The position numbers and the translations under genes were made by a program. A DNA stretch of 64,000 bases, taken from assembly GCA_016178135.1 (NCBI GenBank), contig JACOTW010000007.1, positions 431-64,430 on the forward strand, written 5' to 3'. How positions within the stretch are numbered: the first letter of the stretch is position 1; each line of letters opens with the position of its first letter. Below are positions 1 through 64,000 of the stretch, one piece after another. The notes under the pieces were generated by a model. It ran no database searches. It was not told the DNA's origin and was given only the letters and a program-made list of their open reading frames with translations. The DNA comes from Candidatus Saccharimonadota bacterium (lineage in GTDB: Bacteria; Patescibacteriota; Saccharimonadia; Saccharimonadales; JACOTW01).

Positions 1-65
1 GTTAGTTTGTGCTAGAATTAGCGTAATTGTTTCGATGAATCCGGGTTCGTAAAGTTATTTACTCG

Positions 66-1325
66 ATGTTCATTGCCGACAATGAATGTAAATCTAAAGT
101 AAATAAATTAACGAACAACAAGGATTCTATTTTTATGTCGTATTCATATACTTCACGGTCCAGTCACTACAATAAGCCACGCCCTTCAAACGGCAGAGGT
201 CGAAGAAATCAACCCAACAAACAAACGATACATGCCAGTAAATTCGTGCAGGCCGCTAAACCTGTCCAAATTGATGCCTACACCCCAACCCATCAATTCG
301 CGGATTTTACTATTCATTCACTTCTCAAACAAAACATCATAGCCAAAGGCTACAAAACACCATCGCCTATCCAAGATCAAGCTATTCCCCATGGTCTAAA
401 TGGTCAGGATATAATTGGCATCGCCAACACCGGTACAGGTAAAACTGCGGCGTTTGCCATTCCAATCTTAAACAAACTTTTTGACGACAAAAAATCTCGA
501 GCACTAATCATCGCGCCAACAAGAGAACTTGCCCAGCAAATCGAAGAAGAATTTCGATCTTTCGCTAAAGGCAGCGGTTTATTTGGAGCGCTCTTGATTG
601 GTGGCTCGTCTATGGGTCTTCAGCTAAGAGATTTACGGAGTAACCCAAATATCGTTATCGGTACACCAGGACGCATCAAAGATCATCTAGAACGTCGTAC
701 ACTTAATCTGTCTTTGTTCAATATTATAGTTCTTGACGAAGTCGATCGCATGGTTGATATGGGATTCATTAATGATATTCGTTACTTACTGGGTGCTCTA
801 GCTCCCGTGAGGCAATCACTGTTTTTTTCCGCTACTATTGATCCTAAAATTGAAGGACTCATTCAAAGCTTTCTCACCAATCCGGTCACCATATCTGTTA
901 AAACGGGGCAAACCGGTGAAAATATCGAACAAAACGTTATTCGCTACAATCACAGTAGCGAAAAAATTGATAAACTGCACGACTTACTGACCAGAGAAGA
1001 TGTTGCCAAAACATTAATTTTTGATGAAACTCATCGTAATGTAGATCGCCTTACTAAGGAGCTGGAAGTTCGTGGCTTCAATGTAGACGCTATTCATGGT
1101 GGCAAATCACAAGGACACCGCCAGCAAGCATTAAGGCGCTTTCGTAATAATGACATCAAGGTACTGGTCGCTACCGACGTAGCCGCCCGAGGCATTGATA
1201 TATCTGATATTACTCACGTGATTAATTATTCGGTACCCAACACCTACGATGATTACATTCACCGTATTGGTCGAGCTGGTCGAGCTGGTCGCATAGGCCA
1301 CGCTTTGACTTTTGTTAACCCCTAA
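66..1325 (+). CDS. DEAD-box ATP-dependent RNA helicase
   Basis: 419-aa ORF with Walker A ANTGTGKTAAF, DEVD (DEAD variant), SAT and HRIGRAGRAG motifs. The N-terminal tail is basic. The true start may be the Met at 135. Confidence 0.9.
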   Translation: MFIADNECKSKVNKLTNNKDSIFMSYSYTSRSSHYNKPRPSNGRGRRNQPNKQTIHASKFVQAAKPVQIDAYTPTHQFADFTIHSLLKQNIIAKGYKTPSPIQDQAIPHGLNGQDIIGIANTGTGKTAAFAIPILNKLFDDKKSRALIIAPTRELAQQIEEEFRSFAKGSGLFGALLIGGSSMGLQLRDLRSNPNIVIGTPGRIKDHLERRTLNLSLFNIIVLDEVDRMVDMGFINDIRYLLGALAPVRQSLFFSATIDPKIEGLIQSFLTNPVTISVKTGQTGENIEQNVIRYNHSSEKIDKLHDLLTREDVAKTLIFDETHRNVDRLTKELEVRGFNVDAIHGGKSQGHRQQALRRFRNNDIKVLVATDVAARGIDISDITHVINYSVPNTYDDYIHRIGRAGRAGRIGHALTFVNP

Positions 1326-1527
1326 TTTTGATCATCAATCTTAGGTTTGATAGGTAGTGCTCGGGGTTAACTTTTGGATGCACCCTAAGATACATAGCAT
1401 GATTTTCGATAAAAGAAATCAGATTATCGGGCCACAGAACTGCATTAGCCCGATAAGCTGACTCGGTCTTTAGCCCTGGATCAAGCTCCATAAGCCGCAA
1501 TTTTTCGCGTATTTCTTCTTCCGTCAT
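1315..1527 (-). CDS. hypothetical protein (70 aa)
   Basis: ORF only. It is convergent with the helicase and overlaps it by 11 nt. No recognisable motif. Confidence 0.35.
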   Translation of the reverse strand: MTEEEIREKLRLMELDPGLKTESAYRANAVLWPDNLISFIENHAMYLRVHPKVNPEHYLSNLRLMIKIRG

Positions 1528-1666
1528 TTAACTACAGTTTAACACATTTACTCTGTTTATGCTCAACTTTCCCAAAATCCTTAGACTGGACTTGCGCGCT
1601 TTCTCATTGCAACAGACAACAGCTGACTGACTACAAGCTGTCTATATTCTGTTATTATTCCAAAAG

Positions 1667-1807
1667 TATAGTCCCCGCAAAACAAATTCGTGGGTTTTTG
1701 AAGCAATGATCTTTGAGCCAAAAACTGACTTTTCCGAGAGAGACATATCCTTAGATACGTTGAACGAGGAAAGGCGGTTTTGGGCCAAAGAGGGTGATTC
1801 GAAAAAT
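1667..1807 (+). mobile_element. family-A palindromic MITE-like element, copy A1 (intergenic)
   Basis: TA + TAGTCCCCGCAAAACAAATTC arm + a 110-nt imperfect palindrome core. The core is identical to the copies at 8210, 49404 and 55610. Confidence 0.8.
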
Positions 1808-2122
1808 TGTCGGTTGGTAATAGCTCAAAAGCTAATTCGCCAAAAAATATTTTTTTCACAATATACTCCGTATTTAATTTTTGTTTTGTTTTTCAACATA
1901 CATCATTATACATGATTTTGTATATTTGTCAATCTTGGTATGCCGCATGTTCAGTACGTCCGGATTGTAAAAACCAAATTTTTATGCTTAAATACACTAT
2001 GCAGGTTCTTATCTGTCGTTCGCGGTCGGGATATTTGTTTCTTGGTTATTAAAGAGCAGGTCCGTCGATAAGCGTTTGCAATAAGGGGTCGTACCTGAAA
2101 GTTAATAATTAGGAAACAATAT

Positions 2123-2419
2123 ATGTATAAGTTATTTGTAGGTGGTTTGCCATTTTCAACTACTGACGACGAACTGCAACAGGCTTTTGCCCAGTACGGT
2201 ACCGTTGCTTCAGCAGTTGTTATTCGTGACCGCGACACCCAACGCAGTAAAGGTTTTGGATTCGTTGAATTTGAAAACGATGAAGAAGGCAAAGCTGCTC
2301 AGGATGCAATGAATGGTAAGGAACTTGGTGGCCGTGCTATTACGGTTAATCAAGCCCGTGAACGCGAAGAACGTCCACGTCGCGACTTCGGTGGTGACAA
2401 CAATCGCCGTAGCTGGTAA
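2123..2419 (+). CDS. RRM-type RNA-binding protein
   Basis: RNP-2 LFVGGL and RNP-1 KGFGFVEF motifs, with an RG-rich C-terminal tail. Confidence 0.85.
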   Translation: MYKLFVGGLPFSTTDDELQQAFAQYGTVASAVVIRDRDTQRSKGFGFVEFENDEEGKAAQDAMNGKELGGRAITVNQAREREERPRRDFGGDNNRRSW

Positions 2420-2463
2420 TCTACCAGACGCACTCTATTCCGCAAGGTATTAGAGTGCGCTAT

Positions 2464-2538
2464 CGCGGGGTAGAGCAGTGGCAGCTCGTGTGGCTCATAA
2501 CCACAAGGTCGCAGGTTCGAGTCCTGCCCCCGCTACCA
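2464..2538 (+). tRNA. initiator tRNA-fMet (anticodon CAT)
   Basis: Cloverleaf folded by hand. Acceptor CGCGGGG/CCCCGCT has a 1:72 mismatch, the anticodon loop is CTCATAA, the T-arm is GCAGG-TTCGAGT-CCTGC, and CCA is encoded. It closely resembles the E. coli initiator tRNA as I recall it. Confidence 0.85.
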
Positions 2539-4087
2539 AGAAAGATTCAGAAGGCTCTTCGGAGCCTTTTTCTGTTGTTATACATCTGTAAAGTGGGCTG
2601 ATTTGAGAGGTTCCAAACTTACCGCTCGTAGAGTCATAGACCAGCCTCTCTGGAAACAACATATTTTGGAACCTAATTTGTATATCTAGGTCAGATTCTA
2701 TCCATTGCTTGTCCACGTTGTCCATTACAGTAATTGCAAACTCAATATCTGTTTCATGAATGGTTTGTTGTTGTTCCAGCTCCCTTAATTCAGTGGACTT
2801 CTCTAGTTTCTGTTGGTCAAGTAACCCTGTCAGGTCATTCTTCTCCTCAACAGTTATAACACCCTCTGTAAGCTTCTGAATTGCATTAAGCCTAGAGGTG
2901 TCAATTTGGCTTAAATCCTGCCTGAGAGTGCTTATGTGCTGGTTTAGCTTACCCAGTGCATTACCCGCCTCTCTTATCAATACTGTTTTGTATAGTTTTA
3001 AAATGCCCTCTGATGGTTTTATGCGTTTTAGCATATCTTCAAAATCATCATGTACTTGTCTGGCCTTTATGGACTTAACTAAGCCCTTACAGGTGGCTCT
3101 GGCACAGTGGTATCTAGGAGAGCGTTTGCCGTTCCCAGTAGTCGGTGCTGAGGCATACAGCTTATTGTTACAGTTATGACAGAGTAGTAGCCCTTTTAGC
3201 GGATACTCCCTGTTTTGTTTGAGGTGTGTCTCATTTTTTCTGCTGTTCTTACCATATAACAACGATTGATTCCTCTCAAAAGTATCTACAGATATTAATG
3301 ACAAGTGCTTACCATCCACTAACTCGTAGTTGGTAAACTTATCACTAATGTATCCAGCGTATATAGGGTGTTTTATCATTCTGTTTATGCTGTCTTCGCT
3401 TAGTATCTTGCCATAACGGCTCCTAAGCCCAATATCTGAGGCGTAACGGCTCAATTCGGCCTTTGTCGTATCTCCAACACTAAAGCGTTCTAAGACCTTC
3501 TTAACCTTTTCAGCCATCCCGTTAGGCTTAAGTGTTGGACGCGGTTTGCCACGCTCATTTAGTATCTTGTGTGTTTCGTAGCCAATCATGGGCGGATGTT
3601 GCCAGTAACCCTGTTCCGCCAAAGCTTTCATATTATCTACCGTTACTTCCGCCTTGCCCTCATTGTCCAACTGACCAAGCAGAACTAGGAAGTTTTCCAT
3701 GAATCTACCTATTTTAGTATCATCTACAACCGATTCCGTTGCTGAACGAACGGTAATCCCCATAGTTTTTAAAACTAATCTAATCTGCTGTACGTATGAG
3801 TCTAAATCACGAGACGCCCTTCTCATGTTATAGACAATCAAATAATCTATCTTACCTCTGAACTTCTTTGCGAAAGCGAGTAAGTTTAAAAGTTCTTCAC
3901 GATCCGCATTTTTACCTGACTTCGCTATATCTTCGAACCACTCGATTATTTCTATATCTTTATCTTCAGCGTACTTTGTAATTATTGCCCTTTGTGTCTC
4001 AGGACTTTCATTATCTATCTGCCTTGTAGACGATATTCGTATGTATGCAACTGCTTTTTTTCTCGTTTCGAGAGCCATAGTACTCAC
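2495..4087 (-). CDS. large serine recombinase (integrase)
   Basis: N-terminal resolvase catalytic motif VAYIRISSTRQ, a recombinase domain, a Cys-rich zinc-ribbon (CHNCNNK...RYHCARATCKG) and a coiled-coil C-terminus. The last ~15 codons are antisense to the tRNA. Confidence 0.9.
   Translation of the reverse strand: MSTMALETRKKAVAYIRISSTRQIDNESPETQRAIITKYAEDKDIEIIEWFEDIAKSGKNADREELLNLLAFAKKFRGKIDYLIVYNMRRASRDLDSYVQQIRLVLKTMGITVRSATESVVDDTKIGRFMENFLVLLGQLDNEGKAEVTVDNMKALAEQGYWQHPPMIGYETHKILNERGKPRPTLKPNGMAEKVKKVLERFSVGDTTKAELSRYASDIGLRSRYGKILSEDSINRMIKHPIYAGYISDKFTNYELVDGKHLSLISVDTFERNQSLLYGKNSRKNETHLKQNREYPLKGLLLCHNCNNKLYASAPTTGNGKRSPRYHCARATCKGLVKSIKARQVHDDFEDMLKRIKPSEGILKLYKTVLIREAGNALGKLNQHISTLRQDLSQIDTSRLNAIQKLTEGVITVEEKNDLTGLLDQQKLEKSTELRELEQQQTIHETDIEFAITVMDNVDKQWIESDLDIQIRFQNMLFPERLVYDSTSGKFGTSQISPLYRCITTEKGSEEPSESFLVAGAGLEPATLWL
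2551..2571 (+). terminator. rho-independent terminator after tRNA-fMet
   Basis: AAGGCTC-TTCG-GAGCCTT hairpin followed by a T-run. Confidence 0.6.
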
Positions 4088-4311
4088 TATACACCAAGCT
4101 CTTTTTTGGAACTACTTCTTTGCAAGTATTGTTTAGCCATAAGAGTAAGGGTGTCTATTATTTCGATCATTTGGTTGTCGGATAGCCCAACAGAATCTTT
4201 ACCAAGTATTTTTCTGGCTTCCTTGACGCTAATTGAGGGCTTATAAGCAGCTTTTAGACCTAGGTACATAAAAAGAACGCACTTCCCCTGCCGATTGTCG
4301 CCAACCAGCAT
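4087..4311 (-). CDS. small hypothetical protein (possible excisionase or DNA-binding protein)
   Basis: ORF abutting the recombinase start. The likely start is the internal Met (MYLGLK...). No motif recognised. Confidence 0.3.
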   Translation of the reverse strand: MLVGDNRQGKCVLFMYLGLKAAYKPSISVKEARKILGKDSVGLSDNQMIEIIDTLTLMAKQYLQRSSSKKELGV

Positions 4312-4405
4312 TAATGCGTTCTAAATGACTGCTTATGTTTTATAAATCTTAAGGAACTATATATATTCTAACATTTGCTCTTATCAGACACAATATAGGG
4401 CAGTC

Positions 4406-4852
4406 TTAGCCGTTTTTGTTGACCTGTTGCATAAGATTCACATGGACTGGCTGCATGGGTATAATACCCTCAATTTTATCTAGATATACCAGAGCTTTAT
4501 AACGTACATTCCAGTCAGGAAGGGTGATATAACCACCGTTATACATCCTGCCGCCCGGAGTTTCTGCATAGAAGTCTTCAGGTTCTCTGGCGGGGATTTT
4601 TTTAGTTGCTCCAAGCATTTGCCCCCACAATCTGGCTCGCTCGATATTCGTGTTCTCGGCGTACTCCTCAATCAAACTTATATAGTTACGCCGTTTCTGT
4701 GCGATTACGTGCGATTCAGACCTCATAAGGCGTGAGGCAGTGCTATTACTTTGCATAGCAGTACCCTGGATTGCTTCTCGTGTAGACATGCCTTCTGCAA
4801 GACGCTGAAGCACTATAGACTTGTCTTCAAGTGGAATCGTTTTATTAGCCAT
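4406..4852 (-). CDS. HTH protein resembling a phage terminase small subunit
   Basis: N-terminal HTH (LAEGMSTREAI) and a C-terminal PDWNVRYKALVYLDKIEGI segment, which resembles the TerS (Terminase_2-type) pattern as I recall it. Confidence 0.45.
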   Translation of the reverse strand: MANKTIPLEDKSIVLQRLAEGMSTREAIQGTAMQSNSTASRLMRSESHVIAQKRRNYISLIEEYAENTNIERARLWGQMLGATKKIPAREPEDFYAETPGGRMYNGGYITLPDWNVRYKALVYLDKIEGIIPMQPVHVNLMQQVNKNG

Positions 4853-4932
4853 GCTCCTATTTTACACCTATCTAACAGATAGGAAATAATTTCATAATTG
4901 AAAAAGGTGTTTGTAAAGAGTTATGCTGTGGA

Positions 4933-5045
4933 TGTCTAGATTAGCGACAGTTTTTATTTGCACTCGAGAATGGGCAACCTCTCTCGAAAACGATGAGTGC
5001 AAACTTGTCGCTGGTCTAGACAATCTAGAGGAGGTTGTCCTTTTT
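4933..5045 (+). promoter_or_regulatory. long nested hairpin in the divergent control region or 5' leader
   Basis: GTCTAGATTAGCGACAGTTT pairs with AAACTTGTCGCTGGTCTAGAC, and the inner TTTGCACTC pairs with GAGTGCAAA. The loop sequence GGGCAACCTC is complementary to the downstream GAGGTTGTCC followed by T5. Confidence 0.45.
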
Positions 5046-5075
5046 GATAGCCTCTGAAATTAATCAGGAGGCCGT

Positions 5076-5585
5076 ATGAGCACCCACAGCAAAAGACAAG
5101 AACTTATTAATCAAGCTAACTCGTGGGCAAACTGGAGTTTCGCGGGGCTATTATTTCCTGCTGGAGGCTGGTTCGCTGGTATCAAAAGCCTGATGAAACT
5201 AAGCAAACTTACCCCGAAGACAAACGAAGAAATACGGTTATTCCAGAATATACGCACCAAGGCGTGGTGGGCGTTGGTGTTATCTACTCTGACTTTTATT
5301 ATTGTAGTGTGGGTCAGAATAGACAACTACCAGCAAGCGGAGCGGGAAGCGACTGAGGCAAGCCAACAAGCAGATGAGGCCAAGAAAACAGAAGAAGCAC
5401 AGCAAGAACAGGCTGCTGCGTCCAGAGCTACTCAGCAATTACTACTAAATAACTGCTTAGAAGGGATTGATAAATGGTATAGAGAAAACTCAACCGGCCT
5501 TAATACTGACTCTTACTGGGATAGATTATTAGAACTTCGCAAGCAATATACTACTGAGTGCAATGCCAAGTACCCAGTGCAATAG
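5076..5585 (+). CDS. membrane protein with Q/E-rich linker and a Cys...C-x-KYP C-terminal module
   Basis: AGGAGG RBS 6 nt upstream and two predicted TM segments. The C-terminal motif is shared with the next ORF. Confidence 0.5.
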   Translation: MSTHSKRQELINQANSWANWSFAGLLFPAGGWFAGIKSLMKLSKLTPKTNEEIRLFQNIRTKAWWALVLSTLTFIIVVWVRIDNYQQAEREATEASQQADEAKKTEEAQQEQAAASRATQQLLLNNCLEGIDKWYRENSTGLNTDSYWDRLLELRKQYTTECNAKYPVQ

Positions 5586-5600
5586 GAAGGGAAAATATCA

Positions 5601-5954
5601 ATGATTCATGCCGCGTTATGGTTAATATCAGCTTGCATAGTAGTAACTTTTGTTCTTGTTGGTTTGGGGTTAGCAGGAGCCTTGCTTGGGTTTCTTTTTA
5701 GTAAGGAGATGGCACCAATAACAATTGGAGCTATTTTACTTATTGGGTTTTGGGTATATAGAACTGTTGATAGCCAAAATAAGCAAACAGAGGTTCGTCG
5801 TAAGAACAATACGGTATTACAGCAACAGTGTATTGATAGAGTACGGTCAATAGCAAAGGCTAATTTTAAGCCCGATTTAACTTATCTTAAGAAGTTAAAT
5901 GTGGCGAAAGAACAAGCCATCACTGATTGTGAAATAAAATACCCTACCTACTAG
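5601..5954 (+). CDS. membrane protein, paralog of the preceding ORF
   Basis: Two TM segments. The C-terminal QQQCIDRV...DCEIKYPTY parallels NNCLEGID...ECNAKYPVQ in the preceding ORF. Confidence 0.5.
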   Translation: MIHAALWLISACIVVTFVLVGLGLAGALLGFLFSKEMAPITIGAILLIGFWVYRTVDSQNKQTEVRRKNNTVLQQQCIDRVRSIAKANFKPDLTYLKKLNVAKEQAITDCEIKYPTY

Positions 5955-6133
5955 ATTATTCTTTATTTACTTTTCCCCAAGGTTCAATTCTGAATTCACC
6001 CCAGTTAAGCATAAGCTTATACACAATCTTTATGCTTACCATTCCATGAAATACTTGACATGTTTTGTCAAGATGATATATACTGTAATGGCTAAATCGA
6101 AACGGTCATCTTCGGATGGCCGTTTTACTTAAC

Positions 6134-6745
6134 TTAATAGAGAATAGCCCTGTGCTGTGCAACTGATTCAAGATTAATTAAATCTATACAGCCCTCTTTG
6201 TCCAAGTCCTTAAGTTTTCCAGATGTGTTCAGGCTTGCTGGATATTTCAAGGGAGAGAACACCCGTACTTTTTTTCTGAGTTCTGAAACTACAAATTCGT
6301 ATAAGTAAGCGAAGTCTCCATCTCCAGAAAAAACGATAATATCATCGCATTTATCAGTAATACAAAGCCTTGTTACATCAACAGTAAGTTCAGCGTCGCA
6401 ATTCGCTTTAGATTTATCGTTCATTTTATGCTCGTGGATGAATTCATTTTTACACTTCGGGCATTCACAGCCAATTTCTATAATTTTTCCATCGTAGACT
6501 TGGACTGGTTTTATTTTCATTTCATAACCGAGTTTGGCTAAACCATTATATTTGTTTTCACGCTGCGAATCGCCTTCAACTAAGCCAACGTATAAGAATA
6601 CTTTTTTAACATTCTTCTTGTTTCTTAGCCACCAATAGAGCTTTACATAGTCAACGTTCTTATAGCCCATAGCCTTAAAACTCTTAAATAGGTTTTCTCC
6701 GTCAATAAAAGCATATGTTACTGGTTGCTTGGTCATGCAACACAT
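6134..6745 (-). CDS. NYN/LabA-like (PIN-fold) nuclease domain protein with inserted zinc ribbon
   Basis: AFIDGENL and FSGDGDF motifs typical of NYN domains, with a CECPKCKNEF insert. The likely start is the Met at 6736. Confidence 0.7.
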   Translation of the reverse strand: MCCMTKQPVTYAFIDGENLFKSFKAMGYKNVDYVKLYWWLRNKKNVKKVFLYVGLVEGDSQRENKYNGLAKLGYEMKIKPVQVYDGKIIEIGCECPKCKNEFIHEHKMNDKSKANCDAELTVDVTRLCITDKCDDIIVFSGDGDFAYLYEFVVSELRKKVRVFSPLKYPASLNTSGKLKDLDKEGCIDLINLESVAQHRAILY

Positions 6746-6993
6746 TATAGCTTGTTACGCTATTAAATTAGGATATTCGCCTCTTGCGTTCCAGTCTTAA
6801 GGGGTAGAGTAAATAATCGGGTTAACTACTCTTGAGAGTATCTTCCATCTCGCTAACTCCTCACGGATATTGTTCCAATTCGAATGAACAAGGGCTACCA
6901 AAATAAGAATCCCAGCTTGTCTGGGGTTTTTATTTTGGTACAGAGTCAAGATTCCGGTTCTGCGACAGAGATTTTCTGAAAGAAAATATCGTA

Positions 6994-7088
6994 GTCGCAG
7001 GTTCGTTGGAGCAACAGCTCTCGCAGAAGCTCGCTTAGAGAAAGCTGTTGCGGATAAAGGACGAAGTCCGCTGTCCTGCCCCCGCTAC
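6994..7088 (+). repeat. duplicated tRNA-fMet 3' segment (candidate att site) split by a 67-nt hairpin insert
   Basis: GTCGCAGGTTCG (6994-7005) and GTCCTGCCCCCGCTAC (7073-7088) are identical to 2508-2519 and 2521-2536. The insert carries a perfect 9-bp stem GCAACAGCT/AGCTGTTGC. Confidence 0.7.
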
Positions 7089-7104
7089 TAAGTTTTGATT
7101 TAAG

Positions 7105-7126
7105 TCGGCCGAAAGGCCGATTTTTT
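7105..7126 (+). terminator. rho-independent terminator after the tRNA fragment
   Basis: TCGGCC-GAAA-GGCCGA followed by T6. Confidence 0.65.
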
Positions 7127-7280
7127 GCATTAACAGATAAGAATTGTTCAGTTTAGCGGCTCCAAAACCAGTTGAGAAATTGTAACAAACCTGCAAAAAT
7201 TACATCTGTTAGAGTATGGACCTCTGAAGCTCCTGAAGCCTGAAGCACTCTGAAGCATTTCAGTAACTTTTGCGTTGGGA

Positions 7281-7308
7281 TTGACAGGTATTACAATGTG
7301 TGTATAAT
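7281..7308 (+). promoter_or_regulatory. sigma-70-type promoter of the toxin-antitoxin pair
   Basis: TTGACA (7281-7286), a 16-nt spacer, then TGTGTATAAT, an extended -10 (TATAAT at 7303-7308), 9 nt before the ATG. Confidence 0.6.
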
Positions 7309-7316
7309 GTATTACT

Positions 7317-7592
7317 ATGAATACATCAGTTATCAGTATCAAAACCGATCCCAAGACCAAGAAGGAACTCCAGGGCTTCGCCGAATCTTTGGGTATGACA
7401 GTGAGCGGGCTTATCAACGCACAGGTGCGTCAAATGCTGCGTGACCGCAAGGTTGTGTTGACCGATACGCTTGAGCCCACGCCTTACTTAGAAAATATCA
7501 TGCGCCAGACCGAGAAAGACCTAAAAACCGGCAAAAACATTAGTAAACCAATGACGCCAGATGAACTTTTTGACCACCTAGCTAGTCTATGA
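7317..7592 (+). CDS. RelB/DinJ-family antitoxin
   Basis: N-terminal ribbon-helix-helix pattern ISIKTDPKTKKELQGFAESLGMTVSGLINAQVRQM. It overlaps the toxin start by 4 nt. Confidence 0.75.
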   Translation: MNTSVISIKTDPKTKKELQGFAESLGMTVSGLINAQVRQMLRDRKVVLTDTLEPTPYLENIMRQTEKDLKTGKNISKPMTPDELFDHLASL

Positions 7593-7844
7593 ACGTACGT
7601 CCACAAAAAAGTTTTAATCGCCAGTTTTCTAGGCTAAAGTCTAACCAAAAACAAACAGCCACCAATCGCATTAAGCTGTTCGTGATCAACCCCTATGATG
7701 CTCAGCATCCACTCAAAGGCGAGTGGCATGGTTACAGATCCATCAGTGTAGGCGGTGACTTGCGTATTCATTTCAAAGAGCTGCCAGATAAATAAGACCA
7801 TTCTTTTTGTAGCCATCGGCACGCACGCTCAATTGTACAAATAA
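7589..7844 (+). pseudogene. RelE/YafQ-family toxin, frameshifted
   Basis: HPLKGEWHGYRSISVGGDLRIHF lies in frame 1 and stops at 7795. The canonical C-terminus TILFVAIGTHAQLYK continues in the +1 frame to 7844, with the shift in the GATAAATAAG run. Confidence 0.65.
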
Positions 7845-8209
7845 ACCCATTTCGGCACCCGCCTACGGCTAGCTTCCCGAGTGACTTTCTCTCCCTCATA
7901 ATCTTCTAGAAAATTCTATACTGGTCTGAACTCGAAAGCTGTTCCATGACCTTAATATTTTATCGGCATACCATAGGTGTTAATACGTTAAATCACATTT
8001 TTATTATCTGTTCGAGATTAAACCCCATATCCCCATATCCCCCATTTAATGGCGAATGGCAGGCACTACCAGACGATAGGTTTATGACAAGTGCCGAGCT
8101 GCTTGAATCAGTCGAGCGGGTGCCACGCCTATTCCCAAATGCATAAGTTCGAGTCCTAGCTATTGGGTCAAGTAATATAATTTTGAGCCAAAACTCGATT
8201 CCAGCGAAG

Positions 8210-8348
8210 TATAGCCCCCGCAAAACAAATTCCCGACTTTTCGAATCACCCTCTTTGGCCCAAAACCGCCTTTCCTCGTTCAACGTATCTAAGGATATGT
8301 CTCTCTCGGAAAAGTCAGTTTTTGGCTCAAAGATCATTGCTTCAAAAA
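8210..8348 (-). mobile_element. family-A element, copy A2 (core inverted relative to its arm)
   Basis: The TATAGCCCCCGCAAAACAAATTC arm is in the same window orientation as the other copies, but the identical 110-nt core is reverse-complemented. So the arm is attached to the opposite end of the core. Confidence 0.8.
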
Positions 8349-8837
8349 CAAGTACAATTGCAGGTACCGGCAACGGTATCGAAAGCAGAATCAAGCTTTT
8401 CAGCTGTAATTACAATAGTCAACAATGGCGATACGCCACAGACAATCAATTCGATACGAGTCAGTTTAGTAGAAGACCGCAGCCAACCTACAAATGGTAC
8501 CGCGAATTCCACGGAAAGTTTGCAGAAAGAATTATCTGTAATAACTGATCAAGATCATTTTATTTTAAAACCAACCGAAACCAAAATGTTAACAATGACC
8601 ATACCACTTAATCTTAGTAAATTAATGACCGAAGAAATGTCTGATAACCCAGTATCTTCAGTTGCTGCGCATATCCTTGATGGCCTTCAAAAGACCGTAG
8701 ACGCTATGGACAGTTCTAGCTTTGAGCACTACGTTGAAGCCGTTGCTAATGTCGATGGCATTGCCCTGGATCCTTCGGCCCGGTCAAGTATCCAAATCCT
8801 GAAGCCCGGACAAATCGGAGCGAGTTTCCGTTTATAA
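8322..8837 (+). CDS. hypothetical beta-strand-rich protein whose 5' end lies in element A2
   Basis: The ORF starts at a TTG inside A2 (MAQRSLLQK). Deleting 8210-8348 joins an upstream TTG-initiated MSQNSIPAK (8183-8209) in frame to QVQLQVPATV... Confidence 0.5.
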   Translation: MAQRSLLQKQVQLQVPATVSKAESSFSAVITIVNNGDTPQTINSIRVSLVEDRSQPTNGTANSTESLQKELSVITDQDHFILKPTETKMLTMTIPLNLSKLMTEEMSDNPVSSVAAHILDGLQKTVDAMDSSSFEHYVEAVANVDGIALDPSARSSIQILKPGQIGASFRL

Positions 8838-9015
8838 CACGGGTTTCGCACTTTTTCACCACCCCAGATCAATCCCACAGGGCTGCAAACTGCTTATGGA
8901 ATTAATAAGATGTACATACTGAACACCGATTTTTGGGCTCATCATTCAAAATTTGGTCATTTTGCGTTGACAGGCATGGCTATTGTAATGCCCATAGTTG
9001 ACACGATAGTGTAGA

Positions 9016-11463
9016 ATGTATTTAATATCAATAAATCTAACGATAGCCATCAGTCTAATGAAACAGTCAACAACTAAAGTTAGGAAAACAAAAACAATGA
9101 AAGCCAAAACTCCGTATAAGACTAACAAAAAACCAAAAAATACATTTTTGCAACAACTAAAGAAGCGATTACCACGTTCTCGTGTAGTCATGCTCTTGTT
9201 TGTTATCGTGTTCGCTTCTACAGGTATTTACTTTTTATTTTTTAGCAAAGCAGCGACACCTCTAACGGTTGAGCAAGTTGTTACGCAGTTTCCTCAAAGA
9301 CGTACGGTCTATGAAGACGCGATATTGGGCAGGGACGCCGCATCAGATTTTGATATGGGAGCAGCGCAGGGAACGATAATGTTGCAACGCCGTAATAGAG
9401 ACGGTGCGAGCGCCTGTAACGATGCCTGTGTTTCCAAGGCCAATGATCTAATTTATAACAGTACTGACAAGATAGATACGGCGGAGAAAGAATCACAAGC
9501 CATTCATCACGCGGCTGCATTTACGTATTTGCGTGCTTACTTGATGTTCAAGGATAAGCCGGACTTATTATATCCAGCTACCAAATCAAAGCTCAAGACT
9601 GGGTTGAAAAAAGATGGCACTACCAATGCCCAGAAATCATTGATGTTTTGGCGCAATAAGCTATTCGATAAATATACCGTTGATAATATCAATTTTGATA
9701 TAGCCAGTTTCAACCCTTGGAATCCAAAAGGATCAGGGGGCTATAACGGCACCGAAAACCACAAACTCCAGGTTATTACAACCGGTATGCTGATGTCGGA
9801 GGTTTATGCTGGAGAATCTTACAGAGGCTATGCGGTAAAAGACTCTACAGCTGTGCGTGATGATTACTGGCACTATTTCCGTGATGCCTTTTTCCGATAT
9901 TCTGACGCATGGGGGAATGACAGAACAGATCATTTCAGGCTAGATATTGCAGAATTTGAGAAAGATAGCGCTGGTTACGCGCATGTTTACATGGGTGATT
10001 ACTGGATGATTCGCGATTTGTTTCAGGATGCCGTGGTCCAAAAACATGCCGAGATTATGCTAGATCGATTGATGATTGATTGGTCAGAAGACATGGTAAA
10101 AAATATGTACACAGGGCAAAATGACCGATGGTACAGCATGGATGCGTCAGTTGGTGCATCACATCATTTACAGCCAATGAATTTCTTGCTTTTCGATAAT
10201 CTAGGGTATCAATTGCCAGCTGATTATAAGTATCTGTTTTCATGGGGACGCTGGGCAGCGTTGAGTATAGCAACCAGTGACTATAATCCTACGAACACGA
10301 ATTTTCCCAAGGCAATTATTGATGTAGCTCGAAACAAAGGGGACGGATATCTGGTAACAGATGGTACGGGACCAAAAGCTAACTGGGTTGAAAAAGATTT
10401 CGGCCTGGGATTTTTATTGGATGGCACTACCGGTGATGAACATCATTCGGGAGGCTTCTATATTCATAACACCAATTCCATGCCAGCTGGGCTAAATATT
10501 ATGCCTTATTTTGCGGTTGATTCCACCAAAGCCGATCCAGAGGGTTGTAAATCTCCGAGTCCGTGTAATGGTCCGTTTCGTAAACGCAAACCCGCCCATG
10601 ACGCTAAAGGGGTAGTGACCGAACGAGTCGCGATTACTCGTAGCAAAAGTGGAGATCTTAACCCCAGGATATGGATTCAGGATAAGTTTGATACCAAGGA
10701 CTATAGTTCACCACCATGGATGTTTTTTAAACAAAAGTCTTCCGAAGGACGGGATGTTTATATGGCAGTTCGCCCAAGTGCGGGTCAATTCGCGGATGAT
10801 GGAAATGCCCAAGGCGGGCAAATCAGAGTGCTTAAGGCAAACGAGGCAATCCTAATCTGGGAAGTCAGTACATCTGATGAGTATCCTTCATTGGCGGCAT
10901 TTAAGTCTGATATTTTGGATAATACCCTACAGGTTACATCATCCGATGTTACGTATAAATCCAGCAAACTAGGCACCACACTGTTGTTTAATCGTTCTGC
11001 TTTAACTAGCCACAAGATAAACGGTGTACTGCAAGATTTCAATACCTTTAAGTATGGTTTCAAGACTCCATTCCTCCAGAATCCCTATAATTCCAAAACA
11101 GCTAGTATTACCAGAAATGGCTACGGGGTTACGTATAATTGGGATCCCAATAATGATAATAATTTTGATGGGATGCCATCCAAATCCGTAGATAACACGG
11201 GCGGTAGTTCGTCCACTCCCCCACCATCCACTACAGACACCACCGCCCCCACCACTCCCACCAACCTGGCAGTCACACCCACAAGCTCTACCCAGATCGA
11301 TCTAAGCTGGACAGCCTCAACCGACAACGTTGGTGTAGCTGGTTACGATATTTATCGTGGCGGTACCAAGATAAACACTACCACTGTCGCCGGCTTCACA
11401 GACACAGGACTCCACCAGCTCCAGCCCCAACAACGACCACCAAAACTTACACCGCCACCCTAA
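9016..11463 (+). CDS. large secreted/anchored protein with a truncated C-terminal fibronectin type III domain
   Basis: Lys-rich N-terminus plus a TM segment. A Thr/Pro linker is followed by LAVTPTSSTQIDLSWTASTDNVGVAGYDIYRGG (the FN3 start). The central ~600 aa are unassigned. Confidence 0.6.
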   Translation: MYLISINLTIAISLMKQSTTKVRKTKTMKAKTPYKTNKKPKNTFLQQLKKRLPRSRVVMLLFVIVFASTGIYFLFFSKAATPLTVEQVVTQFPQRRTVYEDAILGRDAASDFDMGAAQGTIMLQRRNRDGASACNDACVSKANDLIYNSTDKIDTAEKESQAIHHAAAFTYLRAYLMFKDKPDLLYPATKSKLKTGLKKDGTTNAQKSLMFWRNKLFDKYTVDNINFDIASFNPWNPKGSGGYNGTENHKLQVITTGMLMSEVYAGESYRGYAVKDSTAVRDDYWHYFRDAFFRYSDAWGNDRTDHFRLDIAEFEKDSAGYAHVYMGDYWMIRDLFQDAVVQKHAEIMLDRLMIDWSEDMVKNMYTGQNDRWYSMDASVGASHHLQPMNFLLFDNLGYQLPADYKYLFSWGRWAALSIATSDYNPTNTNFPKAIIDVARNKGDGYLVTDGTGPKANWVEKDFGLGFLLDGTTGDEHHSGGFYIHNTNSMPAGLNIMPYFAVDSTKADPEGCKSPSPCNGPFRKRKPAHDAKGVVTERVAITRSKSGDLNPRIWIQDKFDTKDYSSPPWMFFKQKSSEGRDVYMAVRPSAGQFADDGNAQGGQIRVLKANEAILIWEVSTSDEYPSLAAFKSDILDNTLQVTSSDVTYKSSKLGTTLLFNRSALTSHKINGVLQDFNTFKYGFKTPFLQNPYNSKTASITRNGYGVTYNWDPNNDNNFDGMPSKSVDNTGGSSSTPPPSTTDTTAPTTPTNLAVTPTSSTQIDLSWTASTDNVGVAGYDIYRGGTKINTTTVAGFTDTGLHQLQPQQRPPKLTPPP

Positions 11464-11726
11464 GTAAATCCGGCTCCAAAAAACAAACTATACAAATACC
11501 CAAAGCCGGCACAATCAAATACTCTCTGTCTACCAAAGAAGGTAACGGCAGATACGACGTAAAAGTTTACGACTCTAGCAATAAAGTCATAGCTCAACAG
11601 CTAAACACCAACGTACCACTATCCGGCACCTTTAACGCATCCAAAGCTGGCAACTACACCATAGAAGTTAAAACCCGTTTCTCAAGCGCACGAACCCACA
11701 CACTTAAGGTTACTTATCCTAATTAG
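11398..11726 (+). pseudogene. out-of-frame continuation of the 815-aa gene (linker plus beta-sandwich, PPC-like domain)
   Basis: A different frame is open and reads TPPAPAPTTTTKTYTATLSKSG...GNGRYDVKVYDSSNKVIAQQ...GNYTIEVKTRFSSARTHTLKVTYPN, with no start codon. Confidence 0.5.
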
Positions 11727-11737
11727 GATAAGTTTCA

Positions 11738-11847
11738 TTAGACCTACCCGAAGCTCCTCCATCCCCAGATCGAATTCTGTCGGCTCCAAACAGTTTTCAC
11801 CAGAAATAATTCACTCTGGGATCGGGCGATTTTGCGACAGGTCAAGT
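11738..11847 (+). mobile_element. family-B MITE-like element, copy B1 (short form, degenerate ends)
   Basis: It shares ...GCTCCTCCATCCCCAGATCGAAT...TCGGCT...AAACAGTTTTC...TTCACTCTGGGA.CGGGCGATTTTGCGACAGG with other B copies. The central part is missing. Confidence 0.7.
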
Positions 11848-11853
11848 GTAGAT

Positions 11854-12561
11854 TCAAAAAGTAATTTCCATCTTGACAGAAGGGTTGTCAACCACCGTAC
11901 CGTCAAGTAGATAAATAATCCGCTTGCTGGCCTTGGCAATTCTTGGATCATGCGTAACTATGATGAATGTTTTGCCTTCTTCTTGATTGAGCTGTTTGAT
12001 TAATCTAAATATTTCAGCACCAGTATGACTATCTAAATTACCGGTTGGTTCATCTGCCAGAATAATGGGCGGATCCAAAATCAGTGCACGAGCTATCGCC
12101 ACACGTTGCATCTGTCCACCAGACAGTTCTGATGGTTTATTGTTGAGTTTATCGCCCAGACCAACGGTTTCCAATAACTTGATAGCCCGTTGCCTATAAA
12201 AGCTTTTTCGACGCAAAGGCATTATTGGCAATAATACATTGTCTAACGCACTCAAAGTAGACACTAGATAGAATGATTGGAAAACAAAACCTATTTTTTG
12301 GCGACGAACTTTAAAAAGACGTCCTTCGGGAACGTTGGTAATATCGACTCCATCAATTATAACGTGTCCGGATTCTGGCCGATCCAGTGCCCCCAGCTGG
12401 TTTAATAACGTGGTCTTGCCAGAACCGGATGGGCCCATTATGGAGACCAGCTCACCTTGCTTAATAACAAAACTCATATTATTGAGCGCTTTATAGGCGG
12501 TCTTTCCTCTAACGTAGGTTTTGTTGATTTTATTTACTTCTATTATGTTGCGATTTTTCAT
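11854..12561 (-). CDS. ABC transporter ATP-binding protein (MacB/LolD-like)
   Basis: Walker [10 protein letters not shown], signature [15 protein letters not shown], Walker [12 protein letters not shown]. Confidence 0.9.
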
Positions 12562-12565
12562 AATT

Positions 12566-13783
12566 TTATAGTGCTTTCAGTGTTTCAACCGGACTGACAC
12601 GGGCTGCCCGAACTGCCGGATACAAACCCCCGACAACACCCATGGCTACCCCGAAAAACAATACTCCAAATGTTAATAACGGGGTAATAACAGCTATGTC
12701 GCTGCCTAGATAATTATTTATAATTTGCCCGATACCTAGCCCAACAAAGAACCCGATCAATGCTCCGCTAAGCGATAAGGTGATTGATTCTATAAAAACA
12801 GTATATAAAATGTTGCGGTTGCTCCAGCCACCAGCTTTTATAATGCCGAATTCTTGCATCCGTTCCATAACGCTCATCAGCATGATAATCATTATAGAAA
12901 CACCTCCGGCTACTGCCGCGACAATCGCTATAACCAGTAGAAAATTGCGAAAAATATCCAGCGTGTTATTGATATCTCCCAGCAAGTCTTTAGATACGGC
13001 AGATTGAACCGGATTATCTGTACTGGATAGAGTTTGTTCAATTTCTTTAGCTAGCACGCTTACATTATCCGTACTGTCGGCTGTTACTCGAATACTGGTA
13101 ATTTGATCTGGCCTGAGTCCGGCTATTGTTCTGGCTGTAGCTATATTGGTTACTATATTACGATCATTGATGTCATTGCCAGTTTCAAAAATACCAACAA
13201 TAGTTAATGTTACTGTGTCAGGAGCGTTTTTTGGTGATCGAGCTCCTAAATTGTTTGGAGGAATCCTCGGAACTATTATTTTTTGTCCGATAGTGAGTTG
13301 CTGCCCGCCAGTTAACTTATTTTGATTAAGCAGACCCTTGCCTATTATGGCTTCATCGTCCTTAGTTATAGTATTGCCCTCTATAATCTTCACTGACGGA
13401 CCGTCCAGAGTTTTATCTATACCTAAATCAAGTCCTTGAAGCGGGGTTCCGATTGGGCTTTGACTTTCCAAAAACTGTTTGGGGATAGCAGTATTTATTT
13501 GCGGGGATAGTGACTTGATATGATGAAGATTTTTAATCTTTGCCAAATGACTTACGGGTAGGGGGTTGCCACCGCCTATAAAACCACCTATAACTGATGA
13601 TCCTTTTGCTGATATGACTACATCGCCAGCCACTTTATTTAGAGTATTGTTAAGTTCAGTATTCATGCCACTAGACAAGCTAAGCAAAACCGTCATTAAG
13701 GCCGTGCCGATACCGCTACCAGCAATCGCCAAGAATGCGATACCCTTACGGCGAAACCCATTTTTGATAGCAAATCTAAACAC
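12566..13783 (-). CDS. ABC transporter permease, FtsX/MacB-like
   Basis: An N-terminal TM segment, a large periplasmic domain and a C-terminal FtsX-type 3-TM bundle. It is adjacent to the ATPase. Confidence 0.8.
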   Translation of the reverse strand: MFRFAIKNGFRRKGIAFLAIAGSGIGTALMTVLLSLSSGMNTELNNTLNKVAGDVVISAKGSSVIGGFIGGGNPLPVSHLAKIKNLHHIKSLSPQINTAIPKQFLESQSPIGTPLQGLDLGIDKTLDGPSVKIIEGNTITKDDEAIIGKGLLNQNKLTGGQQLTIGQKIIVPRIPPNNLGARSPKNAPDTVTLTIVGIFETGNDINDRNIVTNIATARTIAGLRPDQITSIRVTADSTDNVSVLAKEIEQTLSSTDNPVQSAVSKDLLGDINNTLDIFRNFLLVIAIVAAVAGGVSIMIIMLMSVMERMQEFGIIKAGGWSNRNILYTVFIESITLSLSGALIGFFVGLGIGQIINNYLGSDIAVITPLLTFGVLFFGVAMGVVGGLYPAVRAARVSPVETLKAL

Positions 13784-13918
13784 TTCTGAACACTCCCCTT
13801 ATTTTGCCTCGTTATCAAGGTTAGTTTGCATAAGCTTAGTATACACCTCATGCACATATAGTTGACTGTTTTTGTGTTAGTGACTAAACTAATTAGTAAA
13901 ATTAAATTAAGGGGATCT

Positions 13919-16123
13919 ATGTCAGACAAATTATACAAACTTGGTCGCTGGTCATTCAAACGTCGTAAGTACGTGTTGAGCGGTTGGCTGGTGATTGTAA
14001 TGATTTTTGTTGGCTTAATGACTACTTTTCAACAGCCTATTTCGTCAGAATTTACGATACCTGGTACAGAATCTCAAGCAACAATTGATACCTTAAGTAA
14101 GAGTTTTCCGGCAGCTTCTGGCACATCTGGACGTATAGTATTTGCGACGCCACCAACAAAAACTATTACTGACTACCAGTCTGTGATTGATCAAACTGTT
14201 CAAGACATTAGTAAAGTTAAAAATGTGGCGGTTGTTCTTGGTCCTCTACAGACAAGAGCTATTTCGCCAGATGGACATGTCGCCATTGCTCAGGTTCAGT
14301 TCAGCGTTGAGCGTGGCGGCATTAACAAAGAAATGACCCAGGCCATTTTGTCGGCCCTGGAAGTCCCCCGTGCTACTGGTTTGCAAGCTGAAGTTAGCCG
14401 TGACATTCTCGGTCAACCCGAACCGGCCTTGGTTGGCCCTGGTGAAATCGTAGGTGTAATAATTGCCGCTATGGTGCTTATCGTAACGCTTGGTTCATTG
14501 GCAGCAGCCGGTATGCCGTTGGCAGTGGGTTTGGTCGCGGTATCTATAGGTGTTACTGGCATTTTTGCACTTAGTGGCGTCATTAGTGTTAGCTCTGTTA
14601 CGCCAGTTTTGTCGATTATGTTGGGGTTAGCCGTTGGTATTGATTACGCACTGTTTATCGTCACAAAATATCGTAAATATTTACTAGAAGGTATAACGCC
14701 GGCTGAAGCGGCTGGTCGAGCTATTGCTACTGCTGGAAACGCTGTTATTTTTGCTGCGCTAACCGTAGTCATTGCTCTATCAGGTTTAAGCGTTGTTGGT
14801 ATACCATTCCTGACAATCATGGGGCTAAGTGCGGCCGCAACTGTCGCAACCACCGCAACTGTCGCAGTTACACTTATACCGGCTTTGCTTGGTTTTGCGG
14901 GCAAACGGGTATTAAGTAAATCACGCCGAGCCGAAGTGATGGTAGCTAAACGTAAACACACCCGAGTTAAAGTTACCGAAGACAGTCATAAAACTTTTAG
15001 CTACCGTTGGGCCAAGAAAGTTACAAAACATCCACAAATAGCAATCGGTATGGTTTTATTTATGATAATTTTGATAGCTCTGCCAACAATAAAACTACGA
15101 TTGGCTTTTCCTGGTGACGGCGACGCGCCCATAGGCACAACAGAACGAACAGCCTACGATCTAGTTAGTAAAAGTTTTGGGCCAGGTTTTAATGGACCGT
15201 TGATAGTAGTTGCTGAATTACCAAACAAACTATCTCTAGAGCAAGCTCAACAAACAGCCGGACAGTTAGCTCAATCTTTAGCAAAAGTTGAAGGCGTACA
15301 AATTGCCTTACCTGGAGCCATAAATAAATCTAATGATATGGCCATCCTGCAACTTATTCCAAAAACTGGGCCTTCTGATAACGCTACAAAAGATTTAATC
15401 CAGCAAATACGAACAAACAGACAACAGATTGCTGGTAATTCTGGTGCCAAGCTGTCAGTAACTGGCGCAACGGCTGTGTCTATAGATCTTGACCAAAAAT
15501 TAGCTAAAGCTTTACCGGTTTATATCATAGTGGTGGTGGGCTTGTCTTTACTGGTACTACTTGTAGTATTTCGCTCGGTACTTGTGCCCGTCAAGGCGAC
15601 CCTAGGTTTCCTGTTGTCTTTATCGGCAACCTTAGGCGCGTTAGTAGCATTATTTCAGTGGGGCTGGCTGGGCATTTTCGATAAAACACCAGTGGTGAGT
15701 TTTTTGCCAATAATTGTTGTAGGTATTTTGTTTGGGCTAGCTATGGATTATGAATTCTTTTTAGTGTCTGGTATGCATGAATCCTACACTGTCAATAAGC
15801 ACGCTTCAAAAGAAGCCGTAATCAATGGTTTTGCTCATGGTGCCCGTGTGGTTACTGCCGCGGCTATTATTATGGTGGCGGTTTTCAGTGGCTTTATTTT
15901 TGGCGACGAGCCTATGATACGAATGATTGGCTTTGCTTTGGCGTTTGGTATATTGATTGATGCTTTCGTGATACGGATGACCTTGGTGCCGGCAGTTATG
16001 GCGCTTTTAGGCGATGCTGCTTGGTGGTTGCCAAAATGGTTGGCTAAAATACTACCAAATGTCTCTATAGAAGGCAATGAAGCTGTTTATGAGCTCGAAG
16101 ATAAACAGAATCAGCCCAAGTAA
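13919..16123 (+). CDS. MMPL/RND-superfamily membrane transporter
   Basis: Two 6-TM blocks separated by soluble loops, with a duplicated MMPL-type motif (AVGIDYALF in the first repeat, GLAMDYEFF in the second). I prefer the ATG at 13919, which follows an AAGGGGA RBS, over the ORF-track start at 13862. Confidence 0.85.
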   Translation: MSDKLYKLGRWSFKRRKYVLSGWLVIVMIFVGLMTTFQQPISSEFTIPGTESQATIDTLSKSFPAASGTSGRIVFATPPTKTITDYQSVIDQTVQDISKVKNVAVVLGPLQTRAISPDGHVAIAQVQFSVERGGINKEMTQAILSALEVPRATGLQAEVSRDILGQPEPALVGPGEIVGVIIAAMVLIVTLGSLAAAGMPLAVGLVAVSIGVTGIFALSGVISVSSVTPVLSIMLGLAVGIDYALFIVTKYRKYLLEGITPAEAAGRAIATAGNAVIFAALTVVIALSGLSVVGIPFLTIMGLSAAATVATTATVAVTLIPALLGFAGKRVLSKSRRAEVMVAKRKHTRVKVTEDSHKTFSYRWAKKVTKHPQIAIGMVLFMIILIALPTIKLRLAFPGDGDAPIGTTERTAYDLVSKSFGPGFNGPLIVVAELPNKLSLEQAQQTAGQLAQSLAKVEGVQIALPGAINKSNDMAILQLIPKTGPSDNATKDLIQQIRTNRQQIAGNSGAKLSVTGATAVSIDLDQKLAKALPVYIIVVVGLSLLVLLVVFRSVLVPVKATLGFLLSLSATLGALVALFQWGWLGIFDKTPVVSFLPIIVVGILFGLAMDYEFFLVSGMHESYTVNKHASKEAVINGFAHGARVVTAAAIIMVAVFSGFIFGDEPMIRMIGFALAFGILIDAFVIRMTLVPAVMALLGDAAWWLPKWLAKILPNVSIEGNEAVYELEDKQNQPK

Positions 16124-16126
16124 AAG

Positions 16127-16588
16127 ATGGTTAATTATTTGATGGCACAAGAAAATCGTCAAAGCGTACTACAGGAAGTCCTAGAAAACATAACTGCAAT
16201 TTACCGGCTTATGGGGAGCAGTAGAGATCAATTCTTGGCTAGTCTGGGCGTTAATAAGCCCCAGATAGAGGTTTTATTTTTGTTAAATGAGCATCCTATG
16301 AATATTAAAGCCATTGCCCAAAAACTTAATATTACCAGTAGTGCTGTTACCCAGATCGTTGGTAATCTGGTCAAAAATGGATTATTACTACGAGAGGCCA
16401 GTTCGACCGATAAGCGAGAAACTATGATACGCTTGAGTACTCAAGGAAAAAAACGTTTTCAAAAAATTAGAAATGTATATATGAAAAAAATGGAGGTGGT
16501 TTTATCTAATATTAAAGACGAGCAGTTACGAAGTTTAGAATTAATAACAAATCAGATTATAAAAATAATTGAGGACAAAGATGAATAA
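16127..16588 (+). CDS. MarR-family transcriptional regulator
   Basis: Winged-HTH pattern (IKAIAQKLNITSSAVTQIVGNLVKNGLLLRE...DKRE). Confidence 0.85.
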   Translation: MVNYLMAQENRQSVLQEVLENITAIYRLMGSSRDQFLASLGVNKPQIEVLFLLNEHPMNIKAIAQKLNITSSAVTQIVGNLVKNGLLLREASSTDKRETMIRLSTQGKKRFQKIRNVYMKKMEVVLSNIKDEQLRSLELITNQIIKIIEDKDE

Positions 16589-18260
16589 AGAATTAGAGCT
16601 ACCAAGCAGTGCCGCTGAATTTAAAAAAGGTTGGCGCAAGTGGATTCCGGTAGTGATTTTGAGTTTGGCATTAATGATAATAGTATTGGACACCACGGTA
16701 CTTAATGTTTCCCTAAAAACTATTACTCAAGACCTAGGTACTGACTTAAAAGGTATCCAGTGGGTCATAACGGCCTATGCATTGACGTTGGCGTCATTGA
16801 CTATTACGGGTGGTCGTATGGGTGATTTGTTTGGCCGAAAACGAATGTTTATGGTTGGGGCAGTTATTTTTGCCATTGGTTCGTACATAACGTCAATCAG
16901 TCATTCGGTTGGAATAATGGTTATCGGTGAATCTATTATAGAAGGGATCGGTGCCGCTATGATGATGCCAGCTACCGCTTCTCTGCTTGTGGCAAACTAT
17001 CGAGGGCGTGATAGAGCGATTGCTTTTGGTATCTGGGGTGGTATAGCTGCGGCGGCGGCTGGTCTCGGGCCTATACTTGGTGGGTGGCTAACGACCAATT
17101 ACAGTTGGCGTTGGGCGTTTAGAATAAATATATTTGTAGCCGCGGTTTTACTGCTGGGTTCGTTATTAATTGATGAATCCGAAGACGAAGAAGAAAAACA
17201 CCAATTGGATGTACTGGGTGTCGTTCTTTCGGCAACGGGATTATTGTCGTTGGTTTTTGGTGTTATACAGTCGGCACAATTTGGTTGGTGGATGGCTAAT
17301 GAGTCATTTTCTGTTTTTGGTCATGCTATTAATATTTTTGGGCTATCTGTTACTCCGCTAGCTATTGCTTTGGGTATAGTTCTGCTTGTTACTTTTGGAT
17401 GGTCGCAGTTACGACGTGAAAAACTTGGATTGACGCCTCTGGTATCCATGAGATTATTCCAAAATTCACAGTTTACGGCTGGCGCAACAGTAACCATGAT
17501 TTTGTCACTTGGGCAGGTAGGTTTAATATTTGCCATTCCGGTATTTTTGCAGTCTGTGCGTAATTTAGATGCTTTGCATACCGGATTAGCACTCTTACCG
17601 ATGTCGGCATCTTTATTGATTGCGGCCCCATTCTCGGCAATAATTAGCAAAAAGTTTTTGCCAAAACGAATTGTGCAAGTTGGGTTAGCTATCAATGCTT
17701 TGGCTGCTTTGGTGATTTGGCAAAGTATTTCTGTTACAGCTACACCAGCCACGTTAGCTCCTGGCTTAATATTGTTTGGGGCTGGTATGGGATTGGTAAT
17801 GGCCCAGGTTAGTAATTTGACATTATCGGCAGTATCGGTAGACGAAGCCGGTGAAGCATCAGGTGTCAACAACACCATGAGGCAAATTGGGTCTTCTTTT
17901 GGATCGGCAATAATTGGAGCGGTTTTGTTTATGACTTTAGCTACTGGCTTGTCTAATGGTGTCAACAAAAGTACGGTTATTCCAGAGCAGTTAAAACCAA
18001 AATTATCACAGGCTTTGTCTTCTAGGGCTTCATCGGTTGAATTTGGTGGTGTCAGTAAGGCAGAGGGCAAAGATGCTCCAAAATTGTCCGAAACCGTACA
18101 GAACGAATTAACCGCAATTGCCCACCAAGCTTCGGCTGATGGCAGTAAAAAAGCTATAATTTTGACCGGCATGTTTGCATTATTGGCATTTATTGCGGCA
18201 GCAAAATTGCCCAATTCTATAACAATAGAACGCAACGAATCTCTAGCATCCAGACACTAA
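16569..18260 (+). CDS. MFS transporter, DHA2 (EmrB/QacA-like, 14-TM) family
   Basis: Motif A-like GGRMGDLFGRKR, many TM segments, and an extended C-terminus. Confidence 0.85.
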   Translation: MRTKMNKELELPSSAAEFKKGWRKWIPVVILSLALMIIVLDTTVLNVSLKTITQDLGTDLKGIQWVITAYALTLASLTITGGRMGDLFGRKRMFMVGAVIFAIGSYITSISHSVGIMVIGESIIEGIGAAMMMPATASLLVANYRGRDRAIAFGIWGGIAAAAAGLGPILGGWLTTNYSWRWAFRINIFVAAVLLLGSLLIDESEDEEEKHQLDVLGVVLSATGLLSLVFGVIQSAQFGWWMANESFSVFGHAINIFGLSVTPLAIALGIVLLVTFGWSQLRREKLGLTPLVSMRLFQNSQFTAGATVTMILSLGQVGLIFAIPVFLQSVRNLDALHTGLALLPMSASLLIAAPFSAIISKKFLPKRIVQVGLAINALAALVIWQSISVTATPATLAPGLILFGAGMGLVMAQVSNLTLSAVSVDEAGEASGVNNTMRQIGSSFGSAIIGAVLFMTLATGLSNGVNKSTVIPEQLKPKLSQALSSRASSVEFGGVSKAEGKDAPKLSETVQNELTAIAHQASADGSKKAIILTGMFALLAFIAAAKLPNSITIERNESLASRH

Positions 18261-18272
18261 TGTGTTTTTAGG

Positions 18273-19793
18273 TTATTCGACGGTAATTGGCTGTAGATTC
18301 TTGAGCCCTGTTTTCACAAGCCTAACAATAATCCGGCCAACACGAATAGCTATCGGATCAATTATGTTGGCTGGTATGACTGTCTTGGTGCGTGAAAACA
18401 AAAACTCCTGTTGATTGTCTTCGTTAGCAAGTTCTGTCAAGTACTCAATTGCTTGCACCAAAAAATCAATGTCGTGCCGGACTATTAATTCATCTAAAGC
18501 ATCCTGGGGACTTCTACGTCCCAGCAACTCAAACAATCTTATAATTTTTTCTTCGATTTCTGGGGCTAATGGTGATGCTTCAGTAATACGCAGGTTATCT
18601 ACTGTAAAGAGTTGGTCGATTTCCTGTATCAGATTAGTAATTTCTTGCATTTCAGGAGTTTTGGAAGTTTCCTGGATTAATGTGATTAGTTCGGCTAGTG
18701 ATTTTTCGATTGGTTGCCGACTGGCTGTTTCACGGATTTCTTCCAGATTGCCGATAGTATCAATGACTTCCAAGGAGCCTAAGTATTCTTCAAATAGGCC
18801 CACATTTGGGGTTTCTATTTGTGTATCAAAATCTTGTTCTGTATCTGCAACCGTATCCGTCACGAATGTAATTAATGGTTCTATAGTCATTACTGGCTCG
18901 ATATCGTCAGTTATACTGGACTTACGCAAAGCTCCCCCATCCCCAGACCAACTAATCTCGGCTGATAGTGGCCTGTCTTCTTTCGATGTGGCTACCTCTC
19001 CTTCAGCCAAACCACTCCCAACTCGAGCTGATTTAGCCTGGGAACGGGCGATTTTGCGTAAGTCCAGTTTATTTGGCATTAGTTTGACCTCTTCCTTGAT
19101 AATTGCTGTTTTTGGGTCTATACGGCTAGGCGTGTCAGTGTCAGGAATAAGCTCTGGGCTATCCTCCGTAATGGAGTCTTTATTAATAATATTTGTTTTG
19201 CCAGGAATAATGACGAACTTTGTTGCAATTATGGGTGATTTGGATATTTGCGTTTTGAGGGTAGGGGCTGGACTATTGGTTTCTTCGATGATTACCCGAA
19301 TATCAGAAACTTCATTTTTCAGTACATTTTCATTGTGTATAATTTCATGCCTCAAAGACGCTGGTAAGATAGGGCTGGGTAAGATTTCGATACGTGCAGT
19401 TTGTTTACTTGTTATCTTTGGCTCAAATACTTGGCTGACCTTAGCGGGGATAGTTGTTTCCGTGTTTTTATTCACTGCCCGGGGTGCTTTTTCTATAGTT
19501 GCTTCCGGATGTTTTACCTCGGTTTTTAAATAAGCTTCGACGACAATCTTGAAGGCTACTTCGCCCAGTTTGGCAAGATAGGGACATACCTCGCGCAGTT
19601 GTGATTCCGGTATAGTCATACCATTGTAGGTAATTATGCGCTCGGTCTGAATATCCCCTGTTGTAGTGGCCAAATTTTCCTGGTTGATCGTGGTAGCTGT
19701 TGCCCCCTCGGCGGTCGTATCAGAATGTTCCGCTAACCACCAGATTTCATCGCCAAGTTCTGGCACGGCACTCATTTCTATCGTGTCGGGCAA
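18273..19793 (-). CDS. acidic hypothetical protein (506 aa) carrying an in-frame family-B element
   Basis: Long ORF with 4-nt spacing to the upstream ORF. The antisense 372-aa ORF is a Ser/Ile-rich mirror artefact. Confidence 0.6.
   Translation of the reverse strand: MPDTIEMSAVPELGDEIWWLAEHSDTTAEGATATTINQENLATTTGDIQTERIITYNGMTIPESQLREVCPYLAKLGEVAFKIVVEAYLKTEVKHPEATIEKAPRAVNKNTETTIPAKVSQVFEPKITSKQTARIEILPSPILPASLRHEIIHNENVLKNEVSDIRVIIEETNSPAPTLKTQISKSPIIATKFVIIPGKTNIINKDSITEDSPELIPDTDTPSRIDPKTAIIKEEVKLMPNKLDLRKIARSQAKSARVGSGLAEGEVATSKEDRPLSAEISWSGDGGALRKSSITDDIEPVMTIEPLITFVTDTVADTEQDFDTQIETPNVGLFEEYLGSLEVIDTIGNLEEIRETASRQPIEKSLAELITLIQETSKTPEMQEITNLIQEIDQLFTVDNLRITEASPLAPEIEEKIIRLFELLGRRSPQDALDELIVRHDIDFLVQAIEYLTELANEDNQQEFLFSRTKTVIPANIIDPIAIRVGRIIVRLVKTGLKNLQPITVE
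18914..19069 (+). mobile_element. family-B element, copy B2, inside a coding region
   Basis: Both TIRs are present (ACTGGACTTACGCAAAG... and ...TTTTGCGTAAGTCCAGT) and it is flanked by TTAT/TTAT. It is translated as LDLRKIARSQAKSARVGSGLAEGEVATSKEDRPLSAEISWSGDGGALRKSS. Confidence 0.85.
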
Positions 19794-19796
19794 AAT

Positions 19797-20015
19797 TTAC
19801 TCCTTTGGTGCAAGATCGGTTACGAGTGTTCTGGCTTCTTCCATCGTCAGACTACCCAATATATTTAATAAATGATTGGTGCCCTCTTTGTCTACGCAAA
19901 GTGGCAGAGCATCAGCAAGAGAGGCAATTTCATCAGTTCCTGGTTTGACAACTGGCATGTCGCCAACCTTGTCTAAGATTGCTTGTACGTGCGGCGTATA
20001 TTCCGGCGAGCTCAT
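19797..20015 (-). CDS. hypothetical protein (72 aa)
   Basis: ORF only. It is probably co-transcribed with the 506-aa ORF. Confidence 0.4.
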   Translation of the reverse strand: MSSPEYTPHVQAILDKVGDMPVVKPGTDEIASLADALPLCVDKEGTNHLLNILGSLTMEEARTLVTDLAPKE

Positions 20016-20181
20016 ATTAACAGTATGGCAAAGTTTATCCCAATCGACAACTCGTTCGACTTAGCTCATCTAAAATCTTTCCCAAATAGTATTCGTTAGC
20101 TCATGAATAATGTTTCCGAGATAGAAACAATAAAGTATCGGTTAGTTGATATATGACACTAAAAGACTCCTATGACTCCTA

Positions 20182-20470
20182 TAGAAGACTGTCTTCTAAC
20201 TGATTTGGAACCCTAATCACCAAAATTCTTCCCTGTTAAGGGTGAGACCCTTTTAATTCCTTATGTTAGGAGTCGAGAAAATGGATGGGGTGGTCAAGTC
20301 AGGTATTAAATATGAACTTGCCGATCACTAGTACGCAATAATCCCCTCTCTGTTAGAGGACTGTCCTCTAGATCCCCCCATAATGTGATAATTTTAAGGC
20401 GAGGCGGTGATTCTTTATCTGTAAATTTATAAACTTGCAAACTTCCCATCTGTTAGGGGACAGTCCCTTA
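20182..20470. repeat. four dispersed 15-17-bp palindromes of one motif family
   Basis: TAGAAGAC-T-GTCTTCTA (20182-20198), AAGGGT-GAG-ACCCTT (20238-20252), TAGAGGAC-T-GTCCTCTA (20354-20370), TAGGGGAC-A-GTCCCTTA (20454-20470). Three are preceded by CTGTTA. Confidence 0.75.
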
Positions 20471-20508
20471 AGCTCCCAAATTGTATATCCGGGCCTTATG
20501 GGCGGGGG

Positions 20509-22338
20509 TCAGGCTCCGCTGCCGAGACTGTTGCGGGCCAGGAATGCGAGCAGGCTTGCCTGCGGTGTCGCGGAGAAGTTGCTTGCGTCGCCGTGCGTGC
20601 CGGTCGATGTCAGCGTGGTGACCTCTGCGGCATACGGTGTGACGGCGGTCACGAACGCGTCGAGGTTGGCAGCCTTGTTCATCGTGACGTCATCTGTGCT
20701 GGCAATACCCCACACGGGCACCCCACGGAACGCGGTCCCGGCCATGAGTGCCGGGTCGTGGCCTGCGGTCTTGGCGGCGTAGTCTCCGCTGATTCCGTAG
20801 GCCGTGTTGATTCCAGCGGTGAACGAGGCGTTGGCGTAACTCGCGGCGAGGTTCGTGGCAGGGTAGATCAGCGCCAGAGACGCGGCGGGAACCTTGCGGG
20901 CCGCGAGGGTCAGCGTGGCAGACAGCCCACCCATGGACTGCCCGAGGTGATGCACCGGGCCGATGGCGAAGTGATCCCGCAGGTACTGGTAGAGGTTGAC
21001 GTAGGCGTTGATCCCGGCGTCATTGCCCCAGTTGTTCGATCCCGCAAGCGTGGATGCCACGATGTACCCGGCATCCACAAGGGACTGGATGAACGCCCGT
21101 TTGACAACCTCGGAGAAGGGGCCGTTGGAGTCCTCACCGACGCCGTGGTGGTAGATGACCACGGGGGACGGGGTGCGCGAGTCATAGGCTTTGGGCACGC
21201 AGACCCGCATAGTGTTCGCGGCTGAGTCCACAGCGGTGACAACCCAATCCGCCGCCCCCTCCACGTTGGTCCGGGGCACGATGGTGTTGATGCTTGTCGT
21301 GGCGGCGATGGGGCCAATGCTGGTTCCGGACAGTTGTCGGGTGTCGTTGAGCCAGTACGACGCGGACACGTAGTTGGCCGCTTCGGGGATCGCAGACCAC
21401 GGGATGCGGTCGGTCCACTCGACGGTATGTGCGGCGTCGATGAGCGACGCGGAGATGCCCAACTCGTCGGACTCGATGGTCACGGTGTAGGTGGTGGAGA
21501 CCGTGATGAGGGCGGAAGCACCGACCGCGTACATGTTGCTGGTCGGGTAGCCGGGGACGAAGGTGCTAGCGTTCCACCGCTTCGGCTGGTTGCCCAGCAG
21601 TCCCCACATGAGCGAGTAGGTGCCGTTTGCGGGGAGCGCCCCGGTGTTGGCCCACAAGCCGAACATGGCCCAATCGGTGCCGCCCGCGACAAAGTTGATC
21701 GTGCCAGTGATGCGAAAGCGGGAGTTCTTGGGGACGACGAATGCCCGACCGCCGCCGCCAGGGTTCTGTATGGTGCCGAGGCCGTAGACCTTGCCCGCGC
21801 TAACTTGGCTTTGGGTGGCGGGGTTCCATGCGGTGAGGTTGGCCCATGTCTCGTTGAACCCGGTCGCGTCGTCACGGTCACGTCGCAGCCGGGTCACGGA
21901 GTTGGAGCGGTCCCCGGCTGCGAGGTCACCCAAACGGCGCAACGCGAACTGGTCGGCAGCCGTCCCATATGTGGAATTAGCGACCGTGGTGTCAATCTTG
22001 GCGGCGAGGGCTGCAGCCTGTAAGGTGCTGACCGGCTTGGCCGAGTCGGCAGTGTTGTCGACGGATCCCAAGCCGAGCGTGGTTGGGGTAATGGCAGCAG
22101 CAGCACCAGCCACGTCAAAGTCACTTGTAGCATGAGTAGAGGCAGTACCAAGTCCAAGGTTAGTCCGGGCAGTAGGAGCGTCAGTAAGATCACTTAGGTT
22201 ACTAGACTTGTCGGTTTTACTAGCTAGAGTACCAGTAGCCTTAAGACTACCGTCTGGGTTGTGCTCAACTGCTAGGAAGTCATTTAGGATTGTACCCCAA
22301 GTACCATTATCTGAACCAGGAGTTGGAAGTCTCGCCAT
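20509..22338 (-). CDS. mosaic tail-fibre-like protein with a C-terminal alpha/beta-hydrolase (esterase/lipase) domain
   Basis: 609 aa. The N-terminus has LPTPGSDNGTWGTILNDFL and TNLGLG repeats. The C-terminus has VVIYHHGVGED, a GQSMGG nucleophile elbow and THGD. About 70% GC from about codon 85 onward. Confidence 0.8.
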   Translation of the reverse strand: MARLPTPGSDNGTWGTILNDFLAVEHNPDGSLKATGTLASKTDKSSNLSDLTDAPTARTNLGLGTASTHATSDFDVAGAAAAITPTTLGLGSVDNTADSAKPVSTLQAAALAAKIDTTVANSTYGTAADQFALRRLGDLAAGDRSNSVTRLRRDRDDATGFNETWANLTAWNPATQSQVSAGKVYGLGTIQNPGGGGRAFVVPKNSRFRITGTINFVAGGTDWAMFGLWANTGALPANGTYSLMWGLLGNQPKRWNASTFVPGYPTSNMYAVGASALITVSTTYTVTIESDELGISASLIDAAHTVEWTDRIPWSAIPEAANYVSASYWLNDTRQLSGTSIGPIAATTSINTIVPRTNVEGAADWVVTAVDSAANTMRVCVPKAYDSRTPSPVVIYHHGVGEDSNGPFSEVVKRAFIQSLVDAGYIVASTLAGSNNWGNDAGINAYVNLYQYLRDHFAIGPVHHLGQSMGGLSATLTLAARKVPAASLALIYPATNLAASYANASFTAGINTAYGISGDYAAKTAGHDPALMAGTAFRGVPVWGIASTDDVTMNKAANLDAFVTAVTPYAAEVTTLTSTGTHGDASNFSATPQASLLAFLARNSLGSGA

Positions 22339-22378
22339 GGAATATATACACCTCTTTTATGCTTATCCTTTATATGTG

Positions 22379-22408
22379 AGTTTACCCCCCCCCGAGGGTT
22401 TTAGTCAA
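22379..22408 (-). promoter_or_regulatory. putative promoter of the mosaic gene with a G9/C9 tract in the spacer
   Basis: On the minus strand: TTGACT (22408-22403), an 18-nt spacer AAAACCCTC+G9 (C9 at 22385-22393 on the plus strand), TAAACT (22384-22379), then GAGGTG 10 nt before the ATG. Confidence 0.45.
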
Positions 22409-22440
22409 GATTCTATGAGGGATTCTATGAGGGATTATGG
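22409..22440. repeat. tandem 12-mer GATTCTATGAGG, 2 full copies plus a partial third
   Basis: Direct tandem copies at 22409-22420 and 22421-22432, then GATTATGGG. They sit immediately upstream of the putative -35. Confidence 0.8.
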
Positions 22441-22591
22441 GAAAAGAATACTAGACAGAGGCCTTAGAGCCACCTGTCAAGGACGTACCTTGACATGTTA
22501 TGGAAAACTGCGTGTTAATTTTACTTAGTTTTCAGGGTGCCAATAGGACGTTCCTCTATAAGAGTTAAATCGTGTTTGTTTGGATTTGGGG

Positions 22592-23050
22592 TTAGATTTC
22601 TAGGCCGGTTACGTATTGATATGATTCTAGGATGAAGTTTTTTACTACTTCTAGTTCTTTTTTGTCCATGGGAGTATAGAGTAACACCATGCCTGGCAAG
22701 CCAACGTGCTTGGCAACGGGGTGGGGTTCTGCCCAATCGTGTTCTATGGCTTGCAGGGCGATTGGTTCTGGTAGGGGTAAATGTAAGCTGGCATCTGGAT
22801 GAATATGAGCAAATTCGCGCCCGACTAGCATGGTTTCTGGGTGGATGGCGTGGACGGATTCGTCCAGCCACAGAGCACGGGCACCTGGTACGGAGATTTG
22901 GGTGGGCCGTTCCGAGACGTTTGGCAATGAAAAGCAATAATTTGCCAATTTTTGCATGATTCCATCTGGCGGTATAACACCAATTTGGGTATGAGGCATG
23001 CCCTGATGCACTGTCGGTTTGTTGGGTTTTTTGAATAATTTATCGGTCAT
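22592..23050 (-). CDS. conserved hypothetical protein (152 aa)
   Basis: Motif REFAHIHPDASLHLPLP...DWAEPHP resembles a small 'luciferase-like domain' (DUF5519-type) family as I recall it. The assignment is tentative. Confidence 0.5.
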   Translation of the reverse strand: MTDKLFKKPNKPTVHQGMPHTQIGVIPPDGIMQKLANYCFSLPNVSERPTQISVPGARALWLDESVHAIHPETMLVGREFAHIHPDASLHLPLPEPIALQAIEHDWAEPHPVAKHVGLPGMVLLYTPMDKKELEVVKNFILESYQYVTGLEI

Positions 23051-23907
23051 TTGATGCTCAACAGTCCTGTTGTGGGTAGTTTGGTGAGGTCAACTGTGCC
23101 GTGGCTGACAAACGAGCGCATGCCCGCACTGCCGTAATCGTAAAATTTATCATTAAAATAGTCCACGCCTTCATCTGGATCAAGTAGTGCCATGGCTGCC
23201 AACATGGGCCGATAATGATCGTCGGTAGGCACTGCCAATAAACCAGCTTGTCCTGCTTTGTGTGGATTTATGAGGCTATCCAAATGATAATTATCTATGG
23301 CTTGTTTGGTGTGGTTGTCAAACTCCATAGCCCAATCAAAAATACCGTCGTCAAACCGCATTGCACGCAAATTATGCACGATATTGCCACTGCCAATAAA
23401 CAACACTCCTTTTTGACGCAGAGGCTTTAATTGTCCGAATATACTCAGCAGGTCTTTTAACGACTTAGTCATGTCTAAACTTATCTGCAAAACCGGCACA
23501 TCTGGCTCTGGTAAAAGATGTTTGAGCACGCTCCAGGTGCCGTGATCCAACCCCCAACTGCTATCTAGTGCTGATTCGTATTTGATTAACTCCAAACGTA
23601 ATAATTTGGCTAGTTCGGGGTCGCCCTTGGCATCATACGTAACCTTGTAGAGTTCATCAGGAAAACCGTAAAAATCATAAATAATCGGCTGTTTTGGCGC
23701 ATCAGTAATGTGCGTGCCATGCGTCAGCCAATGAGCACTGATCACCACCACGGCTTGTGGCTTGGGCAACTGTTGCCCCACGATTTGCCAATTATCTGTT
23801 ACGGGGTCGGTCTGAATGGCGTGCATTGGGCTACCATGACCCACAAACAGGACTGGCATTTTGGGGCTAGGTTGTAGGTGCTCTGCTAATTTTTTGAGCT
23901 TGTCCAT
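23047..23907 (-). CDS. class III extradiol dioxygenase (YgiD / 4,5-DOPA dioxygenase family)
   Basis: PVLFVGHGSPMHAI, ISAHW and GSGNIVHNL motifs. Confidence 0.8.
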   Translation of the reverse strand: MDKLKKLAEHLQPSPKMPVLFVGHGSPMHAIQTDPVTDNWQIVGQQLPKPQAVVVISAHWLTHGTHITDAPKQPIIYDFYGFPDELYKVTYDAKGDPELAKLLRLELIKYESALDSSWGLDHGTWSVLKHLLPEPDVPVLQISLDMTKSLKDLLSIFGQLKPLRQKGVLFIGSGNIVHNLRAMRFDDGIFDWAMEFDNHTKQAIDNYHLDSLINPHKAGQAGLLAVPTDDHYRPMLAAMALLDPDEGVDYFNDKFYDYGSAGMRSFVSHGTVDLTKLPTTGLLSIK

Positions 23908-23910
23908 GAG

Positions 23911-24219
23911 TTACTTAATCACGCTGGTTTTTTGAGAAAAAGCATTGATGGCGTTGATGATTGGCAGGACTTCTTTGCCGCGGTTGGTTAGGGAATACGT
24001 TACTGATATTTTGCTCTGGGTTTCTTCTGAACGGCGGATTAAACGCATATTTTCCAGGTTTTTGAGTCTATCGGTTAGGGTGGCGGGATTGAGATTGTCG
24101 ACATCTCGTTGTAATTGGCAAAAACGTTGTTCGCCCTCTCGTAGGGCGTCAATAATACGCAGTGTCCAATAATCGCCGATTAATTTTAGATTATCCGAAC
24201 AGTTTCCCGTGTCTTTCAT
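23911..24219 (-). CDS. HxlR-family transcriptional regulator
   Basis: LKLIGDYWTLRIIDALREGEQRFCQLQR...NPATLTDRLKNLE pattern. Confidence 0.85.
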   Translation of the reverse strand: MKDTGNCSDNLKLIGDYWTLRIIDALREGEQRFCQLQRDVDNLNPATLTDRLKNLENMRLIRRSEETQSKISVTYSLTNRGKEVLPIINAINAFSQKTSVIK

Positions 24220-24303
24220 AATTTTCTACTTGCTATAAAAATTAAAGTACTATTAAATGTATAGTACTTGGATAAAATATAACATTGGAGAGGTATAAGT
24301 ACA

Positions 24304-25239
24304 ATGAAAGCAGCCCAAATCAAACAATTCGGTCATGCCGATGCAGTAGAAATAGTAGACATTCAGCCGCCGGTCATTCAACCCGGCATGGTGTTGGTAG
24401 AGGTTAAAGCCGCCAGCTTGAACCCAATCGATACGGCCGTTCGTGAAGGCTACACACAATCATGGGCCCCTGTAGAATTGCCAGTAACCTTGGGTGGTGA
24501 TATTGCCGGAATTGTTTCAGAAATTGGAGATGGCGTTACGGGTTTTCAGGTTGGCGATAAAGTTTACGGTCAAGCCAGTGCATTGGGTGGTGGCAGTGGC
24601 GCATTAGCCGAATACGCGCTAACCAAGCCCGAACAACTTGGACTACTGCCTGAAAATATTGATTTTAATGAAGCAGCATCACTGCCATTAGTTGGCGTTA
24701 GTGCGTTACAGGGCCTGAAAACTCACATCAACCTACAGCCTGACCAAAAAATTCTAATCACTGGTGGAACTGGCGGGATAGGTACAGCGGCGATTCAAAT
24801 CGCCAAGAACTTGGGCGCGCATGTTGTTACGACGGTTGGAACTCAAGCAGTTGATTATGCCAAGCAACTTGGGGCAGATGAAGTGATTGATTATGCCACG
24901 CAAGAAGTTGGGACGGATCAAGAATTTGACGCGGTGTTTGACACGGTGGGTGGTGAAACATTCCAAAAAGCCCTGGCGATGGTAAAAAAGGGTGGCACGG
25001 CAGTTACTATGGCCGGTCAATCCGATGAAGCCAAATCACAAGAACTAGGTATCACCATTATTGGTCAAATGACCCATGTAAATACTGCCGCACTTGATGA
25101 ATTATCTGCCCTAATCACATCAAAGAGCGTAACACCTCATGTTGCCAGCACATTCACGTTAGATCAAGCCAAAGAAGCATTTCAAGCCCGAGAAAATGAA
25201 AGCATCATTGGTAAAGTAGTAGTAAGTATAAAAGATTAA
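24304..25239 (+). CDS. NADPH:quinone oxidoreductase / zinc-type alcohol dehydrogenase-like (MDR family)
   Basis: GroES-like N-terminus and the Rossmann motif ITGGTGGIGTAAIQIAK. Confidence 0.85.
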   Translation: MKAAQIKQFGHADAVEIVDIQPPVIQPGMVLVEVKAASLNPIDTAVREGYTQSWAPVELPVTLGGDIAGIVSEIGDGVTGFQVGDKVYGQASALGGGSGALAEYALTKPEQLGLLPENIDFNEAASLPLVGVSALQGLKTHINLQPDQKILITGGTGGIGTAAIQIAKNLGAHVVTTVGTQAVDYAKQLGADEVIDYATQEVGTDQEFDAVFDTVGGETFQKALAMVKKGGTAVTMAGQSDEAKSQELGITIIGQMTHVNTAALDELSALITSKSVTPHVASTFTLDQAKEAFQARENESIIGKVVVSIKD

Positions 25240-25242
25240 TCT

Positions 25243-25419
25243 ATGAGGGTAGCTATTTTGGGCGCTACCGGACCAACCATGTTAACCAATAAAGCCTACA
25301 AACTCGACACAAATCCCAACATGATGTCCAAAATTTCCAGAGCTAGCGTCGCGGACTTTACGCTAGGTCAATTATCAGATAAACGGTTTATCAAGAAATC
25401 AGTCATAATAACGGAGTAA
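25243..25419 (+). pseudogene. remnant of an NAD(P)-binding (NmrA/BVR-B-like) oxidoreductase
   Basis: 58 aa. The N-terminal MRVAILGATG is fused directly to a C-terminal ...ISRASVADFTLGQLSDKRFIKKSVII. The whole middle of the domain is missing. Confidence 0.5.
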
Positions 25420-25422
25420 ATC

Positions 25423-25674
25423 ATGTCAAAAATTACAATTTATAGTACGGCGACATGTGCCTACTGCAAAATGCTTAAAAGCTATTTGCAAAGCAAGGAT
25501 ATTGCATACCAAGAAATCCATGCCGACCAAGACCAGAAATTTGCCCAAGAATTATATGAAAAAAGCGGTCAGCTGGGCGTACCGTTTACTATCATTGAAA
25601 AAGATGGTGGAGTCGAAGAAAAAGTTCTTGGCTTCGACAGACACAAAATAGACTCAATCCTAGGACTGGCGTAA
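25423..25674 (+). CDS. glutaredoxin-like protein (NrdH/YruB type)
   Basis: ITIYSTATCAYCKMLKSYL (CxxC) and GVPFTII motifs. Confidence 0.85.
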   Translation: MSKITIYSTATCAYCKMLKSYLQSKDIAYQEIHADQDQKFAQELYEKSGQLGVPFTIIEKDGGVEEKVLGFDRHKIDSILGLA

Positions 25675-25707
25675 GCAAACTTTAATTTAAGATGAGGAGG
25701 GGTATTT

Positions 25708-26328
25708 ATGGAAGAGACTAATAAATTCCAACAATTAGCGAGTGCGGAACAACTAAAGCGTACCGTTGCCGCGCTAGAAACTAACGGTATATCCGCTGTT
25801 GTAGTTGAAACTGGCGCCGAGGCAAAGACTAAGGCGTTATCCCTTATAGAAAAAGGCACGAGTGTTATGACCGCCACCTCAACCACCGCCGATCAGATTG
25901 GTCTGGGCGAAGCTATTGAGGAATCCAAAGATTTTGTATCTTTGCGCAAAAAAATCACCGAATTGCCCGAGAGCGAACAGCGCGCGGCAGCTCGCCGTAT
26001 CAACAGCGCGCCCGACTATGTAGTTGGCAGTGCCAATGCCGTTACAGAAGATGGTAAGGTCGTTATCGCCTCTAATTCTGGTAGTCAGCTAGCGCCTTAC
26101 GCTTTTTCGGCCGCCCATGTAATCTGGGTAGTTGGTACACAAAAAATTGTCGCTAATCTTGACGAAGCCATGAAACGCATTGAGGAATATACTCTAAAGT
26201 TAGAGAGTGAGCGTTTGCAGAAAATATACGGTATGGACAGTGTTATTCGTAAAACGTTAATCATAAACAGCGAAGTTATGCCAGGACGTATCACTATGAT
26301 TCTGGTTAAAGAAAAGTTGGGATTTTAG
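25708..26328 (+). CDS. LUD-domain (LutC/YkgG-like) protein
   Basis: The size and the pattern ...GSANAVTEDGKVVIASNSGSQL...RITMILVKEKLGF are typical of DUF162/LUD proteins. Confidence 0.7.
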   Translation: MEETNKFQQLASAEQLKRTVAALETNGISAVVVETGAEAKTKALSLIEKGTSVMTATSTTADQIGLGEAIEESKDFVSLRKKITELPESEQRAAARRINSAPDYVVGSANAVTEDGKVVIASNSGSQLAPYAFSAAHVIWVVGTQKIVANLDEAMKRIEEYTLKLESERLQKIYGMDSVIRKTLIINSEVMPGRITMILVKEKLGF

Positions 26329-26330
26329 CC

Positions 26331-26546
26331 ATGGAAGATCATAAGCACCAAAACGAACCGCTGGCCACCTGCCAAGTTTGCAAGGTGCAAGTACCGCGCA
26401 GCCAGTTGCTGAAGCACAATCTTAAGGCCCACCGACTACTTTTCATAGGATTGTCGTTGCTAAGGCTACCTCTCCTTCAGATAAAACAGTTTTCGCTCGA
26501 AATAATTCACTCTGGGAACGGACGATTTTGCGTAAGTCCAGTATAG
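26331..26546 (+). CDS. small zinc-finger-like ORF whose 3' end runs into a family-B half element
   Basis: CQVCKVQVPRSQLLKHNLKAH (C-x2-C...H-x5-H). Residues after about 40 are repeat-encoded. Confidence 0.3.
   Translation: MEDHKHQNEPLATCQVCKVQVPRSQLLKHNLKAHRLLFIGLSLLRLPLLQIKQFSLEIIHSGNGRFCVSPV
26460..26542 (+). mobile_element. family-B element, copy B3 (right half only)
   Basis: GCTACCTCTCCTTCAGATAAAACAGTTTTCGCTCGA.ATAATTCACTCTGGGAACGGACGATTTTGCGTAAGTCCAGT, nearly identical to the right half of B6. Confidence 0.8.
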
Positions 26547-26578
26547 TGGTAATTATTAACGTATAAAGGAGTCCCGTC

Positions 26579-27010
26579 ATGCAGGCAGTAGCAGTAGCAG
26601 TAGCAGTATTAGTACAAAATAAAAAGACGACCCGTAGCAATGAATACATCCCGGGTGTGTGCAATATTGGTGAAGCTGAACGCGCCAAACGCCGTCAATC
26701 TGGCATTATCAGTACTCTTGTCGCGATAGTCCTATTAGTCTTATTAGTGGCTATTGACGCACCTAGGGGCTGGAGGTTACTGCTAATTTTGCCTGTTGCT
26801 GGAGCGGCTACGGGGTTTTTGCAAGATGCTATGCATTTTTGCGCTGGGTTTGGTTTGAAAGGTGTTTTTAATGTCATCAATAGTGCTGGTATAACTGACA
26901 GTGTTGACCTAGAAGAATTCCGCAAAAAAGACCGCCGCAAAGCATTACAAATTTCCGGATATAGTTTGGCAATCGGCACAGGAATTGCATTACTAAGCTT
27001 ACTAATTTAA
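26579..27010 (+). CDS. membrane protein (YgaP/DUF2892-like)
   Basis: NIGEAERAKRR followed by two TM segments. The assignment is tentative. Confidence 0.45.
   Translation: MQAVAVAVAVLVQNKKTTRSNEYIPGVCNIGEAERAKRRQSGIISTLVAIVLLVLLVAIDAPRGWRLLLILPVAGAATGFLQDAMHFCAGFGLKGVFNVINSAGITDSVDLEEFRKKDRRKALQISGYSLAIGTGIALLSLLI
26585..26608 (+). repeat. hexanucleotide repeat (GCAGTA)x4
   Basis: Tandem repeat at codons 3-10 of the ORF, encoding AVAVAVAV. Copy-number change would stay in frame. Confidence 0.9.
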
Positions 27011-27035
27011 TAAAAAGCTATAGAGGGCTACACTG

Positions 27036-27914
27036 TCAGGCTTTGGTCTGTTTGTAGTCAGTATATTTTCCAGATGAGGGTGTAATATGAATAACCGTAA
27101 AGGAGCCCTCGGATAGTTTTGTGACGGGCGGTGGCTGCACTTCCCCATCGTAAGACCGTGGCTTAACTATTTCATGGAAAACAAAATCTTTAATTTTCTG
27201 ATCAGTCTCATATTCGGCATCACCCTGTATATTTAGCGTACGAGCTGTGTTTTCTTCAAAAATTGTAAGTGATACTTGCCCATGTGCCAGAATATTACGT
27301 GCTTTGGTCGTGCTTGATTTGGTCAAAATATAGATTCGGCCAAGTTGGCCAACCAGATAATAAACAACGGCTCCGTAGACATTTCCCGTACGATCTACTG
27401 ATGACAAAACCGCAATATCATGACTTTTTAAAAAGTTCTGAGCCGAATCATCCAGAAATGGCATAGATGAGGCTGAAGATATTGCAGGAGAGACCGTGTC
27501 AGAAACCGGCTGTCCATCATTACTTTCCAGTCGCCTAGATTCAATATATTTCACAAAACGGCGAGCACATTTAAGATTAACGTAGCGAAGTGCATAGTCG
27601 GCAACTCGGGTGTGTAGAGTAACGGCAGTAAATAGACCACCTTGATTAAGCTTGACGCCAGAGACAACATCATAAGTAAGTTCGTCATTGGTAGTAAACA
27701 TTGGTTTGCGATCCAAGAAAATAATCCTATGGTCAGTAGCTATAAGCATAGCTGAACCACTCCCAAATTGACCGTAAACCGCACCACCAATATGTTCATT
27801 TTCATGAATAATCTGTGGTAAATAACGACTTTCAGATTTAACTAATCCGTAGCCGGTAACTCCCGCTTCGGCCAATTCTTTTTTGACTCGATTGATATGT
27901 TCCGCGCTTATCAT
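27036..27914 (-). CDS. bacterial PH-like domain fused to a pyridoxamine-5'-phosphate-oxidase-like FMN-binding fold
   Basis: The N-terminal half has the pattern IGGAVYGQFGSGSAMLIATDHRIIFLD. The C-terminal half has VLSSVDRTGNVYGAVVYY...TIFEE. Confidence 0.5.
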   Translation of the reverse strand: MISAEHINRVKKELAEAGVTGYGLVKSESRYLPQIIHENEHIGGAVYGQFGSGSAMLIATDHRIIFLDRKPMFTTNDELTYDVVSGVKLNQGGLFTAVTLHTRVADYALRYVNLKCARRFVKYIESRRLESNDGQPVSDTVSPAISSASSMPFLDDSAQNFLKSHDIAVLSSVDRTGNVYGAVVYYLVGQLGRIYILTKSSTTKARNILAHGQVSLTIFEENTARTLNIQGDAEYETDQKIKDFVFHEIVKPRSYDGEVQPPPVTKLSEGSFTVIHITPSSGKYTDYKQTKA

Positions 27915-27995
27915 TTATTAGATAACTCCTATAACAGATAATTATACGCCACAATTCATGTTTCGGGGCTATGGTCTATACTGGACTATATTTGA

Positions 27996-28016
27996 TATAA
28001 TACCCCCAGGGGGTAT
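27996..28016 (+). promoter_or_regulatory. CsoR operator overlapping the -10 of the copper operon
   Basis: TATAAT (27996-28001) overlaps the dyad ATACCCCC-A-GGGGGTAT (28000-28016). This is the GC-tract inverted repeat typical of CsoR sites. Confidence 0.75.
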
Positions 28017-28025
28017 ACTGTAAGC

Positions 28026-28310
28026 ATGATAAGTACTCTAAAGAAAAAGGCTATACATCGTTCCAGGATTATACAAGGACAACTAAAAGGCCTGGAAAAA
28101 ATGATCGAAAAGGAAGAATACTGTATGGATATAATGATCCAGAGTTTAGCAATTCAAAAATCGTTGAGTTCTCTTGACAAGTTAATACTTGAGAACCATC
28201 TGCGTACCCATGTTAAGGAAAGTTTTGGCTCTAATTCGGAAACAAACAAAGAGCAAGTAGTCGAGGAATTGCTAAAACTTTATAAATTATCAAATATAAG
28301 GAGTCAATAA
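28026..28310 (+). CDS. csoR: CsoR/RcnR-family copper-sensing repressor
   Basis: RIIQGQLKGLEKMIEKEEYCMDIMIQSLAIQKSL...NHLRTH pattern (C-H-C ligand positions). Confidence 0.9.
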   Translation: MISTLKKKAIHRSRIIQGQLKGLEKMIEKEEYCMDIMIQSLAIQKSLSSLDKLILENHLRTHVKESFGSNSETNKEQVVEELLKLYKLSNIRSQ

Positions 28311-28747
28311 TGAAAAAAACGTCAATATTATATGGGATTATCGGACTGCTGGCAGGCATAATTATTACCGGTACAACCGCCGTTTTGGCTGTTAATAACG
28401 ATAATCATTCGTTGATGAATGCTATGGGTATGGATACCGACCACAGTCATCAACCATCAGCTAACAACCACGGTGAAATGCCTATGACCGCCATGTCCGC
28501 GCAATTGCAAAACAAAAGTGGTGATGATTTTGACAAAACGTTTATTGAAATGATGATTAGCCACCATGAGGGCGCCATTGATATGGCCAAACTAGTCCCC
28601 GCCCGTGCCAAACACGACGAAATCAAAAAACTCGGCGAAGCCGTGATATCCGCCCAAACCAAAGAAATTATTGATATGAAACAATGGCAAAAAGGCTGGA
28701 ACTATGACGCTAACGAAGCTATGCAAATGATGCACGGTACAAATTAA
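28310..28747 (+). CDS. DUF305-family (ferritin-like) exported protein
   Basis: An N-terminal TM/signal segment, then DDFDKTFIEMMISHHEGAIDMAK and HDEIKKLGEAVISAQTKEIIDMKQW. Confidence 0.8.
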   Translation: MKKTSILYGIIGLLAGIIITGTTAVLAVNNDNHSLMNAMGMDTDHSHQPSANNHGEMPMTAMSAQLQNKSGDDFDKTFIEMMISHHEGAIDMAKLVPARAKHDEIKKLGEAVISAQTKEIIDMKQWQKGWNYDANEAMQMMHGTN

Positions 28748-28748
28748 T

Positions 28749-30815
28749 ATGCATCCCCAGGAACACGATTCTCATAATATGAACCATGCCACCGAGCACG
28801 AACATCATAACCATGCAATACAACATGATCATAGCCAGCATGATAAACACGCTGGGCATAGTCCGCAGATGTTCAAAAAGAAGTTTTGGCTAAGTTTCGC
28901 GCTCACCATTCCGGTGCTTTTGTATTCGCATACCATTATGGAGTTACTGAACTTCACTATGCCGGAATTTCCGGGGAGCGAGTGGTTGCCAACAGTCTTG
29001 GGAATCGTGATATTTTTCTACGGCGGGATGGTTTTTCTGAAAGGTGCCAGAGCCGAGTTGGCGGCCCGTTTGCCTGGTATGATGACTTTGATATCTATGG
29101 CTATAACCGTCGCTTTTGGCTATAGCTTGGCGGTTAGTTTGAATCTGGTTGAGGGTATGGATTTTTGGTGGGAGCTGGCAACGCTAGTAACAATTATGCT
29201 ACTGGGGCACTGGTTAGAAATGGCGTCGGTTATGAACGCTCAAGGCGCACTCAAAGAACTGGCCAAATTATTGCCTGATGAGGCGGAAATTGTTACCAAT
29301 GATGGCACCAAAAAAGTAGCTGTTGCTGAACTAAAAGTCGGAGACACCATCTTAATTCGCCCGGGAGCCAATGTCCCAATCGACGGCATGGTTATAAAAG
29401 GTGAATCAGACGTAAACCAATCAATGCTCACCGGCGAATCACAACCAGTCAAAAAACATATCGGCGATATGGTTATTGGCGGGACGGCTAACGGCAGTGG
29501 ATCGTTGACAGTAAAAGTTACCAAAATTGGCAATGATACGGCACTGGCTGGCATTATCAAGCTCGTGGCTGATGCCCAAAACAGTAAATCTAAAACCCAG
29601 ATTTTAGCGGATAAAGCCGCTTTTTATTTAACTTTCGTGGCAATTGGCTCGGCACTTTTAACCTTGTTGGGTTGGGTATTGTTGTCGGATCGTTCGGTGG
29701 CGTTTATTTTGGAGAGAGTGGTAACCGTTTTGGTTATAGCTTGTCCGCACGCGCTTGGTCTGGCAATACCACTGGTTACGGCTATATCAACTACTCTTGC
29801 GGCCAAAAACGGATTGTTGATAAGGGAGCGAATGGCGCTGGAGGCGGCTCGTAATATAGACGTGGTGTTGTTTGACAAAACGGGCACCCTGACTAAGGGT
29901 GAACAGGGCGTAGTAGATATCGTCAGTGTTAGTGGTGATAATAATAAACTTTTGACATTGGCAGCCGCGGTTGAGTCTGATTCGGAACATCCTATTGCCA
30001 AAGCAATTGTAGCATCAGCCCAAGAGCATGATCTAAAAATCCCCAAAGTCAGTGGCTTTTCGGCATTATCTGGACGAGGCGCAAAAGCAAAAGTAGCTGG
30101 CAAAGTAGTAGTTATTGGTGGGCCACGATTGTTGGAGGAATTAAAGATTAAGACCATGGACGATGGTGTTCAAAAAACTGCCAAACAAGCTGACATATCT
30201 GGTAAGACAGTAGTTTACGTGGTTGCAGACAAAGAAGTAATGGGTGCAATTATGTTAGCAGATGTTATCCGTCCGGAATCAAAACAAGCCGTTAATTCTC
30301 TAAAACAAGCCGGCAAACGAGTCGCCATGCTAACTGGTGACGCTAAGGGTGTGGCGACCTGGGTTTCCAAAGAGCTTGGTATAGATGAGTATTTTGCCGA
30401 AGTTTTGCCAGAGCACAAAGCCGATGTGGTGAAACAACTACAGACTGATGGTAGTCGCGTGGCGATGGTTGGTGATGGCGTCAACGACGCGCCAGCCCTC
30501 ACGCAAGCTGATGTCGGTATTGCTATTGGTGCTGGTACAGACGTTGCTATAGAATCCGCTGGGGTGGTATTAGCCAGTAGCGATCCTGGTGGCGTTGCCA
30601 AAACCATTAAATTATCGCAGGCAACTTACCGCAAAATGATTCAAAATCTTGGCTGGGCGGTGGGCTACAACGTCTTGGCCATCCCACTAGCCACCGGAGT
30701 AACTGCTGGCTTGGGTTTCGTGTTATCACCAGCCATTGGAGCCGTATTAATGTCTATGTCCACCATAATAGTAGCCGCCAACGCACAATTACTGCGCAAA
30801 CTTAGCCTGAAATAA
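28749..30815 (+). CDS. copB: copper-translocating P1B-type ATPase (CopB-like, His-rich N-terminus)
   Basis: His-rich N-terminus, CPH in the TM segment (VIACPHALGLAIP), DKTGTLT, TGD and GDGVNDAP. Confidence 0.95.
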   Translation: MHPQEHDSHNMNHATEHEHHNHAIQHDHSQHDKHAGHSPQMFKKKFWLSFALTIPVLLYSHTIMELLNFTMPEFPGSEWLPTVLGIVIFFYGGMVFLKGARAELAARLPGMMTLISMAITVAFGYSLAVSLNLVEGMDFWWELATLVTIMLLGHWLEMASVMNAQGALKELAKLLPDEAEIVTNDGTKKVAVAELKVGDTILIRPGANVPIDGMVIKGESDVNQSMLTGESQPVKKHIGDMVIGGTANGSGSLTVKVTKIGNDTALAGIIKLVADAQNSKSKTQILADKAAFYLTFVAIGSALLTLLGWVLLSDRSVAFILERVVTVLVIACPHALGLAIPLVTAISTTLAAKNGLLIRERMALEAARNIDVVLFDKTGTLTKGEQGVVDIVSVSGDNNKLLTLAAAVESDSEHPIAKAIVASAQEHDLKIPKVSGFSALSGRGAKAKVAGKVVVIGGPRLLEELKIKTMDDGVQKTAKQADISGKTVVYVVADKEVMGAIMLADVIRPESKQAVNSLKQAGKRVAMLTGDAKGVATWVSKELGIDEYFAEVLPEHKADVVKQLQTDGSRVAMVGDGVNDAPALTQADVGIAIGAGTDVAIESAGVVLASSDPGGVAKTIKLSQATYRKMIQNLGWAVGYNVLAIPLATGVTAGLGFVLSPAIGAVLMSMSTIIVAANAQLLRKLSLK

Positions 30816-30932
30816 TATTATCCCGAGTTTTGCACTTCACTATCGATGCCTTGGTTGTGCCAAGACGGGCAAAAACTACTTGTAGCCGATTTGGGGTAAT
30901 CTTGGGCGGATGGAAAAACGTGAAATGCGTGA

Positions 30933-31475
30933 TTATTTCAGACTTGTTAGGTGCCGGACACCTAGTAATACCAATGACCCCATGATCACCGCGCCAGCAA
31001 ATGAAGCAAAAGCTGCGTATTTCGCAATCATGCCAAATGTCCAATAGGCATAGCCATCACCTAGAAGTATTCCGCGTAACGTTTCTCCCTGAAATAACGC
31101 TTGCTTTTGGGCCTGAAGCTTCTGGTTGGTAGGATTTTTCATTGCTTCGGCACTAATTTCTGCATAGGTTTTACCATCAGCTATTACTGCAAGATGACGC
31201 CCAATAAATCCATTCGCATATGCTTTAGCTTTTGGACCATCATTTACTTGCTGACCAGCATATTGTTGTAAATCAGGAAATTTAATTGGGTCCAAAGCTG
31301 GATCGCCTTTAGCCGGAAAATAGATTTTTTGAGCAGACAACTCATTTCTAACATTTGTCGTAGCGAAATGATAGCCGTACCAAGCCAGCCCTCCCGCCCC
31401 TATCAGAACCACGGTTACAGCACTACCCAGAAGAATAAATACTTTCTCTATTGTTTTACGATCTGATTTTGCCAT
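30933..31475 (-). CDS. membrane protein, unknown function
   Basis: TM segments at both the N- and C-terminus, flanking a soluble domain. Confidence 0.5.
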   Translation of the reverse strand: MAKSDRKTIEKVFILLGSAVTVVLIGAGGLAWYGYHFATTNVRNELSAQKIYFPAKGDPALDPIKFPDLQQYAGQQVNDGPKAKAYANGFIGRHLAVIADGKTYAEISAEAMKNPTNQKLQAQKQALFQGETLRGILLGDGYAYWTFGMIAKYAAFASFAGAVIMGSLVLLGVRHLTSLK

Positions 31476-31561
31476 TGATTATCCTTATTGATATTAAAAC
31501 ACAAATTTATTTTTCAGCGTGACCACAAGCAGTTTCGCACTTTAATGCTAATATAGCAACC

Positions 31562-32020
31562 TTATTCTTGGCGATGCATAAAGAAATTCATCCATGCTTC
31601 AAAATTCTTCTGATACAAGGGCTTTTTTGGTTTTGGCTTATCGACGATTTTTTTATTAGGATCAGGTAAATCTATAGTATGAGCAAGTGCTACACCCCTG
31701 GGGACCAACACGAGCTTCTCACCCGGCACAGCCTTACCAAACTGTCGCCTGGTAGCGAGCTCTAGATATTGATCCGTATTGTAGTATTCATTACGCAATT
31801 TAAGGTTATTGTTTTCTAGTTCTTGTATGGTATTTTGCTGTTCTAGTTTAGAGATTTGTTTTTGCAAATCATAGTTTGTCTGAATAATTCCTACGCTACT
31901 CCAACTAACCAGTAAAACCAGCACGCCAAACACCATAAATCCAAGGAAACGTACATCTCGTATCTGTTGCCAAATTGGACTTTTATAGTAGTTTTTTATT
32001 TTTTTTAGCACTAACATCAT
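31562..32020 (-). CDS. septum formation initiator (FtsB/DivIC-like)
   Basis: One TM segment, a coiled coil (LQKQISKLEQQNTIQELENNNLKLRNE), then YLELATRRQFGKAVPGEKLVLV. Confidence 0.65.
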   Translation of the reverse strand: MMLVLKKIKNYYKSPIWQQIRDVRFLGFMVFGVLVLLVSWSSVGIIQTNYDLQKQISKLEQQNTIQELENNNLKLRNEYYNTDQYLELATRRQFGKAVPGEKLVLVPRGVALAHTIDLPDPNKKIVDKPKPKKPLYQKNFEAWMNFFMHRQE

Positions 32021-32072
32021 TATACCAAATTGTTGCGAATCTGGTTTACCATAAGCGAACGTGTGAGTCGAA

Positions 32073-32759
32073 TGGTGGGGATGGCAGGATTTGAACCTGC
32101 GACCAATCGGTTATGCGCACCACTACAACTTTCGTTGCCTCTTTCGAGTTTGTAGTCCGGACTGTCTCTTCATCCGCATATACGGATGCCTGCCATACAG
32201 TCTCTACACCTTCCCAGACTTTATAAAACTCTGGGCTTGGCTCGGGATTGCCAAGGCCGAAGCCGTAGGGTTCCCCGAATTTGACAAGATATACTTATCG
32301 GTTACCCGATAAGCAGCCCTTTTACTGTTTGACCTATCTAAGTTAACGTAATGGTTATGAAGAAAGAGTCTAACTGTAAAGTTTGTGGCGATGAACTGAC
32401 CGGAAAGCAAACGCTTTTTTGCTCAATAAAATGCAAAAATGCGTTGCATCAATCCTATCCTTCGCAAAAAAAGCGAGGAATAGAGCGTAAGCTACATTTC
32501 GTCAAAATGCTTGGCGGAAAATGCTCACACTGCGGTTACTCAGCCAATCTTGCCGGTTTGGCATTTCACCATTTAGGCGGCAAGGAATTTCAGCTGGATG
32601 TTCGTTCGCTGTCAAACCGAAAGATTGAACCCATTCTCAAAGAAGTTGCAAAATGCAAGCTTCTCTGTCACAACTGCCATGCAGAAGTGCACAATCCAGG
32701 CTTAGACTTAGCCAAATTGTCAATTGAGCCGACTGCTCTAACCACTGAGCTACATCCCC
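32073..32759 (-). tRNA. tRNA with CAU anticodon (Ile2/Met type) interrupted by a group I intron
   Basis: The 5' exon is 32759-32727 and the 3' exon 32115-32073. Joined, they give a 76-nt cloverleaf GGGGAUG...CGGCU|CAUAACCG...CAUCCCCACCA with a perfect acceptor stem and encoded CCA. Confidence 0.85.
32116..32726 (-). ncRNA. group I intron (IC3-like core) in the anticodon loop
   Basis: The 5' exon ends in U and the intron ends in G. The core strings GUCAAAUUCGGGGAACCCUACGG, GGCAAUCCCGAGCCAAGC and GAAGGUGUAGAGACUGUAUGGCA match the conserved core of bacterial tRNA introns such as the Azoarcus tRNA-Ile intron, as I recall it. Confidence 0.8.
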
Positions 32760-32827
32760 ATCGACCAAAAGAAGTATATCAGATTAGTTTAACAAAACTA
32801 ACAGATCCACGGCAACTTAGAGAGTAG
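32351..32827 (+). CDS. HNH homing-endonuclease-like protein encoded antisense within the intron
   Basis: CxxC pairs, then FHHLGG...N...CKLLCHNCHAEVHN (HNH). The ORF runs out through the antisense of the tRNA 5' exon. Confidence 0.75.
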   Translation: MVMKKESNCKVCGDELTGKQTLFCSIKCKNALHQSYPSQKKRGIERKLHFVKMLGGKCSHCGYSANLAGLAFHHLGGKEFQLDVRSLSNRKIEPILKEVAKCKLLCHNCHAEVHNPGLDLAKLSIEPTALTTELHPHRPKEVYQISLTKLTDPRQLRE

Positions 32828-32834
32828 GTTGGGC

Positions 32835-33470
32835 TTAAAAGCCAAACGTATTACGAGCATCTAGTAATATCAGGCAACCAAGAAGTCCAAAAATCAGTAG
32901 CGTAGTTAAAGTAAGCATTCTGGCTGTTTTCGAACTAGTTAATCCTTTAACAACCCCATAGAGCCCCTGTCCAACAATAGCTCCAAGGCTGACTCTGCTA
33001 TCGCCACTTATTTCCGTTATTACTCCTGCCCCCGCTCTATACGTACCTTCTAACGGTAAACGAGGATTAGCTTCGTTTGTTTCTTTTTGATTGGCTTGCT
33101 TAATCCGCATATCTACGTCGGCTACATAGAGCAAATCCTGAATATCAATGTTTGACTTAAAATTTTTTATTTTAGTTATTTCGCCCGAATCAAGCCAACG
33201 ATAATGACAATTAGTACAGGAATCGATGATAATGCCTCTACTGTTGTAGTCAACTTTTTGCATTGCTACTGAACAATGAGGACAGGTGATTACAGACTTC
33301 GCGTGGCTCAATGTCTTATTCTGTTGCTCGTGCGGGACGGATTCCGTTTCAATATCACTGAGATACTTGCCTGTCACAAGAGTGCCGTGTCCGTCAGGAC
33401 ACATAAACAAACCTTTTTGTTGCTCGGTAAGTTTACCACTGCAAATTGGGCAAAGCATAAAGTTACTCAA
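32835..33470 (-). CDS. double zinc-ribbon protein with a C-terminal TM anchor
   Basis: CPICSG...CPDGHG and CPHCSV...CTNCHYRWLD (TFIIB-type zinc ribbon), plus a terminal hydrophobic helix. Confidence 0.55.
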   Translation of the reverse strand: MSNFMLCPICSGKLTEQQKGLFMCPDGHGTLVTGKYLSDIETESVPHEQQNKTLSHAKSVITCPHCSVAMQKVDYNSRGIIIDSCTNCHYRWLDSGEITKIKNFKSNIDIQDLLYVADVDMRIKQANQKETNEANPRLPLEGTYRAGAGVITEISGDSRVSLGAIVGQGLYGVVKGLTSSKTARMLTLTTLLIFGLLGCLILLDARNTFGF

Positions 33471-33527
33471 CCCCTATAGAGGATGTAATTTTCTCAATAT
33501 CCGAATAGGTACGTACAATATATAGAC

Positions 33528-33715
33528 ATAACACTCTGACTAGCCACATGGAGCCTGTGCCAGTAAGTGGTGCTAGCCGGCTATTTGACAAACTAGTCAG
33601 AGTGAGCGGTATCCGTAGATACCGTGAGCAGAACTAGTTTGGCAAAGAGTCGGCTAGTGCTGCTTAGGGGTGCAGGATCGAGACAAGTCAGAGTGTGATG
33701 TCTATAGATGTCTCG
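33528..33715. repeat. large nested imperfect palindrome (candidate structured RNA or single-copy MITE)
   Basis: ACACTCTGACT pairs with AGTCAGAGTGT. GCCGGCTATTTGACAAACTAGT pairs with ACTAGTTTGGCAAAGAGTCGGC. The inner stem is CGGTATC-CGTA-GATACCG. Confidence 0.55.
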
Positions 33716-33798
33716 ATTGTTAAATTGCTGATTTACGAGATTTGGCTGTTGCTTGATTGTTGCTTCATGCATAGTCATTAATATGAACTGTTTAATAC

Positions 33799-33909
33799 AC
33801 CGGGCTTATGCGAAACTCCTCCATCCCCAGATCGAATAATCTCGATTGCAGACAGTTTTCCCTCGAGCTGGTTAACCCTGGGAACGAGCGATTTCGCGAC
33901 AGACCCAGT
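33799..33909 (+). mobile_element. family-B element, copy B4 (short form)
   Basis: ACCGGGCTTATGCGAAACTCCTCCATCCCCAGATCGAAT...CCTGGGAACGAGCGATTTCGCGACAGACCCAGT. Confidence 0.75.
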
Positions 33910-34154
33910 AAAGTATACGACAATTGTGCTTATAGGCATATGGATCATCTACTATAGCCCCCAGCTTGTTGAAGTTGGCATTGCCAAGCTGGTCGGGGGT
34001 TATCAATCAACCAATCAGCAAGGTCAGCTAATAATCGTTCAAAAGATTTCTGTTCCTCTCCACCAAAAGCTGAATTTTTCAATTATTGTCACAGATTTCG
34101 TCATATGACCATATGTGTGATGATTTGGTTTGCTCAATAAGGAAATTTATCGGA

Positions 34155-35096
34155 TTATAGGAGAGCTAGAAGTTCATTAGTGGTTTTTGTTTGCATTAAC
34201 TTTTCGCGGAGTTCTTTGGCTCCATCGAAGCCGTTAATGTAGATTTTGCAGAATTTGTTTAGCACAACTAATGGCTTTTCGTTGTTCTTCCAGGTTTTGG
34301 CAAAAAGCTTAACGTGTTTAGCATACAAATCCTTGCGTTGTCTGGGGCTATAGGTTTGCCATATATCTTCTGAAGAAAATACAAAAGGGTTATTAAACAC
34401 GCCACGGCCGATCATAATACCGTCCAATGAGTATCGAGCCGCAAGTTCCATGCCTTGGGCGCGAGTAGAAACATCGCCGTTGCCGATAATTTTGGTGGTG
34501 GGAGATATTTTGTCCCGCAGCTTTACAATCTCCCCAATTGCCTCCCAGTTGGCAGGGACTTTGCTCATCTGTTTTCTGGTTCTTCCGTGGATACTTAACG
34601 CGTTAAGGTTTTGTTCAAACAAAAATTCGTGCCACGAATAATCAATATTATGATACCCCAGACGAGTTTTCACAGATATTGGTAAGCTACCCGCACCGTC
34701 TTTGGTGGCCTGGATAATCTCTGCCGCAAGCCCCCTGTTATTAATCAACGCCGAGCAACAACCGTTCCTGACCACATCCTTGACTGGACAGCCCATATTG
34801 ATATCTATGCCGTCAAAGCCCATAGCCACCATATCTTGGGCGGATTTATAATAATTTTCTGGAGTTTTACCCCATATCTGGGCAATTAACGGCTTTTCAG
34901 CGGGCGTATGTAACAGCCGAGGCAAAGTAGCCGTACGTCCGGCACTTTGCAAAGCATCAACATTCACGAACTCCGTAAAAAAAACATCTGGCGGAGCACA
35001 ACCAGCAATAACCTGCCGAAAAACCGTATCGGTAACATCATCCATCGGCGCCAGTACAAAGAAAGGCTTGGGCAAAATAATTTTATTTTTGCCCAT
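34155..35096 (-). CDS. tRNA-dihydrouridine synthase
   Basis: LAPMDDVTDTVFRQ, IDINMGCP and HGRT motifs of the Dus family. Confidence 0.9.
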   Translation of the reverse strand: MGKNKIILPKPFFVLAPMDDVTDTVFRQVIAGCAPPDVFFTEFVNVDALQSAGRTATLPRLLHTPAEKPLIAQIWGKTPENYYKSAQDMVAMGFDGIDINMGCPVKDVVRNGCCSALINNRGLAAEIIQATKDGAGSLPISVKTRLGYHNIDYSWHEFLFEQNLNALSIHGRTRKQMSKVPANWEAIGEIVKLRDKISPTTKIIGNGDVSTRAQGMELAARYSLDGIMIGRGVFNNPFVFSSEDIWQTYSPRQRKDLYAKHVKLFAKTWKNNEKPLVVLNKFCKIYINGFDGAKELREKLMQTKTTNELLALL

Positions 35097-35100
35097 AATT

Positions 35101-35688
35101 TTATTTTTTATTAGGCTTCAATCGTCTAGTATTTGTGCCACCACCTTCGATAAGTATTTTCTTTGCCAGTTCAATCGCAAATGTATTGGAACCATATTCA
35201 CGCACAGGAACATCTACAAATCGATCGCCTAGAGCAACTCTTGTAACTAAAGTCCCTTTCCTACCATGAGTGCTTGTGGCTGTAATATCTTCTGCGCGTC
35301 CAGCAGGCATCCTGCCCAGATCATCCAAGGTACTCAAGCCCCCTCCGAGTGATCGCCAAGGATCTTCGGGCTCATCTCGTCGTGGTATTGGCGTAGGTTC
35401 AAATTCGGCTCCGTTGGCACCTTCTCTAGCCCTCACCCGCTCCATGATTTTTGCCATATGCTCGACAACGTCATTAGAAGATTCGAAAGCTGTTGGCTGA
35501 AATTGTGAGGTCAATTCGGGGGGCGGTAAATACTCATCAGCTATTCGTCTGGCTACATTGTTGTACTCATCCAAAGTCTGAATGGGGTGATGGGTATTAG
35601 GGTTACGAGGCATTGGTGTCATACATGATATTGTATCATACTTATGTATACTGCGCAATATAGTTGGTATAAAAGCAAACTGCCCCAC
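35101..35688 (-). CDS. hypothetical protein
   Basis: ORF only. The start is uncertain. Confidence 0.4.
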   Translation of the reverse strand: MGQFAFIPTILRSIHKYDTISCMTPMPRNPNTHHPIQTLDEYNNVARRIADEYLPPPELTSQFQPTAFESSNDVVEHMAKIMERVRAREGANGAEFEPTPIPRRDEPEDPWRSLGGGLSTLDDLGRMPAGRAEDITATSTHGRKGTLVTRVALGDRFVDVPVREYGSNTFAIELAKKILIEGGGTNTRRLKPNKK

Positions 35689-35727
35689 TTACGCGGGACA
35701 GTTTTTATCTATTTAGAGTAGTTTTTT

Positions 35728-35922
35728 CTACTTGCGTTTAACAGTCAAGAAACCGTTGCGTGGGTTTTCGTTGACCATGAAACCATCAGGCAATTCTGCA
35801 GCTTCTGGACGCTGATCCTTGCTGAAATAGTAAATAGTTTGTTGCTTGCCACCGCGAAGTGTGACGTCCTTGGAATTAAGGTAGTATGTTACACCCTTAG
35901 AGTTTGTGTGCTTGTATGCCAT
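35728..35922 (-). CDS. small basic hypothetical protein (64 aa)
   Basis: ORF of plausible coding composition, with GGAGAA about 6 nt upstream of the ATG as a possible RBS. No motif recognised. Confidence 0.45.
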   Translation of the reverse strand: MAYKHTNSKGVTYYLNSKDVTLRGGKQQTIYYFSKDQRPEAAELPDGFMVNENPRNGFLTVKRK

Positions 35923-36113
35923 TGCTACAAATTCTCCCTCTCTTTAACTTTAAGTAATGGTACCCCTAACATACTCTGGTGGGTTTTATATTGTCAATAG
36001 GGCTTTATAAATTAATATAACCAGCACCCCGTCATCCAGAGTAAAAATTGCTATTGCATAGCTACACGCTTATGTATTAAACTTAGATTCGTAATCAAAA
36101 GCTAAGACATAAG

Positions 36114-36722
36114 GTGGATATAAATATCATGGATATCAGGAATCAAGATACGCGACCAAACAACCAAGCAAACTTAACTACTCAAGCAGCATCTAGTAAC
36201 GCAACACGTGGGTACAAAAAATCCAAAGTTGCCGTTGGTATTCGCTTGGCATTTGTAGCACTCTTGTTTTCGGCAACTATTTTGGTTGTAGCCCTGGTGC
36301 TTTATGTGGCTATTGGTGGGCCAAAGAATGAAAAAGAATACGTTGATAAAACTAAAGTTCAGGCCGTTTTCCTAAATGGTGGGCAAGTTTATTTTGGTCG
36401 AATTGTAAATATGAGTGATAAGTATATAAATCTATCCAACATTTATTACTTGAGTGTTAGCCAGCAAGTTCAGCCAGATGAAAAAAAGACCAATAATCAA
36501 CAGCAGAATATAACCTTGGTCCCACTTGGTTGTGAATTACACCGACCCCAAGATAATATGCTAATCAATCGTGATCAGGTCATTTTCTGGGAGAACATGA
36601 AAGATGATTCTAGCGAAAAAACCGTACCTGGCGCTATCAAGAAAGATACTGCGGCAAATCCAAAAGGACACACTTGTCAAGAAAGTGGTACTAGCAATAC
36701 GCCCGATGCCAATAAGCCTTAG
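36114..36722 (+). CDS. membrane-anchored hypothetical protein
   Basis: A single TM segment after a polar N-terminus. The ATG at 36129 (MDIRNQ...) is a possible alternative start. Confidence 0.45.
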   Translation: MDINIMDIRNQDTRPNNQANLTTQAASSNATRGYKKSKVAVGIRLAFVALLFSATILVVALVLYVAIGGPKNEKEYVDKTKVQAVFLNGGQVYFGRIVNMSDKYINLSNIYYLSVSQQVQPDEKKTNNQQQNITLVPLGCELHRPQDNMLINRDQVIFWENMKDDSSEKTVPGAIKKDTAANPKGHTCQESGTSNTPDANKP

Positions 36723-36728
36723 TAATAT

Positions 36729-36867
36729 ACTCGACTTAAGCGAAACCATACGTTCCCAGAGTGAACTTGTTGTATCTGAAGAGGGGTATCTATAACTAGA
36801 GAAGATCGGTCGCTACCAGCCGAGATTAGATGGTCTGGAGATGGGAGAGTTTTGCGACAGGTCCAAT
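36729..36867 (-). mobile_element. family-B element, copy B5 (reverse orientation, diverged)
   Basis: ACTCGACTTAAGCGAAACC.TACGTTCCCAGAGTGAA ... CCGAGATTAGATGGTCTGGAGATGGGAGAGTTTTGCGACAGGTCCAAT. Confidence 0.7.
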
Positions 36868-36917
36868 CTATTCCTCGCTCAACATAGGCTACGGCCTAAG
36901 TCTCTCTAGGCCACAAA

Positions 36918-36972
36918 TTTCGCACTTTTCCATCGCCTCAGCTGCCACCTGGCATCAATGGCTAAGTGCGAA
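36918..36972. repeat. family-C hairpin element (TTTCGCACTT...AAGTGCGAAA)
   Basis: Imperfect palindrome. The reverse complement of its right arm matches 49325-49360 at about 33 of 36 positions. Confidence 0.6.
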
Positions 36973-36973
36973 A

Positions 36974-37582
36974 CTAGTGTTTAAGCGTATGCTTCAGCCA
37001 TTTCTCTAGCAAAAAACGCACCACGCCCAGCAACAGAAAAATTAAGCCAAGCACCAAACTCCAGCCAGCCATATCAGGCGACCAAACAGGAGCAATGAAG
37101 TCAAACTTATACAACGCATCAGGTATATCTTGTTCCTTGACAGAGTTTCCCTGTATGTATTGTGTAATGCATGGTATTCGATTGGTGCCAGGTCCGTTTT
37201 CGGGAACCGCCCGCGCGCAATAACTCGTAGCTTGAGCCATAATATCTTTCTGTGCGGTAGCTACCCTAGCTTGCTCTATTTGTACTAGTCGTTCATAGGT
37301 ATATTGAAGCTGTATTGGTGGGTATATGCTGTTTTGCCCGCCCGCCAAATTGGCATTCATGTGTGCATAAGTAAAGCCGCGTAACTCCTTGAGTGTTGTT
37401 TCGACATCGCCATTTGCTTTATCAACCTGCAATAATTGATCACGAAGCTCCAGAGCTCTTAAATTGTTGTGCCTATAGGCAAAGACAAAAATGATACTAC
37501 AAATAGCAAAGCCTACAAAAAAATACCAATAGCTAACTGGCCTAATACGCGTCCAGAAGTGATGTATATGTCTTTTATTCAC
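36974..37582 (-). CDS. membrane protein, unknown function
   Basis: An N-terminal and a C-terminal TM segment. Confidence 0.45.
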   Translation of the reverse strand: MNKRHIHHFWTRIRPVSYWYFFVGFAICSIIFVFAYRHNNLRALELRDQLLQVDKANGDVETTLKELRGFTYAHMNANLAGGQNSIYPPIQLQYTYERLVQIEQARVATAQKDIMAQATSYCARAVPENGPGTNRIPCITQYIQGNSVKEQDIPDALYKFDFIAPVWSPDMAGWSLVLGLIFLLLGVVRFLLEKWLKHTLKH

Positions 37583-37606
37583 TATACTTTAGATTATACT
37601 GGACTT

Positions 37607-38908
37607 ATGCATATTTATTTTAGTGGTATTGGCGGGACTGCTATTGGCCCCTTGGCCCTAATTGCTCAACAAGCAGGTTTTACCGTTTCTGGCTCTGACA
37701 AACAAGATTCTCAATACATCACATATCTAAAGAAACGCGGGATAACTAATATTCACGTTGGTCAGAGTCGTGAACAAATTGAAGCAGTTCACCAAAAAAG
37801 TCCGATTGATTGGTTTATATATTCGTCGGCAGTTGCCATAGAAAACCCTAACGCTCCAGAGCTTGCTTTCTGTTCAGAAAAAATCATTAAAATATCTAAA
37901 CGTGATGAATTATTGAACCTGATATTGCAAGATAAACATCTGAAACTAATAGCTATAGCCGGTACGCATGGTAAAACTACCACAACAGCTATGATCATCT
38001 GGCTGTTTAAACAACTCGGGGAACCTGTATCGTATTCAGTTGGGGCAAAAATCAGCTTTGGCGATATGGGACAATATCAAAATAATTCAAAATATTTTGT
38101 TTATGAGGCCGATGAATTTGACCACAACTTCTTAGGTTTTGAGCCATATCTTAGTGTTATTTCTGGTGTAAGTTGGGATCATCATGAATATTTTCCAACC
38201 AGAGAAGACTATCAACAGGCCTTCCGTGAGTTTATAGCTCAAAGTCAACGGACTATTATCTGGCAAGAAGATTATGGATATTTGGGCTTGACCGTAAAAA
38301 CTCATTATTCATTGCTGGATTCCAGCGAACCAGTAATTAGTTCAATAGATATACCCGGCCATTATAATCGTCTGGATGCTTGGCTCGCTATCCAGGCAGT
38401 ACATACAATCCTCAAAACACCCATAACTAAGCTGATTGAGCTTATCAAACTTTTTCCTGGTTTACAGCGACGCATGGAAGAGATTGTCCCAGGTCTTTAT
38501 AGCGACTATGCTCACACCCCAGAAAAAATCCGTGGTGCTATGAGTGTCGCGCTGGAAATAGCCGAGAAACAAAAAAAAGACCTAGTAGTCATTTACGAAC
38601 CACTGACAAATCGTCGTCAACACTACATACTAGACAACTACAAAGACTGCTTCAATGGTGCTAGGAAAGTTTATTGGATACCCAGTTATCTGGCACGAGA
38701 AAATCCAACCCAGAGAATTATTGAGCCGTTAGAGCTCATAGCCCACCTTAGCGATCCAACTATTGCACAACCAGAGATACGTAACGATAAACTAAAAAAA
38801 ATCATCCAAAAACACCTATATAAAGGTACTATGGTAGTGGCCATGTCCGGCGGAGGCGGCGATAGTTTGGATGAATGGATTAGACACGAGTTTCGCACCC
38901 TGCCATAG
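37607..38908 (+). CDS. Mur ligase family protein (MurC/Mpl-like)
   Basis: MHIYFSGIGGTAIGPLA (N-terminal Rossmann motif) and the P-loop AGTHGKTTTTAM. I chose the start at 37607 to avoid overlap with the divergent gene. The last 7 codons lie in repeat C4. Confidence 0.8.
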   Translation: MHIYFSGIGGTAIGPLALIAQQAGFTVSGSDKQDSQYITYLKKRGITNIHVGQSREQIEAVHQKSPIDWFIYSSAVAIENPNAPELAFCSEKIIKISKRDELLNLILQDKHLKLIAIAGTHGKTTTTAMIIWLFKQLGEPVSYSVGAKISFGDMGQYQNNSKYFVYEADEFDHNFLGFEPYLSVISGVSWDHHEYFPTREDYQQAFREFIAQSQRTIIWQEDYGYLGLTVKTHYSLLDSSEPVISSIDIPGHYNRLDAWLAIQAVHTILKTPITKLIELIKLFPGLQRRMEEIVPGLYSDYAHTPEKIRGAMSVALEIAEKQKKDLVVIYEPLTNRRQHYILDNYKDCFNGARKVYWIPSYLARENPTQRIIEPLELIAHLSDPTIAQPEIRNDKLKKIIQKHLYKGTMVVAMSGGGGDSLDEWIRHEFRTLP

Positions 38909-39030
38909 CCCCAGTTCATACCTGAACGGCTCCGAGCTTCCACCCCTCTATAAACAATACCTCCCTTGGATTGAAAGCTCTCGCTCGTTAAGGGGCAATC
39001 TGGCATCAATAGAAAAGTCCGCAAGTCCTA
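38884..39030. repeat. family-C element, long palindromic form
   Basis: The left end ACACGAGTTTCGCAC equals 49320-49334. The reverse complement of 38956-39030 is about 75% identical to 49331-49396. Confidence 0.5.
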
Positions 39031-39089
39031 TTTATTTCGCGACATTTTTGGTCTTGTCTATTTTCGTCAATCGTGTTGCAATAGTAGTA

Positions 39090-39704
39090 ATGAAACGGAC
39101 GACTAAAAAAACCGCTCTTTTTCTTGGTCTTTCGGTAAATTCGTTGCTTTTTCCCGTTACTCACGGTGAAATAGAGTCCATAAACCCTGAATATCATACC
39201 CAGCCCGAGACAACTATGCCCGTCAGCACAGACAAAACGGCACCCATACAAACCATACTGCCAGATATCGTGAAAGTAGAACCAGTACCAACCAGCTTGA
39301 TAGAAAACCAAGAAGACAATAAACAATATATAGAAACAACAATTATACCCGTATTAGAAGAAGCAGGATTAAGGATAGTTCCACCCACCAATGTCGATTT
39401 TGATCCTGTTAATGCCCCTAATCAGTTTATTGTAACTAATGATGGTAAATGCGGAAGTCAGTTTTCCGTTATAGATAGCAATAAACCTGATACTAAAAAT
39501 ATAACGATTGAAGTGTTTGGGGAACTTGATATTTTGGAAAATGGTAAAGAGTACGTTACGGCGGCTTTTGACAATAGGCTTGGCCACCAAGAAGTTGAGC
39601 AGGTGGATGGCCATGATTTCCTCAAAGAAGATCCCGCGTCCGTTAAGCAGTTTGTAGAGGACAATAATAATGCTATGTGTCAAGTAATGATGAGGCAGCC
39701 TTGA
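39090..39704 (+). CDS. secreted hypothetical protein
   Basis: The signal-peptide-like MKRTTKKTALFLGLSVNSLLFPVTHG starts at 39090. The upstream part of the ORF-track entry is repeat sequence. Confidence 0.45.
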   Translation: MKRTTKKTALFLGLSVNSLLFPVTHGEIESINPEYHTQPETTMPVSTDKTAPIQTILPDIVKVEPVPTSLIENQEDNKQYIETTIIPVLEEAGLRIVPPTNVDFDPVNAPNQFIVTNDGKCGSQFSVIDSNKPDTKNITIEVFGELDILENGKEYVTAAFDNRLGHQEVEQVDGHDFLKEDPASVKQFVEDNNNAMCQVMMRQP

Positions 39705-39748
39705 AATACTCGAATCTTTCATCAAACCACTCATGCTATTATTAGAGT

Positions 39749-41131
39749 ATGAAGCTCAAGAAAGTGGTGGATCGTTCACCACTTTTCAGACCAAAGCGCT
39801 ACACAACAGTAGTCATGGCATTGATAATATTTACCGGAGCAGCCGGTTCATTGTTTGCCGCTATTAATACTAGATCCATAACTCGCGACTCTTTAATGTC
39901 TCGTGCAACTACAGCGGCCGCCGCTCTAAATGTTAAAGACATCCAGAAACTGACTGGTAATGATACGGATATACAGTCACCCACTTATCAAGATTTGAGA
40001 CATCGACTAACACAAATAAGATCCGACAACCCAGACATACGTTTCGTTTATCTACTAGGTCAACGTAACAACAAAATCTACTTCATGGTAGATTCAGAAT
40101 CTGAAGCCAGCAAGCTTCATTCGCCACCCGGTAAAATCTATCCGGGAGTATCTAATAATGTACGAGGCTCTTTCATTATAAGCAAAGCATTTATAGAGGG
40201 TCCGGTCCAAGATAATTACGGTAACTGGCTGTCGGCAATTGTCCCGATAGTCGATAATTCTACTGGCAATACCGTCGCTTTATTAGGCATCGATATACCT
40301 AGCTCTGATTACTACTGGCAGATTTTTGTGTATTCCTTGGTACCTCTGCTTTTGGCAGCCATACCTTTTGCCGGACTACTTAGAGACCGTCAGTTAGAGG
40401 CCAAGGAACGTGAAATTACTCAACTCAAGACCCAGTTTCTGTCTGTTGCTTCACATGAACTCCGATCACCCCTGACAGGAACACTTTGGGCAGTGCAAAC
40501 ACTGCTAAAACCAACGACCAACAATAACCTGACAGGTCCACAGACAGACTTACTTACCGATATTTACAGCAGTACGGCTTCATCGCTAACCACCGTAAAT
40601 GAAATTCTTGATTTTTCAATCTTTGATCGCGACAAAGCTATAAAACTCCAGCATGAGACAGTGGATCTCATACCGGTACTTCAAGAGGCACAAAAAATGC
40701 TTAGACTAAGCGCCAAGGAAGCTGATGTTAAAATTGTCTTTTCCAATAAGTGGCCAACTTTAGTTGAAACCATTGGTGATGTTGCCGCTCTGAAACGAGC
40801 ATTTACGAATATAATTGCAAACGCTATCAAATACAGCCGTGCCAAAACGAAAGTGGAATTAGTGTATCATTTTCAAAATGGTGAACATGTTATAGCAGTT
40901 CGCGATCATGGCATTGGCATTCCAAAATCCGAACAAGGTCGTGTATTGGAAGGTTATTATAGGGCAACGAATGCACTAAAAGTGCAATCACGCGGCACTG
41001 GACTGGGGCTTTGGATGACTCGCCTAATCATTGAGCGCCACGGTGGTAAATTATGGCTAAAATCAAGAGAAGGTGATGGTACTATTGTTTTCGTTGCTTT
41101 ACCAACACTAGATAAACCAACAAGCACTTAA
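39749..41131 (+). CDS. sensor histidine kinase
   Basis: TM segments flank an extracellular domain. H-box SHELRSPL, N-box, and G-boxes DHGIGIP / GTGLGL. Confidence 0.9.
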   Translation: MKLKKVVDRSPLFRPKRYTTVVMALIIFTGAAGSLFAAINTRSITRDSLMSRATTAAAALNVKDIQKLTGNDTDIQSPTYQDLRHRLTQIRSDNPDIRFVYLLGQRNNKIYFMVDSESEASKLHSPPGKIYPGVSNNVRGSFIISKAFIEGPVQDNYGNWLSAIVPIVDNSTGNTVALLGIDIPSSDYYWQIFVYSLVPLLLAAIPFAGLLRDRQLEAKEREITQLKTQFLSVASHELRSPLTGTLWAVQTLLKPTTNNNLTGPQTDLLTDIYSSTASSLTTVNEILDFSIFDRDKAIKLQHETVDLIPVLQEAQKMLRLSAKEADVKIVFSNKWPTLVETIGDVAALKRAFTNIIANAIKYSRAKTKVELVYHFQNGEHVIAVRDHGIGIPKSEQGRVLEGYYRATNALKVQSRGTGLGLWMTRLIIERHGGKLWLKSREGDGTIVFVALPTLDKPTST

Positions 41132-41351
41132 ACTGGACTTACGCAAAACTCCTCCATCCCCAGATCGAATTCTATCGGCTACTCTTCGAGTCTGAGCCTG
41201 AGGGCTCACCTCAGAGTCGAAGACAAACAGTTTTTCTTCTTTCAATGTAGCCAAGAACTAATTAGCTCTAAAGCTACCTCTCCTTCAGATAAAACAGTTT
41301 TCGCTCGAGATAATTCACTCTGGGAACGGACGATTTTGGGTAAGTCCAGTT
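41131..41351 (+). mobile_element. family-B element, copy B6 (long form with a nested hairpin insert)
   Basis: TA|AACTGGACTTACGCAAAA...TTTTGGGTAAGTCCAGTT|TA. The extra internal palindrome TCTTCGAGTCTGAG...CTCAGAGTCGAAGA is absent from other copies. Confidence 0.85.
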
Positions 41352-41358
41352 TAGATTG

Positions 41359-41724
41359 TCAGCGTAAAAAATTGATAATTTGCTTAGTAATTGTTTCCAG
41401 ATCCAGTGTGGCTTTGGATAAGTACGTAGTTATGCCAGCCTCCATAGCTTGATTCACGGATTGTATGTCGTCATTAGTAGTTAGTATAATAACCCGTAAA
41501 TCTTTAGTTTTTGGATTACTGCGGAGTGCCTTAATCATATCCAAGCCATTCATTTCTGGCATATTAAGATCGGTAACAATCAAATCGATATCTTGACTCG
41601 CTTTTTCAAGCCCATCTTTGCCATTCGCAGCTTCTAGAGCAATCAGGCCATTTTGGCGCAACATAGTTACTAAGCTTCTGCGTACAAGACCATCGTCATC
41701 AACTACCAAAACCTTTTTATTCAT
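41359..41724 (-). CDS. single-domain response regulator (CheY-like receiver)
   Basis: VLVVDDD, a phospho-acceptor D in LIVTDLNMP, and a conserved T and K. Confidence 0.9.
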   Translation of the reverse strand: MNKKVLVVDDDGLVRRSLVTMLRQNGLIALEAANGKDGLEKASQDIDLIVTDLNMPEMNGLDMIKALRSNPKTKDLRVIILTTNDDIQSVNQAMEAGITTYLSKATLDLETITKQIINFLR

Positions 41725-41760
41725 AGGCTAATAATACTCTACTACCAGCCATATTCGCTA

Positions 41761-41926
41761 TATAGCAATCCCAAAACAAAATGACCATTTTAAGCCACGC
41801 CTCAGCGGCCAAAAACTTCCATTCCTCCCTCAGCGTATCTACGGATATGCTTTAGTCGGAAATGGAAGTTTTTGACTCACTGATCCGTCAACCTAAAAAA
41901 GACATTTTGTTTTGGGATTACTATAG
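41761..41926. mobile_element. 166-bp two-armed relative of family A (element D)
   Basis: 23-bp TIRs TATAGCAATCCCAAAACAAAATG / CATTTTGTTTTGGGATTACTATA flanked by TA. The centre GGCCAAAAACTTCC...CGTATCTACGGATATG...GGAAGTTTTTGAC is homologous to the family-A core. Confidence 0.75.
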
Positions 41927-42087
41927 GTATTGCCGGATTTGAGCTGTTCCAACATAAAACGCACGGCAGGCACGACGTTATCTGGCAGATTTTCTATGTC
42001 TAGCCAGGCAATTTCTTTGGGCACTTTTGGCTCGGCGTTTGTCGGCTCGCCCTGCCAACTCATGGCTTGAAAAATTACATCTACGGA
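41893..42087 (-). pseudogene. 3' fragment of a MutT/NUDIX hydrolase gene running into element D
   Basis: VIFQAMSWQGEPTNAEPKVPKEIAWLDIENLPDNVVPAVRFMLEQL resembles a MutT C-terminus. There is no Nudix box upstream, and the last 11 codons are repeat-encoded. Confidence 0.4.
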
Positions 42088-42129
42088 CTAATATATAACT
42101 TGCGATGTACGGGGTTGCTGTATTATATT

Positions 42130-42462
42130 TCATCGATTATCACCCTCACCTTTGGTAGTGCCACGTTTTTTGCGATCAGCTAATTTGTGAAGATTTTGTT
42201 GCATAATTGCATCGAATGATAAACCCAAACTGTGCGCGAATACAGCGACATACCACACCACATCACCTAATTCTTTGGCTAACCCCATCATATCTTCCTC
42301 GCTAATCTTTCCCTCTTTGTAGGCGACGATTTTCTTCCACTTTTCTACAACTTCGCCCGCCTCACCAGCTACACCCATAGCCCAGATGGTCTTGTCCATT
42401 AGTGGCATCTCATGGCGCAGGGCTGTCGTAAGAGCCTTTTCTTGATATTCGTCAAACGTCAT
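42130..42462 (-). CDS. MazG-like nucleotide pyrophosphohydrolase
   Basis: GEAGEVVEKWKK and ELGDVVWYVA motifs. Confidence 0.85.
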   Translation of the reverse strand: MTFDEYQEKALTTALRHEMPLMDKTIWAMGVAGEAGEVVEKWKKIVAYKEGKISEEDMMGLAKELGDVVWYVAVFAHSLGLSFDAIMQQNLHKLADRKKRGTTKGEGDNR

Positions 42463-42709
42463 AATCTACACCCTTTATGGTTTTAATTGTTTGGCTTGAT
42501 TCTACCCCCATTAAATACGTATTTTATAGTGTTCGGTAGCTGTTACGAAATCGTTTTCATCAACATGACGAATCGTGAAAGAGGTCTATTAAATCAGTTA
42601 GACACAAGGTTCGTACTTTCCTATTACTACCGAGTACCCTACGTCGACTACGTGATCTACTTATGCTAAAAGGTGTAAATCCTCTATATGGACTATGTAT
42701 TAGCAATGG

Positions 42710-43246
42710 CTAAAGTCCGAGGGACGCATCGCTCAAATCATTAACGTTCAAATCTTTACTATCGTCTAAGTCATTAACTGTTTTATCTACTTGGTCAGCC
42801 GTATTGCCAACTTCTGTGCTGGTAATCTTGGCAGCTGGTGCTATTGGCGTGGAAGCTGTTGGAGTTACGGTGTTTTTGGCAGTGTCATTAGTCTGCATGT
42901 AGAAATACGCACCAGCACCTGCCAAACCAAGAACAAGAATAATGATCAATAGTATAGCGACCATTGGTTTTTTAGTCTTGGTATGGGCGGGTAATTCCGG
43001 AATACTTAGATTTGGCTTATCGTAACTAGGAGCAATATTTTGCTCGGGCGCTGGTTCTGGTGATAGTGAAGCTGGTTCGAGTTCATTCATTGGATCATCA
43101 TCGACAGGAGCAGTATAGGCCCCAGTTAAAGGGTTGCTAGCTTCTGGTGTCGGTGATGATGGCTGTATATCCATTACGGGCATGCTTATTGTTGGGCGTG
43201 AATCTGTTTGTTGACTGCCCTGTGGCTGCTGTTCGGGTTCATCCAT
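42710..43246 (-). CDS. Pro/acidic-rich membrane-anchored hypothetical protein
   Basis: A central TM segment. Low-complexity composition. Confidence 0.45.
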   Translation of the reverse strand: MDEPEQQPQGSQQTDSRPTISMPVMDIQPSSPTPEASNPLTGAYTAPVDDDPMNELEPASLSPEPAPEQNIAPSYDKPNLSIPELPAHTKTKKPMVAILLIIILVLGLAGAGAYFYMQTNDTAKNTVTPTASTPIAPAAKITSTEVGNTADQVDKTVNDLDDSKDLNVNDLSDASLGL

Positions 43247-43248
43247 GA

Positions 43249-43890
43249 TTATTCATTCTCCTTGTGTTTTTCGGTAGTACTTAATTGCATTCTAATCTGT
43301 ACTAGTGTCGGTTTGATGGTACCGTTTATATAAGTCTTTATGTCCGCAGCATCTTTAGCTAATTTGGCCCTGGATACACGAGCTGTTTCTAGAGAAGCTT
43401 TGAAGCCCGTGGGATCAGCCGCGCAATCCATCGTGCCAAGATCAGCAACGGTTTCTTTGTAGGCAGCCATATCTGTCTTAAAGGTTGTTATCATACCCTT
43501 AAGAGTAGTGATTTGTGGGTCAAGGGTTGTAGTATCAACGTTGTGGTCTTTTAGTTTGGTAACAAGTTTGGTCAGTTGATTGGTCAGATTGTCATAGATG
43601 TTATTGCGACTGGTTTGAAGCCCTTGAATTCGTCCTGACAGGTTATTTACTGATACTTGGCCATTTTTACATTTTGATTTTAGTCGTGATTGTTCAAGTG
43701 TTGTTAGTTTAATTTTCAGCTCGGCCTTACGTTCTTTTATACGATCCGCTAACACTGTTTTACTCTCTGCTGTCTGATCACTGGCAGTGTCCATATTCGT
43801 CAGTGCGTGAGCCTGACTGACTACAGGCACAAGTGTCAATATTGACATCATGAATGTTGTTTCTAGAACTAATTTTATACGTTTTTTCAT
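43249..43890 (-). CDS. secreted coiled-coil protein
   Basis: A signal peptide followed by heptad-rich sequence with two Cys residues. Confidence 0.5.
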   Translation of the reverse strand: MKKRIKLVLETTFMMSILTLVPVVSQAHALTNMDTASDQTAESKTVLADRIKERKAELKIKLTTLEQSRLKSKCKNGQVSVNNLSGRIQGLQTSRNNIYDNLTNQLTKLVTKLKDHNVDTTTLDPQITTLKGMITTFKTDMAAYKETVADLGTMDCAADPTGFKASLETARVSRAKLAKDAADIKTYINGTIKPTLVQIRMQLSTTEKHKENE

Positions 43891-43965
43891 GCTAAAAATT
43901 CCTTTTCTAACTTATTTTACCATAAGCATTAAAAGTTTAATAAAATTTTAATTTATGGATAGATT

Positions 43966-44250
43966 CTAGGAGGTTTTACTGGCCAACCAAGTAATAATAA
44001 GTGCCGCTACAACGTAATTTGGTACCAAAATAAAAACACTTGTCCAAAAACCATAACTACTACTGTAAAGATAGATCATGACCGCCACTAGATAAGCCAG
44101 ATAGGGTATATATGTTAACCAGCCTTGCCATGTGTTTGGCAAATAACTCCATCTAACTTTTATAAACCATTTCTTATTATTATTGCTTTTCTTCATATAC
44201 AAAATTATACACGAGTTAATAGTAATACCATCGTCCCAGGCCAACGACAT
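43966..44250 (-). CDS. small membrane protein
   Basis: Two TM segments. The start is probably the internal Met. Confidence 0.4.
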   Translation of the reverse strand: MSLAWDDGITINSCIILYMKKSNNNKKWFIKVRWSYLPNTWQGWLTYIPYLAYLVAVMIYLYSSSYGFWTSVFILVPNYVVAALIITWLASKTS

Positions 44251-46165
44251 TGGTAACGTCTACAATTTTAACCGGATTGCCACCATCAATATTTAACGCG
44301 TAATCAGACGTTTCCTGGTTTGTGATCATGCGAAATATTAAACTACGGTTATCCAACCAACGAACCGGATTAGTTATGCCGGCTTTTGTTTGAAGAATTT
44401 TATCTTCTCCAGTTTTAATGTCATAAGATATCAAAACACGCTTACCATCTCGTACATCAATCCATAGGCTGTGCTTATTATCAGGGCTGTCTACATATAT
44501 ACGAGACACTGGGTTTGCAGGCTGACCACCCAGTTTAGTAACCTGTTTATCGCCAATTTTATAATCGTACCACCCATCTTGCGCAGATAAAATAAGGTGA
44601 TCATAAGAGGTACGGAACAAATTCCATGTTTCTTTATTTAAAATAGTCTGTTTGTTACTCCCGTCGCTACTAATTCCATAAAAGCCGCTAGCTCCATTTT
44701 GGTAAGTATCGGACGTAGCATAGTATATTCTTCCGCCTATCATCATGACATCATTAAAATAATTAGAAGCCGCTAGCTCCTGGTTCTGCCCAGTTTTTGA
44801 GTTATGACTCATAAGCCGTTGTCTTTTGGGGTTGGCTGCACTTGATCCAGCGGTAACCTGAACGAATACTAAGCGATCACCACTCCAGCCAACTACTTGT
44901 ACTAGTTCAGATGTAACAATATCTTCACTGGAGTTATCTTGCAAATCAATCAACGTAAGTGTACTTAACAGATAGCCGTCTTTATTGCGTTTATTTTCTC
45001 GTGTAGATACATAAGCAGCGGCTTCATTGATTGGATCTGGCACTAGTGCCAGATCATCACGTTCGCTACCAGTACCAGCCAATACAATCTTTTCATTTTT
45101 ACCATCAATATCAACAGAGTAGAGGTCATATTTACCGGAACGCTTAGACACGAATATTTCTTTTCGAGCAGAAACAAGTTTTATAACTTTTTCTTCTTTG
45201 GTGCTTGTTGGTATTATGATTTCCTCGGATCTATAGCCTTCTGATTTGATCACAACCTTAAGTTCCGTATTATCGCTTGCTTCAACTGTGAGTATGATTT
45301 TGCCTTCTTCATCTGATATTGCGTTAGCATCACCGCTTGAAGCTTCTGCCTTATGTATGACTTTGCCTGAAAGAAAATCGGTTACCAAAAACGTGTACTG
45401 GCTACCTATTGGCAGAAGCTTATAATCACCTAGTGGGTTGCTACCCCATCCCACCGTAATTTTACGCTTTTCTACTGCAAAAGCTCGCTTTTCAATAACT
45501 AGCTCTTTTGTACCAAGTTTCAATCCCTTAAGATTAACCTTGCCGTCGCTATCGGTCTTGCCTGTTTGACCCGATAGCGTAACTGTAACCTTTTTAAGGG
45601 GTTGTCCGGTGCTATCGTCAAATATAGTCATGGAGGCACTGGCCCTTACTCCAAGAGCATTAAACATGAAATAACGGCTAACTGGCACAACTGTGGCAAC
45701 TATTAAAAGACCAGCCAAACTACCAATAGTAATGTAGCGGGCTTTTTTATTCACCCACCAAGCCACGAAGAAGTTTCGTAATTTATCTTTTAAGCTAGGT
45801 TTTTTATCATTAAATGCTTTGGCGAGCTCTTTGTCTTCGGCCTCCAGCAAATCATCCCCTTCTTTGGCGATAATTTCGTCAACCACTTTATCTGTATCAG
45901 CATCTTTTTCGTCATCGGATAAAGTCTCTTCGCTGAACTCATGTGTTTTTGTAAGCTCAATCGATGGCTCAACAGGAATTTTTGCTTCTAGAATTTCAGG
46001 AGCAGTGGTTGCTTCTGAGTGATTCGCGAATATATCTATGTCTTGTGCTTGATCAATAATCGGATCGGCTTCTGAAGGATCCATAATTTTCCTGACATGC
46101 TCTTCGGCATCAGAAACATTATCAATATCCTGGCCGTTTTGTTCTTTTTTATTTGCATCAAGCAT
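44216..46165 (-). CDS. large membrane-anchored protein with Ig-like/CarboxypepD-like repeats and a beta-propeller-like C-terminus
   Basis: An acidic N-terminus, a TM segment, repeated GKVxL modules, then WD/PD40-like repeats. Confidence 0.5.
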   Translation of the reverse strand: MLDANKKEQNGQDIDNVSDAEEHVRKIMDPSEADPIIDQAQDIDIFANHSEATTAPEILEAKIPVEPSIELTKTHEFSEETLSDDEKDADTDKVVDEIIAKEGDDLLEAEDKELAKAFNDKKPSLKDKLRNFFVAWWVNKKARYITIGSLAGLLIVATVVPVSRYFMFNALGVRASASMTIFDDSTGQPLKKVTVTLSGQTGKTDSDGKVNLKGLKLGTKELVIEKRAFAVEKRKITVGWGSNPLGDYKLLPIGSQYTFLVTDFLSGKVIHKAEASSGDANAISDEEGKIILTVEASDNTELKVVIKSEGYRSEEIIIPTSTKEEKVIKLVSARKEIFVSKRSGKYDLYSVDIDGKNEKIVLAGTGSERDDLALVPDPINEAAAYVSTRENKRNKDGYLLSTLTLIDLQDNSSEDIVTSELVQVVGWSGDRLVFVQVTAGSSAANPKRQRLMSHNSKTGQNQELAASNYFNDVMMIGGRIYYATSDTYQNGASGFYGISSDGSNKQTILNKETWNLFRTSYDHLILSAQDGWYDYKIGDKQVTKLGGQPANPVSRIYVDSPDNKHSLWIDVRDGKRVLISYDIKTGEDKILQTKAGITNPVRWLDNRSLIFRMITNQETSDYALNIDGGNPVKIVDVTNVVGLGRWYYY

Positions 46166-46228
46166 ATGCTTAAGTCTATAGGATTTTTGTACTTTTTTGT
46201 AGATAAAAAGATTCTTTTTAGGATTTGA

Positions 46229-46376
46229 TTGATAAACCTATCGCAAAATCTCCGTTTCCAGGGCGAATCAGCTCGAGCAAAAACAGTTTTATCTGGAAGG
46301 TACGTAAAGAGAAGAAAAACTGTTTGCAGCTGAGTTTAGTCAGTCTGAGGACGAGCGATTTCGCGACAGGTTCAGT
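46229..46376 (-). mobile_element. family-B element, copy B7 (reverse orientation, degenerate left end)
   Basis: ...CTATCGCAAAATCTCCGTTTCCAGGGCGAATCAGCTCGAGCAAAAACAGTTTT...GAGCGATTTCGCGACAGGTTCAGT. Confidence 0.75.
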
Positions 46377-46687
46377 GTACGCCAACCAATATACCAAAGC
46401 ACCGTGGCAACAATCAGACTTGTGATACCCAAGCCTGCAAACCAACCAATTTTGGATGATCTTGGTGGTGGTGCTACTTGTTGGCTTACGTAAGCAGTAA
46501 CCTCTTCTTGGCTTATGCCACTAATATCAATCGGAATACCGCCTACATTACTATTATCTAGAGCCTTAAAATTAGCCGTTGATTGTAGTCCCTCTTGCTG
46601 ATTAAGCAGGTTTTGACCGCCACCGATAGTTTGGGGGTTACCAGTTTTTAGCTGATCATTAGATTGAAGATTTTGGAATGACTGCAT
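46340..46687 (-). CDS. hypothetical protein with a C-terminal TM segment; tail and stop lie in B7
   Basis: The last ~12 residues (TLNLSRNRSSSD) are encoded by the repeat. Confidence 0.45.
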   Translation of the reverse strand: MQSFQNLQSNDQLKTGNPQTIGGGQNLLNQQEGLQSTANFKALDNSNVGGIPIDISGISQEEVTAYVSQQVAPPPRSSKIGWFAGLGITSLIVATVLWYIGWRTLNLSRNRSSSD

Positions 46688-46707
46688 AGTATTTTAGTAT
46701 ACCTAAC

Positions 46708-47556
46708 CTAACTAATTATTAGTGAGGTTAGAATTGCTTTTATAGGGTCAACAAAATTTTTATCATCCAGCATACTACTCGGAACTCCTACGGATGCTCC
46801 CGCTTCTGAACAGCTACTATCCGAACATTTAACAAAAGCCACACTAATAACCGGCTCTATTGGCAAAATGTCGGCCTTTGGTATGGCCTGTGCCAATTGA
46901 TAACCAGTATCACCTGTTATAAACATAGCATCAATCGTGGTTTCCGAAGTCGTTGAGCCAGCAAGATGCAAAAAACTTAGAAACGTCTGTCCTCGTTGAT
47001 TTTGAGCGGGCTGGGTATAAGTAATCTTTTCTGATGCTCGGGTGGCCAACGCATTGCCCTTGTCAAATTCCGGAAATTTTTGCTGCTTGGTACGAATCAT
47101 AATAATGATTTGCCCGTTAATATCCTGACCGCCTCTTATATTTTTAAATTTGTTGCTGGGCGAACGTAGGATAAGCTGACCATTACCCTCGACATCTGTT
47201 AGAACCCAATCTTCTGGATAATCCATAGACAGACCGAATTGACCGGATATGTAGTGTTTAGATGCGACGGTCGGCTTGGATGATGTTTCTGATTGTCTGA
47301 CACTCGTTGGTTGAGGCTTTGATTCTTGTGGTCCTGTCCGTACAAAAAACCAATATCCAATTACGCCTATAACAACCAAGGTACCAAAAACAAATATCAA
47401 GCCCAACGAACGTTGACTACGCAGTTTTGATCTATACTTCGGGGGAGTCAGATCTGCAAAATCACGCGTTTCTTCCAAAGAATCCCTATAAGCATCTCTA
47501 CCTTCTGGTGTACGCGGACTATCTGGACGCGGTGTGTCGTGGTAATCCATAACCAT
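46708..47556 (-). CDS. membrane-anchored hypothetical protein
   Basis: An N-terminal cytoplasmic tail, a TM segment and an extracellular domain. Confidence 0.5.
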   Translation of the reverse strand: MVMDYHDTPRPDSPRTPEGRDAYRDSLEETRDFADLTPPKYRSKLRSQRSLGLIFVFGTLVVIGVIGYWFFVRTGPQESKPQPTSVRQSETSSKPTVASKHYISGQFGLSMDYPEDWVLTDVEGNGQLILRSPSNKFKNIRGGQDINGQIIIMIRTKQQKFPEFDKGNALATRASEKITYTQPAQNQRGQTFLSFLHLAGSTTSETTIDAMFITGDTGYQLAQAIPKADILPIEPVISVAFVKCSDSSCSEAGASVGVPSSMLDDKNFVDPIKAILTSLIIS

Positions 47557-47561
47557 AATTA

Positions 47562-47724
47562 TACTGGACTTGTCGCAAAATCCCCCGTTCCCAGGGCGAA
47601 TCAGCTCGAGCGAAAACAGTTTTGTCTGAAGGAGAGGTACCCAGGAGGTACATCGAGAGAGGAAAAACTGTTTGTAGCCGAGGTTAGTCGGTCTGGGGAT
47701 GAGGGATTTTGCGTAAGTCCAGTT
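47562..47724 (-). mobile_element. family-B element, copy B8 (full length, reverse orientation)
   Basis: TA|TACTGGACTTGTCGCAAAATC...GGGATTTTGCGTAAGTCCAGTT|TA. It fills the whole gap between two genes. Confidence 0.85.
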
Positions 47725-49247
47725 TAAGAGGCTGTTTTCAGAAGATTCAAAATATCAGGGCCATATTTAGCGGCTTTGGCAGGGCCAATGCCGTTTACGG
47801 CTAACAATTGGCTGTCTGTCTGTGGCTTACTAGTAGCAATGGTGAGCAACAAGCTATCGTGAGCAATTATGTAGGCTGGCATACCCTCATCTCTGGCACG
47901 CTTAGTACGCCAAGCTTTTAATTTGGCTAGCAGATCATCATCAACGGCCTGTACTGGTGGCTCTTCGGTTTCAGTATCGTCTTCGGCCTCTGTAGTAATG
48001 TCAGCCAGTCTGGACGACGATGACTTTAACGCTTGGTCCAGTTCAAATATGGCTGGGTGTAGTCGCAATGCCATAGCATTAATACCGCTCAAATATAGTC
48101 CGTCCAGACTACGCACGCGCGACAAAGCTACATAGCCCATGCCAGGCGTAAACGTCTTACTCAAGTCAATTTCAGCAGCATCTAGACTCATACCTTGGCT
48201 TTTATGAATCGTAATAGCCCATGCCAGGCGTAGAGGCAACTGCATAACTTCCGCCCTAATTTTATTATCTTCTTCAAGTTTCCAGCTATGGGGCACGACT
48301 TTGATCTTGCGGGTACTGTTATATAGACGCACGATTGGTTGTTCGTTATTAAACTCCACAACCCGCCCACGCGTACCATTAACAAAACCAGCCGTCGGAT
48401 TATTGGCCACAAACATTATTTCCGCACCAATTTTTAGTTCCAACAAATCAGCCGCCAAAACACCACGCTGTAACTGTTCAATCTTTAACGCTGAACCTTT
48501 AGTAGTCATTTCGTAAGTATGAATTTCGTTCGGTAATTCCTTAAGACGACGCTGATTAAGGGTGTCAATATCCACATTGTGGGCATACAGGCGAGTCACT
48601 GACTGGTTACTAGACGGTCGCTGGCCTATTCTAGTTTTTAATAACTCTCGATGATATGGCTCCAGTTCATCATGACGCATGGCCTCTAATAACTCCAGTA
48701 AGCCGTCACGCTGTTGACGATGTTGCTCGCTCAAGTAGCAAATTTGTGGATTTAGTTCTCGCCAAGCGGCCGACAAATGCACAAAGTCTGGCGCTTCCAT
48801 GCCACGATTGACTGGAGGCAATTGAAACAAATCACCAACCAATATAACTTGCAAACCTCCAAAAGGTCGTTCGCTTTTACGCAGTAATTTACAAGCTTCA
48901 TTGACCATATCCAATCTGTGCCCATGTAGCATTGAAACTTCATCGATAACTAAAATATCAGTCGAATTATAACGTTTAGCCAGTTTTGCATTCACTGCCA
49001 ATTGCTGACGAGTCCTCGGGTCAATATATTCTTTTATGCCCAGACCAGACCAAGAATGAATAGTCACGCCACCGATATGCGTCGCCGCAATACCCGTACT
49101 GGCGGTAACTGCCACTGTTTTGCCGTGCTTCTTGGCACGCCGAATAAACTCATTCAAAATATAAGTCTTGCCAGCCCCTGGCGGTCCAGTCAAAAACACC
49201 GCCTCTCCCCCCAACATAACATTCAACGCCTGCTTCTGCCTCATCAC
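47724..49247 (-). CDS. PIF1/RecD-like ATP-dependent DNA helicase with a C-terminal HRDC domain
   Basis: Walker A GPPGAGKT and DEVSM. The C-terminal AWRTKRARDEGMPAYIIAHDSLL...NGIGPAKAAKYG is HRDC-like. Confidence 0.85.
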   Translation of the reverse strand: MMRQKQALNVMLGGEAVFLTGPPGAGKTYILNEFIRRAKKHGKTVAVTASTGIAATHIGGVTIHSWSGLGIKEYIDPRTRQQLAVNAKLAKRYNSTDILVIDEVSMLHGHRLDMVNEACKLLRKSERPFGGLQVILVGDLFQLPPVNRGMEAPDFVHLSAAWRELNPQICYLSEQHRQQRDGLLELLEAMRHDELEPYHRELLKTRIGQRPSSNQSVTRLYAHNVDIDTLNQRRLKELPNEIHTYEMTTKGSALKIEQLQRGVLAADLLELKIGAEIMFVANNPTAGFVNGTRGRVVEFNNEQPIVRLYNSTRKIKVVPHSWKLEEDNKIRAEVMQLPLRLAWAITIHKSQGMSLDAAEIDLSKTFTPGMGYVALSRVRSLDGLYLSGINAMALRLHPAIFELDQALKSSSSRLADITTEAEDDTETEEPPVQAVDDDLLAKLKAWRTKRARDEGMPAYIIAHDSLLLTIATSKPQTDSQLLAVNGIGPAKAAKYGPDILNLLKTAS

Positions 49248-49318
49248 CCCAGTATACCACCCCCTTTGCTATCGAGTCGCGCCCGATGGCACCGATAACG
49301 TTAGTTTTTGTTTTATCC

Positions 49319-49400
49319 TACACGAGTTTCGCACTTAGCCGTTGATGCCAGGTTGCAACTGGACGAGCGAAAACTTTTAATCCGAGTGAGGCATAACCGT
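49319..49400. repeat. family-C half element abutting A3
   Basis: ACACGAGTTTCGCACTTAGCCGTTGATGCCAGGTTGCAACTGGACGAGCGAAAACTTTTAATCC... Confidence 0.55.
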
Positions 49401-49403
49401 AGT

Positions 49404-49544
49404 TATAGCCCCCGCAAAACAAATTCGTGGGTTTTTGAAGCAATGATCTTTGAGCCAAAAACTGACTTTTCCGAGAGAGACATATCCTTAGATACGTTGA
49501 ACGAGGAAAGGCGGTTTTGGGCCAAAGAGGGTGATTCGAAAAGT
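49404..49544 (+). mobile_element. family-A element, copy A3 (intergenic, TA-flanked)
   Basis: TA|TAGCCCCC...CGAAAAGT|TA. The element is 139 nt between the TA dinucleotides. Confidence 0.85.
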
Positions 49545-49575
49545 TAGGTAACGCTTTGGTGTAAGTGGTTCAATA

Positions 49576-50883
49576 TTAGGGAGTTAGGCGATTTATATCG
49601 CGTGGGAATAAGATAGCTTCTTTGACATTCGCCAATCCGATGGTTTTTTCGGTCAATCTGTCGATACCAAAGCCAAAGCCACCATGTGGTGGTAAGCCAT
49701 GCTTAAAAGCACTCACGTAAGGTGCGAAACCAGGAGAGTTTGGATCAATACCTACAGTTTTCATCTGATCTGTTAAATGTTGGTAGCGGTGTTCACGCAC
49801 TGGTACGGTTGATATTTCTATGCCACGAAACAGCAAATCGGCCGATAAGGCGGTTTCATCCTCACCCTTCATATGATAGAACTTCATTTTGCTCACCGGC
49901 AATCCTGTTGCAAACACGGCCTCGCAACCATCTTGTTTTTTGGCATATTCACAAATCCATCTTTCTTCGTCTGGCGTTAAGTCAATTTCTTGGCTCATGT
50001 CTTTCTTGTTGGCTTTACCATATAGATTATGAATTTCGGCCATGGAATATCGGGGGAATTCGGCTGTCAGTTTTAGCTCTGGAGCGTTTAAACTTTTTAA
50101 ATCTTCTGCGTAATCTTTATATAATCGGGTCAAAATGTCGTATACCAAATCTTGAACAAGATTCAGAACATCGTCAGGCCCTTCTATAAATCCCATTTCT
50201 ACGTCAAGCATAGTTACTTCTGATACATGACGAGTGGTTGCCGATAACTCGGCCCTAAAAGCAGGTGCAATCTCAAAAACTCGCTCAAATACACCAACCA
50301 TAATTTGCTTATATAACTGCGGGCTTTGAGCTAATGTAGCTTCTTGTCCAAAATAATCAAGTTTAAATACTTCGGCACCACCCTCGGCGGCATCTGCCTG
50401 TAATTTGGGTGTATTGATCTCTGTAAAATCATTTTTATATAAAAACTCTCTGATATATCTTAATAATTGACTACGAATTTTAAAAATCTTGGTCTCTTGT
50501 AAATTACGTAGGCCAATTGCCCTATGCTCAAATAATGTGTCCAGGTTTTCTGGTTCATGACTTAGGGGTTTATCGATTTCTACTGGCGGTTCTTCCGTAA
50601 CGGGCACTACAACTTCCAGCTTAGGATCGTGAATCTCCGCACCACCAGGAGCACGAGGTTCATCCTTCACCGTACCGATGACCTTAAGAATAGTCCCGAT
50701 TTGTAGACCGCGTAATTTTTCTACCTCATCTTTTTGTTCTACGACAATTTGCGTCAAACCGGTGCGGTCGCGAATGTTTATAAAATTCAAGCCACCCAGC
50801 AGACGTTTCTTGTGTAGCCAGCCTTCAATTAAAATTTCCTTGCCAATGTTCTTAATAACATCTTCGGCTAGAGTTCGGTCCAT
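49576..50883 (-). CDS. aspS: aspartate--tRNA ligase, archaeal/type-2 form (class IIb)
   Basis: 435 aa. An OB-fold N-terminus, QSPQLYKQ, FRAE, and the C-terminal GGFGFGIDRL...FPRDINRLTP. Confidence 0.8.
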   Translation of the reverse strand: MDRTLAEDVIKNIGKEILIEGWLHKKRLLGGLNFINIRDRTGLTQIVVEQKDEVEKLRGLQIGTILKVIGTVKDEPRAPGGAEIHDPKLEVVVPVTEEPPVEIDKPLSHEPENLDTLFEHRAIGLRNLQETKIFKIRSQLLRYIREFLYKNDFTEINTPKLQADAAEGGAEVFKLDYFGQEATLAQSPQLYKQIMVGVFERVFEIAPAFRAELSATTRHVSEVTMLDVEMGFIEGPDDVLNLVQDLVYDILTRLYKDYAEDLKSLNAPELKLTAEFPRYSMAEIHNLYGKANKKDMSQEIDLTPDEERWICEYAKKQDGCEAVFATGLPVSKMKFYHMKGEDETALSADLLFRGIEISTVPVREHRYQHLTDQMKTVGIDPNSPGFAPYVSAFKHGLPPHGGFGFGIDRLTEKTIGLANVKEAILFPRDINRLTP

Positions 50884-50888
50884 AAACG

Positions 50889-51980
50889 CTATTCTAACAT
50901 CTCTGGCTTTTCAGGGGTAGCCTTTTGTGACTCAAAACGTTCTTTGCGATCTTTTTTGGCCGATCGAGTAGCCACAACACGCAAATCATCATATTGATCA
51001 AACTCGTCAATAATTGGTTTGCCAATAATCTGCTCTAGAATATCTTCCATAGTAATAATGCCAGCGTATTCTTCAAAACTATTTACTACTATGAGCAGTT
51101 GCTGGTGAGTTTTCAATATAGCCTGAAGCGCGTCGTACAAACTCTGTTCCTCGTGAATATAATAAACCTCGTGATGCATTTTTCCCTGTACCGATCCCCC
51201 GCCGCGAGCATTCACCAAATCACGCGTGTACAGCAAGCCGACTATATTGTCCTGTTTGTCTTCAAAAACTGGAAAACGAGAATGTCCGCTGGCATGCAAT
51301 TCATCCATCAATACCGGCCCAATAGATTCTCTAATGTTTATCATCTTAACTACTCGACGCGGAATCATAATTTTACTAACAGTTTTATCAGCAAAAGTCA
51401 GAGCATGACTAGCAATACTTAGCTCCATTTGCTCAATACGATTATCGACTTGGGACTGCTGTTGATTGATCAGATCTAGTAAATCTTCTTTTTCATATAA
51501 TCCGGTATGAATGTGCACTGGACGAAAGCGATGCAATAAACCCATAACCCGATCCAATGTCGGATGCAGATAATGCATCAGCCATCCAAAAGCCGGCGCT
51601 AACCACGCCGCCAAACGTTCACCAAAACTCGTGACTGGCCGTACCGGGAGCCATACAAAACCCACCCATACTAAAGCAATGCTTGATGCAAGCGCAAACC
51701 AGAGCGCAGAATAAAGTGCTACATTAACAAAAAATCCAGCCGCAAATAATCCAATCAAAAACCATAAAACCACTCTTAGCGTATACCCGTAACTGACGGC
51801 ACGATACAAAATATTAGCCAATTCATCCCCGGCACGAGCACGCCGCTTAACTTCTTTGACTGGTAGATTATAATAAGTACGCTGTAAACTCACAGATAAC
51901 AGGGTTAAGCCAGCTAGTATAAAACTCAATAAAGTATGCATAGCTTCAATAGTAGCAGAACTTGTATAGGACTTTCGCAC
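50889..51980 (-). CDS. CNNM/DUF21 plus CBS-pair membrane protein (HlyC/CorC-type transporter lacking the CorC domain)
   Basis: Four N-terminal TM segments followed by two CBS motifs. Confidence 0.75.
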   Translation of the reverse strand: MRKSYTSSATIEAMHTLLSFILAGLTLLSVSLQRTYYNLPVKEVKRRARAGDELANILYRAVSYGYTLRVVLWFLIGLFAAGFFVNVALYSALWFALASSIALVWVGFVWLPVRPVTSFGERLAAWLAPAFGWLMHYLHPTLDRVMGLLHRFRPVHIHTGLYEKEDLLDLINQQQSQVDNRIEQMELSIASHALTFADKTVSKIMIPRRVVKMINIRESIGPVLMDELHASGHSRFPVFEDKQDNIVGLLYTRDLVNARGGGSVQGKMHHEVYYIHEEQSLYDALQAILKTHQQLLIVVNSFEEYAGIITMEDILEQIIGKPIIDEFDQYDDLRVVATRSAKKDRKERFESQKATPEKPEMLE

Positions 51981-52059
51981 TTTGTTGCCAATTCCAGAGT
52001 AATCCTGCTTGGACCGAAAATTGTTAAGTTTCTGGAGGGGTAACCATAGCTAAACTGAC

Positions 52060-52125
52060 AAGAGATAAACAGTTTGCAACCCTACAGGATTGGTCTGGGG
52101 ACGGGCGATTTTGCGTAAGTCCAGT
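52060..52125 (-). mobile_element. family-B element, copy B9 (half element)
   Basis: ...AAACAGTTTG...GGTCTGGGGACGGGCGATTTTGCGTAAGTCCAGT followed by ATAAT. Confidence 0.7.
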
Positions 52126-52161
52126 ATAATGTATTATGAGTAACAACATGGAGATTTATGC

Positions 52162-52818
52162 ATGAGTAAGCGTTTCGCGTTTATATTAGTAATCAGTGTA
52201 ATTCTATTCAGTGGATTTTTAATCTTTGGCAAAAAAGACACCAACACCCCTAATAACAGCTCCTCGTCCCGACCAACCAGTCATACCAAAGGTCAAGGAA
52301 AAAGCGGGGTGGTATTGGTTGAATACGGGGATTTCCAGTGTTCGGCTTGCTATGCTTATGAACCTGTTATAAAAGAGATATTTTCTACCTACAACGAACA
52401 AATTACTTTTCAGTTTCGCAATTTCCCACTTGTTCAGATTCACAAAAATGCCCTAGTAGCATCTAGGGCTGCGGAGGCCGCTGCCCTACAAGGTAAGTTT
52501 TGGGAAATGCATGATAAACTTTACGAAACACAAGATCCTAGTGGTAAAACAGGTTGGGTGGTTGCGGATGATCCCGTAAGTTATTTCGCAGAAATTGCCG
52601 CCAAACTTGGTATGAACGTAGAAAAGTTCAAGACTGACTTAAAAAGTAGTGCAGTTAATGACTCTATTCAAGCAGACATAAAAGAGGGTCAGGCACTTGA
52701 TTTCAGTGGCACGCCTTCCTTCGTACTAGATGGCAAAAGAATCGAAAAAAATCCGGCTGATTTGCAAGCTTTCAAGAAACTGATTGAGGATACTATAAAA
52801 GCTAAAACAGGTCAGTAA
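52162..52818 (+). CDS. DsbA-family thiol:disulfide oxidoreductase
   Basis: A signal/TM segment, the active site CSAC, and GTPSF. Confidence 0.85.
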   Translation: MSKRFAFILVISVILFSGFLIFGKKDTNTPNNSSSSRPTSHTKGQGKSGVVLVEYGDFQCSACYAYEPVIKEIFSTYNEQITFQFRNFPLVQIHKNALVASRAAEAAALQGKFWEMHDKLYETQDPSGKTGWVVADDPVSYFAEIAAKLGMNVEKFKTDLKSSAVNDSIQADIKEGQALDFSGTPSFVLDGKRIEKNPADLQAFKKLIEDTIKAKTGQ

Positions 52819-53102
52819 GTCCAGTTGATCTCTTTGCACTTGCACAGCACTAAACTTATGACTAATACTTGATAAATTGCTGCCAATTTGGCCGCTTAAT
52901 TTTTACTTCCACTTTATACTCCCTAGAGGATACTATTTTTATTTTTACAGCCATTACCTTAACATTCCCCAAAACCACGAGCGCACACATACACTCGTTA
53001 TTATGTTTTTATTAGAACAAGTTTTTGTATTTCTTACGGTTATTATCCGCTTGAAGTACAACTATACTCTCATAACCATAACCATATTGTCAATTAGTAT
53101 TT

Positions 53103-53582
53103 TTATTTTTGGTTGTGATTACTTAAGGGGTTGAACCTATTTAATGCTTGTCCGGCCTCCCGCAAAGTAAGACGACGCTTGTGTTCGGCGTGAATCTTGC
53201 CGTGAAGCTTATGTAATGTAGCACTGGCTATCTGTTTTTCATGGAGCAAACGAAATTCATCATCAAGTTTTGCCAGCTCATCATCGGTCATATCTTCTAG
53301 GTCTACAAAAGAATTCCGAGCTTTAGTAGACAAAATAAGCTCGTCAAGTTTGAGCTGCATAGCTTTGCCGTCACGATTCTGTGTATTTTGAATCAAAAAT
53401 ACCATCAAAAAGGTCCCAACTGTAGTGCCGGTATTAATAAGTAGCTGCCAAGTATCTGAATAATTAAACACTGGTCCAGTTAATGCCCAAACCACCACTA
53501 GTGCTATAGCCAATAAAAATGCCAGGGCGCTACCTGTCCAAGTGGAAACCTTACTAGCGATTTTACGAAAATGTTCTTTCAT
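53103..53582 (-). CDS. low-affinity iron permease family protein
   Basis: WQLLINTGTTVGTFLMVFLIQNTQNRD motif. Confidence 0.75.
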   Translation of the reverse strand: MKEHFRKIASKVSTWTGSALAFLLAIALVVVWALTGPVFNYSDTWQLLINTGTTVGTFLMVFLIQNTQNRDGKAMQLKLDELILSTKARNSFVDLEDMTDDELAKLDDEFRLLHEKQIASATLHKLHGKIHAEHKRRLTLREAGQALNRFNPLSNHNQK

Positions 53583-53694
53583 TTAGCTCATTTATTTTTT
53601 ATTGTTTACCATGGATTCTTATGCCTATTTATCGTAGAATACCCCTATATGTTAGAAAATACAAATCCTATCTTATACAGAACCGGTGTAAGTT

Positions 53695-55395
53695 TTGGAG
53701 TCTTGCATGAATAGTGTCTTTACCGAACTAAGCATTGTTATTGTCTTTAGCGTTTTTGTAAGTATGTTTTTGCGTTTTATTCGACAGCCGATGATCATTG
53801 GTCATATTATCACCGGTATTTTAGTAGGGCCGATTGCTTTTCATGTTATTAAATCTCCTGAAACATTTGAAGTTTTTGGACAATTCGGCATTGCTCTTTT
53901 ATTGCTTATCGTTGGTATCGGATTAAATCCTCGCGTAATCCAGGAAGTTGGTAAAATTGCCGCGTTAATCGCATTCAGTAAAGTTACCCTTACTACTGGT
54001 TTTGGTTTCGCGATATCAAGACTTTTTGGCTATGATCAAGTAGCGTCTCTGTACATTGGTATCGGGCTATCATTTTCAAGTACCATTATTATTTTGAAAT
54101 TATTGACGGATAAGAAAGAGCAGAATCGCCTGTATGGCAAGATCTCAGTTGGCTTTCTTCTAGTAGAAGACCTGATTGCCACACTGGTCTTAATTGGTGT
54201 CGCAGCCACTGGTAGTGGCGGGCTATCACTTAACGATATAACCCAATTAATATTAAAAGCCGCTTTGATTATAGGTGGCGTGATGCTAGTACGCGGTGCC
54301 TTATTGCCTAGACTAAATAATATTATTGCGGGATCGCAAGAATTTTTATTTATTTTTGCGATTGGCTGGAGTTTAGGATTAGCCACGCTATTTGACAAGC
54401 TCGGATTTAGTCTTGAGATTGGCGCTCTACTGGCCGGTATCACACTAGCGTCACAGCCCTACGCCCAAGAGATAGCTTCTAGATTAAAACCCTTGCGCGA
54501 TTTCTTCATCGTACTGTTTTTTATATCGCTCGGATCACATCTGGGAGTAGACCACATAGAATCTATCCTGCCAAAAGCTTTAGTGTTTTCTAGTCTGGTT
54601 TTAGTAGGAAATCCGATAATCGTCATGACCGTCATGGGCTTATCGGGCTATACCAAAAAATCTAGCTTTAAAGTTGGAATTGCTGGTGCACAAGTTAGCG
54701 AATTCTCATTTATATTGTTGCTGTTAGCTAATCAACTTGGTCAGATTAGTACCGAAATAGTTTCTTTGGTAACTATTACCGCTCTAATCACTATCGCGGT
54801 ATCTACCTATGTGATAAATTATTCTGATAAATTATATAGCTTATTCGAACGCTACTTGCACTTGTTTGAAAGACAAAATTTACGTGCAGAACACGAACGC
54901 AGTCAGCACTTTGATTTAGTACTGATTGGCTATCAAAAAGGTGGCCATGAGTTTCTTAAAGTATTTCAGCGGCTACATCATTCTTATACTGTAATAGATT
55001 ATGATCCGACTGTTATAGACACGCTTGAACGTAACCACATAAATTATATGTACGGTGATGTTACCGACCCCGAGCTTTTAAATGAAATCGATTTAGAACG
55101 TGCTAAATTGATTGTCTCAAATCTCTCGGATCTACCGACTAATCAATTTTTGTTGAGGTGGATGGAAACTCATAATCCTCATGTGGTTTTTATATGTTCC
55201 GCTGATACTATTGAACACGCTGCCGAGCTTTATAGTTTAGGAGCAGCTTACGTCATGTTGCCACATTACATCGGTAGCGAAAAAATTGGAGCTTTTATAA
55301 AAAAGAATGGACTTAAAAAAAGCGAGTTCAAAAAGTACCGAGAACGGCATCTGGCATATCTACAAAGCCACTACTCTGCTTCTAGTGAAGTGTAG
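53695..55395 (+). CDS. CPA2 cation:proton antiporter (Kef-type) with a C-terminal TrkA-N-like domain
   Basis: About 12 TM segments and the C-terminal LVLIGYQKGGHEF Rossmann-like domain. The likely start is at 53707. Confidence 0.85.
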   Translation: MESCMNSVFTELSIVIVFSVFVSMFLRFIRQPMIIGHIITGILVGPIAFHVIKSPETFEVFGQFGIALLLLIVGIGLNPRVIQEVGKIAALIAFSKVTLTTGFGFAISRLFGYDQVASLYIGIGLSFSSTIIILKLLTDKKEQNRLYGKISVGFLLVEDLIATLVLIGVAATGSGGLSLNDITQLILKAALIIGGVMLVRGALLPRLNNIIAGSQEFLFIFAIGWSLGLATLFDKLGFSLEIGALLAGITLASQPYAQEIASRLKPLRDFFIVLFFISLGSHLGVDHIESILPKALVFSSLVLVGNPIIVMTVMGLSGYTKKSSFKVGIAGAQVSEFSFILLLLANQLGQISTEIVSLVTITALITIAVSTYVINYSDKLYSLFERYLHLFERQNLRAEHERSQHFDLVLIGYQKGGHEFLKVFQRLHHSYTVIDYDPTVIDTLERNHINYMYGDVTDPELLNEIDLERAKLIVSNLSDLPTNQFLLRWMETHNPHVVFICSADTIEHAAELYSLGAAYVMLPHYIGSEKIGAFIKKNGLKKSEFKKYRERHLAYLQSHYSASSEV

Positions 55396-56109
55396 AGTCC
55401 GTTTCTCTTGATATAATTCAACACAGGGATAGCAAGGCCTTCGGGTTCCTTGCCGTTACGAATAGCTTGCTTGATTTTCCTCGATGAAACTTTTGGTAAA
55501 TTATGAGCAATAATCTGGTAGCGGAATCTTAGACCTCTGGTCTTCTCTAAGTTCTCCAAGGTTCTTTGAATTCTATTTTCGTCAGACTGACGCACACTAA
55601 CTATGAAACTATAGTCCCCGCAAAACAAATTCGTGGGTTTTTGAAGCAATGATCTTTGAGCCAAAAACTGACTTTTCCGAGAGAGACATATCCTTAGATA
55701 CGTTGAACGAGGAAAGGCGGTTTTGGGCCAAAGAGGGTGATTCGAATGACTGCAGCAAGCACTCTACGTGTGGCCAGCCGGCCAGATGGTCCAACATGTC
55801 GTCGCCTATCAGCATGTATAGATCCGCTCCTTTGAAACGTTCGGTCAGTAGAGGCAAAGTATCGGCTGGCGTAAACCGCTGCTGATTTAGCACTATGCTC
55901 CCTAGACTATGTTCGTTTTTTATAGCTAGTCTGACCATTTCCGTACGATGCTCAAAGGCTTTTACGCCTTGTTTGCGGCGCGGTCTTGGCTCAACCAGAA
56001 AAAAGATTTTGTCTAGATTGCATTGTTTTAGTGCAGCATTCGCAAAAGCAATATGACCATCGTGTACCGGATCAAACGTCCCTGAATATATTCCTATTCT
56101 GCTTTTCAT
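55371..56109 (-). pseudogene. nadD: nicotinate-nucleotide adenylyltransferase gene interrupted by a family-A element
   Basis: The N-terminal part contains SGTFDPVHDGH and ends ...WPHVECLLQS (56109-55747). The C-terminal part, FIVSVRQ...VSSRKIKQAIRNG...VLNYIKRNGLY (55607-55371), is in another frame. Removing 139 or 136 nt restores one ORF. Confidence 0.8.
55610..55746 (+). mobile_element. family-A element, copy A4, inside nadD
   Basis: Its core is identical to A1-A3. The right end is 4 nt shorter (…GATTCGAA|TGACTG). Confidence 0.85.
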
Positions 56110-56129
56110 TATGGTTATATTTTATCTCT

Positions 56130-57410
56130 TTAGTTTAGTTTAGATTCGGCTTTGCAGTTTGGGCAGCATATTTTAGATTTGGTCTTGATAGCATCCACGG
56201 TTTTTTTACAAAACGGACAGGTGACACATTTCATAATTTCTTTTTTTTCGTTTTTATCATCTTTTTTGCCAAAAATCATTTTGTGCACGTCGGCAACCGC
56301 TGCCTCCAGAATGTTGCCAATACTACCGCCGCAAGCTAGCAAAACTTCGCCGAGTTGCTGCGCTGAACGGAAAGACTCCGATACTTCCTCTGCCAGAAGG
56401 TTGTACAAAGCTGTTATGTCTTCGACATATCGAACATCGCGAGCGTCTGACCACAATGCTTGCGGCGCAATATTGTTATCAATACGCCGCTTAACGGCCG
56501 CCCATATCCCATAAGTCAGTTTCTTTTTCGCTATTTCTAACTCTTTTCCATTTAGCTCGCTTAAAGCCAACTTTATACTCTCATCCTTGTAATAAGCCAA
56601 TAGATCGGTTTGCTGGTGGAGAAGCTGCCAGGAATTTTGTTTATCTAGAGATGTGCGCCCTGCATATGTCTCGATACCCAGTTTTGCCGATAGTATCTGG
56701 TCATAGATATTACGGAGCTGCTCGGGTAGATCCTCGACTGAGTTTACTACTGGCTGGATGTCTACCATGTCATCAGCCGTTGTGCCCTCAGGAACCTTTG
56801 CTCCGGCTGCATCTAATACTCCACTGAAGCTATCCATGTCGCTCCGATCAACCGTCAGCGAAGTTATCACTACACTTCCGTCTTTCTGCTTAGTTGATAC
56901 TCGAATAAAACCCAGATCCCGGCCAGGCCAAAAACCTTGCTCCATTACAAAACGCCGGCCATGATGTAGATAAGCTTCGTGTGCAAATGGCGAACATACT
57001 ACCAAGCTTTGACCCGGCTCTAAGCCCTCAAGCTTATAGCCTTCTTGCCATTCATAGTATGCCCTTCTTGCCAGGAACCCCGCCCTCGGATCCTTCTCTG
57101 CTTTTGCTTCAGCAGCCCGCAGCCCATTCACGAAAGCCGCTACATAAGGTCGCCACTCTCCTTTGTCAAAATAAGATAAAATCCCATCATGTATTTCTAG
57201 TCTGAAGTCAGTACGCATCGGGCGGTCAATGCCTTCAGCAATCATGCTCAGGTCTTCATCATCTACGCGTTTCAGAGTCTCTGGCAAAATAGCGCCGGTA
57301 CGCCGCAAATCTCCACGCATCATATCAATTGATGCGACTGGGTTATAAAACTCCTCCTTGGTTCTCGCCAGTTCCGGGCGAAACCCTAGCTCAGCAACTG
57401 CCGTAGACAT
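56130..57410 (-). CDS. uncharacterised 426-aa protein with a C-terminal zinc ribbon
   Basis: GAGGGG RBS, and the C-terminal CVTCPFCKK...CCPNCK. GC looks higher than in neighbouring genes. No family recognised. Confidence 0.6.
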   Translation of the reverse strand: MSTAVAELGFRPELARTKEEFYNPVASIDMMRGDLRRTGAILPETLKRVDDEDLSMIAEGIDRPMRTDFRLEIHDGILSYFDKGEWRPYVAAFVNGLRAAEAKAEKDPRAGFLARRAYYEWQEGYKLEGLEPGQSLVVCSPFAHEAYLHHGRRFVMEQGFWPGRDLGFIRVSTKQKDGSVVITSLTVDRSDMDSFSGVLDAAGAKVPEGTTADDMVDIQPVVNSVEDLPEQLRNIYDQILSAKLGIETYAGRTSLDKQNSWQLLHQQTDLLAYYKDESIKLALSELNGKELEIAKKKLTYGIWAAVKRRIDNNIAPQALWSDARDVRYVEDITALYNLLAEEVSESFRSAQQLGEVLLACGGSIGNILEAAVADVHKMIFGKKDDKNEKKEIMKCVTCPFCKKTVDAIKTKSKICCPNCKAESKLN

Positions 57411-57625
57411 AAAACCCCTCGGTTCCTAAGCAGAGCCAAGGGTTTCCAAAAAAACCTTTGCTCCTGCTCGGGAGGCTTAACGCTGTTTCGGACTATCACC
57501 AGAACTTGGGTCAGTGAGCGATGACTCATGCTCCGTATGAGTGCAGGCTCGCTGGTCCAAATGTCTGGAACCGTTGCGGCACAGTGAGGGAATTACACCC
57601 TACTTCCAGCTATATTTTGTTAAAA
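57411..57625 (-). promoter_or_regulatory. cobalamin-riboswitch-like 5' leader
   Basis: The minus-strand RNA reads GGAAGUAGGGUGUAAUUCCCUCACUGUGCCGCAACGGU, then GACCAGCGAGCCUGCA (B12-box-like), then hairpins and a U7 run before the RBS. It matches my recollection of the RF00174 core. Confidence 0.55.
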
Positions 57626-57669
57626 GTACTGGTAGTTTAGCACACACCGACTACGCTATATGTAGTAGT

Positions 57670-58467
57670 TTATACAAAGAAGGTAACCGTAAGAACAATT
57701 ACCGCTAGAGCTATACGGTAACAAGCAAAAACTGCCAAAGTATGTTTAGCCAAATATTTCAACAGAAAGCCAATGGCAAACAACCCACTCAAGAACGCAG
57801 TAATAATACCAACAGCAAACAAGGAAATTTCATTCTGAACTAGGTTTAGGGAATTTTCACTTATCAACACTTTTCCAATTGCCCCGGCGGTAATAGGTAT
57901 GCCCAGCAAAAAAGAAAATCTAGTAGCCGCTACTCTGTCCATGCCCATAAAAAGTCCAGCAGTAATTGTACTACCAGAACGCGATACGCCAGGAATAATT
58001 GCTACTGCTTGAGCCAGACCAATACCGGCCGCTTGCCCTATGGTCACTTTTTCTAATTTAGTCTTGTGCCGATAACGTTTTGCGTACCACTCCGCACCAA
58101 GCATAATAAATGCTACTAGCAACAAATTGATAGCAACTAAATTGACCGAACGAAATGCTGATTCGGCCGCACTTTCCAGTAAAACACCAACAATAACCGC
58201 TGGCACAGTAGCCAATACTAGCAACCAAGCCAAGTGTTTTAAATTATTCTTCCCTAAAATCCCTTGAAAAAGTTGCCAAAGTTCTTTGTAAAAGAAAATA
58301 ATTAACGCCAGTAAAGTACCAAGATGCAAGGCAACGTCAAACGTCAACCCGTTTTCGGTTATGCCTAAAGCCTGATGCATAAGCACCAGATGCCCAGAGC
58401 TAGATACTGGAATAAATTCTGTTAAACCTTGAACCAGGCCTAAAATAATGGCTTGTATTATATTCAT
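57670..58467 (-). CDS. uppP: undecaprenyl-diphosphate phosphatase
   Basis: LGLVQGLTEFIPVSSSGHL and PGVSRSG motifs, with 8 TM segments. Confidence 0.9.
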   Translation of the reverse strand: MNIIQAIILGLVQGLTEFIPVSSSGHLVLMHQALGITENGLTFDVALHLGTLLALIIFFYKELWQLFQGILGKNNLKHLAWLLVLATVPAVIVGVLLESAAESAFRSVNLVAINLLLVAFIMLGAEWYAKRYRHKTKLEKVTIGQAAGIGLAQAVAIIPGVSRSGSTITAGLFMGMDRVAATRFSFLLGIPITAGAIGKVLISENSLNLVQNEISLFAVGIITAFLSGLFAIGFLLKYLAKHTLAVFACYRIALAVIVLTVTFFV

Positions 58468-58928
58468 TGCCGAGAAGTATACACGCGCTTTTTAAGTACT
58501 GAAAGTTTCGGCAAAAATGACTGTACAGCACCATCTAGACCCAAAACTTTTAGTGCGCCTACTAGCACATAAAGTTCATCTAGTTTTTTCTGTTCTAGCT
58601 TCGTGTCCTGGTCAAGATTTCTAAAGAAATATTCTACCCTTTCTATTAACCATTTTTCCTCACCTGGCTTAATTTCGTTACTTTGAAGCTTGGAAACGTC
58701 TGCGATCTTAACAACTTCAAGCGAACGAGCAGAATGATCACGCTTTCTCAAATGACCACGTTTAATCAAACTATTTACGTGCAACGCCACTGTTGCTACG
58801 GAACTATAATTAAGTGCCGTCATAATTTCTCGGTAACTGGGGCTATAGCCATGTTGTCCTATAAACAGCCCTATAAACTCCAGCGTTGCTTTCTGCTTTT
58901 TCGTCGGTCTCATAATTTCATCTTTCAT
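58464..58928 (-). CDS. LexA-type winged-helix DNA-binding protein lacking the S24 peptidase domain
   Basis: The N-terminal TKKQKATLEFIGLFIGQHGYSPSYREIMTALNYSSVATVALHVNSLIKRGHL. There is no Ser/Lys dyad region. Confidence 0.7.
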   Translation of the reverse strand: MKDEIMRPTKKQKATLEFIGLFIGQHGYSPSYREIMTALNYSSVATVALHVNSLIKRGHLRKRDHSARSLEVVKIADVSKLQSNEIKPGEEKWLIERVEYFFRNLDQDTKLEQKKLDELYVLVGALKVLGLDGAVQSFLPKLSVLKKRVYTSRQ

Positions 58929-58931
58929 AAT

Positions 58932-59423
58932 TTATATCCTGTAAGCACTGTGGCCATGTGGTCGATGAGCTACAACTTTCGCTATACTAATTTTTGCTTT
59001 CTTGTACGATTTAAACTTTTCTGGAAAAACCCAATATTTATACCACAAGTAATTCCAGACCGTGAAGAATCCACTCGATACGAACTGACCTATGTACGGC
59101 GTAAGCCCAGCCACTTTTAGGCCGTAAACAATCAGGTAGTCCAGCACAAAATCCATTAGCGTAATAATGATATAACGGTTTGTAACTTCGGTTTCATGTT
59201 TTTTTAGGCCAGGGTTTTTAAATACCCAGAAGCGTTGCAATAAATAATTAGCCGTCCAGCCAAACAAAGTCGAAAGAGACTTCGCCCAGAAAAAACTTCC
59301 GTCCAAAATCTTATCAATAAAGAAAAACATTAAATAACCAGACCAAAAATATGCCCCGCCGCTAACAATATATTCGGTAATTCTAGTTATTTCGATACGT
59401 TGTTTTTTCTTAAATTTGAACAT
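58932..59423 (-). CDS. GtrA-family membrane protein
   Basis: Four TM segments and FVSSGFFTVWNYLWYKYWVF. Confidence 0.75.
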   Translation of the reverse strand: MFKFKKKQRIEITRITEYIVSGGAYFWSGYLMFFFIDKILDGSFFWAKSLSTLFGWTANYLLQRFWVFKNPGLKKHETEVTNRYIIITLMDFVLDYLIVYGLKVAGLTPYIGQFVSSGFFTVWNYLWYKYWVFPEKFKSYKKAKISIAKVVAHRPHGHSAYRI

Positions 59424-60708
59424 GTTTTTGCTTTTTGTTCATCATAACAGATAGAGCTATACCTGTCATCCCCCACCACAAAAGTGCCAGCGTATCATCT
59501 GTCCAGGCATGGGAAAACATATTTACAATTGTCAAACCAACAAATACCGCCAAAAGAATTCTCGCCAAAATGTCTTGTTTCTGTTGCCAGAGTAATCTAG
59601 CTACCAGCAAATTAATCATCATAAATAGCATCATGCCCAGCCAGCCAACTTCCTGCCCAACTTGCAGAAAATAATTTTCAGCAATACGTGGCGTATGGTT
59701 ATTTCTAAATGATGCTGGCCCAGCCGTTCCTGGACCGCGCCCAATTGGCTCCCGCACAACATCTTGGATTCCGTTATTCAGTGCCTCAACCCTATCTTCA
59801 TTAGAACTTTCAACAGAAGTGGATGTCGTGTCGGTATGAAAAACCGTATTCTGCACCACTTGGTTGTTACGAAATATCACTACGCCAGCCAAAGTAACAA
59901 CAATGAAAATAACAGCCGTTAAATACCAATATTGTTTTGCTTTCTTATCACGTAGCGACCAATAACTAAATAATCCAGCAGCTATAAATAAACCCAGCCA
60001 AGCGCTACGAGAATAGGTATAAAACAGTGCCGTACCCGCAACAGCTAACGCTATTATATTTAAGACTTTGTGGCGTTTCATCCACAAAAACATAATAGCC
60101 AAAACTAGATATGCTCCTAGGGGATTAGCACCGCGAAGTGTTGATTGAATACGCCGATAATCAATCTTGTTATCAACAGTTTGATAGGCCGGTATAGTTT
60201 TAGGGCCATAACCAAAATGCTTCAGAAAGTCATACGGTAAAACAAAACGCTGCAAAATACCAAAACTTATTACAATCAAAGCTGGAATCACCACAATTTT
60301 TTGCCAGTGCCGCTTCAAAAATTCGTTTTTTGAGGAGACAACCAAACAGATCATAAAAAAGCCCAAAAATCGCAAGTCGATAAGTAAACCATATATCAAT
60401 GCATTACGGTTTACATTGCCAATTAAAAGTGCCCGCGCACCTAAAATAATATACACAAACGTGTAGAGAAGAATTAGGCGTGGTAACCAACTTGTTTTCA
60501 GCCATTTTTTTATACTGGGTTCACGCCAGGCCAGCCAAATAGCCAATGGCGATAAGGCAACAATAATTAACTCTTTCCAGATACGCCAACTATCTAAATG
60601 CCCAAAATTACTACCCAGCCAAGTGGTAAAAAACGCGTGAAATGGTAAAAGTATTAAGACTATGGCTATAATCCATGAAAGCTTTCGAGTCAGCGCGACG
60701 TCGTTCAT
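59410..60708 (-). CDS. O-antigen ligase/polymerase-like (Wzy_C) membrane protein
   Basis: About 11 TM segments and a YSRSAWLG loop motif. Confidence 0.75.
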   Translation of the reverse strand: MNDVALTRKLSWIIAIVLILLPFHAFFTTWLGSNFGHLDSWRIWKELIIVALSPLAIWLAWREPSIKKWLKTSWLPRLILLYTFVYIILGARALLIGNVNRNALIYGLLIDLRFLGFFMICLVVSSKNEFLKRHWQKIVVIPALIVISFGILQRFVLPYDFLKHFGYGPKTIPAYQTVDNKIDYRRIQSTLRGANPLGAYLVLAIMFLWMKRHKVLNIIALAVAGTALFYTYSRSAWLGLFIAAGLFSYWSLRDKKAKQYWYLTAVIFIVVTLAGVVIFRNNQVVQNTVFHTDTTSTSVESSNEDRVEALNNGIQDVVREPIGRGPGTAGPASFRNNHTPRIAENYFLQVGQEVGWLGMMLFMMINLLVARLLWQQKQDILARILLAVFVGLTIVNMFSHAWTDDTLALLWWGMTGIALSVMMNKKQKHVQI

Positions 60709-60729
60709 AATGTTACAATTTAAACACAG

Positions 60730-62175
60730 ATGAAAAACAATGCCTCATTACTCTATAGCTGTTTTTTAGTTGCAGGGGATTTCCTAGCGCTAGTGCTGGC
60801 TTTTGTAGGTGCTTTTATTTTGCGAGTAACTCTTGGTTTTGGTTTAGGCGAACAGGCCGTAGCTAATCCGGTTCACGCTAGAACTTATTTGGGTATTTTC
60901 CTGATTCTTACACCATTTTGGATAATAATCTTTGCCCTACTGGGTCTTTACGGTAGCTCCATTTACGAAAAACGCTTCTCTGAAGCCGGACGGCTACTGA
61001 TAGGTTCTTTTGCTGGACTTTTATTTGTACTTAGCTATGCCTACATAATAAACGAACCAATTTTTCCAGCCAAACTTGTGCCCGTTTATGGATTTATTCT
61101 AGCTTTCTTACTCTTACTAATTTTTCGTAATCTAGCACGATGGACGAGGAGCGTCCTGTTTACTTACAATATTGGTATTACTCATCTACTGATTGTTGGG
61201 GACACTCGGATTACGGCCGAACTAATTGAGACTCTGCACAATAGTCGGCTTTCTGGGTACAAGATCGTAGGAGTTGTGGGTCATAATAATATCCCCGACA
61301 ATACTAGTCTGGCAATATTTAATAATTTCGCCGAGGCAATCGACAAGATTGGGCCAGAAGACATCCACTCCATTGTCCAGACAGAACTGTACTCCAACAG
61401 CGACAAAAACAATGAGATTCTGACTTTTTCGCAGGAGCATCACATAGCTTATCGTTTTGTGCCAGGTAACACCGAATTGTTTGTGGGGAACCTAGAGGTG
61501 GAACTTTTCCGCCAATCGGTTCCAGTAGTTGCTGTTCATCAAACAGCGTTAATTGGTTGGGGTAGGATTGTAAAAAGAGTCTTCGACATGGTTGTAGGGT
61601 GCTTATTGCTTATAGTTGCTTCTCCACTCTTGGCAATAATCTCACTTTTACAATTATTAAACGGTGGTGACGTATTTTTCAGGCAAACCAGGCTTACTAG
61701 GTTCAACCACAAATTTAAGGTCTATAAGTTCCGGACCGTACGCCCCGCCTACAACGGCCTGTCCCCCGAAGAAGCATTTAAAAAAATGGGCAAGCCGGAA
61801 CTTATTAAAAAATACCGTGACTCTGGCGACCAGCTCATGAATGACCCGCGTATTGGTAAGTTCGGCCGTTTTCTTAGAGCCACTAGTCTAGATGAGCTTC
61901 CTCAATTGTTTAACGTATTAAAAGGAGATTTAAGCCTGGTTGGGCCACGCGCGCTTGTGCCCGAAGAACTCAGTACGTACGAAAAACGGCACGCAATCCT
62001 AAGTGTTAAATCTGGGCTAACTGGTTTGGCGGTAGTTTCTGGTAGGCGCAATATTAGTTTTGAAGAACGCCGCAAGCTAGACATGTACTACGTTCAAAAC
62101 TGGAGCTTTTGGTTAGATATAGTCATTCTACTTAAAACAATTCGGGTAGTACTAACCGGCTCCGGAGCCAAGTGA
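60730..62175 (+). CDS. polyprenyl-phosphate sugar phosphotransferase (WbaP/Bac_transf family)
   Basis: An N-terminal TM block and the C-terminal RATSLDELPQLFNVLKGDLSLVGPR. Confidence 0.9.
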   Translation: MKNNASLLYSCFLVAGDFLALVLAFVGAFILRVTLGFGLGEQAVANPVHARTYLGIFLILTPFWIIIFALLGLYGSSIYEKRFSEAGRLLIGSFAGLLFVLSYAYIINEPIFPAKLVPVYGFILAFLLLLIFRNLARWTRSVLFTYNIGITHLLIVGDTRITAELIETLHNSRLSGYKIVGVVGHNNIPDNTSLAIFNNFAEAIDKIGPEDIHSIVQTELYSNSDKNNEILTFSQEHHIAYRFVPGNTELFVGNLEVELFRQSVPVVAVHQTALIGWGRIVKRVFDMVVGCLLLIVASPLLAIISLLQLLNGGDVFFRQTRLTRFNHKFKVYKFRTVRPAYNGLSPEEAFKKMGKPELIKKYRDSGDQLMNDPRIGKFGRFLRATSLDELPQLFNVLKGDLSLVGPRALVPEELSTYEKRHAILSVKSGLTGLAVVSGRRNISFEERRKLDMYYVQNWSFWLDIVILLKTIRVVLTGSGAK

Positions 62176-62208
62176 GGCGAAGCCTCACGAGAAGTTAGAA
62201 GATAGAAT

Positions 62209-62571
62209 ATGGAAGATAGAATATCCAGCTTCGAAGATCTGCGCGTTTGGCAAGAAAGCCAAATATCAGCAGTAATGACGTATAGGCTCGTGAAGCAACT
62301 GCCCAAAGATGAAGTCTTTGGACTTATTAGTCAGATGAAACGGGCGGTGGCTTCAGTTTCGGCAAATATTGCAGAGGGTTTTGGGAGAAAAACAAACAAA
62401 GACAAATTACAGTTCTACAGAATTGCATATGGATCGTTGCTTGAGACGAAAAATTTTCTTTATCTCAGCGAAAAGCTTCGGTACATCTCCAACACACAGC
62501 TTGAGGAAATACTTGAGCAAGTGGTTATCTGCCAGAAATTACTGAATGCGTTCATGAGGCCCCTCAAATGA
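62209..62571 (+). CDS. four-helix-bundle protein (23S rRNA intervening-sequence protein family)
   Basis: FEDLRVWQES...SANIAEGFGR...Y.IAYGSLLETK pattern. Confidence 0.8.
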   Translation: MEDRISSFEDLRVWQESQISAVMTYRLVKQLPKDEVFGLISQMKRAVASVSANIAEGFGRKTNKDKLQFYRIAYGSLLETKNFLYLSEKLRYISNTQLEEILEQVVICQKLLNAFMRPLK

Positions 62572-63746
62572 AGAAGCCACCTTCCACCCCCCACCTTCCA
62601 CCTTCCAAATCGCCACGCGTGGCGATTGTGCATGATTGGTTATATGGTGGCGGAGCTGAGAAAGTTGTTTTGGAACTCCATAAAATGTTTCCGAAAGCAC
62701 CGATTTACACCTCGTATTGCACTGATGAGTGGCGGCAAAAACTGGATAACAAGGTTGTGACTGGCTATTTACAATACTGGCCATTCAGTAAATTACGAAA
62801 ATTTTTACCGATTCTGCGCCAACGCTGGTTCAGCGGATTAAATCTTGAGGGTTTTGATTTAGTTATCAGCAGCTCGGGCAATGGCGAAGCCAAATTTGTC
62901 CTATCAAAAATGCCATCTTCCAAACCAGTGCATATCTGTTACTGTCATACACCTCCGCACTTCTTGTGGAACAAATATGATCAATATCTAGAAAACCCTG
63001 GATTTCGTCCTAAATGGTTAGCAAGACTGGGTCTAAAATTACTAGTAAAACCACTTAGAAAACGTGACTACAACATAGCACAAAGAGTTGATTTTTTTAT
63101 TGCTAACTCAACCCATATTCAATCATATATAAAGCAGTATTATGGCCGAGATTCAGTGGTTATCCATCCGCCTGTTGATACTGATAGGTTTTCTAAAATC
63201 AAAGGGACCCAGAGGCAGGGTTTTATAACTGTTGGACGCCAAAATCCTTATAAAAGAACCGACATTTTGATTACTGCTTGCAACAAGCTCAAATTGCCTT
63301 TAACCGTAATTGGCAAAGGCCCCGAACATAAAGACCTAGTTAAGCTGGCTGGCCCTACAATTATGTTTGATACAAATGCCGATGACGACGCTATCGTCGA
63401 GTATATGGCTTCAACCGAGGCGTTTTTATTTGCCGCTGAAGAAGATTTTGGCATTACACCTGTTGAAGCCATGGCAGCCGGCACGCCGGTTATTGCCTAT
63501 AAGGCAGGAGGCGCCTTAGACTATGTTATAGAAGGCAAAACTGGATTATTTTTTGAAGAACAAACATCTGAAAGTTTAATGAAAGTCTTGCAAGATTTTA
63601 ATCCCAAAAAAATTGACGGCATAGAAATTAGCAAACATTCCGAGCTCTTTGCCGAAAAGCAATTCCATAAAAAGTTTAATAAGTTACTAACCGAAAATGT
63701 TCTATACTGGACTTACGCAAAGCTCCCTCATCCCCAGACCGAATAA
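62568..63746 (+). CDS. glycosyltransferase family 4 (GT-B, group 1)
   Basis: The C-terminal EDFGITPVEAMAAGTPVIA motif. The last ~13 codons and the stop are encoded by B10. Confidence 0.85.
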   Translation: MKKPPSTPHLPPSKSPRVAIVHDWLYGGGAEKVVLELHKMFPKAPIYTSYCTDEWRQKLDNKVVTGYLQYWPFSKLRKFLPILRQRWFSGLNLEGFDLVISSSGNGEAKFVLSKMPSSKPVHICYCHTPPHFLWNKYDQYLENPGFRPKWLARLGLKLLVKPLRKRDYNIAQRVDFFIANSTHIQSYIKQYYGRDSVVIHPPVDTDRFSKIKGTQRQGFITVGRQNPYKRTDILITACNKLKLPLTVIGKGPEHKDLVKLAGPTIMFDTNADDDAIVEYMASTEAFLFAAEEDFGITPVEAMAAGTPVIAYKAGGALDYVIEGKTGLFFEEQTSESLMKVLQDFNPKKIDGIEISKHSELFAEKQFHKKFNKLLTENVLYWTYAKLPHPQTE

Positions 63747-63868
63747 CCTCGGCTACAAACAGTTTTTCCTCTCTCGATGTACCTCCCTGGTACCTCTCCT
63801 TCAGACAAAACTGTTTTCGCTCGAGCTGATTCGCCCTGGGAACGAGGGATTTTGCGACAGGCCCAGTA
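63705..63868 (+). mobile_element. family-B element, copy B10 (full length; used here as the forward reference)
   Basis: TACTGGACTTACGCAAAGCTCCCTCATCCCCAGACCGAAT...CTGGGAACGAGGGATTTTGCGACAGGCCCAGTA. It is essentially the reverse complement of B8. Confidence 0.85.
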
Positions 63869-64000
63869 AAGCTATCCCCTATTTAGTCAACTCAAAATAT
63901 GTAATTGTAATTGGTAGACCAGGTAAGATCTTCAAATTTACCTTGCCCAGGTATTTACCATCACTTGTTTGGACTAATTCATCCACGACATAGCGTAACC

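Follow-up and report, generated by a model that had tools for sequence, protein, structure and literature searches.

The window analyzed here, a 64-kb stretch of a Candidatus Saccharibacteria genome, carries four one-armed copies of a short repeat that we call family A (copies A1 to A4), a two-armed relative (element D), and a nadD gene, encoding nicotinate-nucleotide adenylyltransferase, that is split by copy A4 (Table 1). All four copies contain the same 109-nt core without a single mismatch, and a shuffled-sequence control for this core gave 0 matches. The first-pass annotation had reported the identity of the cores, which stands, and a core length of 110 nt, which has to be corrected by one. 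In every copy the 23-nt arm TATAGYCCCCGCAAAACAAATTC is found on the + strand, so the core of A2 is flipped relative to its arm; the joining of this arm to the opposite end of the core, described earlier from simple inspection, is thus confirmed by mapping both parts by strand. The linker between arm and core follows polarity, with GTGGG in A1, A3, and A4 and CCGAC in A2, as expected from a two-armed parent of the form arm-CCGAC-core-CCCAC-arm'. Whichever the polarity, the remnants in the window measure 137-141 nt. The core is an imperfect palindrome, as previously stated, and its RNA fold on the + strand of A1 has an energy of -47.1 kcal/mol (z = -4.7). Four identical cores within 64 kb constitute the multiple near-identical copies that characterize a MITE, and a sister MAG has three copies within 20 kb.

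Table 1. Family A copies, element D, and the interrupted nadD gene in the window (positions counted from its first nucleotide)
Feature	Position	Strand	Remarks
A1	1667-1805	+	arm (+) 1667-1689; linker GTGGG; core (+) 1695-1803; + strand folds better; right arm missing
A1 apex motif	1740-1763		24 nt, GAGACATATCCTTAGATACGTTGA; within copy A1
A2	8210-8348	-	arm (+) 8210-8232; linker CCGAC; core (-) 8240-8348; - strand folds better
A2 apex motif	8280-8303	-	other arm of A2 (CCCAC + arm) missing
Element D	41761-41926	-	two-armed; sister subfamily of TATAG class; apex motif 41830-41853 (-)
A3	49404-49544	+	arm (+) 49404-49426; core (+) 49432-49540; apex motif 49477-49500; right arm missing
nadD, C-terminal part	55374-55609	-	directly adjoins A4 arm
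A4	55610-55746	+	inside nadD; arm (+) 55610-55632; core (+) 55638-55746; apex motif 55683-55706; arm on nadD N-terminal side missing
nadD, N-terminal part	55747-56109	-	121 codons

The nadD reading frame runs from the N-terminal part of the gene into A4 and ends at a TAG within the arm. A tblastn search with the C-terminus of P0003 recovers the remainder of the protein on the other side of the repeat (71% identity over 79 aa, with the match ending at 55610); nadD homologues are ~200 aa long. The C-terminal part directly abuts the A4 arm, which shows that A4 simply inserted into the site ...CAGTCAGT-TA-GTTTCATA.... Removing A4 together with one TA in silico restores the frame QSVSFIVSVR, whose counterpart in P0003 is KAVNFIISVR. 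One TA then remains where the element had entered, as a TA target duplication predicts; the empty site is here derived from protein homologues and not from an empty DNA allele. A second insertion is found at the central TA of the palindromic apex of a family B element (GAGCTAAT-TA-ATTAGCTC). Insertion therefore duplicates TA, as in MITEs derived from IS630/Tc1-mariner elements, and these two sites support the earlier proposal of a MITE with a TA target. The accompanying remark that A3 is flanked by TA carries little weight, being informative on the arm side only.

Complete elements have two arms. The intact element consists of ~163 bp plus the duplicated TA (intact elements measured 164-168 bp, well within the MITE size range of less than ~300 bp), has terminal inverted repeats of 23-25 bp, and holds no coding capacity for a transposase. 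Two-armed family A elements of 167 bp are seen in L007, in the sister MAG L048 (two copies), and in read-derived contigs. The basal helix of 12 aligned two-armed elements comprises 24 pairs, with 97.6% of cells paired, as expected for the terminal inverted repeats of a MITE. Element D had been described as a two-armed relative with a homologous center, and its homology to family A in fact extends over the full length, with inverted ends of 32 nt (88% complementarity). It folds better on the - strand (-90.5 versus -64.4 kcal/mol), and its sequence is unchanged in Logan contig L049. The first-pass annotation had further derived the one-armed copies from D: a two-armed parent does exist, and it is the 167-bp family A element rather than D. 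Family A is a ~165-bp MITE of the Correia/RUP type.

Outside the A copies, Logan contigs (SRR12113388, SRR12113417) are 100% identical to the window across 18.5 kb. At the A1 locus, contigs L050 and L051 carry both arms: where window position 1805 is followed by 1806, they have an additional 63 nt, made up of GTCGGGAATTTGTTTTGCGGGGGCTATA and 35 nt of flanking DNA. At the A4 locus, the 32-nt stretch GTTATAGCCTCCGCAAAACAAATTCCCGACTT is present at the junction in both the sister MAG L048 and Logan contig L053 and absent from the window; it makes up the single gap in a comparison of 8.4 kb with only 2 mismatches. At the A3 locus, beyond the flank ...GCGTTACCTAA, Logan contig L047 goes into AATTATGCCCTTCAGTAGG and a family C repeat, and not into the A core. 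The comparison of insertion sites that had been suggested thus yields both arms elsewhere at A1 and A4, and at A3 a differing junction. A1 and A4 have lost an arm in situ, and their one-armed forms are not mobile forms. This contradicts the idea that one-armed 139-nt derivatives had spread in both polarities: four copies with identical cores and similar lengths might suggest that the unit of arm and core is itself mobile, but the A1 and A4 loci are two-armed in other assemblies, the missing piece takes flanking DNA along with it (35 nt at A1, 2 nt at A4), and no target duplication is found at the armless junctions of the four window copies. We consider mobility of the one-armed units extremely improbable.

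Arm loss is also observed in CPR2, where L023 and L030 align over 6368 bp with 0 mismatches and a single 22-nt gap. Inward, the deletions reach 26-31 nt into the element. Their outer end lies 4 nt past the element proper at A4 (TA and 2 nt of flank) and 37 nt past it at A1 (TA and 35 flanking nt); in one CPR2 case it is still within the element, 5 nt from the edge. This last deletion keeps the final 5 nt of the element, which is not what plain resection starting from a transposase cut at the element tip would leave.

The one-armed shape may also be mainly a product of assembly, the outcome that the first-pass annotation had named as refuting its proposal; we would give this account slightly less than an even chance. 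The population would then be two-armed, and rare arm-deleted reads, either minority alleles or library chimeras formed at the hairpin, would have provided the only unambiguous path across a repeat that short reads cannot span. The contigs from SRR12113388 and SRR12113417, two-armed at A1 and A4 and with a differing junction at A3, are consistent with this, as is the narrow length range of the four remnants irrespective of polarity. Exact matches between window copies extend to 137 nt at most, which falls slightly short of k = 141 or of a 150-nt read; two-armed copies would have ~158 nt in common, as estimated from their sequences. Moreover, the differences between assemblies are confined to this high-copy, identical family, and both D and a degenerate family B copy in L049 agree perfectly. 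However, de Bruijn assemblers cannot create junction k-mers, so deleted forms must be present in some reads, and a one-armed CPR2 locus is common to two genomes that were assembled separately, L036 and L046. We favor a reading that takes the one-armed window copies as probably dead copies from which a short deletion took one arm, with the majority of the same population still two-armed at A1 and A4. The long contig would then cross these repeats only because the shortened variants could be bridged by short reads; as the remnants fall just under the bridging length, the assembler may have picked minority deletion variants. It counts against this reading that the deletion junctions could be true alleles, rare variants, or library chimeras.

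On its folding strand, the whole element can form one long hairpin of ~80 bp. Across 12 aligned two-armed elements, both sides have changed in 32 of the 58 pairs, and 92.7% of cells are paired. Shuffles give 77.5% and slid controls 37-49%, and none of 500 shuffles reached the observed pairing. The strand reading CATATCCKTAGATACGYTGA folds better in every one of 36 distinct elements. Among transition mismatches, G:T outnumbers A:C by 226 to 46 (70 to 14 in alignment A1, which takes in element D and its relatives), an excess indicating that the fold is favored on one strand only. The 24-nt tip is composed of a purine tetrad opposite YUGA, followed by a stem of 6 pairs that contains a fixed A.C mismatch and is capped by the loop CKUA. 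When apex position 21 is C, its partner is G (7/7 cases, in 3 lineages), and the combination A-C is never seen. The exact apex 20-mer occurs in hairpin elements with at least eight unrelated arm types, carried by MAGs labeled Saccharibacteria, CPR2, Uhrbacteria, Bdellovibrionales, and Gammaproteobacteria; since these elements were retrieved with the apex motif as the query, part of the conservation seen among them reflects ascertainment. Family B in the window has the same architecture and a different apical sequence.

The hairpin could be a mobile structured RNA gene. A conserved protein or RNA would then bind its tip and purine-rich internal loops, the arms would be a mere vehicle, and hosts or elements would benefit from the transcript, which may act, for example, through RNase III or RNase E control of neighboring mRNAs or by titration of a factor. 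RNA-level effects are known for Correia and ERIC elements (PMC2229807). The covariation of the hairpin pairs and the G.U excess on one strand speak for such a gene, together with the purine tetrad opposite YUGA, which permits tandem G.A pairs, the R-Y covariation at the tip, the recurrence of the architecture in family B with another sequence, and the occurrence of an identical tip on unrelated arms and stems across several phyla. Nevertheless, Rfam gives no match at E up to 1 in six element-bearing loci, and the copies disrupt genes (nadD) and are polymorphic, like selfish elements. The folding strand coincides with that of neighboring genes in 23 cases and is opposite in 36, with no significant orientation preference, and a search of the elements for internal promoters and terminators yielded none that was convincing, which weighs against an RNA role. 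We regard the RNA gene as a rather unlikely explanation.

It is less likely still that the element transposes through a single-stranded DNA hairpin, in which the paired arms would form one duplex end seen by a transposase or recombinase and the one-strand fold would be part of the chemistry. The strand-specific fold does belong to element lineages, not to insertion orientation, and the basal helix has the sequence of a duplex arm. CPR bacteria import DNA as single strands, which can be counted for this possibility too. Yet a TA duplication with 24-bp inverted ends is the signature of a double-strand DDE reaction, none of the scanned window ORFs matched an HUH or another single-strand enzyme, and the elements have none of the left-end/right-end asymmetry of the IS200/IS605 type.

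A Pfam scan of the longest ORF per overlapping set (~51 of the 69 window ORFs of at least 120 aa) detected no transposase domain, in agreement with the previous statement that the window holds no transposase; the only recombinase-type match in the scanned ORFs is a large serine recombinase beside tRNA-Met. The neighbors of ~40 other copies include housekeeping genes (as annotated ORF families), and no ORF family recurs beside the elements across taxa. Neither the window nor 53 further loci yielded an autonomous element or an IS630-family transposase with matching ends. TnpA and TnpB were not detected among the scanned window ORFs or the element neighbors, and plasmid, phage, and IMG/VR searches gave no match. 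A search of the window against Rfam 15 at gathering threshold returned a tRNA and a group I intron and nothing else. With the cutoff relaxed to E up to 1, six element-bearing loci produced just a spurious match to a miRNA precursor, well below threshold; neither omega-RNA nor HEARO had an Rfam match in the window or in these six loci. The literature searched yielded no paper with a matching description; in line with the initial impression, these searches identified no described MITE or ncRNA family to which family A corresponds. Family A also does not fit an IS200/IS605-derived PATE or omega-RNA element. Such elements have separate subterminal hairpins at the left and right, lack inverted ends and duplication, and go with TnpA, TnpB, or IscB, whereas family A is a single whole-element hairpin with inverted ends.

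Several known repeats resemble family A. The consensus ends of Correia elements begin with TATAG, as those of family A do, and the A-rich arm is also similar. Like family A, Correia (CREE/NEMIS, Neisseria) is 100-160 bp long, ends in ~24-bp terminal inverted repeats with TATA termini, duplicates TA, folds as a transcript entirely into a long stem-loop, contains a conserved internal site (for IHF, in the 155-bp form), includes ORF-fused insertions, and has no known cognate transposase (PMC2229807). It belongs to another phylum, however, and, compared by description, no sequence likeness was noticed past the first arm bases; in family A, moreover, no IHF site was identified, and what is conserved internally is the tip of the hairpin together with purine-rich loops, found in several phyla and folding preferentially on a single strand. 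TA ends and long stem-loop transcripts are shared by Correia, RUP, and ERIC (PMC2229807). RUP, from Streptococcus pneumoniae, is likewise a MITE of small size that targets TA and whose copies are highly identical; it is believed to be mobilized in trans by an IS630-family transposase, that of IS630-Spn1 (PMC2229807). Unlike family A, for which none was found in the window or the 53 further loci, it has a candidate parent IS with matching ends; its inverted repeats are short and contiguous (9 bp), with no reported conserved internal motif. ERIC/IRU of enterobacteria is an imperfect palindrome (~127 bp) with TA ends, co-transcribed with neighboring genes and with an orientation-dependent effect on mRNA stability (PMC2229807), but has 7-bp inverted ends and another sequence, and is limited to enterobacteria and vibrios. 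The MITE of Candidatus Thiomargarita nelsonii, a long hairpin with TATAG ends present in >100 copies, was likened to Correia elements, and ISfinder contains no parent IS for it (PMC4853749); compared by description only, it differs in being tied to a group I intron P9 hairpin. REPINs, which are RAYT-moved REP pairs, are hairpin repeats too, whose singlets are decayed, immobile remnants and for which single-strand folding is important in recognition, but they lack a target duplication, have a GTAG or CGTC tag at the foot, and are linked to a RAYT gene. Family A does not fit a REP/REPIN-RAYT origin, as it has the TA duplication and conserves the tip instead of the foot, with no Y1_Tnp in the scanned window ORFs.

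Family A is, in our judgment, likely a nonautonomous, TA-targeting hairpin DNA transposon (MITE), with the one-armed copies as dead deletion remnants through which the contig was probably bridged. Its two 23-25-bp arms are terminal inverted repeats, which would serve as binding sites of a transposase supplied in trans. In ISY100 (IS630 family), the 24-bp TIRs coincide with the footprint of the transposase, and 30 bp at each end are enough for transposition (PMC2170065). From the TA duplication and the arm length only, we infer that the likeliest enzyme would be a TA-specific DDE transposase of the IS630/Tc1-mariner type, encoded elsewhere in the genome or already lost. A fold kept by compensatory change on one strand only suggests that some step of the element's life, or an effect on the host, uses a single strand, most likely a transcript and possibly single-stranded DNA. 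A point against this explanation is that the classical cut-and-paste DDE mechanism offers no reason for a strand-specific fold.

Family A otherwise adds modestly to the known Correia/RUP-like MITEs, and its conserved tip is the main point of interest. We tentatively raise the possibility, against which the odds seem to us to lie, that the tip and the purine-rich loops beneath it function as a single-stranded module, most probably as RNA, which is recognized by a factor common to very different bacteria. Exchangeable transposon arms would have spread this module among CPR phyla, Bdellovibrionales, and Gammaproteobacteria. If this were true, the element would be a horizontally mobile structured RNA, and more than a mere MITE.

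The four copies of the hairpin MITE repeat named family A (A1 to A4) share a core of 109 nt without a single mismatch, and shuffled sequence gave zero matches to it. The 23-nt arm TATAGYCCCCGCAAAACAAATTC lies on the plus strand in all four, which means that in the copy at 8210 (A2) it is the core, here on the minus strand, that is inverted relative to the arm. The 5-nt linker between arm and core varies with polarity (GTGGG versus CCGAC), as expected from a two-armed parent of the form arm-CCGAC-core-CCCAC-arm'. The relative called element D is homologous to family A over its full length and has arms at both ends. The first-pass annotation had thus described correctly the identical cores, the flipped core of the 8210 copy, and the homologous centre and two arms of D. 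A two-armed family A element of 167 bp is found in another Saccharibacteria locus (L007), and intact elements of this TATAG class measure 164-168 bp; the ends of the window elements include TATAGYCCCCGCAAAAC. In family A (window copies, L007 and L048, a sister MAG), three of the six reading frames are stop-free end to end, and in the other subfamilies nearly every frame contains stops. The G+C of the window is 42.9%. A conserved open reading frame was rejected, given that stop-free frames are limited to family A; the peptide encoded by the element, used as a protein query to gather further copies, gave no matches.

That these repeats are MITEs, as first proposed, is borne out by their size, their inverted arms and the insertion of A4 at a TA in nadD. 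The nadD ORF has homologues of ~200 aa that match only its first 121 residues, and its product matches, at 100% identity, a protein at NCBI labelled Candidatus Saccharibacteria bacterium. The C-terminal part of the gene lies directly beyond the A4 arm and shows 71% identity to the NadD homologue P0003. With the other A4 junction taken from the sister MAG (GCA_016196105.1) and from the read-derived Logan contig L053, the joined flanks read ...CAG TCA GT-TA-GT TTC ATA..., translating to QSVSFIVSVR where P0003 has KAVNFIISVR. The restored frame implies that A4 entered at a single TA, now present on either side. A second copy in the sister MAG occupies the TA in the middle of the palindrome GAGCTAAT-TA-ATTAGCTC, the tip of an element of another repeat family (B), and the proposed TA target is upheld at both sites.

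Several observations accompany these insertions. In the sister MAG, positions 1394-1711 hold this nested MITE, family A in the family-B tip, with the left 60-75 nt swapped for an unrelated 32 nt. The intact A4 element has 165 nt and no stop in the nadD frame, so a two-armed allele could yield an in-frame 55-aa insertion. From 10532 in the sister MAG, compared with the window from 55609 downward, Aminotran_4, Ddl and MurF replace the nadD C-terminus past A4, and the variant base of the right arm differs; either the element was the site of a rearrangement, or the assembly made a chimeric join across the repeat.

Comparison of homologous loci indicates that the one-armed copies derive from two-armed insertions in the same places. 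Window 55605-64000 differs from the sister MAG by 2 mismatches and one 32-nt gap, where the latter carries GTTATAGCCTCCGCAAAACAAATTCCCGACTT, consisting of 2 flanking nt, the TA and 28 element nt; Logan contig L053 (SRR12113417) has the same A4 arm. At A1, window 1806-7997 is reproduced without a difference in Logan contigs L050 and L051, which have, ahead of 1806, GTCGGGAATTTGTTTTGCGGGGGCTATA plus 35 nt of flank, so that the window is without 63 nt. Two CPR2 loci from different assemblies (L023 and L030) are identical over 6368 bp save for a 22-nt gap deleting one arm. With an arm lost in place in these three independent comparisons, the one-armed copies are derivatives and not a transposing form, and the earlier suggestion that one-armed derivatives had spread is contradicted by the presence of both arms at the A1 and A4 loci in other assemblies.

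Where it can be placed (A1-A4, L030 and L034), the inner deletion end, read from the sequences, falls 26-31 nt from the element boundary, which corresponds to arm plus linker, the predicted transposase site. The outer ends differ between copies; GATTCGAAAAATTGTCGG and GCAGTCATTCGAATC are examples of one-armed window junctions. A fixed deletion quantum of 22 nt was dropped, two CPR2 events having 22 nt and the window events 32 and 63 nt, and so was frame restoration as the cause of arm loss, since the A4 deletion leaves nadD truncated. Abortive single-end cleavage by a transposase is a candidate cause. Alternatively, an extruded hairpin might be processed; the deletion seen in CPR2 spares the terminal 5 nt of the element, which counts against simple resection from the tip. 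In two other CPR2 loci (L036 4612-6216 and L046 5423-7049), an ORF of unassigned function contains a one-armed element, and on the side where that element lacks its arm an indel of 22 nt fuses two ORFs into one of 534 aa.

The one-armed forms could owe their place in the window to an assembler that chose minority deletion alleles or chimeric reads, in line with the artefact caveat of the first-pass annotation; this is an explanation that we take seriously and put a little short of even. Across 18.5 kb outside the A copies, identity between the window and the Logan contigs (SRR12113388 and SRR12113417) is 100%, so that these contigs come from the same population. Yet A1 and A4 are two-armed in them, and the junction differs at A3, where L047 leaves the shared flank for a sequence that is not the A core. 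All four remnants, of either polarity, are 137-141 nt long, and the longest exact stretch common to them is 137 nt. Two-armed copies would, by our estimate, share ~158 nt, beyond bridging by 150-nt reads, in which case a long short-read contig could cross the repeats only via shortened variants. Two points count against a pure artefact: the junction k-mers have to exist in the reads, and a one-armed CPR2 locus is common to two separately assembled genomes (L036 and L046). Whichever holds, the formation of arm-deleted molecules is frequent by comparison with point mutation.

The elements also share a fold. We aligned twelve two-armed TATAG-class elements, several with unrelated stems, and obtained a consensus structure of 58 pairs, 32 of which vary on both sides yet stay paired. 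Paired cells amount to 92.7%; shuffling the columns brings this to 77.5%, and sliding the partners by 1-3 columns brings it to 37-49%. None of 500 shuffles attained any observed measure of pairing. Of 36 distinct elements compared, all give the better RNA fold on the strand reading CATATCCKTAGATACGYTGA, with a margin of 2-38 kcal/mol and a larger number of G-U pairs. Transition mismatches on that strand are G:T in 226 cases versus A:C in 46 when the two halves are aligned in a DNA-symmetric manner (70 versus 14 in the 12-sequence alignment). The hairpin is topped by a tip of 24 nt: a purine tetrad (mostly GARR) opposite YUGA, a C-G pair, a fixed A.C mismatch, four pairs and a CKUA loop. Where the Y is C, the opposing purine is G in 7/7 (three lineages), and the A-C combination is absent. 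Inspected by eye, the tip fits no Box C/D, K-turn, IHF site or DnaA box. Compared with the ORFs beside it, the folding strand has the same orientation in 23 cases and the opposite one in 36, which is not a significant preference. A role as intrinsic terminator or promoter was dropped: no copy has a terminator-like site, and the single promoter-like prediction is a weak -10 from the arm start TATAGT.

We scanned one genome per species with TCARCGTATCTAMGGATATG, the most conserved stretch common to A and D. Matches fell in MAGs labelled Saccharibacteria, CPR2, Uhrbacteria, other Patescibacteria, Bdellovibrionales and Gammaproteobacteria, and a metagenome scan added more. Three genome-scan matches (two Dorea MAGs and a Lachnospiraceae isolate) and one metagenome-scan match were discarded as chance matches in coding sequence. 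Cyanobacteria gave no match in the one-genome-per-species scan, and a cyanobacterial origin or a Nezha-type MITE was dropped, the genome scan and protein names pointing to Saccharibacteria. Plasmid, phage and IMG/VR searches returned nothing relevant, nor did Rfam at the gathering threshold or at E up to 1. The literature searched contains neither the tip motif nor an account of MITEs from Saccharibacteria or other CPR bacteria. Because elements were retrieved by their tip, ascertainment accounts for part of its conservation among them; it does not account for the presence of the tip on elements with eight or more unrelated arm types in several phyla. A strand-specific, covarying hairpin with a cross-phylum tip is what exceeds an ordinary MITE. 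That hairpin and tip form a mobile functional RNA module is a reading we consider improbable.

In agreement with the first-pass annotation, no transposase domain was found by Pfam among ~51 of the 69 window ORFs of at least 120 aa (the longest ORF per overlapping set). The sole recombinase among them is a large serine recombinase beside tRNA-Met, which suggests an integrated element there. No neighbour ORF family recurs across taxa beside ~40 other element copies, and the annotated neighbour families are housekeeping (ruvB, thioredoxin reductase-like, NUDIX and ABC transporter genes). The TA duplication and ~24-bp arms of family A follow the IS630/Tc1-mariner pattern; in ISY100 the footprint of the transposase coincides with the 24-bp repeats, and 30 bp at each end are enough for transposition (PMC2170065). 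Size, TA ends and a long stem-loop are shared with Correia, RUP and ERIC (PMC2229807), and Thiomargarita has a TATAG-ended hairpin MITE with no parent IS (PMC4853749). Family A and D are new members, in Saccharibacteria, of this known class of TA-targeting, Correia/RUP-like hairpin MITEs.

Family B is a second, more numerous hairpin MITE family in the window, with frequent half copies and internally deleted copies. It too has a one-strand fold bias (-87 versus -61 kcal/mol), and its tip has the A/D layout (a purine-rich loop plus the small hairpin GUACC-AGGGA-GGUAC) in a different sequence. CPR2 elements join B-like arms with an A/D tip, which implies an exchange of arms and tips among families. 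The third repeat of the window (family C) adjoins A3, where Logan contig L047 ends, and also lies near A2.

Repeats and associated features of the window
Feature	Coordinates	Strand	Remark
Core of A1	1695-1803	+	Better-folding strand +
Core of A2	8240-8348	-	Better-folding strand -
Core of A3	49432-49540	+	Better-folding strand +
Core of A4	55638-55746	+	Better-folding strand +
Element D	41761-41926		Better-folding strand -
nadD, split by A4	55374-56109	-	Annotated 166-aa protein: 121 aa NadD, 45 aa MITE-read
nadD ORF	55609-56109
nadD C-terminal part	55610-55374	-
Family B copies	18912-19072, 41129-41354, 47555-47736, 63703-63875		Arms TATACTGGACTTACGCAAA
Family B, degenerate or partial	11749-11850, 26460-26546, 33811-33909, 36719-36870, 46245-46379, 52048-52125
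Family C	36939-36980, 49320-49361; also 8844-8867, 36918-36941		ACACGAGTTTCGCACTTAGCC...
Large serine recombinase	2464-4087		530 aa; Resolvase, Recombinase, Zn_ribbon_recom domains; overlaps tRNA-Met 3' end
506-aa ORF	18273-19793	-	No Pfam match; passes through family-B copy; may be another MITE-carrying gene or a spurious ORF
Group I intron	32135-32341	-	Rfam, 72.6 bits
Segment beside the intron	32073-32123		75% complementary to 3' half of tRNA-Met gene
Intron-containing tRNA gene (probable)	32073-32341	-	Uncalled by ARAGORN

Mobile DNA is believed to be scarce in the tiny genomes of Saccharibacteria and other CPR bacteria. The MITE load of this 64-kb window, five copies of the A/D class and about ten of family B, contrasts with that expectation. 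Such elements break short-read assemblies, can produce chimeric joins, as the sister MAG suggests, and may make assemblers fix rare deletion variants; their disruption of genes such as nadD affects metabolic inference from MAGs. The one-strand fold, with a tip common to several phyla, raises the question of what reads the structure.

Follow-up and report, generated by a model that had tools for sequence, protein, structure and literature searches.

The repeat family described here, family B, is very probably a non-autonomous DNA transposon (MITE) of Candidatus Saccharibacteria with IS701-type ends, tolerated within genes. Its in-frame, translation-compatible placement in protein-coding sequences is the point that is new here; it had been overlooked in the initial annotation of this DNA.

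Copies of family B in the window

Family B is a genuine repeat family, far above the chance level. The window, i.e. the whole 64-kb stretch of DNA that was analysed, holds ten copies or fragments of 109–219 nt, together ~1.4 kb (Table 1). The 16-mer ACTGGACTTACGCAAA with up to three mismatches matches 10 times in the window for 0.58 expected, and TATACTGGACT with up to one mismatch matches 14 times for 1.09 expected. The four full copies, which we re-read in the sequence and found as the initial annotation had described them, served as search profile. The remaining copies were recovered by nhmmer with this profile, including the short or diverged ones reported at 11738, 33799, 36729 and 46229 and the half copies reported at 26460 and 52060. 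The copies starting at 47563 and 63706, said to be mutually reverse-complementary, are so at 94% over 152 nt (95.6% in a second comparison). A string listed at 37597 as an isolated terminus-like sequence is present (at 37595), but it is probably the leaderless promoter of a Mur-ligase gene rather than a MITE remnant: it carries a −10 box, TATACT, 6 nt upstream of the Mur-ligase ATG (37607; protein MHIYFSGIGG...).

Table 1. Family B copies and one terminus-like string in the window
Feature	Coordinates	Strand	Evidence	Structure and context
Short copy, 109 nt	11739..11847	+	nhmmer E about 1e-14, alignment	Internal deletion; left terminus degraded, right terminus variant 2 (GCGACAGGTCAAGT); between convergent genes 9016-11463(+) and 11854-12561(-)
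Full copy, 154 nt	18915..19068	+	Flanks TATA / TTTA	Within ORF 18273-19793(-), annotated HY003_00070
Right-half copy, profile positions 81-162	26461..26542	+	nhmmer E = 2e-23	Between genes 25708-26328(+) and 26579-27010(+)
Short copy, 111 nt	33799..33909	+	Two nhmmer matches, E = 5e-11 and 2e-10	Internal deletion; both termini diverged, right terminus variant 2
Diverged copy, about 140 nt	36729..36868	-	nhmmer E = 5e-17 (match 36729-36865)	Between convergent genes 36114-36722(+) and 36974-37582(-); single long hairpin lost, fold z about 0
Terminus-like string TATACTGGACTTATGCATA	37595..37613	+	-10 box / start-codon context	
Full copy, 219 nt	41132..41350	+	Flanks TAAA / TTTA	Two internal insertions (42-nt palindromic; central)
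Copy, about 146 nt, one variant-2 terminus	46232..46377	-	nhmmer E = 4e-25 (match 46236-46367)	ORF 46340-46687(-) ends within the copy
Full copy, 161 nt, one terminus per variant	47563..47723	-	Profile search + alignment	Occupies gap between PIF1-helicase gene 47724-49247(-) and gene 46708-47556(-)
Diverged partial copy (envelope 51968-52126)	51988..52125	-	nhmmer E = 6e-13	Divergent intergenic region, 50889-51980(-) / 52162-52818(+)
Full copy, 162 nt, one terminus per variant	63706..63867	+	Profile search + alignment	Gene 62568-63746(+) terminates 41 nt into the copy

Anatomy and target duplication

The element proper is about 158 bp long and reads CTGGACTTACGCAAA…TTTGCGTAAGTCCAG, with CTGGNCCTGTCGCAAA as a second terminus variant. 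Its terminal inverted repeats are ACTGGACTTACGCAAA at both ends, with 0–1 mismatch in full copies. The two variants noted earlier, ...GGACTTACGCAAA and ...GGNCCTGTCGCRAAA, proved genuine upon alignment. The interior is an imperfect palindrome with arms of about 80 nt and, as expected from its earlier description as a long imperfect palindrome, the well-preserved full copies each fold as a single long hairpin (55–69 pairs, z about −6 to −14). Transposase coding is absent from the copies, whose open frames are read-through frames only.

An unbiased scan of offsets identified the register of the target duplication as a 4-bp T-N-N-A, represented by TATA, TTTA, TAAA, TCTA, TGTA and TAGA. The duplication is perfect in 19 of 34 full copies for 7.6 expected, a value reached by none of 20,000 permutations. 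Of 18 copies in the Saccharibacteria assemblies of the source organism, 11 have a perfect duplication, the non-consensus TCTA, TGTA and TAGA among them; of the window's four full copies, none has. The TA flanks pointed out previously are thus there in the sequence, but the repeated unit is the 4-bp T-N-N-A and not TA. With its small size (<300 bp), terminal inverted repeats, multiple copies, target duplications and lack of a transposase gene, family B is a MITE, as had been proposed.

Ends shared with IS701-family elements

The 15–16 nt terminus of family B matches, exactly or almost exactly, the terminal inverted repeat of complete IS701-family elements. One of them, from a Parachlamydiaceae MAG (L053), is 1079 bp long, with ACTGGACTTACGCAAAATTC at one end and the inverted copy at the other, and encodes a 328-aa transposase (NCBIfam NF049921, IS701 family, E = 2.6e-105). 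Elements whose transposases are 54–65% identical to that of L053 end in ACTGGACTTACGCTAAA or CAGGACTTACGCAA(A/C), and the ends of further complete relatives (L110, L111–L118) also match. All these complete elements come from phyla other than that of the host. Unrelated short elements that end in this terminus occur in Betaproteobacteria (85 bp), Thermoflexales (136 bp) and cyanobacteria.

The IS701 family produces a target duplication of exactly 4 bp (PMC2266710). The full-length relatives L111–L114 and the beta-proteobacterial MITEs that share this terminus nevertheless make 5-bp duplications, against 4 bp in the CPR family; family B may thus be mobilised by an enzyme from another IS701 subgroup. 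As the initial annotation had stated, the partner transposase is not in the window: tblastn with the L053 protein detected no IS701-type transposase in these 64 kb. None was found either in L121 and L122 (43 kb of the same 654-kb contig), in L119 (7.1 kb of a separate assembly, probably of the same organism) or in the other CPR loci, i.e. no transposase for family B across the about 190 kb of CPR DNA examined. Thus we infer the partner from foreign genomes.

Host, abundance and mobility

One ORF of the window is 100% identical to HY003_00070 of a Candidatus Saccharibacteria bacterium (JBFOMR010000010.1), and the PIF1 homologs bear Patescibacteria/Saccharimonadales names. The window is thus not from a cyanobacterium: the host is a Saccharibacteria/CPR MAG, which agrees with the streamlined genome perceived earlier. 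In a sample of 114 kb from assemblies of the source organism, family B accounts for 3.6% of the DNA (34 hits, 4139 bp of 114,050 bp). CPR genomes, Saccharibacteria included, measure about 1 Mb and are regarded as streamlined; a single selfish family at about 3.6% is relevant to this picture. Matches to the interior sequence of the CPR family are confined to CPR loci. Within our incomplete coverage of the literature, no paper was found that joins Saccharibacteria with miniature inverted-repeat elements.

The presence/absence comparison between relatives that had been suggested reveals three syntenic junctions lacking the element: they measure 30, 47 and 58 nt in the MITE-free relatives versus 167, 181 and 174 nt in the window. 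Two of them are the empty counterparts of the sites 47563..47723 (30 nt, in L108) and 51988..52125 (47 nt, in L105). With about 79% protein identity, these relatives have diverged too far for empty sites to be defined to the base. One nested copy was also observed, an element inserted in the central TATA of another (L121, 17798–18119).

The suggestion of recent activity is modestly backed: the best pair of copies is 97.5% identical and duplications are intact in 11 of 18 copies, but the window's full copies have no perfect one and the median copy-to-copy identity is 79%. The majority of the copies are thus old.

Family B repeats also break or chimerise metagenome assemblies: contig L001 terminates at a copy, and L120 is a hybrid joined across one.

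In-frame insertion into genes

Element and duplication together make 162 bp, i.e. 54 codons, and one frame (CTG GAC TTA CGC AAA ...) is stop-free in both orientations. In diverged subfamilies, CPR2 included, this frame 1 lacks stops in most copies of 160 and 163 nt; frames 0 and 2 contain 1–6 stops. The copies embedded in ORFs are all 3n in length. In the window, the copy at 18915 is open in the frame of its host ORF, where it reads as the "rev" peptide LDLRKIARSQAKSARVGSGLAEGEVATSKEDRPLSAEISWSGDGGALRKSS.

Three conserved genes carry inserts of 43–55 residues. In an SDR epimerase (P0244), PDB 2pk3_A aligns on either side of residues 135–190, and the duplication is TCTA. In Obg, PDB 1udx_A aligns to residues 1–95 and 148–465, leaving the insert between. 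In a prepilin peptidase, the insert lies between the first hydrophobic stretch, MINGIIIVFVGLVLGSFVNALV, which we read by eye as TM1, and the Cys motif CPDC...CRYC. Essential genes are split in frame (obg, pilD-type prepilin peptidase, SDR epimerase), and elsewhere stop codons and −10 boxes are hit exactly. The stop codon TAA of gene 39749-41131(+) falls within the left duplication of the copy at 41132. At the 47563 copy, one duplication contains the PIF1 stop codon TAA and the other, TATA, is part of a −10 box, TATAAT, that precedes the second ATG (47550) of gene 46708-47556(-) by 7 nt; this ATG lies two codons inside the listed start. For the annotation of such genomes, this means that read-through of the element accounts for many short "hypothetical" ORFs and N-terminal extensions.

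These features are suggestive of a selection that keeps family B coding-compatible, but suggestive only, since both the open frame and the 3n length go back largely to a 160-nt master copy.

Hairpin asymmetry and alternative explanations

Arm-to-arm mismatches of the transition type are G·U-compatible on one strand in 19 of 20 copies (128 vs 35). The asymmetry occurs at subfamily-specific positions, in Saccharibacteria and CPR2 alike. In nearly all copies the "rev" RNA strand is 15–30 kcal/mol more stable than the "fwd" strand, and 12 of 22 basal pairs present compensatory changes across subfamilies. It is conceivable, though rather unlikely, that a master lineage was selected jointly for bidirectional translatability of one frame at 3n length and for a strand-specific single-stranded hairpin. 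The translatable frame and the 3n length would enable the element to spread into coding sequence, which makes up about 90% of this genome. If so, the propagation of an IS701-type MITE would include a single-stranded or RNA step, or one strand would have been domesticated as RNA; and proteins of CPR bacteria, those of essential genes such as obg among them, would regularly vary through MITE-borne 54-residue modules.

The same very stable hairpins (z down to −14), with their compensatory changes and their more stable "rev" strand, and the location of copies at gene ends and promoter regions, could be expected from a structured RNA or regulatory hairpin serving the host (terminator, mRNA stabiliser, RNase target or small RNA) and not primarily mobile. 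We consider this improbable because the copies show no orientation bias relative to flanking transcription (tandem genes, 6 rev and 5 fwd; 7 divergent and 2 convergent), no T-tract after the hairpin and no terminator enrichment, because some lie within coding sequences, and because syntenic sites of relatives are without the element. Nor is there a credible Rfam match: the scan of the window returned only tRNA and a group I intron, none for family B, and that of the element only a 24-bit match to MIR447, whose gathering score is 200.

A Stowaway- or Correia-like MITE duplicating TA and moved by an IS630/Tc1-mariner transposase, the partner sought in the initial annotation, is very improbable. 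Three of the four full copies in the window allow the reading TA, N-ACTGG...CCAGT-N, TA; flanks are AT-rich and the commonest duplication, TATA, contains TA. But the TA-plus-1-nt model fits 7 of 20 copies (hand count of the listed flanks), whereas T-N-N-A fits 19 of 34, including TCTA, TGTA, TAGA, TTTA and TAAA, the last two without a central TA. Moreover the terminus is of the IS701-family type, and no IS630-type element with CTGGACTTACGC ends was seen.

Y1 transposases (IS200/IS605) are not known to make target duplications. A REPIN-like origin, i.e. an inverted REP pair moved as single-stranded DNA by a Y1 (RAYT / IS200-like) transposase, is hardly credible: the palindrome is compatible with it, the G·U asymmetry could stem from a strand-specific single-stranded intermediate and a Y1_Tnp gene adjoins the PIF1 gene in L108, but family B has clear 4-bp target duplications, ends equal to those of DDE IS701 elements and arms of about 80 nt against 20–40 bp for REP units, no Y1 gene was found in the window, and L108 has its Y1 gene yet no family B copy.

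Proposed mechanism

Given its IS701-type ends, the MITE most likely depends on a DDE transposase of the IS701 family that acts in trans, by cut-and-paste. This enzyme would bind the terminal repeats (15–16 bp) and cut the target with a 4-bp stagger. The T-N-N-A target overlaps stop codons (TAA-A) and −10 boxes (TATA-AT or TATA-CT), so insertions occur at gene ends and promoters and fill very short intergenic gaps. Within genes, owing to the 162-bp length (54 codons) and the stop-free frame, insertions may be tolerated as 54-residue in-frame inserts. Such tolerance would allow selfish DNA to survive where hardly any non-coding sequence is available, in the manner of the Rickettsia palindromic elements (RPEs).

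Comparison with known systems

Family B shares with the IS701 family the ends (15–16 nt; L053, L110, L111–L118) and the 4-bp duplication (PMC2266710). Unlike IS701 elements it has no transposase gene, and its long palindromic interior is unrelated to the IS interiors seen. Its target is strongly T-N-N-A, whereas the full-length IS701 relatives examined duplicate 5 bp. The cyanobacterial MITEs Nezha, Muzha and Anabaena MITEa–e, of about 130–220 bp, have terminal repeats shared with ISs, stable hairpins and some ORF fusions (PMC3184786); family B resembles them in size, terminal repeats and hairpins, a likeness drawn from descriptions only. Nostocales genomes (Komarekiella, L015 and L095) contain elements bounded by the same 16-mer as family B.

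Like the Correia elements of Neisseria, family B is an abundant hairpin-forming MITE adjoining genes. The terminal repeats of Correia elements are different, with 26 bp, and the duplicated target is TA; in family B it is the 4-bp T-N-N-A.

The Rickettsia RPEs are palindromic, lie in frame within protein-coding genes that are unrelated to one another, and encode a conserved peptide (review PMC10969869). Family B behaves similarly: its palindromic repeats, likewise about 150 bp long and in a reduced genome, are inserted in frame in conserved genes and encode a conserved peptide. The likeness meant here is one of behaviour and does not define a homology class, and the host, a CPR bacterium, belongs to a different phylum. 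To our knowledge, terminal repeats, target duplication and a probable transposase family are not identifiable in RPEs, unlike in family B. By this analogy, family B can be regarded as a second, independent case of the RPE phenomenon, in which identifiable termini, a duplication and a likely transposase family make the origin of "coding palindromes" testable.

Copies of family B and their abundance

A search of the window with a profile of the four full family-B copies recovers ten loci (E ~1e-10 to 5e-54; see table), and the 16-nt terminus is found there 10 times with <=3 mismatches, for 0.58 expected. Thus the family is real. The full copies have exactly the sequence described in the initial annotation, and the two terminus variants reported there are both visible in the multiple alignment. 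The copies at 47562 and 63705, said to be reverse complements, are so with 94% identity over 152 nt, in a repeat search that also links the shorter copies.

Family-B copies sum to ~1.4 kb of the 64-kb window. When the window is taken together with L121 and L122 (same contig) and L119 (a separate assembly, probably of the same organism), 34 hits corresponding to ~28-30 elements cover 4139 bp, i.e. 3.6% of 114,050 bp; L121 carries ~13 hits in 21 kb. The host genome, presented earlier as streamlined, is indeed of the CPR epibiont type: homologs of its PIF1-type helicase carry Patescibacteria/Saccharimonadales names. ORF 18273-19793(-) is 100% identical to HY003_00070 of a Candidatus Saccharibacteria bacterium (JBFOMR010000010.1, ~267-270 kb), and the repeats match Saccharibacteria MAGs. 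A cyanobacterial source, first considered in view of the 42% GC and of a group I intron linked to a tRNA, was rejected on these grounds.

Features of family B and associated sequences (window positions unless a locus is named)
Feature	Location	Detail
Family-B copy	11739-11847	profile match
Family-B copy	18915-19068	profile match
Family-B copy	26461-26542	profile match
Family-B copy	33799-33909	profile match
Family-B copy	36729-36865	profile match
Family-B copy	41132-41350	profile match
Family-B copy	46236-46367	profile match
Family-B copy	47563-47723	profile match
Family-B copy	51988-52125	profile match
Family-B copy	63706-63867	profile match
Second hairpin family	1663-1803, 8207-8349, 49400-49544, 55606-55746	
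Second hairpin family	L075 5770-5937, L119 6658-6732, L122 21201-21275	outside window
-10 motif sites (+)	7303, 28014, 37595	
-10 motif sites (-)	58481, 49256, 47563, 46701, 44209, 12896, 6749	
In-frame copy	18915	inside HY003_00070
In-frame copy	P0244 (L119), SDR epimerase/"GDP-mannose 4,6-dehydratase"	just before catalytic YxxxK motif
In-frame copy	Obg	PDB 1udx_A aligns to residues 1-95 and 148-465
In-frame copy	prepilin peptidase	between first hydrophobic stretch (TM1 by eye) and CPDC...CRYC motif
Copy in gene	PilX-like pilin	
Copy in gene	HY003_03630	
Possible copy in gene	UvrC	alternatively an artificial N-terminal extension
Junction, copy 47563	PIF1 / gene 46708 ortholog	167 nt in window, 30 nt in L108
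Junction, copy 51988	thioredoxin / CBS divergent pair	181 nt in window, 47 nt in L105
Junction, copy 46232	upstream of gene 44216 ortholog	174 nt in window, 58 nt in L108
Paired 16-mer elements	Saccharibacteria MAGs and one CPR2 genome	156-190 bp
Paired 16-mer elements	Betaproteobacteria (Extensimonas and one MAG)	85 bp
Paired 16-mer elements	Thermoflexales	136 bp
Paired 16-mer elements	Cyclobacteriaceae; several cyanobacteria	

Some copies carry an additional palindrome: 42 nt (ACTCTTCGAGTCTGAGCCTGAGGGCTCACCTCAGAGTCGAAG, 41182-41223) in copy 41132-41350, and ~30 nt in a copy of locus L055 (within 5433-5622). These insertions look like still smaller nested elements. A second hairpin family of ~112-141 nt (A or C of the initial annotation) is also present. 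Its four window copies are mutually 97-100% identical, and 96-98% identical to a copy in the Saccharibacteria MAG CAYGIR01; it looks much younger than family B. There is some likeness to family B: the lead sequence TATAGTCCCCGCAAAAC is loosely similar to the family-B terminus, and the family-B profile weakly matches the interior (E ~8e-5).

Other observations concern the same genome. L121 encodes at 11393-13576(-) a 727-aa tyrosine recombinase (Phage_integrase) split by an intein with a LAGLIDADG domain. A group I intron (window 32135-32341(-), Rfam RF00028, 72.6 bits) adjoins a tRNA-like arm (32073-32123) whose complementarity to the 3' half of tRNA-Met (2488-2538) is 75%. The arrangement points to a tRNA gene split by an intron; ARAGORN does not call it.

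Termini and target duplication

The initial annotation had proposed a TA duplication. Among 20 full CPR copies, T is found at -3 in 19 and A at +3 in 18, and an unbiased scan of offsets and lengths leaves a single direct-repeat register standing out. Flush duplications of 4, 5 or 3 bp beside ACTGG...CCAGT, perfect in at most one of the 20, were replaced by T-N-N-A around CTGG...CCAG. By analogy with full insertion sequences, which end C(A/T)GG...CC(T/A)G, CTGG...CCAG is the element proper and T-N-N-A the duplication. With 14 further full copies (13 from L121 and L122, one from L119), 19 of 34 have a perfect 4-bp duplication where 7.6 are expected, and in 20,000 permutations the count never rose to 19. 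For this organism's assemblies the proportion is 11/18, including TCTA, TGTA and TAGA. Only "TA" had been seen because the duplications of the window's own full copies are mismatched (TATA/TTTA, TAAA/TTTA, TAAA/TATA and TATA/TAAA; 1-2 mismatches each).

The partner transposase was expected to be of the IS630/Tc1 type. The exact 16-mer was scanned in 185,579 species genomes, giving >103 loci. Single hits are meaningless because, by our own estimate, ~280 are expected by chance in 596 Gb. Several genomes nevertheless have many hits, paired and inverted (see table). In L053, a contig of a Parachlamydiaceae MAG, a complete 1079-bp insertion sequence lies between ACTGGACTTACGCAAAATTC and ACTGGACTTACGCGAAATTC. 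Its DDE transposase, of 328 aa, matches NCBIfam NF049921 ("IS701 family transposase", E = 2.6e-105) and has >5000 relatives at E < 1e-20; the elements of relatives 54-65% identical to it end in ACTGGACTTACGCTAAA, CAGGACTTACGCAAAACCC or CAGGACTTACGCAAC. The family-B terminus is thus the TIR used by a widespread subgroup of IS701 rather than an IS630/Tc1 end.

The 4-bp duplication published for the IS701 family (PMC2266710) agrees with T-N-N-A. Related full insertion sequences (L111-L114) duplicate 5 bp (ACCGT, ATCAG, CCTAA, ACGGA), as do, cleanly, the beta-proteobacterial 85-bp MITEs (GTTGA, GCGAA, CCCCA, TCCTA, CCCAA, ACGGA), so that a different enzyme may act on the CPR family. These 85-bp MITEs form an unrelated family with the same left terminus (ACTGGACTTACGCAAAC...), found in Extensimonas and a beta-proteobacterial MAG (L003, L009, L016, L038, L043, L050, L072, L099). 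It appears that a single IS701 subgroup has given rise to MITEs across many phyla. As previously noted, the window lacks the partner transposase, and no IS701-type transposase was found in any CPR locus examined. We infer that family B is mobilised in trans by an IS701-family enzyme.

Distribution

The encoded peptide has no Pfam match. A census of 1.84 billion protein representatives yields only 35 clusters for it (E <= 1e-3), most of them spurious short ORFs, and the family is thus narrowly distributed. It spans two CPR phyla, since CPR2 elements match the window profile over their full length (E 1e-9 to 1e-12). Further CPR MAGs that bear the MITE are CAYGIR01, CAYIDS01, JAYTXD01, CP064992 and LBVV01. 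Carriage by viruses was considered and rejected: the 14 exact 16-mer matches in IMG/VR are at chance level, and none is paired with a second terminus, homologous to the family or accompanied by a transposase. A literature search for the terminus returned a chance primer match only. The Logan contig L001 terminates exactly at a MITE copy.

Hairpin structure

Each well-preserved copy folds into a single long hairpin with 55-69 pairs (z ~-6 to -14). On 23 copies RNAalifold retains the basal stem only, the interiors having diverged beyond alignment; compensatory changes occur in 12 of the 22 stem pairs. Among transition mismatches between the two arms, 128 give G·U on the rev strand versus 35 on the fwd strand, a bias shared by 19 of 20 copies and holding at subfamily-specific positions in both Saccharibacteria and CPR2. 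The rev RNA is consequently the more stable of the two, by 15-30 kcal/mol. Inheritance of asymmetric arms, a mutational bias of the master lineage or a strand-specific single-stranded step are possible causes.

Mobility and age

The reading of family B as a MITE proves right, and the TA/IS630 reading wrong; what the data show are its copies and termini, their link to IS701 ends, the target duplication, in-frame insertions and syntenic sites that are empty. The presence or absence of copies was compared with the closest relatives found (PIF1 proteins 75-79% identical; contigs L105-L109, 46 kb), which contain no family-B sequence. Three of their syntenic junctions are much shorter than in the window (see table); the comparison is of length only, intergenic regions being unalignable for exact empty sites at ~70% DNA identity. 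One of these MITE-free contigs, L108 (GCA_964463635.1 CAYXCB010000015.1), encodes a 204-aa Y1_Tnp (PF01797, IS200/RAYT-like; 2743-3357(-)) directly upstream of the PIF1 helicase; this Y1_Tnp gene lacks a homolog in the window.

In L121 (17798-18119) one copy is nested within another, at its central TATA, and is flanked by a perfect duplication of TATA. This organism's copies are 79% identical in the median and 97.5% at most; the family thus mixes old insertions with others that are fairly young, with modest support for recent activity. A 16-kb inversion between the inverted copies 47563 and 63706, proposed for their swapped-looking duplications, was rejected, since PIF1 and gene 46708, which meet at the 47563 junction, are also neighbours in MITE-free L108. 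On the 2820-bp contig L120 (GCA_030841465.1), an ORF at 1413-2621 runs from the SDR epimerase N-terminus through a MITE into the C-terminal half of HY003_00070, the latter 97% identical to the window. The MITE is flanked by TATA and TAGA, one per parental site; this hybrid reflects either recombination between MITE copies or an assembly chimera across the repeat.

Relation to genes

The main addition to the initial annotation is the relation of the copies to genes. The T-N-N-A target overlaps stop codons: the TAA of ORFs 39749-41131 and 47724-49247 lie inside duplications. It also falls on -10 boxes. At 10 ORF starts, for 0-2 in shuffled sequences, the ATG follows the motif (G)GTATA(C/A)T after 5-8 nt, suggesting -10-only promoters and leaderless mRNAs in this genome. 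A MITE end followed by a TATA duplication mimics this motif (TATACTGGACTT), and the right duplication of copy 47563 creates a TATAAT box 7 nt upstream of 47550, where the second ATG of gene 46708 lies. Neither intrinsic terminators nor sigma-70 promoters are enriched at the copies, and their orientation is not biased relative to flanking transcription.

The element (158 bp) and its duplication (4 bp) add 162 bp, i.e. 54 codons. The frame CTG GAC TTA CGC AAA ... is free of stops in both orientations in most 160-/163-nt copies, from several diverged subfamilies, and the remaining two frames contain 1-6 stops. Accordingly, copies occur in frame inside genes (see table). For the epimerase P0244, PDB 2pk3_A aligns on both sides of the insert and skips residues 135-190; the AlphaFold single-sequence model of this interrupted protein was uninformative (mean pLDDT 33). 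In Obg and PilD the predicted peptide reads LDLRKIARSQ...ALRKSS. All ORF-embedded copies are 3n in length, and intergenic ones include 159, 161, 162 and 219 nt. We infer that coding compatibility is selected for and that the host proteins tolerate the inserts. Family B is thus a MITE of the IS701 type that occurs in Saccharibacteria/CPR and duplicates T-N-N-A; it inserts in frame into genes as do the Rickettsia palindromic elements (RPE; reviewed in PMC10969869), whose coding compatibility it resembles.

Follow-up and report, generated by a model that had tools for sequence, protein, structure and literature searches.

Phage tail fibres, tailspikes and tailocins are known to exchange C-terminal parts, as in T4-type adhesins, Klebsiella depolymerases, and Pectobacterium and Pseudomonas tailocins; the exchanged bodies include beta-helix depolymerases, esterases and deacetylases. 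A related set of actinophage proteins comprises the esterases gp33 of Seahorse and gp32 of Faja (both Arthrobacter phages), a tail fibre/virion structural protein of Arthrobacter phage vB_ArS-ArV2, the minor tail proteins of Gordonia phages Barco and Mellie, and PHROG 10356, and these proteins vary in genomic position between tail and lysis regions; the records retrieved for them name no biochemical substrate. In Patescibacteria, only type IV pili, T4SS and unnamed "adhesins" have so far been implicated in host recognition, and Saccharibacteria possess natural competence, double-crossover recombination and essential adhesins (PMC10633639, PMC11665869).

We present here a gene for a 609-aa protein in a 64-kb window (the whole stretch of DNA that was analysed, 64,000 nucleotides) from a metagenome-assembled genome (MAG) that NCBI names Candidatus Saccharibacteria, the kind of organism that an earlier note on this DNA had supposed. 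We judge it likely that this open reading frame (ORF) is a real mosaic gene, with a body that would be phage-derived and a product that would act as a fibre on a bacterial envelope. Like the fibres of phages and tailocins, it combines a conserved N-terminal anchor with a swappable C-terminal enzymatic or binding module, joined in a conserved linker or repeat. Unlike them, the recipient belongs to a lone chromosomal gene family of Patescibacteria, and the exchange spans a GC gap of 20 points and so implies that host-phage DNA entered an epibiont, a transfer between unrelated lineages. With the actinophage esterases it shares a homologous two-domain body (beta-sandwich plus alpha/beta-hydrolase), the same catalytic motifs and high GC; it differs from them in that the body lies in the chromosome of a cell, an epibiont of 43% GC, where no other phage genes are nearby, and is fused to an N-terminal head of non-phage context. 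The features of the locus are given in Table 1.

The overall GC content of the window is 42.9%. A two-change-point maximum-likelihood fit over the whole window delimits a block of 65.0% GC at 20489-22117, and every other 1-kb bin is at or below 0.53. Within the ORF, GC3 rises from 0.29 in codons 1-85 (25/85) to 0.83 in the rest (434/524; Fisher p = 1.6e-22), with the change point at codon 85 (window position 22083). The LLR of this step is 96, against a 99th percentile of 12.8 and a maximum of 16.6 in 500 simulated homogeneous genes and values of at most 10.6 in 26 other genes of the window. Because GC3 across the window genes is 0.38 ± 0.04, codons 1-85 are native-like; the body lies about 10 SD off. 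The base-level change point lies upstream of that in GC3, by ~30 nt, and codon-by-codon reading shows that codons 76-85 (VAGAAAAITP) are GC-rich at positions 1 and 2, yet end in T. The GC-rich DNA extends 20 nt beyond the stop codon, to 20489. Two LGLG copies flank the switch, written ctt gga ctt ggt at L61-G64 and ctc ggc ttg gga at L88-G91. The earlier note had described A/T-ending codons in the first ~80 positions and G/C-ending ones in the rest, a switch between these two copies and a GC-rich stretch running ~20 nt past the stop; the GC and GC3 profile of the region bears out each of these, and only the GC content of the body had been set too high (~70%, measured at 65%). A composition off that of the resident genome, bounded this sharply, is a mark of horizontal transfer.

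Table 1. Features of the mosaic gene and its surroundings, with positions in the 64-kb window
Feature	Position	Strand	Basis or remark
12-nt tandem duplication GATTCTATGAGG x2, abutting the -35 hexamer upstream	22409..22432	-	Repeat search
Promoter-like site TTGACT, 18-nt spacer, TAAACT	22379..22408	-	Consensus match only
G9 homopolymer (C9 on +) within promoter spacer	22385..22393	-	G10 in second strain
Shine-Dalgarno GAGGTG, 10 nt before ATG	22349..22354	-	Sequence inspection
Mosaic ORF, 609 aa, ATG start	20509..22338	-	ORF list; same product called in GCA_040960765.1
Resident AT-type part, codons 1-85, GC3 0.29	22084..22338	-	GC3 step analysis
Conserved family head MARLPTPGSDNGTWGTILNDFLAVEHNPDGSLK, codons 1-33	22240..22338	-	16 invariant positions in alignment A3
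First fibre repeat SNLSDLTDAPTARTNLGLGTAST, AT-type codons	22135..22203	-	Common to head-family P0020, P0121 and P0016
Putative recombination joint zone, codons 82-87 (AITPTT), codon-usage switch	22078..22095	-	Codon reading and GC3 change point
Putative acquired block: codons 86-609, stop and 20 nt more; 65% GC, un-ameliorated	20489..22083	-	Composition
Second, actinophage-type fibre motif TTLGLGSVDNTADSAKPVSTLQAAALAAKIDTT, GC-type codons	21985..22083	-	Amino acid and nucleotide phage matches
Central beta-sandwich domain, residues ~175-350, probably carbohydrate-binding	21289..21816	-	AF2 model; LamG/ConA-like and GH43-CE matches
Predicted alpha/beta-hydrolase esterase domain, residues ~365-605	20524..21246	-	AF2 pLDDT ~90, Foldseek, profile matches
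His398-Gly399, predicted oxyanion-hole HG motif	21142..21147	-	At least 90% conserved
Ser468, predicted nucleophile in GQSMGG	20935..20937	-	Invariant in 14 family members
Asp550, predicted catalytic acid	20689..20691	-	Invariant
His582, predicted catalytic base	20593..20595	-	Invariant
19-nt palindrome TTAGGGGAC-A-GTCCCTTAA, 18 nt beyond 3' end of GC block	20453..20471	.	One of three related sites
Second palindrome TTAGAGGAC-T-GTCCTCTA(A), operator-like	20353..20370	.	Upstream of 72-aa and 506-aa ORFs

The head belongs to an unnamed Patescibacterial family (P0020, P0012, P0068, P0081 and P0096, among others), partly annotated as BppL_N (PF18338) or DUF5907 (PF19264); the mosaic ORF itself matches neither. 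All 16 invariant positions of the family alignment are found in its head, which carries the motif MARLPxPG..WG..LNDFL (family consensus M-x-R-L-P-x-P-G-x-D-x-x-x-W-G-x-x-L-N-x-x-L...H..DG..K, from residue 1) and shares 53-80% identity with those of chromosomal Patescibacterial genes. JGI metagenomes contain 355 head relatives. The members with a named source are all Saccharimonadales or Patescibacteria, and the genes are lone and chromosomal, hundreds of them sharing the head and differing widely in their C-terminal enzyme domains (deacetylase, SGNH esterase, pectate-lyase beta-helix, GH39). The mosaic ORF follows this pattern in its first 33 residues, NLGLG fibre repeats, lone setting and variable enzymatic C-terminus, and departs from it in its phage-esterase body, which just 2 of 155 other esterase-family members examined pair with the head. 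A head-only protein search returned short fragments only, with no more than 59% identity across most of the head, and thus no near-identical resident head. Native codon usage, with the N-termini of lone Saccharimonadales/Patescibacteria chromosomal genes as nearest relatives, agrees with the resident 5' part that had been proposed. The N-terminus had also been called phage-like, and this holds too: proteins of Streptomyces phages match residues 1-35 at 60-63% identity, residues 40-120 match tail-fibre and minor-tail PHROGs, and residues 37-122 match 19 PHROGs in all, nine of them tail-fibre/minor-tail/tail-protein families and two virion structural protein families.

Steps of the same kind recur in the family. 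About 10 distinct head-family genes, on contigs of 47-54% GC and with unrelated bodies, show a GC3 step at codons 50-95 (LLR 23-44); that of the mosaic ORF is the steepest (LLR 96 versus at most 44). Searched against phages, these other bodies gave just a 46-aa C-terminal patch to Arthrobacter phages and a fibronectin-like patch to Burkholderia jumbo phages, so we claim no actinophage origin for them. Two loci, L146 and L149, match at ~99% identity over tatC and into the head gene for its first ~83 nt, beyond which they diverge, and tandem paralogs are present. At the sequence level, the conserved head has demonstrably served as a recombination handle between paralogs elsewhere in the family, and the recurrence of the step in ~10 members suggests a general evolutionary mechanism, not a one-off event.

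The body begins with the second fibre motif, TTLGLGSVDNTADSAKPVSTLQAAALAAKIDTT, which is 58-72% identical at the amino acid level to minor tail proteins of Arthrobacter and Microbacterium phages; the nucleotide matches listed for this stretch are to Arthrobacter and Gordonia phage minor tail genes, at 73-83% identity. At 22057-22068, a BamHI and a SalI site stand side by side and encode the GSVD of the LGLGSVDNT fibre motif. An engineered construct was considered and rejected: the LGLGSVDNT region matches actinophage minor tail proteins, and the sequence is present in independent environmental assemblies. In the AF2 monomer model, residues 1-135 are of low confidence, compatible with a fibre; no signal peptide or membrane anchor was recognisable in the protein. 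The central beta-sandwich is probably carbohydrate-binding, to judge from the model and its fold matches.

The C-terminus is, as predicted from sequence and model, an alpha/beta-hydrolase esterase. Foldseek gives a probability of 1.00 to many alpha/beta hydrolases, and the Foldseek and profile matches comprise phage esterases as well as feruloyl, CE1-type and other esterases. The HG, GQSMGG and THGD motifs from which the fold had first been proposed lie at residues 398-399, 466-471 (a G-x-S-x-G elbow) and 581-584; S468, M469 and G470 are invariant in 14 homologs, and the invariant triad residues S468, D550 and H582, in the order Ser-Asp-His, follow strands E459-467, E542-547 and E573-578 of the AF2 model. 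Pfam matches are weak and below the curated thresholds (PF00756, Esterase, 19.4 bits versus a cut-off of 22; Abhydrolase_1, 19.1 versus 25.8), and no NCBIfam profile matches the protein; its CE1/Esterase resemblance is one of fold and profile only. The fold, the GxSxG elbow, the Ser-Asp-His order and the HG oxyanion motif are common to CE1-type feruloyl/acetyl-xylan esterases, LC-Est1C and esterase D (6mly, 3wyd, 7z2x, 1jjf, 3fcx), and 6mly likewise couples the esterase to a beta-sandwich domain; the sequence identity to this set, however, is a mere 11-16%.

The closest relatives of the body are P0002 (61% amino acid identity) and P0003 (55%), both from 64% GC DNA; P0003 carries a Gp34_trimer domain and is encoded on a phage-like 59.8-kb contig. 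No donor sequence closer than 61% amino acid identity was found. The body groups with both in a neighbor-joining tree (without bootstrap values), nested among sequences of the putative donor lineage, and two further relatives, P0183 and P0188, lie on phage contigs of 70% and 62% GC. Annotated relatives are mostly esterases and minor tail proteins of Arthrobacter, Gordonia and Microbacterium phages; Seahorse gp33 (AYR01533.1) aligns with 97% of the body (35% identity). In blastn, the 33 phage matches at the nucleotide level are all to actinophages, the best fold matches in BFVD are Arthrobacter phage esterases (best E 8e-39), and the median GARP/FYMINK ratio of the body family is 1.66, versus 1.01 in window genes, an amino acid composition of the GC type. 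One relative at 91% coverage comes from a Xanthomonas jumbo phage, so the module is not exclusive to actinophages. IMG/VR viral contigs returned no relatives of the body. The contig of the best full-context homolog, L001, has no recognisable relatives among known phages: its 1805-aa protein has no phage-database match, and its 490-aa protein matches an uncultured mangrove phage only.

By segment, the head-family members with a named source are Saccharimonadales/Patescibacteria and the annotated relatives of the body mostly actinophages, and the GC of the latter's sources supports the high-GC phage or actinobacterial origin that the earlier note had put forward. Its description of the body as a tail fibre stands in part. 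The body matches the virion structural family PHROG 10356 (E 1e-16) and actinophage minor tail proteins, but the Seahorse homolog adjoins lysin A in the lysis cassette, not the tail genes. In Streptomyces phage LuckySocke, the head-bearing gene sits among tRNA genes. Given these two placements, neither part can be assigned with assurance to the virion or to receptor binding.

The ORF lies among MFS, MarR, MMPL, ABC/FtsX, LigB, HxlR and ADH genes, and no phage gene, nor any phage, prophage or tailocin cluster, was found within 10 kb on either side. A search with the LigB-like flank for the orthologous locus in sister genomes gave two Saccharibacteria at 62%, then Aeromicrobium and others, with no synteny. 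A mobile-element insertion was rejected, since the GC block is not framed by direct or inverted repeats and has neither an integrase nor a transposase in its vicinity, and a diversity-generating retroelement was rejected because the neighbouring genes scanned, within ~10 kb, gave no reverse-transcriptase match and the step covers 1.6 kb, not a short variable region. The three related palindrome sites are confined to the intergenic region beyond the 3' end.

The mosaic would have arisen by uptake of DNA from a phage or prophage of high GC, whose host was most likely an actinobacterium, followed by in-frame recombination at or near a fibre-repeat region common to both partners, by which the 3' part of a resident head-family gene would have been replaced or supplied. 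The acquisition may be recent, to judge from the absence of amelioration and of strain differences in the region. The events may also have run in the reverse order, with a whole phage gene first entering the interval from the luciferase-domain gene to the 72-aa ORF and its 5' part later overwritten by gene conversion from a head paralog. In L146, L149 and L133, recombination between paralogs through the head is directly visible, some actinophage proteins bear a homologous head that would supply homology for conversion, and P0186 and P0312 are head-plus-esterase combinations elsewhere. We nevertheless regard this order as unlikely: there is no head-family paralog within the 64-kb window, and the promoter, Shine-Dalgarno sequence and upstream region are native, with no GC-rich remnants upstream of the ORF, while the GC block stops 20 nt past the stop, so that an insertion would have needed very precise trimming.

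Replacement within a resident gene also has to be weighed against an assembly chimera, in which 1.6 kb of high-GC DNA from another organism or phage was joined by the assembler at shared k-mers. The source is a MAG, the joint lies within a motif (LGLG..VDNT) common to many fibre genes, and the exact joint 30-mer has no match among other JGI metagenome contigs. A second assembly, GCA_040960765.1 (654-kb contig), nonetheless contains the exact 609-aa product, the same synteny and flanks, and both junctions. It is 99.4% identical to the window overall, with several indels elsewhere, and across 17871-22383, which includes both junctions, there are zero differences; the allele comparison, which covered this one other strain, found the same allele. 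Two further NCBI protein accessions exist for a 534-aa form, the insert is in frame and ends 20 nt after the stop, where the same chromosome resumes, and the shared motif is AT-type in one copy and GC-type in the other at the DNA level, so long shared k-mers are unlikely. The check for a chimera that the earlier note had called for was made at the level of assemblies, from samples that could be related, and makes this explanation very improbable.

Slightly less probable again is that the real gene is a wholly foreign 534-aa hydrolase starting at GTG codon 76, with the 75 AT-rich codons as an untranslated leader. NCBI annotates only this form, as "alpha/beta hydrolase", so that the head is concealed in the annotation; its pipeline picked GTG76 in two MAGs, and this codon falls almost at the composition boundary. 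Residues 1-104, however, are 53% identical to the N-terminus of P0020 (blastp E 1e-26), and dozens more proteins match the head in alignments that each begin at residue 1. Since the head is thus homologous to P0020 and a Shine-Dalgarno sequence precedes the ATG (none was found before GTG76), we take the ATG as the true start; the gene call in GCA_040960765.1 is likewise 609 aa. Least credible is a native gene made heterogeneous by amino acid selection, codon bias or local mutation, with no horizontal transfer, for although ~10 other head-family genes also have a low-GC3 head and a high-GC3 body, possibly as a family trait, and most of those bodies could be traced to no phage donor, the step here affects synonymous sites, is abrupt (~5 codons) and includes 20 non-coding nt, many family members are compositionally uniform, and the body has homologs in high-GC phages and actinophage matches at the nucleotide level.

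Upstream, the G9 tract in the promoter spacer is the sole G/C run of at least 8 nt in the window (~0.1 expected). Its length differs between the two assemblies (G9 and G10), a comparison of two sequences in which a homopolymer sequencing error is possible, and this difference between strains makes it a candidate phase-variation tract. Contingency loci of Neisseria and Haemophilus have phase-variable promoters whose -35/-10 spacer contains a homopolymer. The tract described here resembles them in lying exactly between -35-like and -10-like hexamers and in its 1-nt strain difference, and differs in that the candidate is known from two sequences and the promoter from a consensus match. Slippage between G9 and G10 may act as an expression switch.

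The mosaic gene would encode a fibre-like, probably trimeric protein. Its head would dock it to a conserved partner on the epibiont, and its distal beta-sandwich and esterase would bind and de-esterify an envelope polymer of the host bacterium in the manner of the phage protein, with expression perhaps switched by slippage in the promoter spacer. The clade of the donor would then be that of the host, and the esterase a putative host-envelope effector. A wider possibility, which we hold only tentatively, is that Saccharibacteria, and Patescibacteria at large, maintain a chromosomal head-based fibre family that has time and again captured modules for receptor binding or cell-wall modification from the phages of their actinobacterial hosts, with the head serving both to dock or export the product and to recombine, and with this gene phase-variable.

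This work adds the head concealed by the 534-aa annotation, ~10 further genes with a GC step and the G9/G10 promoter-spacer tract. The gene is a case of in-frame domain capture across a 20-point GC gap, and it brings to light a widespread, modular family of genes obscured by current annotation, with its truncation to "alpha/beta hydrolase". It is also a concrete candidate for host recognition: a fibre-like protein with a distal module of the actinophage kind. The epibiont may have borrowed a phage tool to act on the cell surface of its likely host. If so, phage host-recognition hardware would help the epibiont to find, attach to or breach its host, and the captured module could predict the host of an uncultivated epibiont via phage-host pairs.

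In a window of 42.9% GC, a two-change-point likelihood fit isolated a single block of 65.0% GC, with no second block like it anywhere in the 64 kb. The block sits within a 609-aa ORF that starts with ATG (ORF609). GC3 is 0.29 in codons 1 to 85 and 0.83 over the rest of the ORF, codon 86 onward (25/85 versus 434/524 G/C third positions; Fisher p = 1.6e-22), with the change point at window position 22083. The likelihood-ratio statistic of this step is 96; it had a 99th percentile of 12.8 and a maximum of 16.6 in 500 simulated homogeneous genes and did not exceed 10.6 in the 26 other long ORFs of the window, whose GC3 is 0.38 ± 0.04. Read codon by codon, usage switches between A81 (gct) and T87 (acg). 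Of the two LGLG copies on either side, the first (residues 61 to 64) is encoded by ctt gga ctt ggt and the second (88 to 91) by ctc ggc ttg gga. Past the TGA, 20 further GC-rich nt precede the fall to flank composition. The fit, the GC3 counts, and the simulated null bear out the intragenic jump in GC and codon usage described in an earlier note, as the codons of the two LGLG copies do its placement of the switch between them; the ~70% GC that it gave for the 3′ part, here called the body, is corrected to 65%. ORF609 is a real mosaic that joins, in frame, the head of a resident Patescibacterial gene family to an esterase module of actinophage type, un-ameliorated in composition.

Adjacent BamHI and SalI sites (GGATCCGTCGAC, window 22057-22068) lie 15 nt inside the GC joint. 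This sequence encodes the GSVD of the fibre motif LGLGSVDNT, in a region matching actinophage minor tail proteins. The adjacency is judged a coincidence, as GGATCCGTCGAC is also present in independent environmental assemblies.

Assembly chimerism, which the earlier note wished to see excluded, is unlikely because the insert is in frame, the same chromosome resumes 20 nt past the stop, and a second assembly agrees. The exact 609-aa form, with both composition boundaries, is encoded on a 654,487-bp contig of GCA_040960765.1. Gene order at that locus (L003) is that of the window over ~22 kb, and the 99.4% identity, with many SNPs and several indels, marks it as a different strain and not the same assembly. 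Over 17871-22383, covering the whole ORF and both boundaries, there are zero differences; the first is one added G in a homopolymer at 22384/5. The length of this G tract is the sole difference between both strains within 17871-23523. An exact 30-mer spanning the joint had no match in JGI metagenome contigs. Elsewhere, indels of about 108, 9, 9, and 12 bp separate the strains at 11410/11411, 11727, 25296, and 26585-26596, and SNP density is ~14/kb to the right of the mosaic gene and ~0.5/kb across 12.4-22.4 kb.

Residues 1 to 104 share 53% identity with the N-terminus of the homologous protein P0020 (blastp E 1e-26). Dozens more proteins match over the first 100 to 180 residues, each from its own residue 1, and have unrelated C-termini (polysaccharide deacetylase, SGNH esterase, pectate-lyase-like beta-helix, and glycine-rich domains, among others). 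The shared head comprises the first 33 residues, with 16 invariant positions across nine aligned members, and a degenerate head pattern retrieved 355 relatives from JGI metagenome contigs. All source-named members are Saccharimonadales, Patescibacteria, or Microsaccharimonas, and in the fetched contexts they are lone genes adjoining housekeeping genes, including those for Leu-tRNA synthetase, Ddl, Mur ligases, GroEL, TatC, and PhoD. Residues 1 to 35 resemble N-termini of Streptomyces phage proteins (60 to 63% identity), residues 1 to 52 resemble a collagen-repeat protein of phage BRock (50%), and residues 37 to 122 match many tail-fibre and minor-tail PHROGs; BppL_N and DUF5907 are carried by head-family relatives. 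Given the Patescibacterial members and the phage fibre and tail matches, sequence comparison identifies the head as a resident Patescibacterial module of fibre-protein ancestry. The head homology and a GAGGTG located 10 nt upstream support the ATG as the probable true start of the 609-aa product. An identical (100%) 534-aa protein is listed under two NCBI accessions as [quoted passage not shown]; its start is GTG codon 76, which has no Shine-Dalgarno sequence before it, so the public annotation conceals the chimeric protein.

Word-indexed searches with residues 120 to 609 found only 14 relatives. The closest, P0002 (61% identity) and P0003 (55%), both lie in 64% GC DNA with GC3 of 0.78 to 0.80. 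P0003 is 774 aa long with a Gp34 long-tail-fibre trimerisation domain, and its 59.8-kb contig is phage-like, with a YadA-stalk protein adjoining and an M15 peptidase and an 1805-aa protein nearby. P0002 starts with MCIRDS, the translated Nextera adapter ATGTGTATAAGAGACAG, at ~position 264 of contig L002 (ENA ERZ27248510 k119_48353); the 5′ end of this contig is an adapter artefact, so the P0002 N-terminus as read is not genuine. The more distant P0183 and P0188 are on clear phage contigs (70% and 62% GC) carrying portal, capsid, and tape-measure genes as well as DUF397 and DUF732, both typical of actinobacteria. A profile search without word index returned 851 cluster representatives at E <= 1e-30, variable at their N-termini and GC-type in amino-acid composition. 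The "esterase" gp33 of Arthrobacter phage Seahorse is 35% identical across 97% of the body, and other annotated matches are Arthrobacter, Gordonia, and Microbacterium phage esterases, minor tail proteins, or tail fibre proteins; one annotated relative, from a Xanthomonas jumbo phage, is not from an actinophage. At the nucleotide level, all 33 of the 33 matching phage records are actinophages. The majority of the listed matches cover ~90 nt directly inside the 5′ joint, encoding LGLGSVDNTADSAKPVS, and fall within minor tail protein genes. These records and the relatives in 62 to 70% GC DNA agree with the high-GC donor (Actinobacteria or their phages) first suggested for the body, and with the resident head family they support the mosaic interpretation.

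In an AF2 model of the monomer, confidence is low over the N-terminal 135 residues, which is what a fibre shaft would give when modelled singly; a beta-sandwich spans residues ~175-350 and a confident alpha/beta-hydrolase residues 365-605. Fold and profile matches include feruloyl, CE1-type, and other esterases, a GH43-CE bifunctional enzyme, and phage esterases; S468 (GQSMGG), D550, and H582 are invariant and H398-G399 almost so. The serine esterase/lipase fold read from motifs in the earlier note is thereby supported. Pfam matches fall under threshold, so ORF609 is not placed in any named esterase family.

The same kind of GC step is present in 14 of 80 fetched head-family loci (~10 distinct genes), on contigs of 47 to 54% GC with chromosomal flanks; GC3 rises from ~0.35-0.49 to 0.72-0.80 at codons 50 to 95 (LLR 23 to 44). 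Their bodies are mutually unrelated (beta-helix/pectate-lyase, GH39+LamG, and several unknown folds). Another gene that combines the head with an esterase, P0186, has 60% GC inside a 51% GC contig; its body is only 34% identical to that of ORF609 and it belongs to a different clade, which favours independent capture of the esterase module in the two genes. Phages and tailocins are known to swap domains between their fibre proteins; such swapping in a chromosomal gene family of an epibiont, with modules from high-GC phages, was described in none of the papers searched.

At the joint, the resident segment terminates within "...DFDVAGAAAA", a motif shared with family member P0016 (locus L093), and the foreign segment opens with an actinophage-type fibre motif; thus, fibre-repeat architecture is common to both partners, and the foreign 3′ part would have been joined in frame there. 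Natural competence and DNA integration by double crossover are known in Saccharibacteria (PMC10633639), and living on an actinobacterium would bring an epibiont into contact with DNA of the host and of phages. The foreign part may have directly replaced a resident body, or a phage gene may have inserted first and had its 5′ end overwritten later by a resident head. Within the head family, locus comparisons indicate that the head demonstrably mediates recombination. Loci L146 and L149, whose TatC proteins are 100% identical, match at ~99% identity from tatC across the intergenic region to ~83 nt into the head gene, where they part into unrelated bodies. A tandem second head gene is present in the L149/L133 haplotype, and the whole pattern looks like an unequal crossover between conserved heads. 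Contigs with 100% identical tatC (JGI Ga02653xx L146, L149, L150, and L133) carry different head-family genes 390 nt downstream, with products of 760 aa in L146 and 346 aa in L149 and L150; L133 is arranged like L149.

The neighbours of the mosaic gene are ordinary chromosomal or accessory genes: ABC/FtsX, MMPL, MarR, and MFS genes and then two ORFs (506 and 72 aa) on one side, and luciferase-domain protein, LigB-like dioxygenase, HxlR, ADH, LUD, and P-type ATPase genes on the other (see the table). None of them is a phage, integrase, or transposase gene, and no repeats flanking the GC block on both sides were found. The G9 tract in the spacer of the upstream promoter-like site is the sole G/C homopolymer of at least 8 nt in the window (~0.1 expected). 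It is G10 in GCA_040960765.1, a comparison of two assemblies in which homopolymer error is possible. Slipped-strand phase switches are classically laid out in this way, with a homopolymer in a promoter spacer, and by analogy the tract may be a candidate switch. Downstream, TTAGRGGAC-N-GTCCYCTAA has 3 matches against 0.06 expected, and these palindromes look like putative operators for the 72-aa and 506-aa genes. The mosaic gene and these ORFs, with no terminator detected in between, are possibly co-transcribed; the two ORFs have no Pfam, PHROG, or NCBIfam match and no 90%-identity cluster mates outside their own species.

Coordinates of the mosaic gene and other features of the window
Feature	Position	Strand	Details
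Mosaic gene (ORF609)	20509-22338	-	609 aa
GC block	20489-22117		65.0% GC
Promoter-like site	22379-22408		TTGACT-18 nt-TAAACT, upstream of mosaic gene
G9 tract	22385-22393		C9 on + strand
Related palindromes	20353-20370, 20453-20471, 20186-20203		intergenic only, mosaic gene to 72-aa/506-aa ORFs
506-aa (acidic) and 72-aa ORFs	18273-20015	-	directly downstream of mosaic gene, same strand
LigB-like dioxygenase	23047-23907	-	nearest relatives two Saccharibacteria MAGs, 62%
Group I intron	32135-32341	-	Rfam 72.6 bits
Cys-rich ORF	32351-32827	+	158 aa
~160-bp repeat family	47560-47723, 63697-63856; L003 4210-4368		91-92% identity
815-aa ORF	9016-11463	+	no Pfam match

After the two MAGs, the next relatives of the LigB-like dioxygenase are from Aeromicrobium spp. 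and other Actinomycetota (53 to 56%, all ~70% GC); by these relationships, the gene may have come from Actinobacteria in an earlier transfer and since been ameliorated, and it may point to the host lineage. The group I intron lies between a DivIC-like gene and the opposite-strand Cys-rich ORF, and no tRNA could be reconstructed from its flanks. The third ~160-bp repeat copy, in L003, is missing from the window at the matching site (~27980), and the family may represent a small repeat, mobile or intergenic, whose presence varies between strains. The C-terminal 64 residues of the 815-aa ORF give a partial NCBIfam exoglucanase CbhB match far under cut-off; this ORF and a 912-aa fn3-containing protein near it in L003 are possible large surface proteins.

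The order of head, fibre repeats, beta-sandwich, and esterase in ORF609 suggests a receptor-binding or receptor-modifying fibre. The product has no signal peptide or anchor, and the Seahorse homolog adjoins lysin A, which counts against this function. Adhesins are essential for epibiotic growth (PMC10633639, PMC11665869). According to PMC13622651, citing Zhong 2024, host genes for a predicted cell-wall polysaccharide make the host susceptible to a lytic phage, and saccharibacterial infection reportedly favours host phage resistance. The predicted fibre would act on a host cell-envelope polymer, a role that this literature on adhesins and host phage resistance makes no more than plausible.
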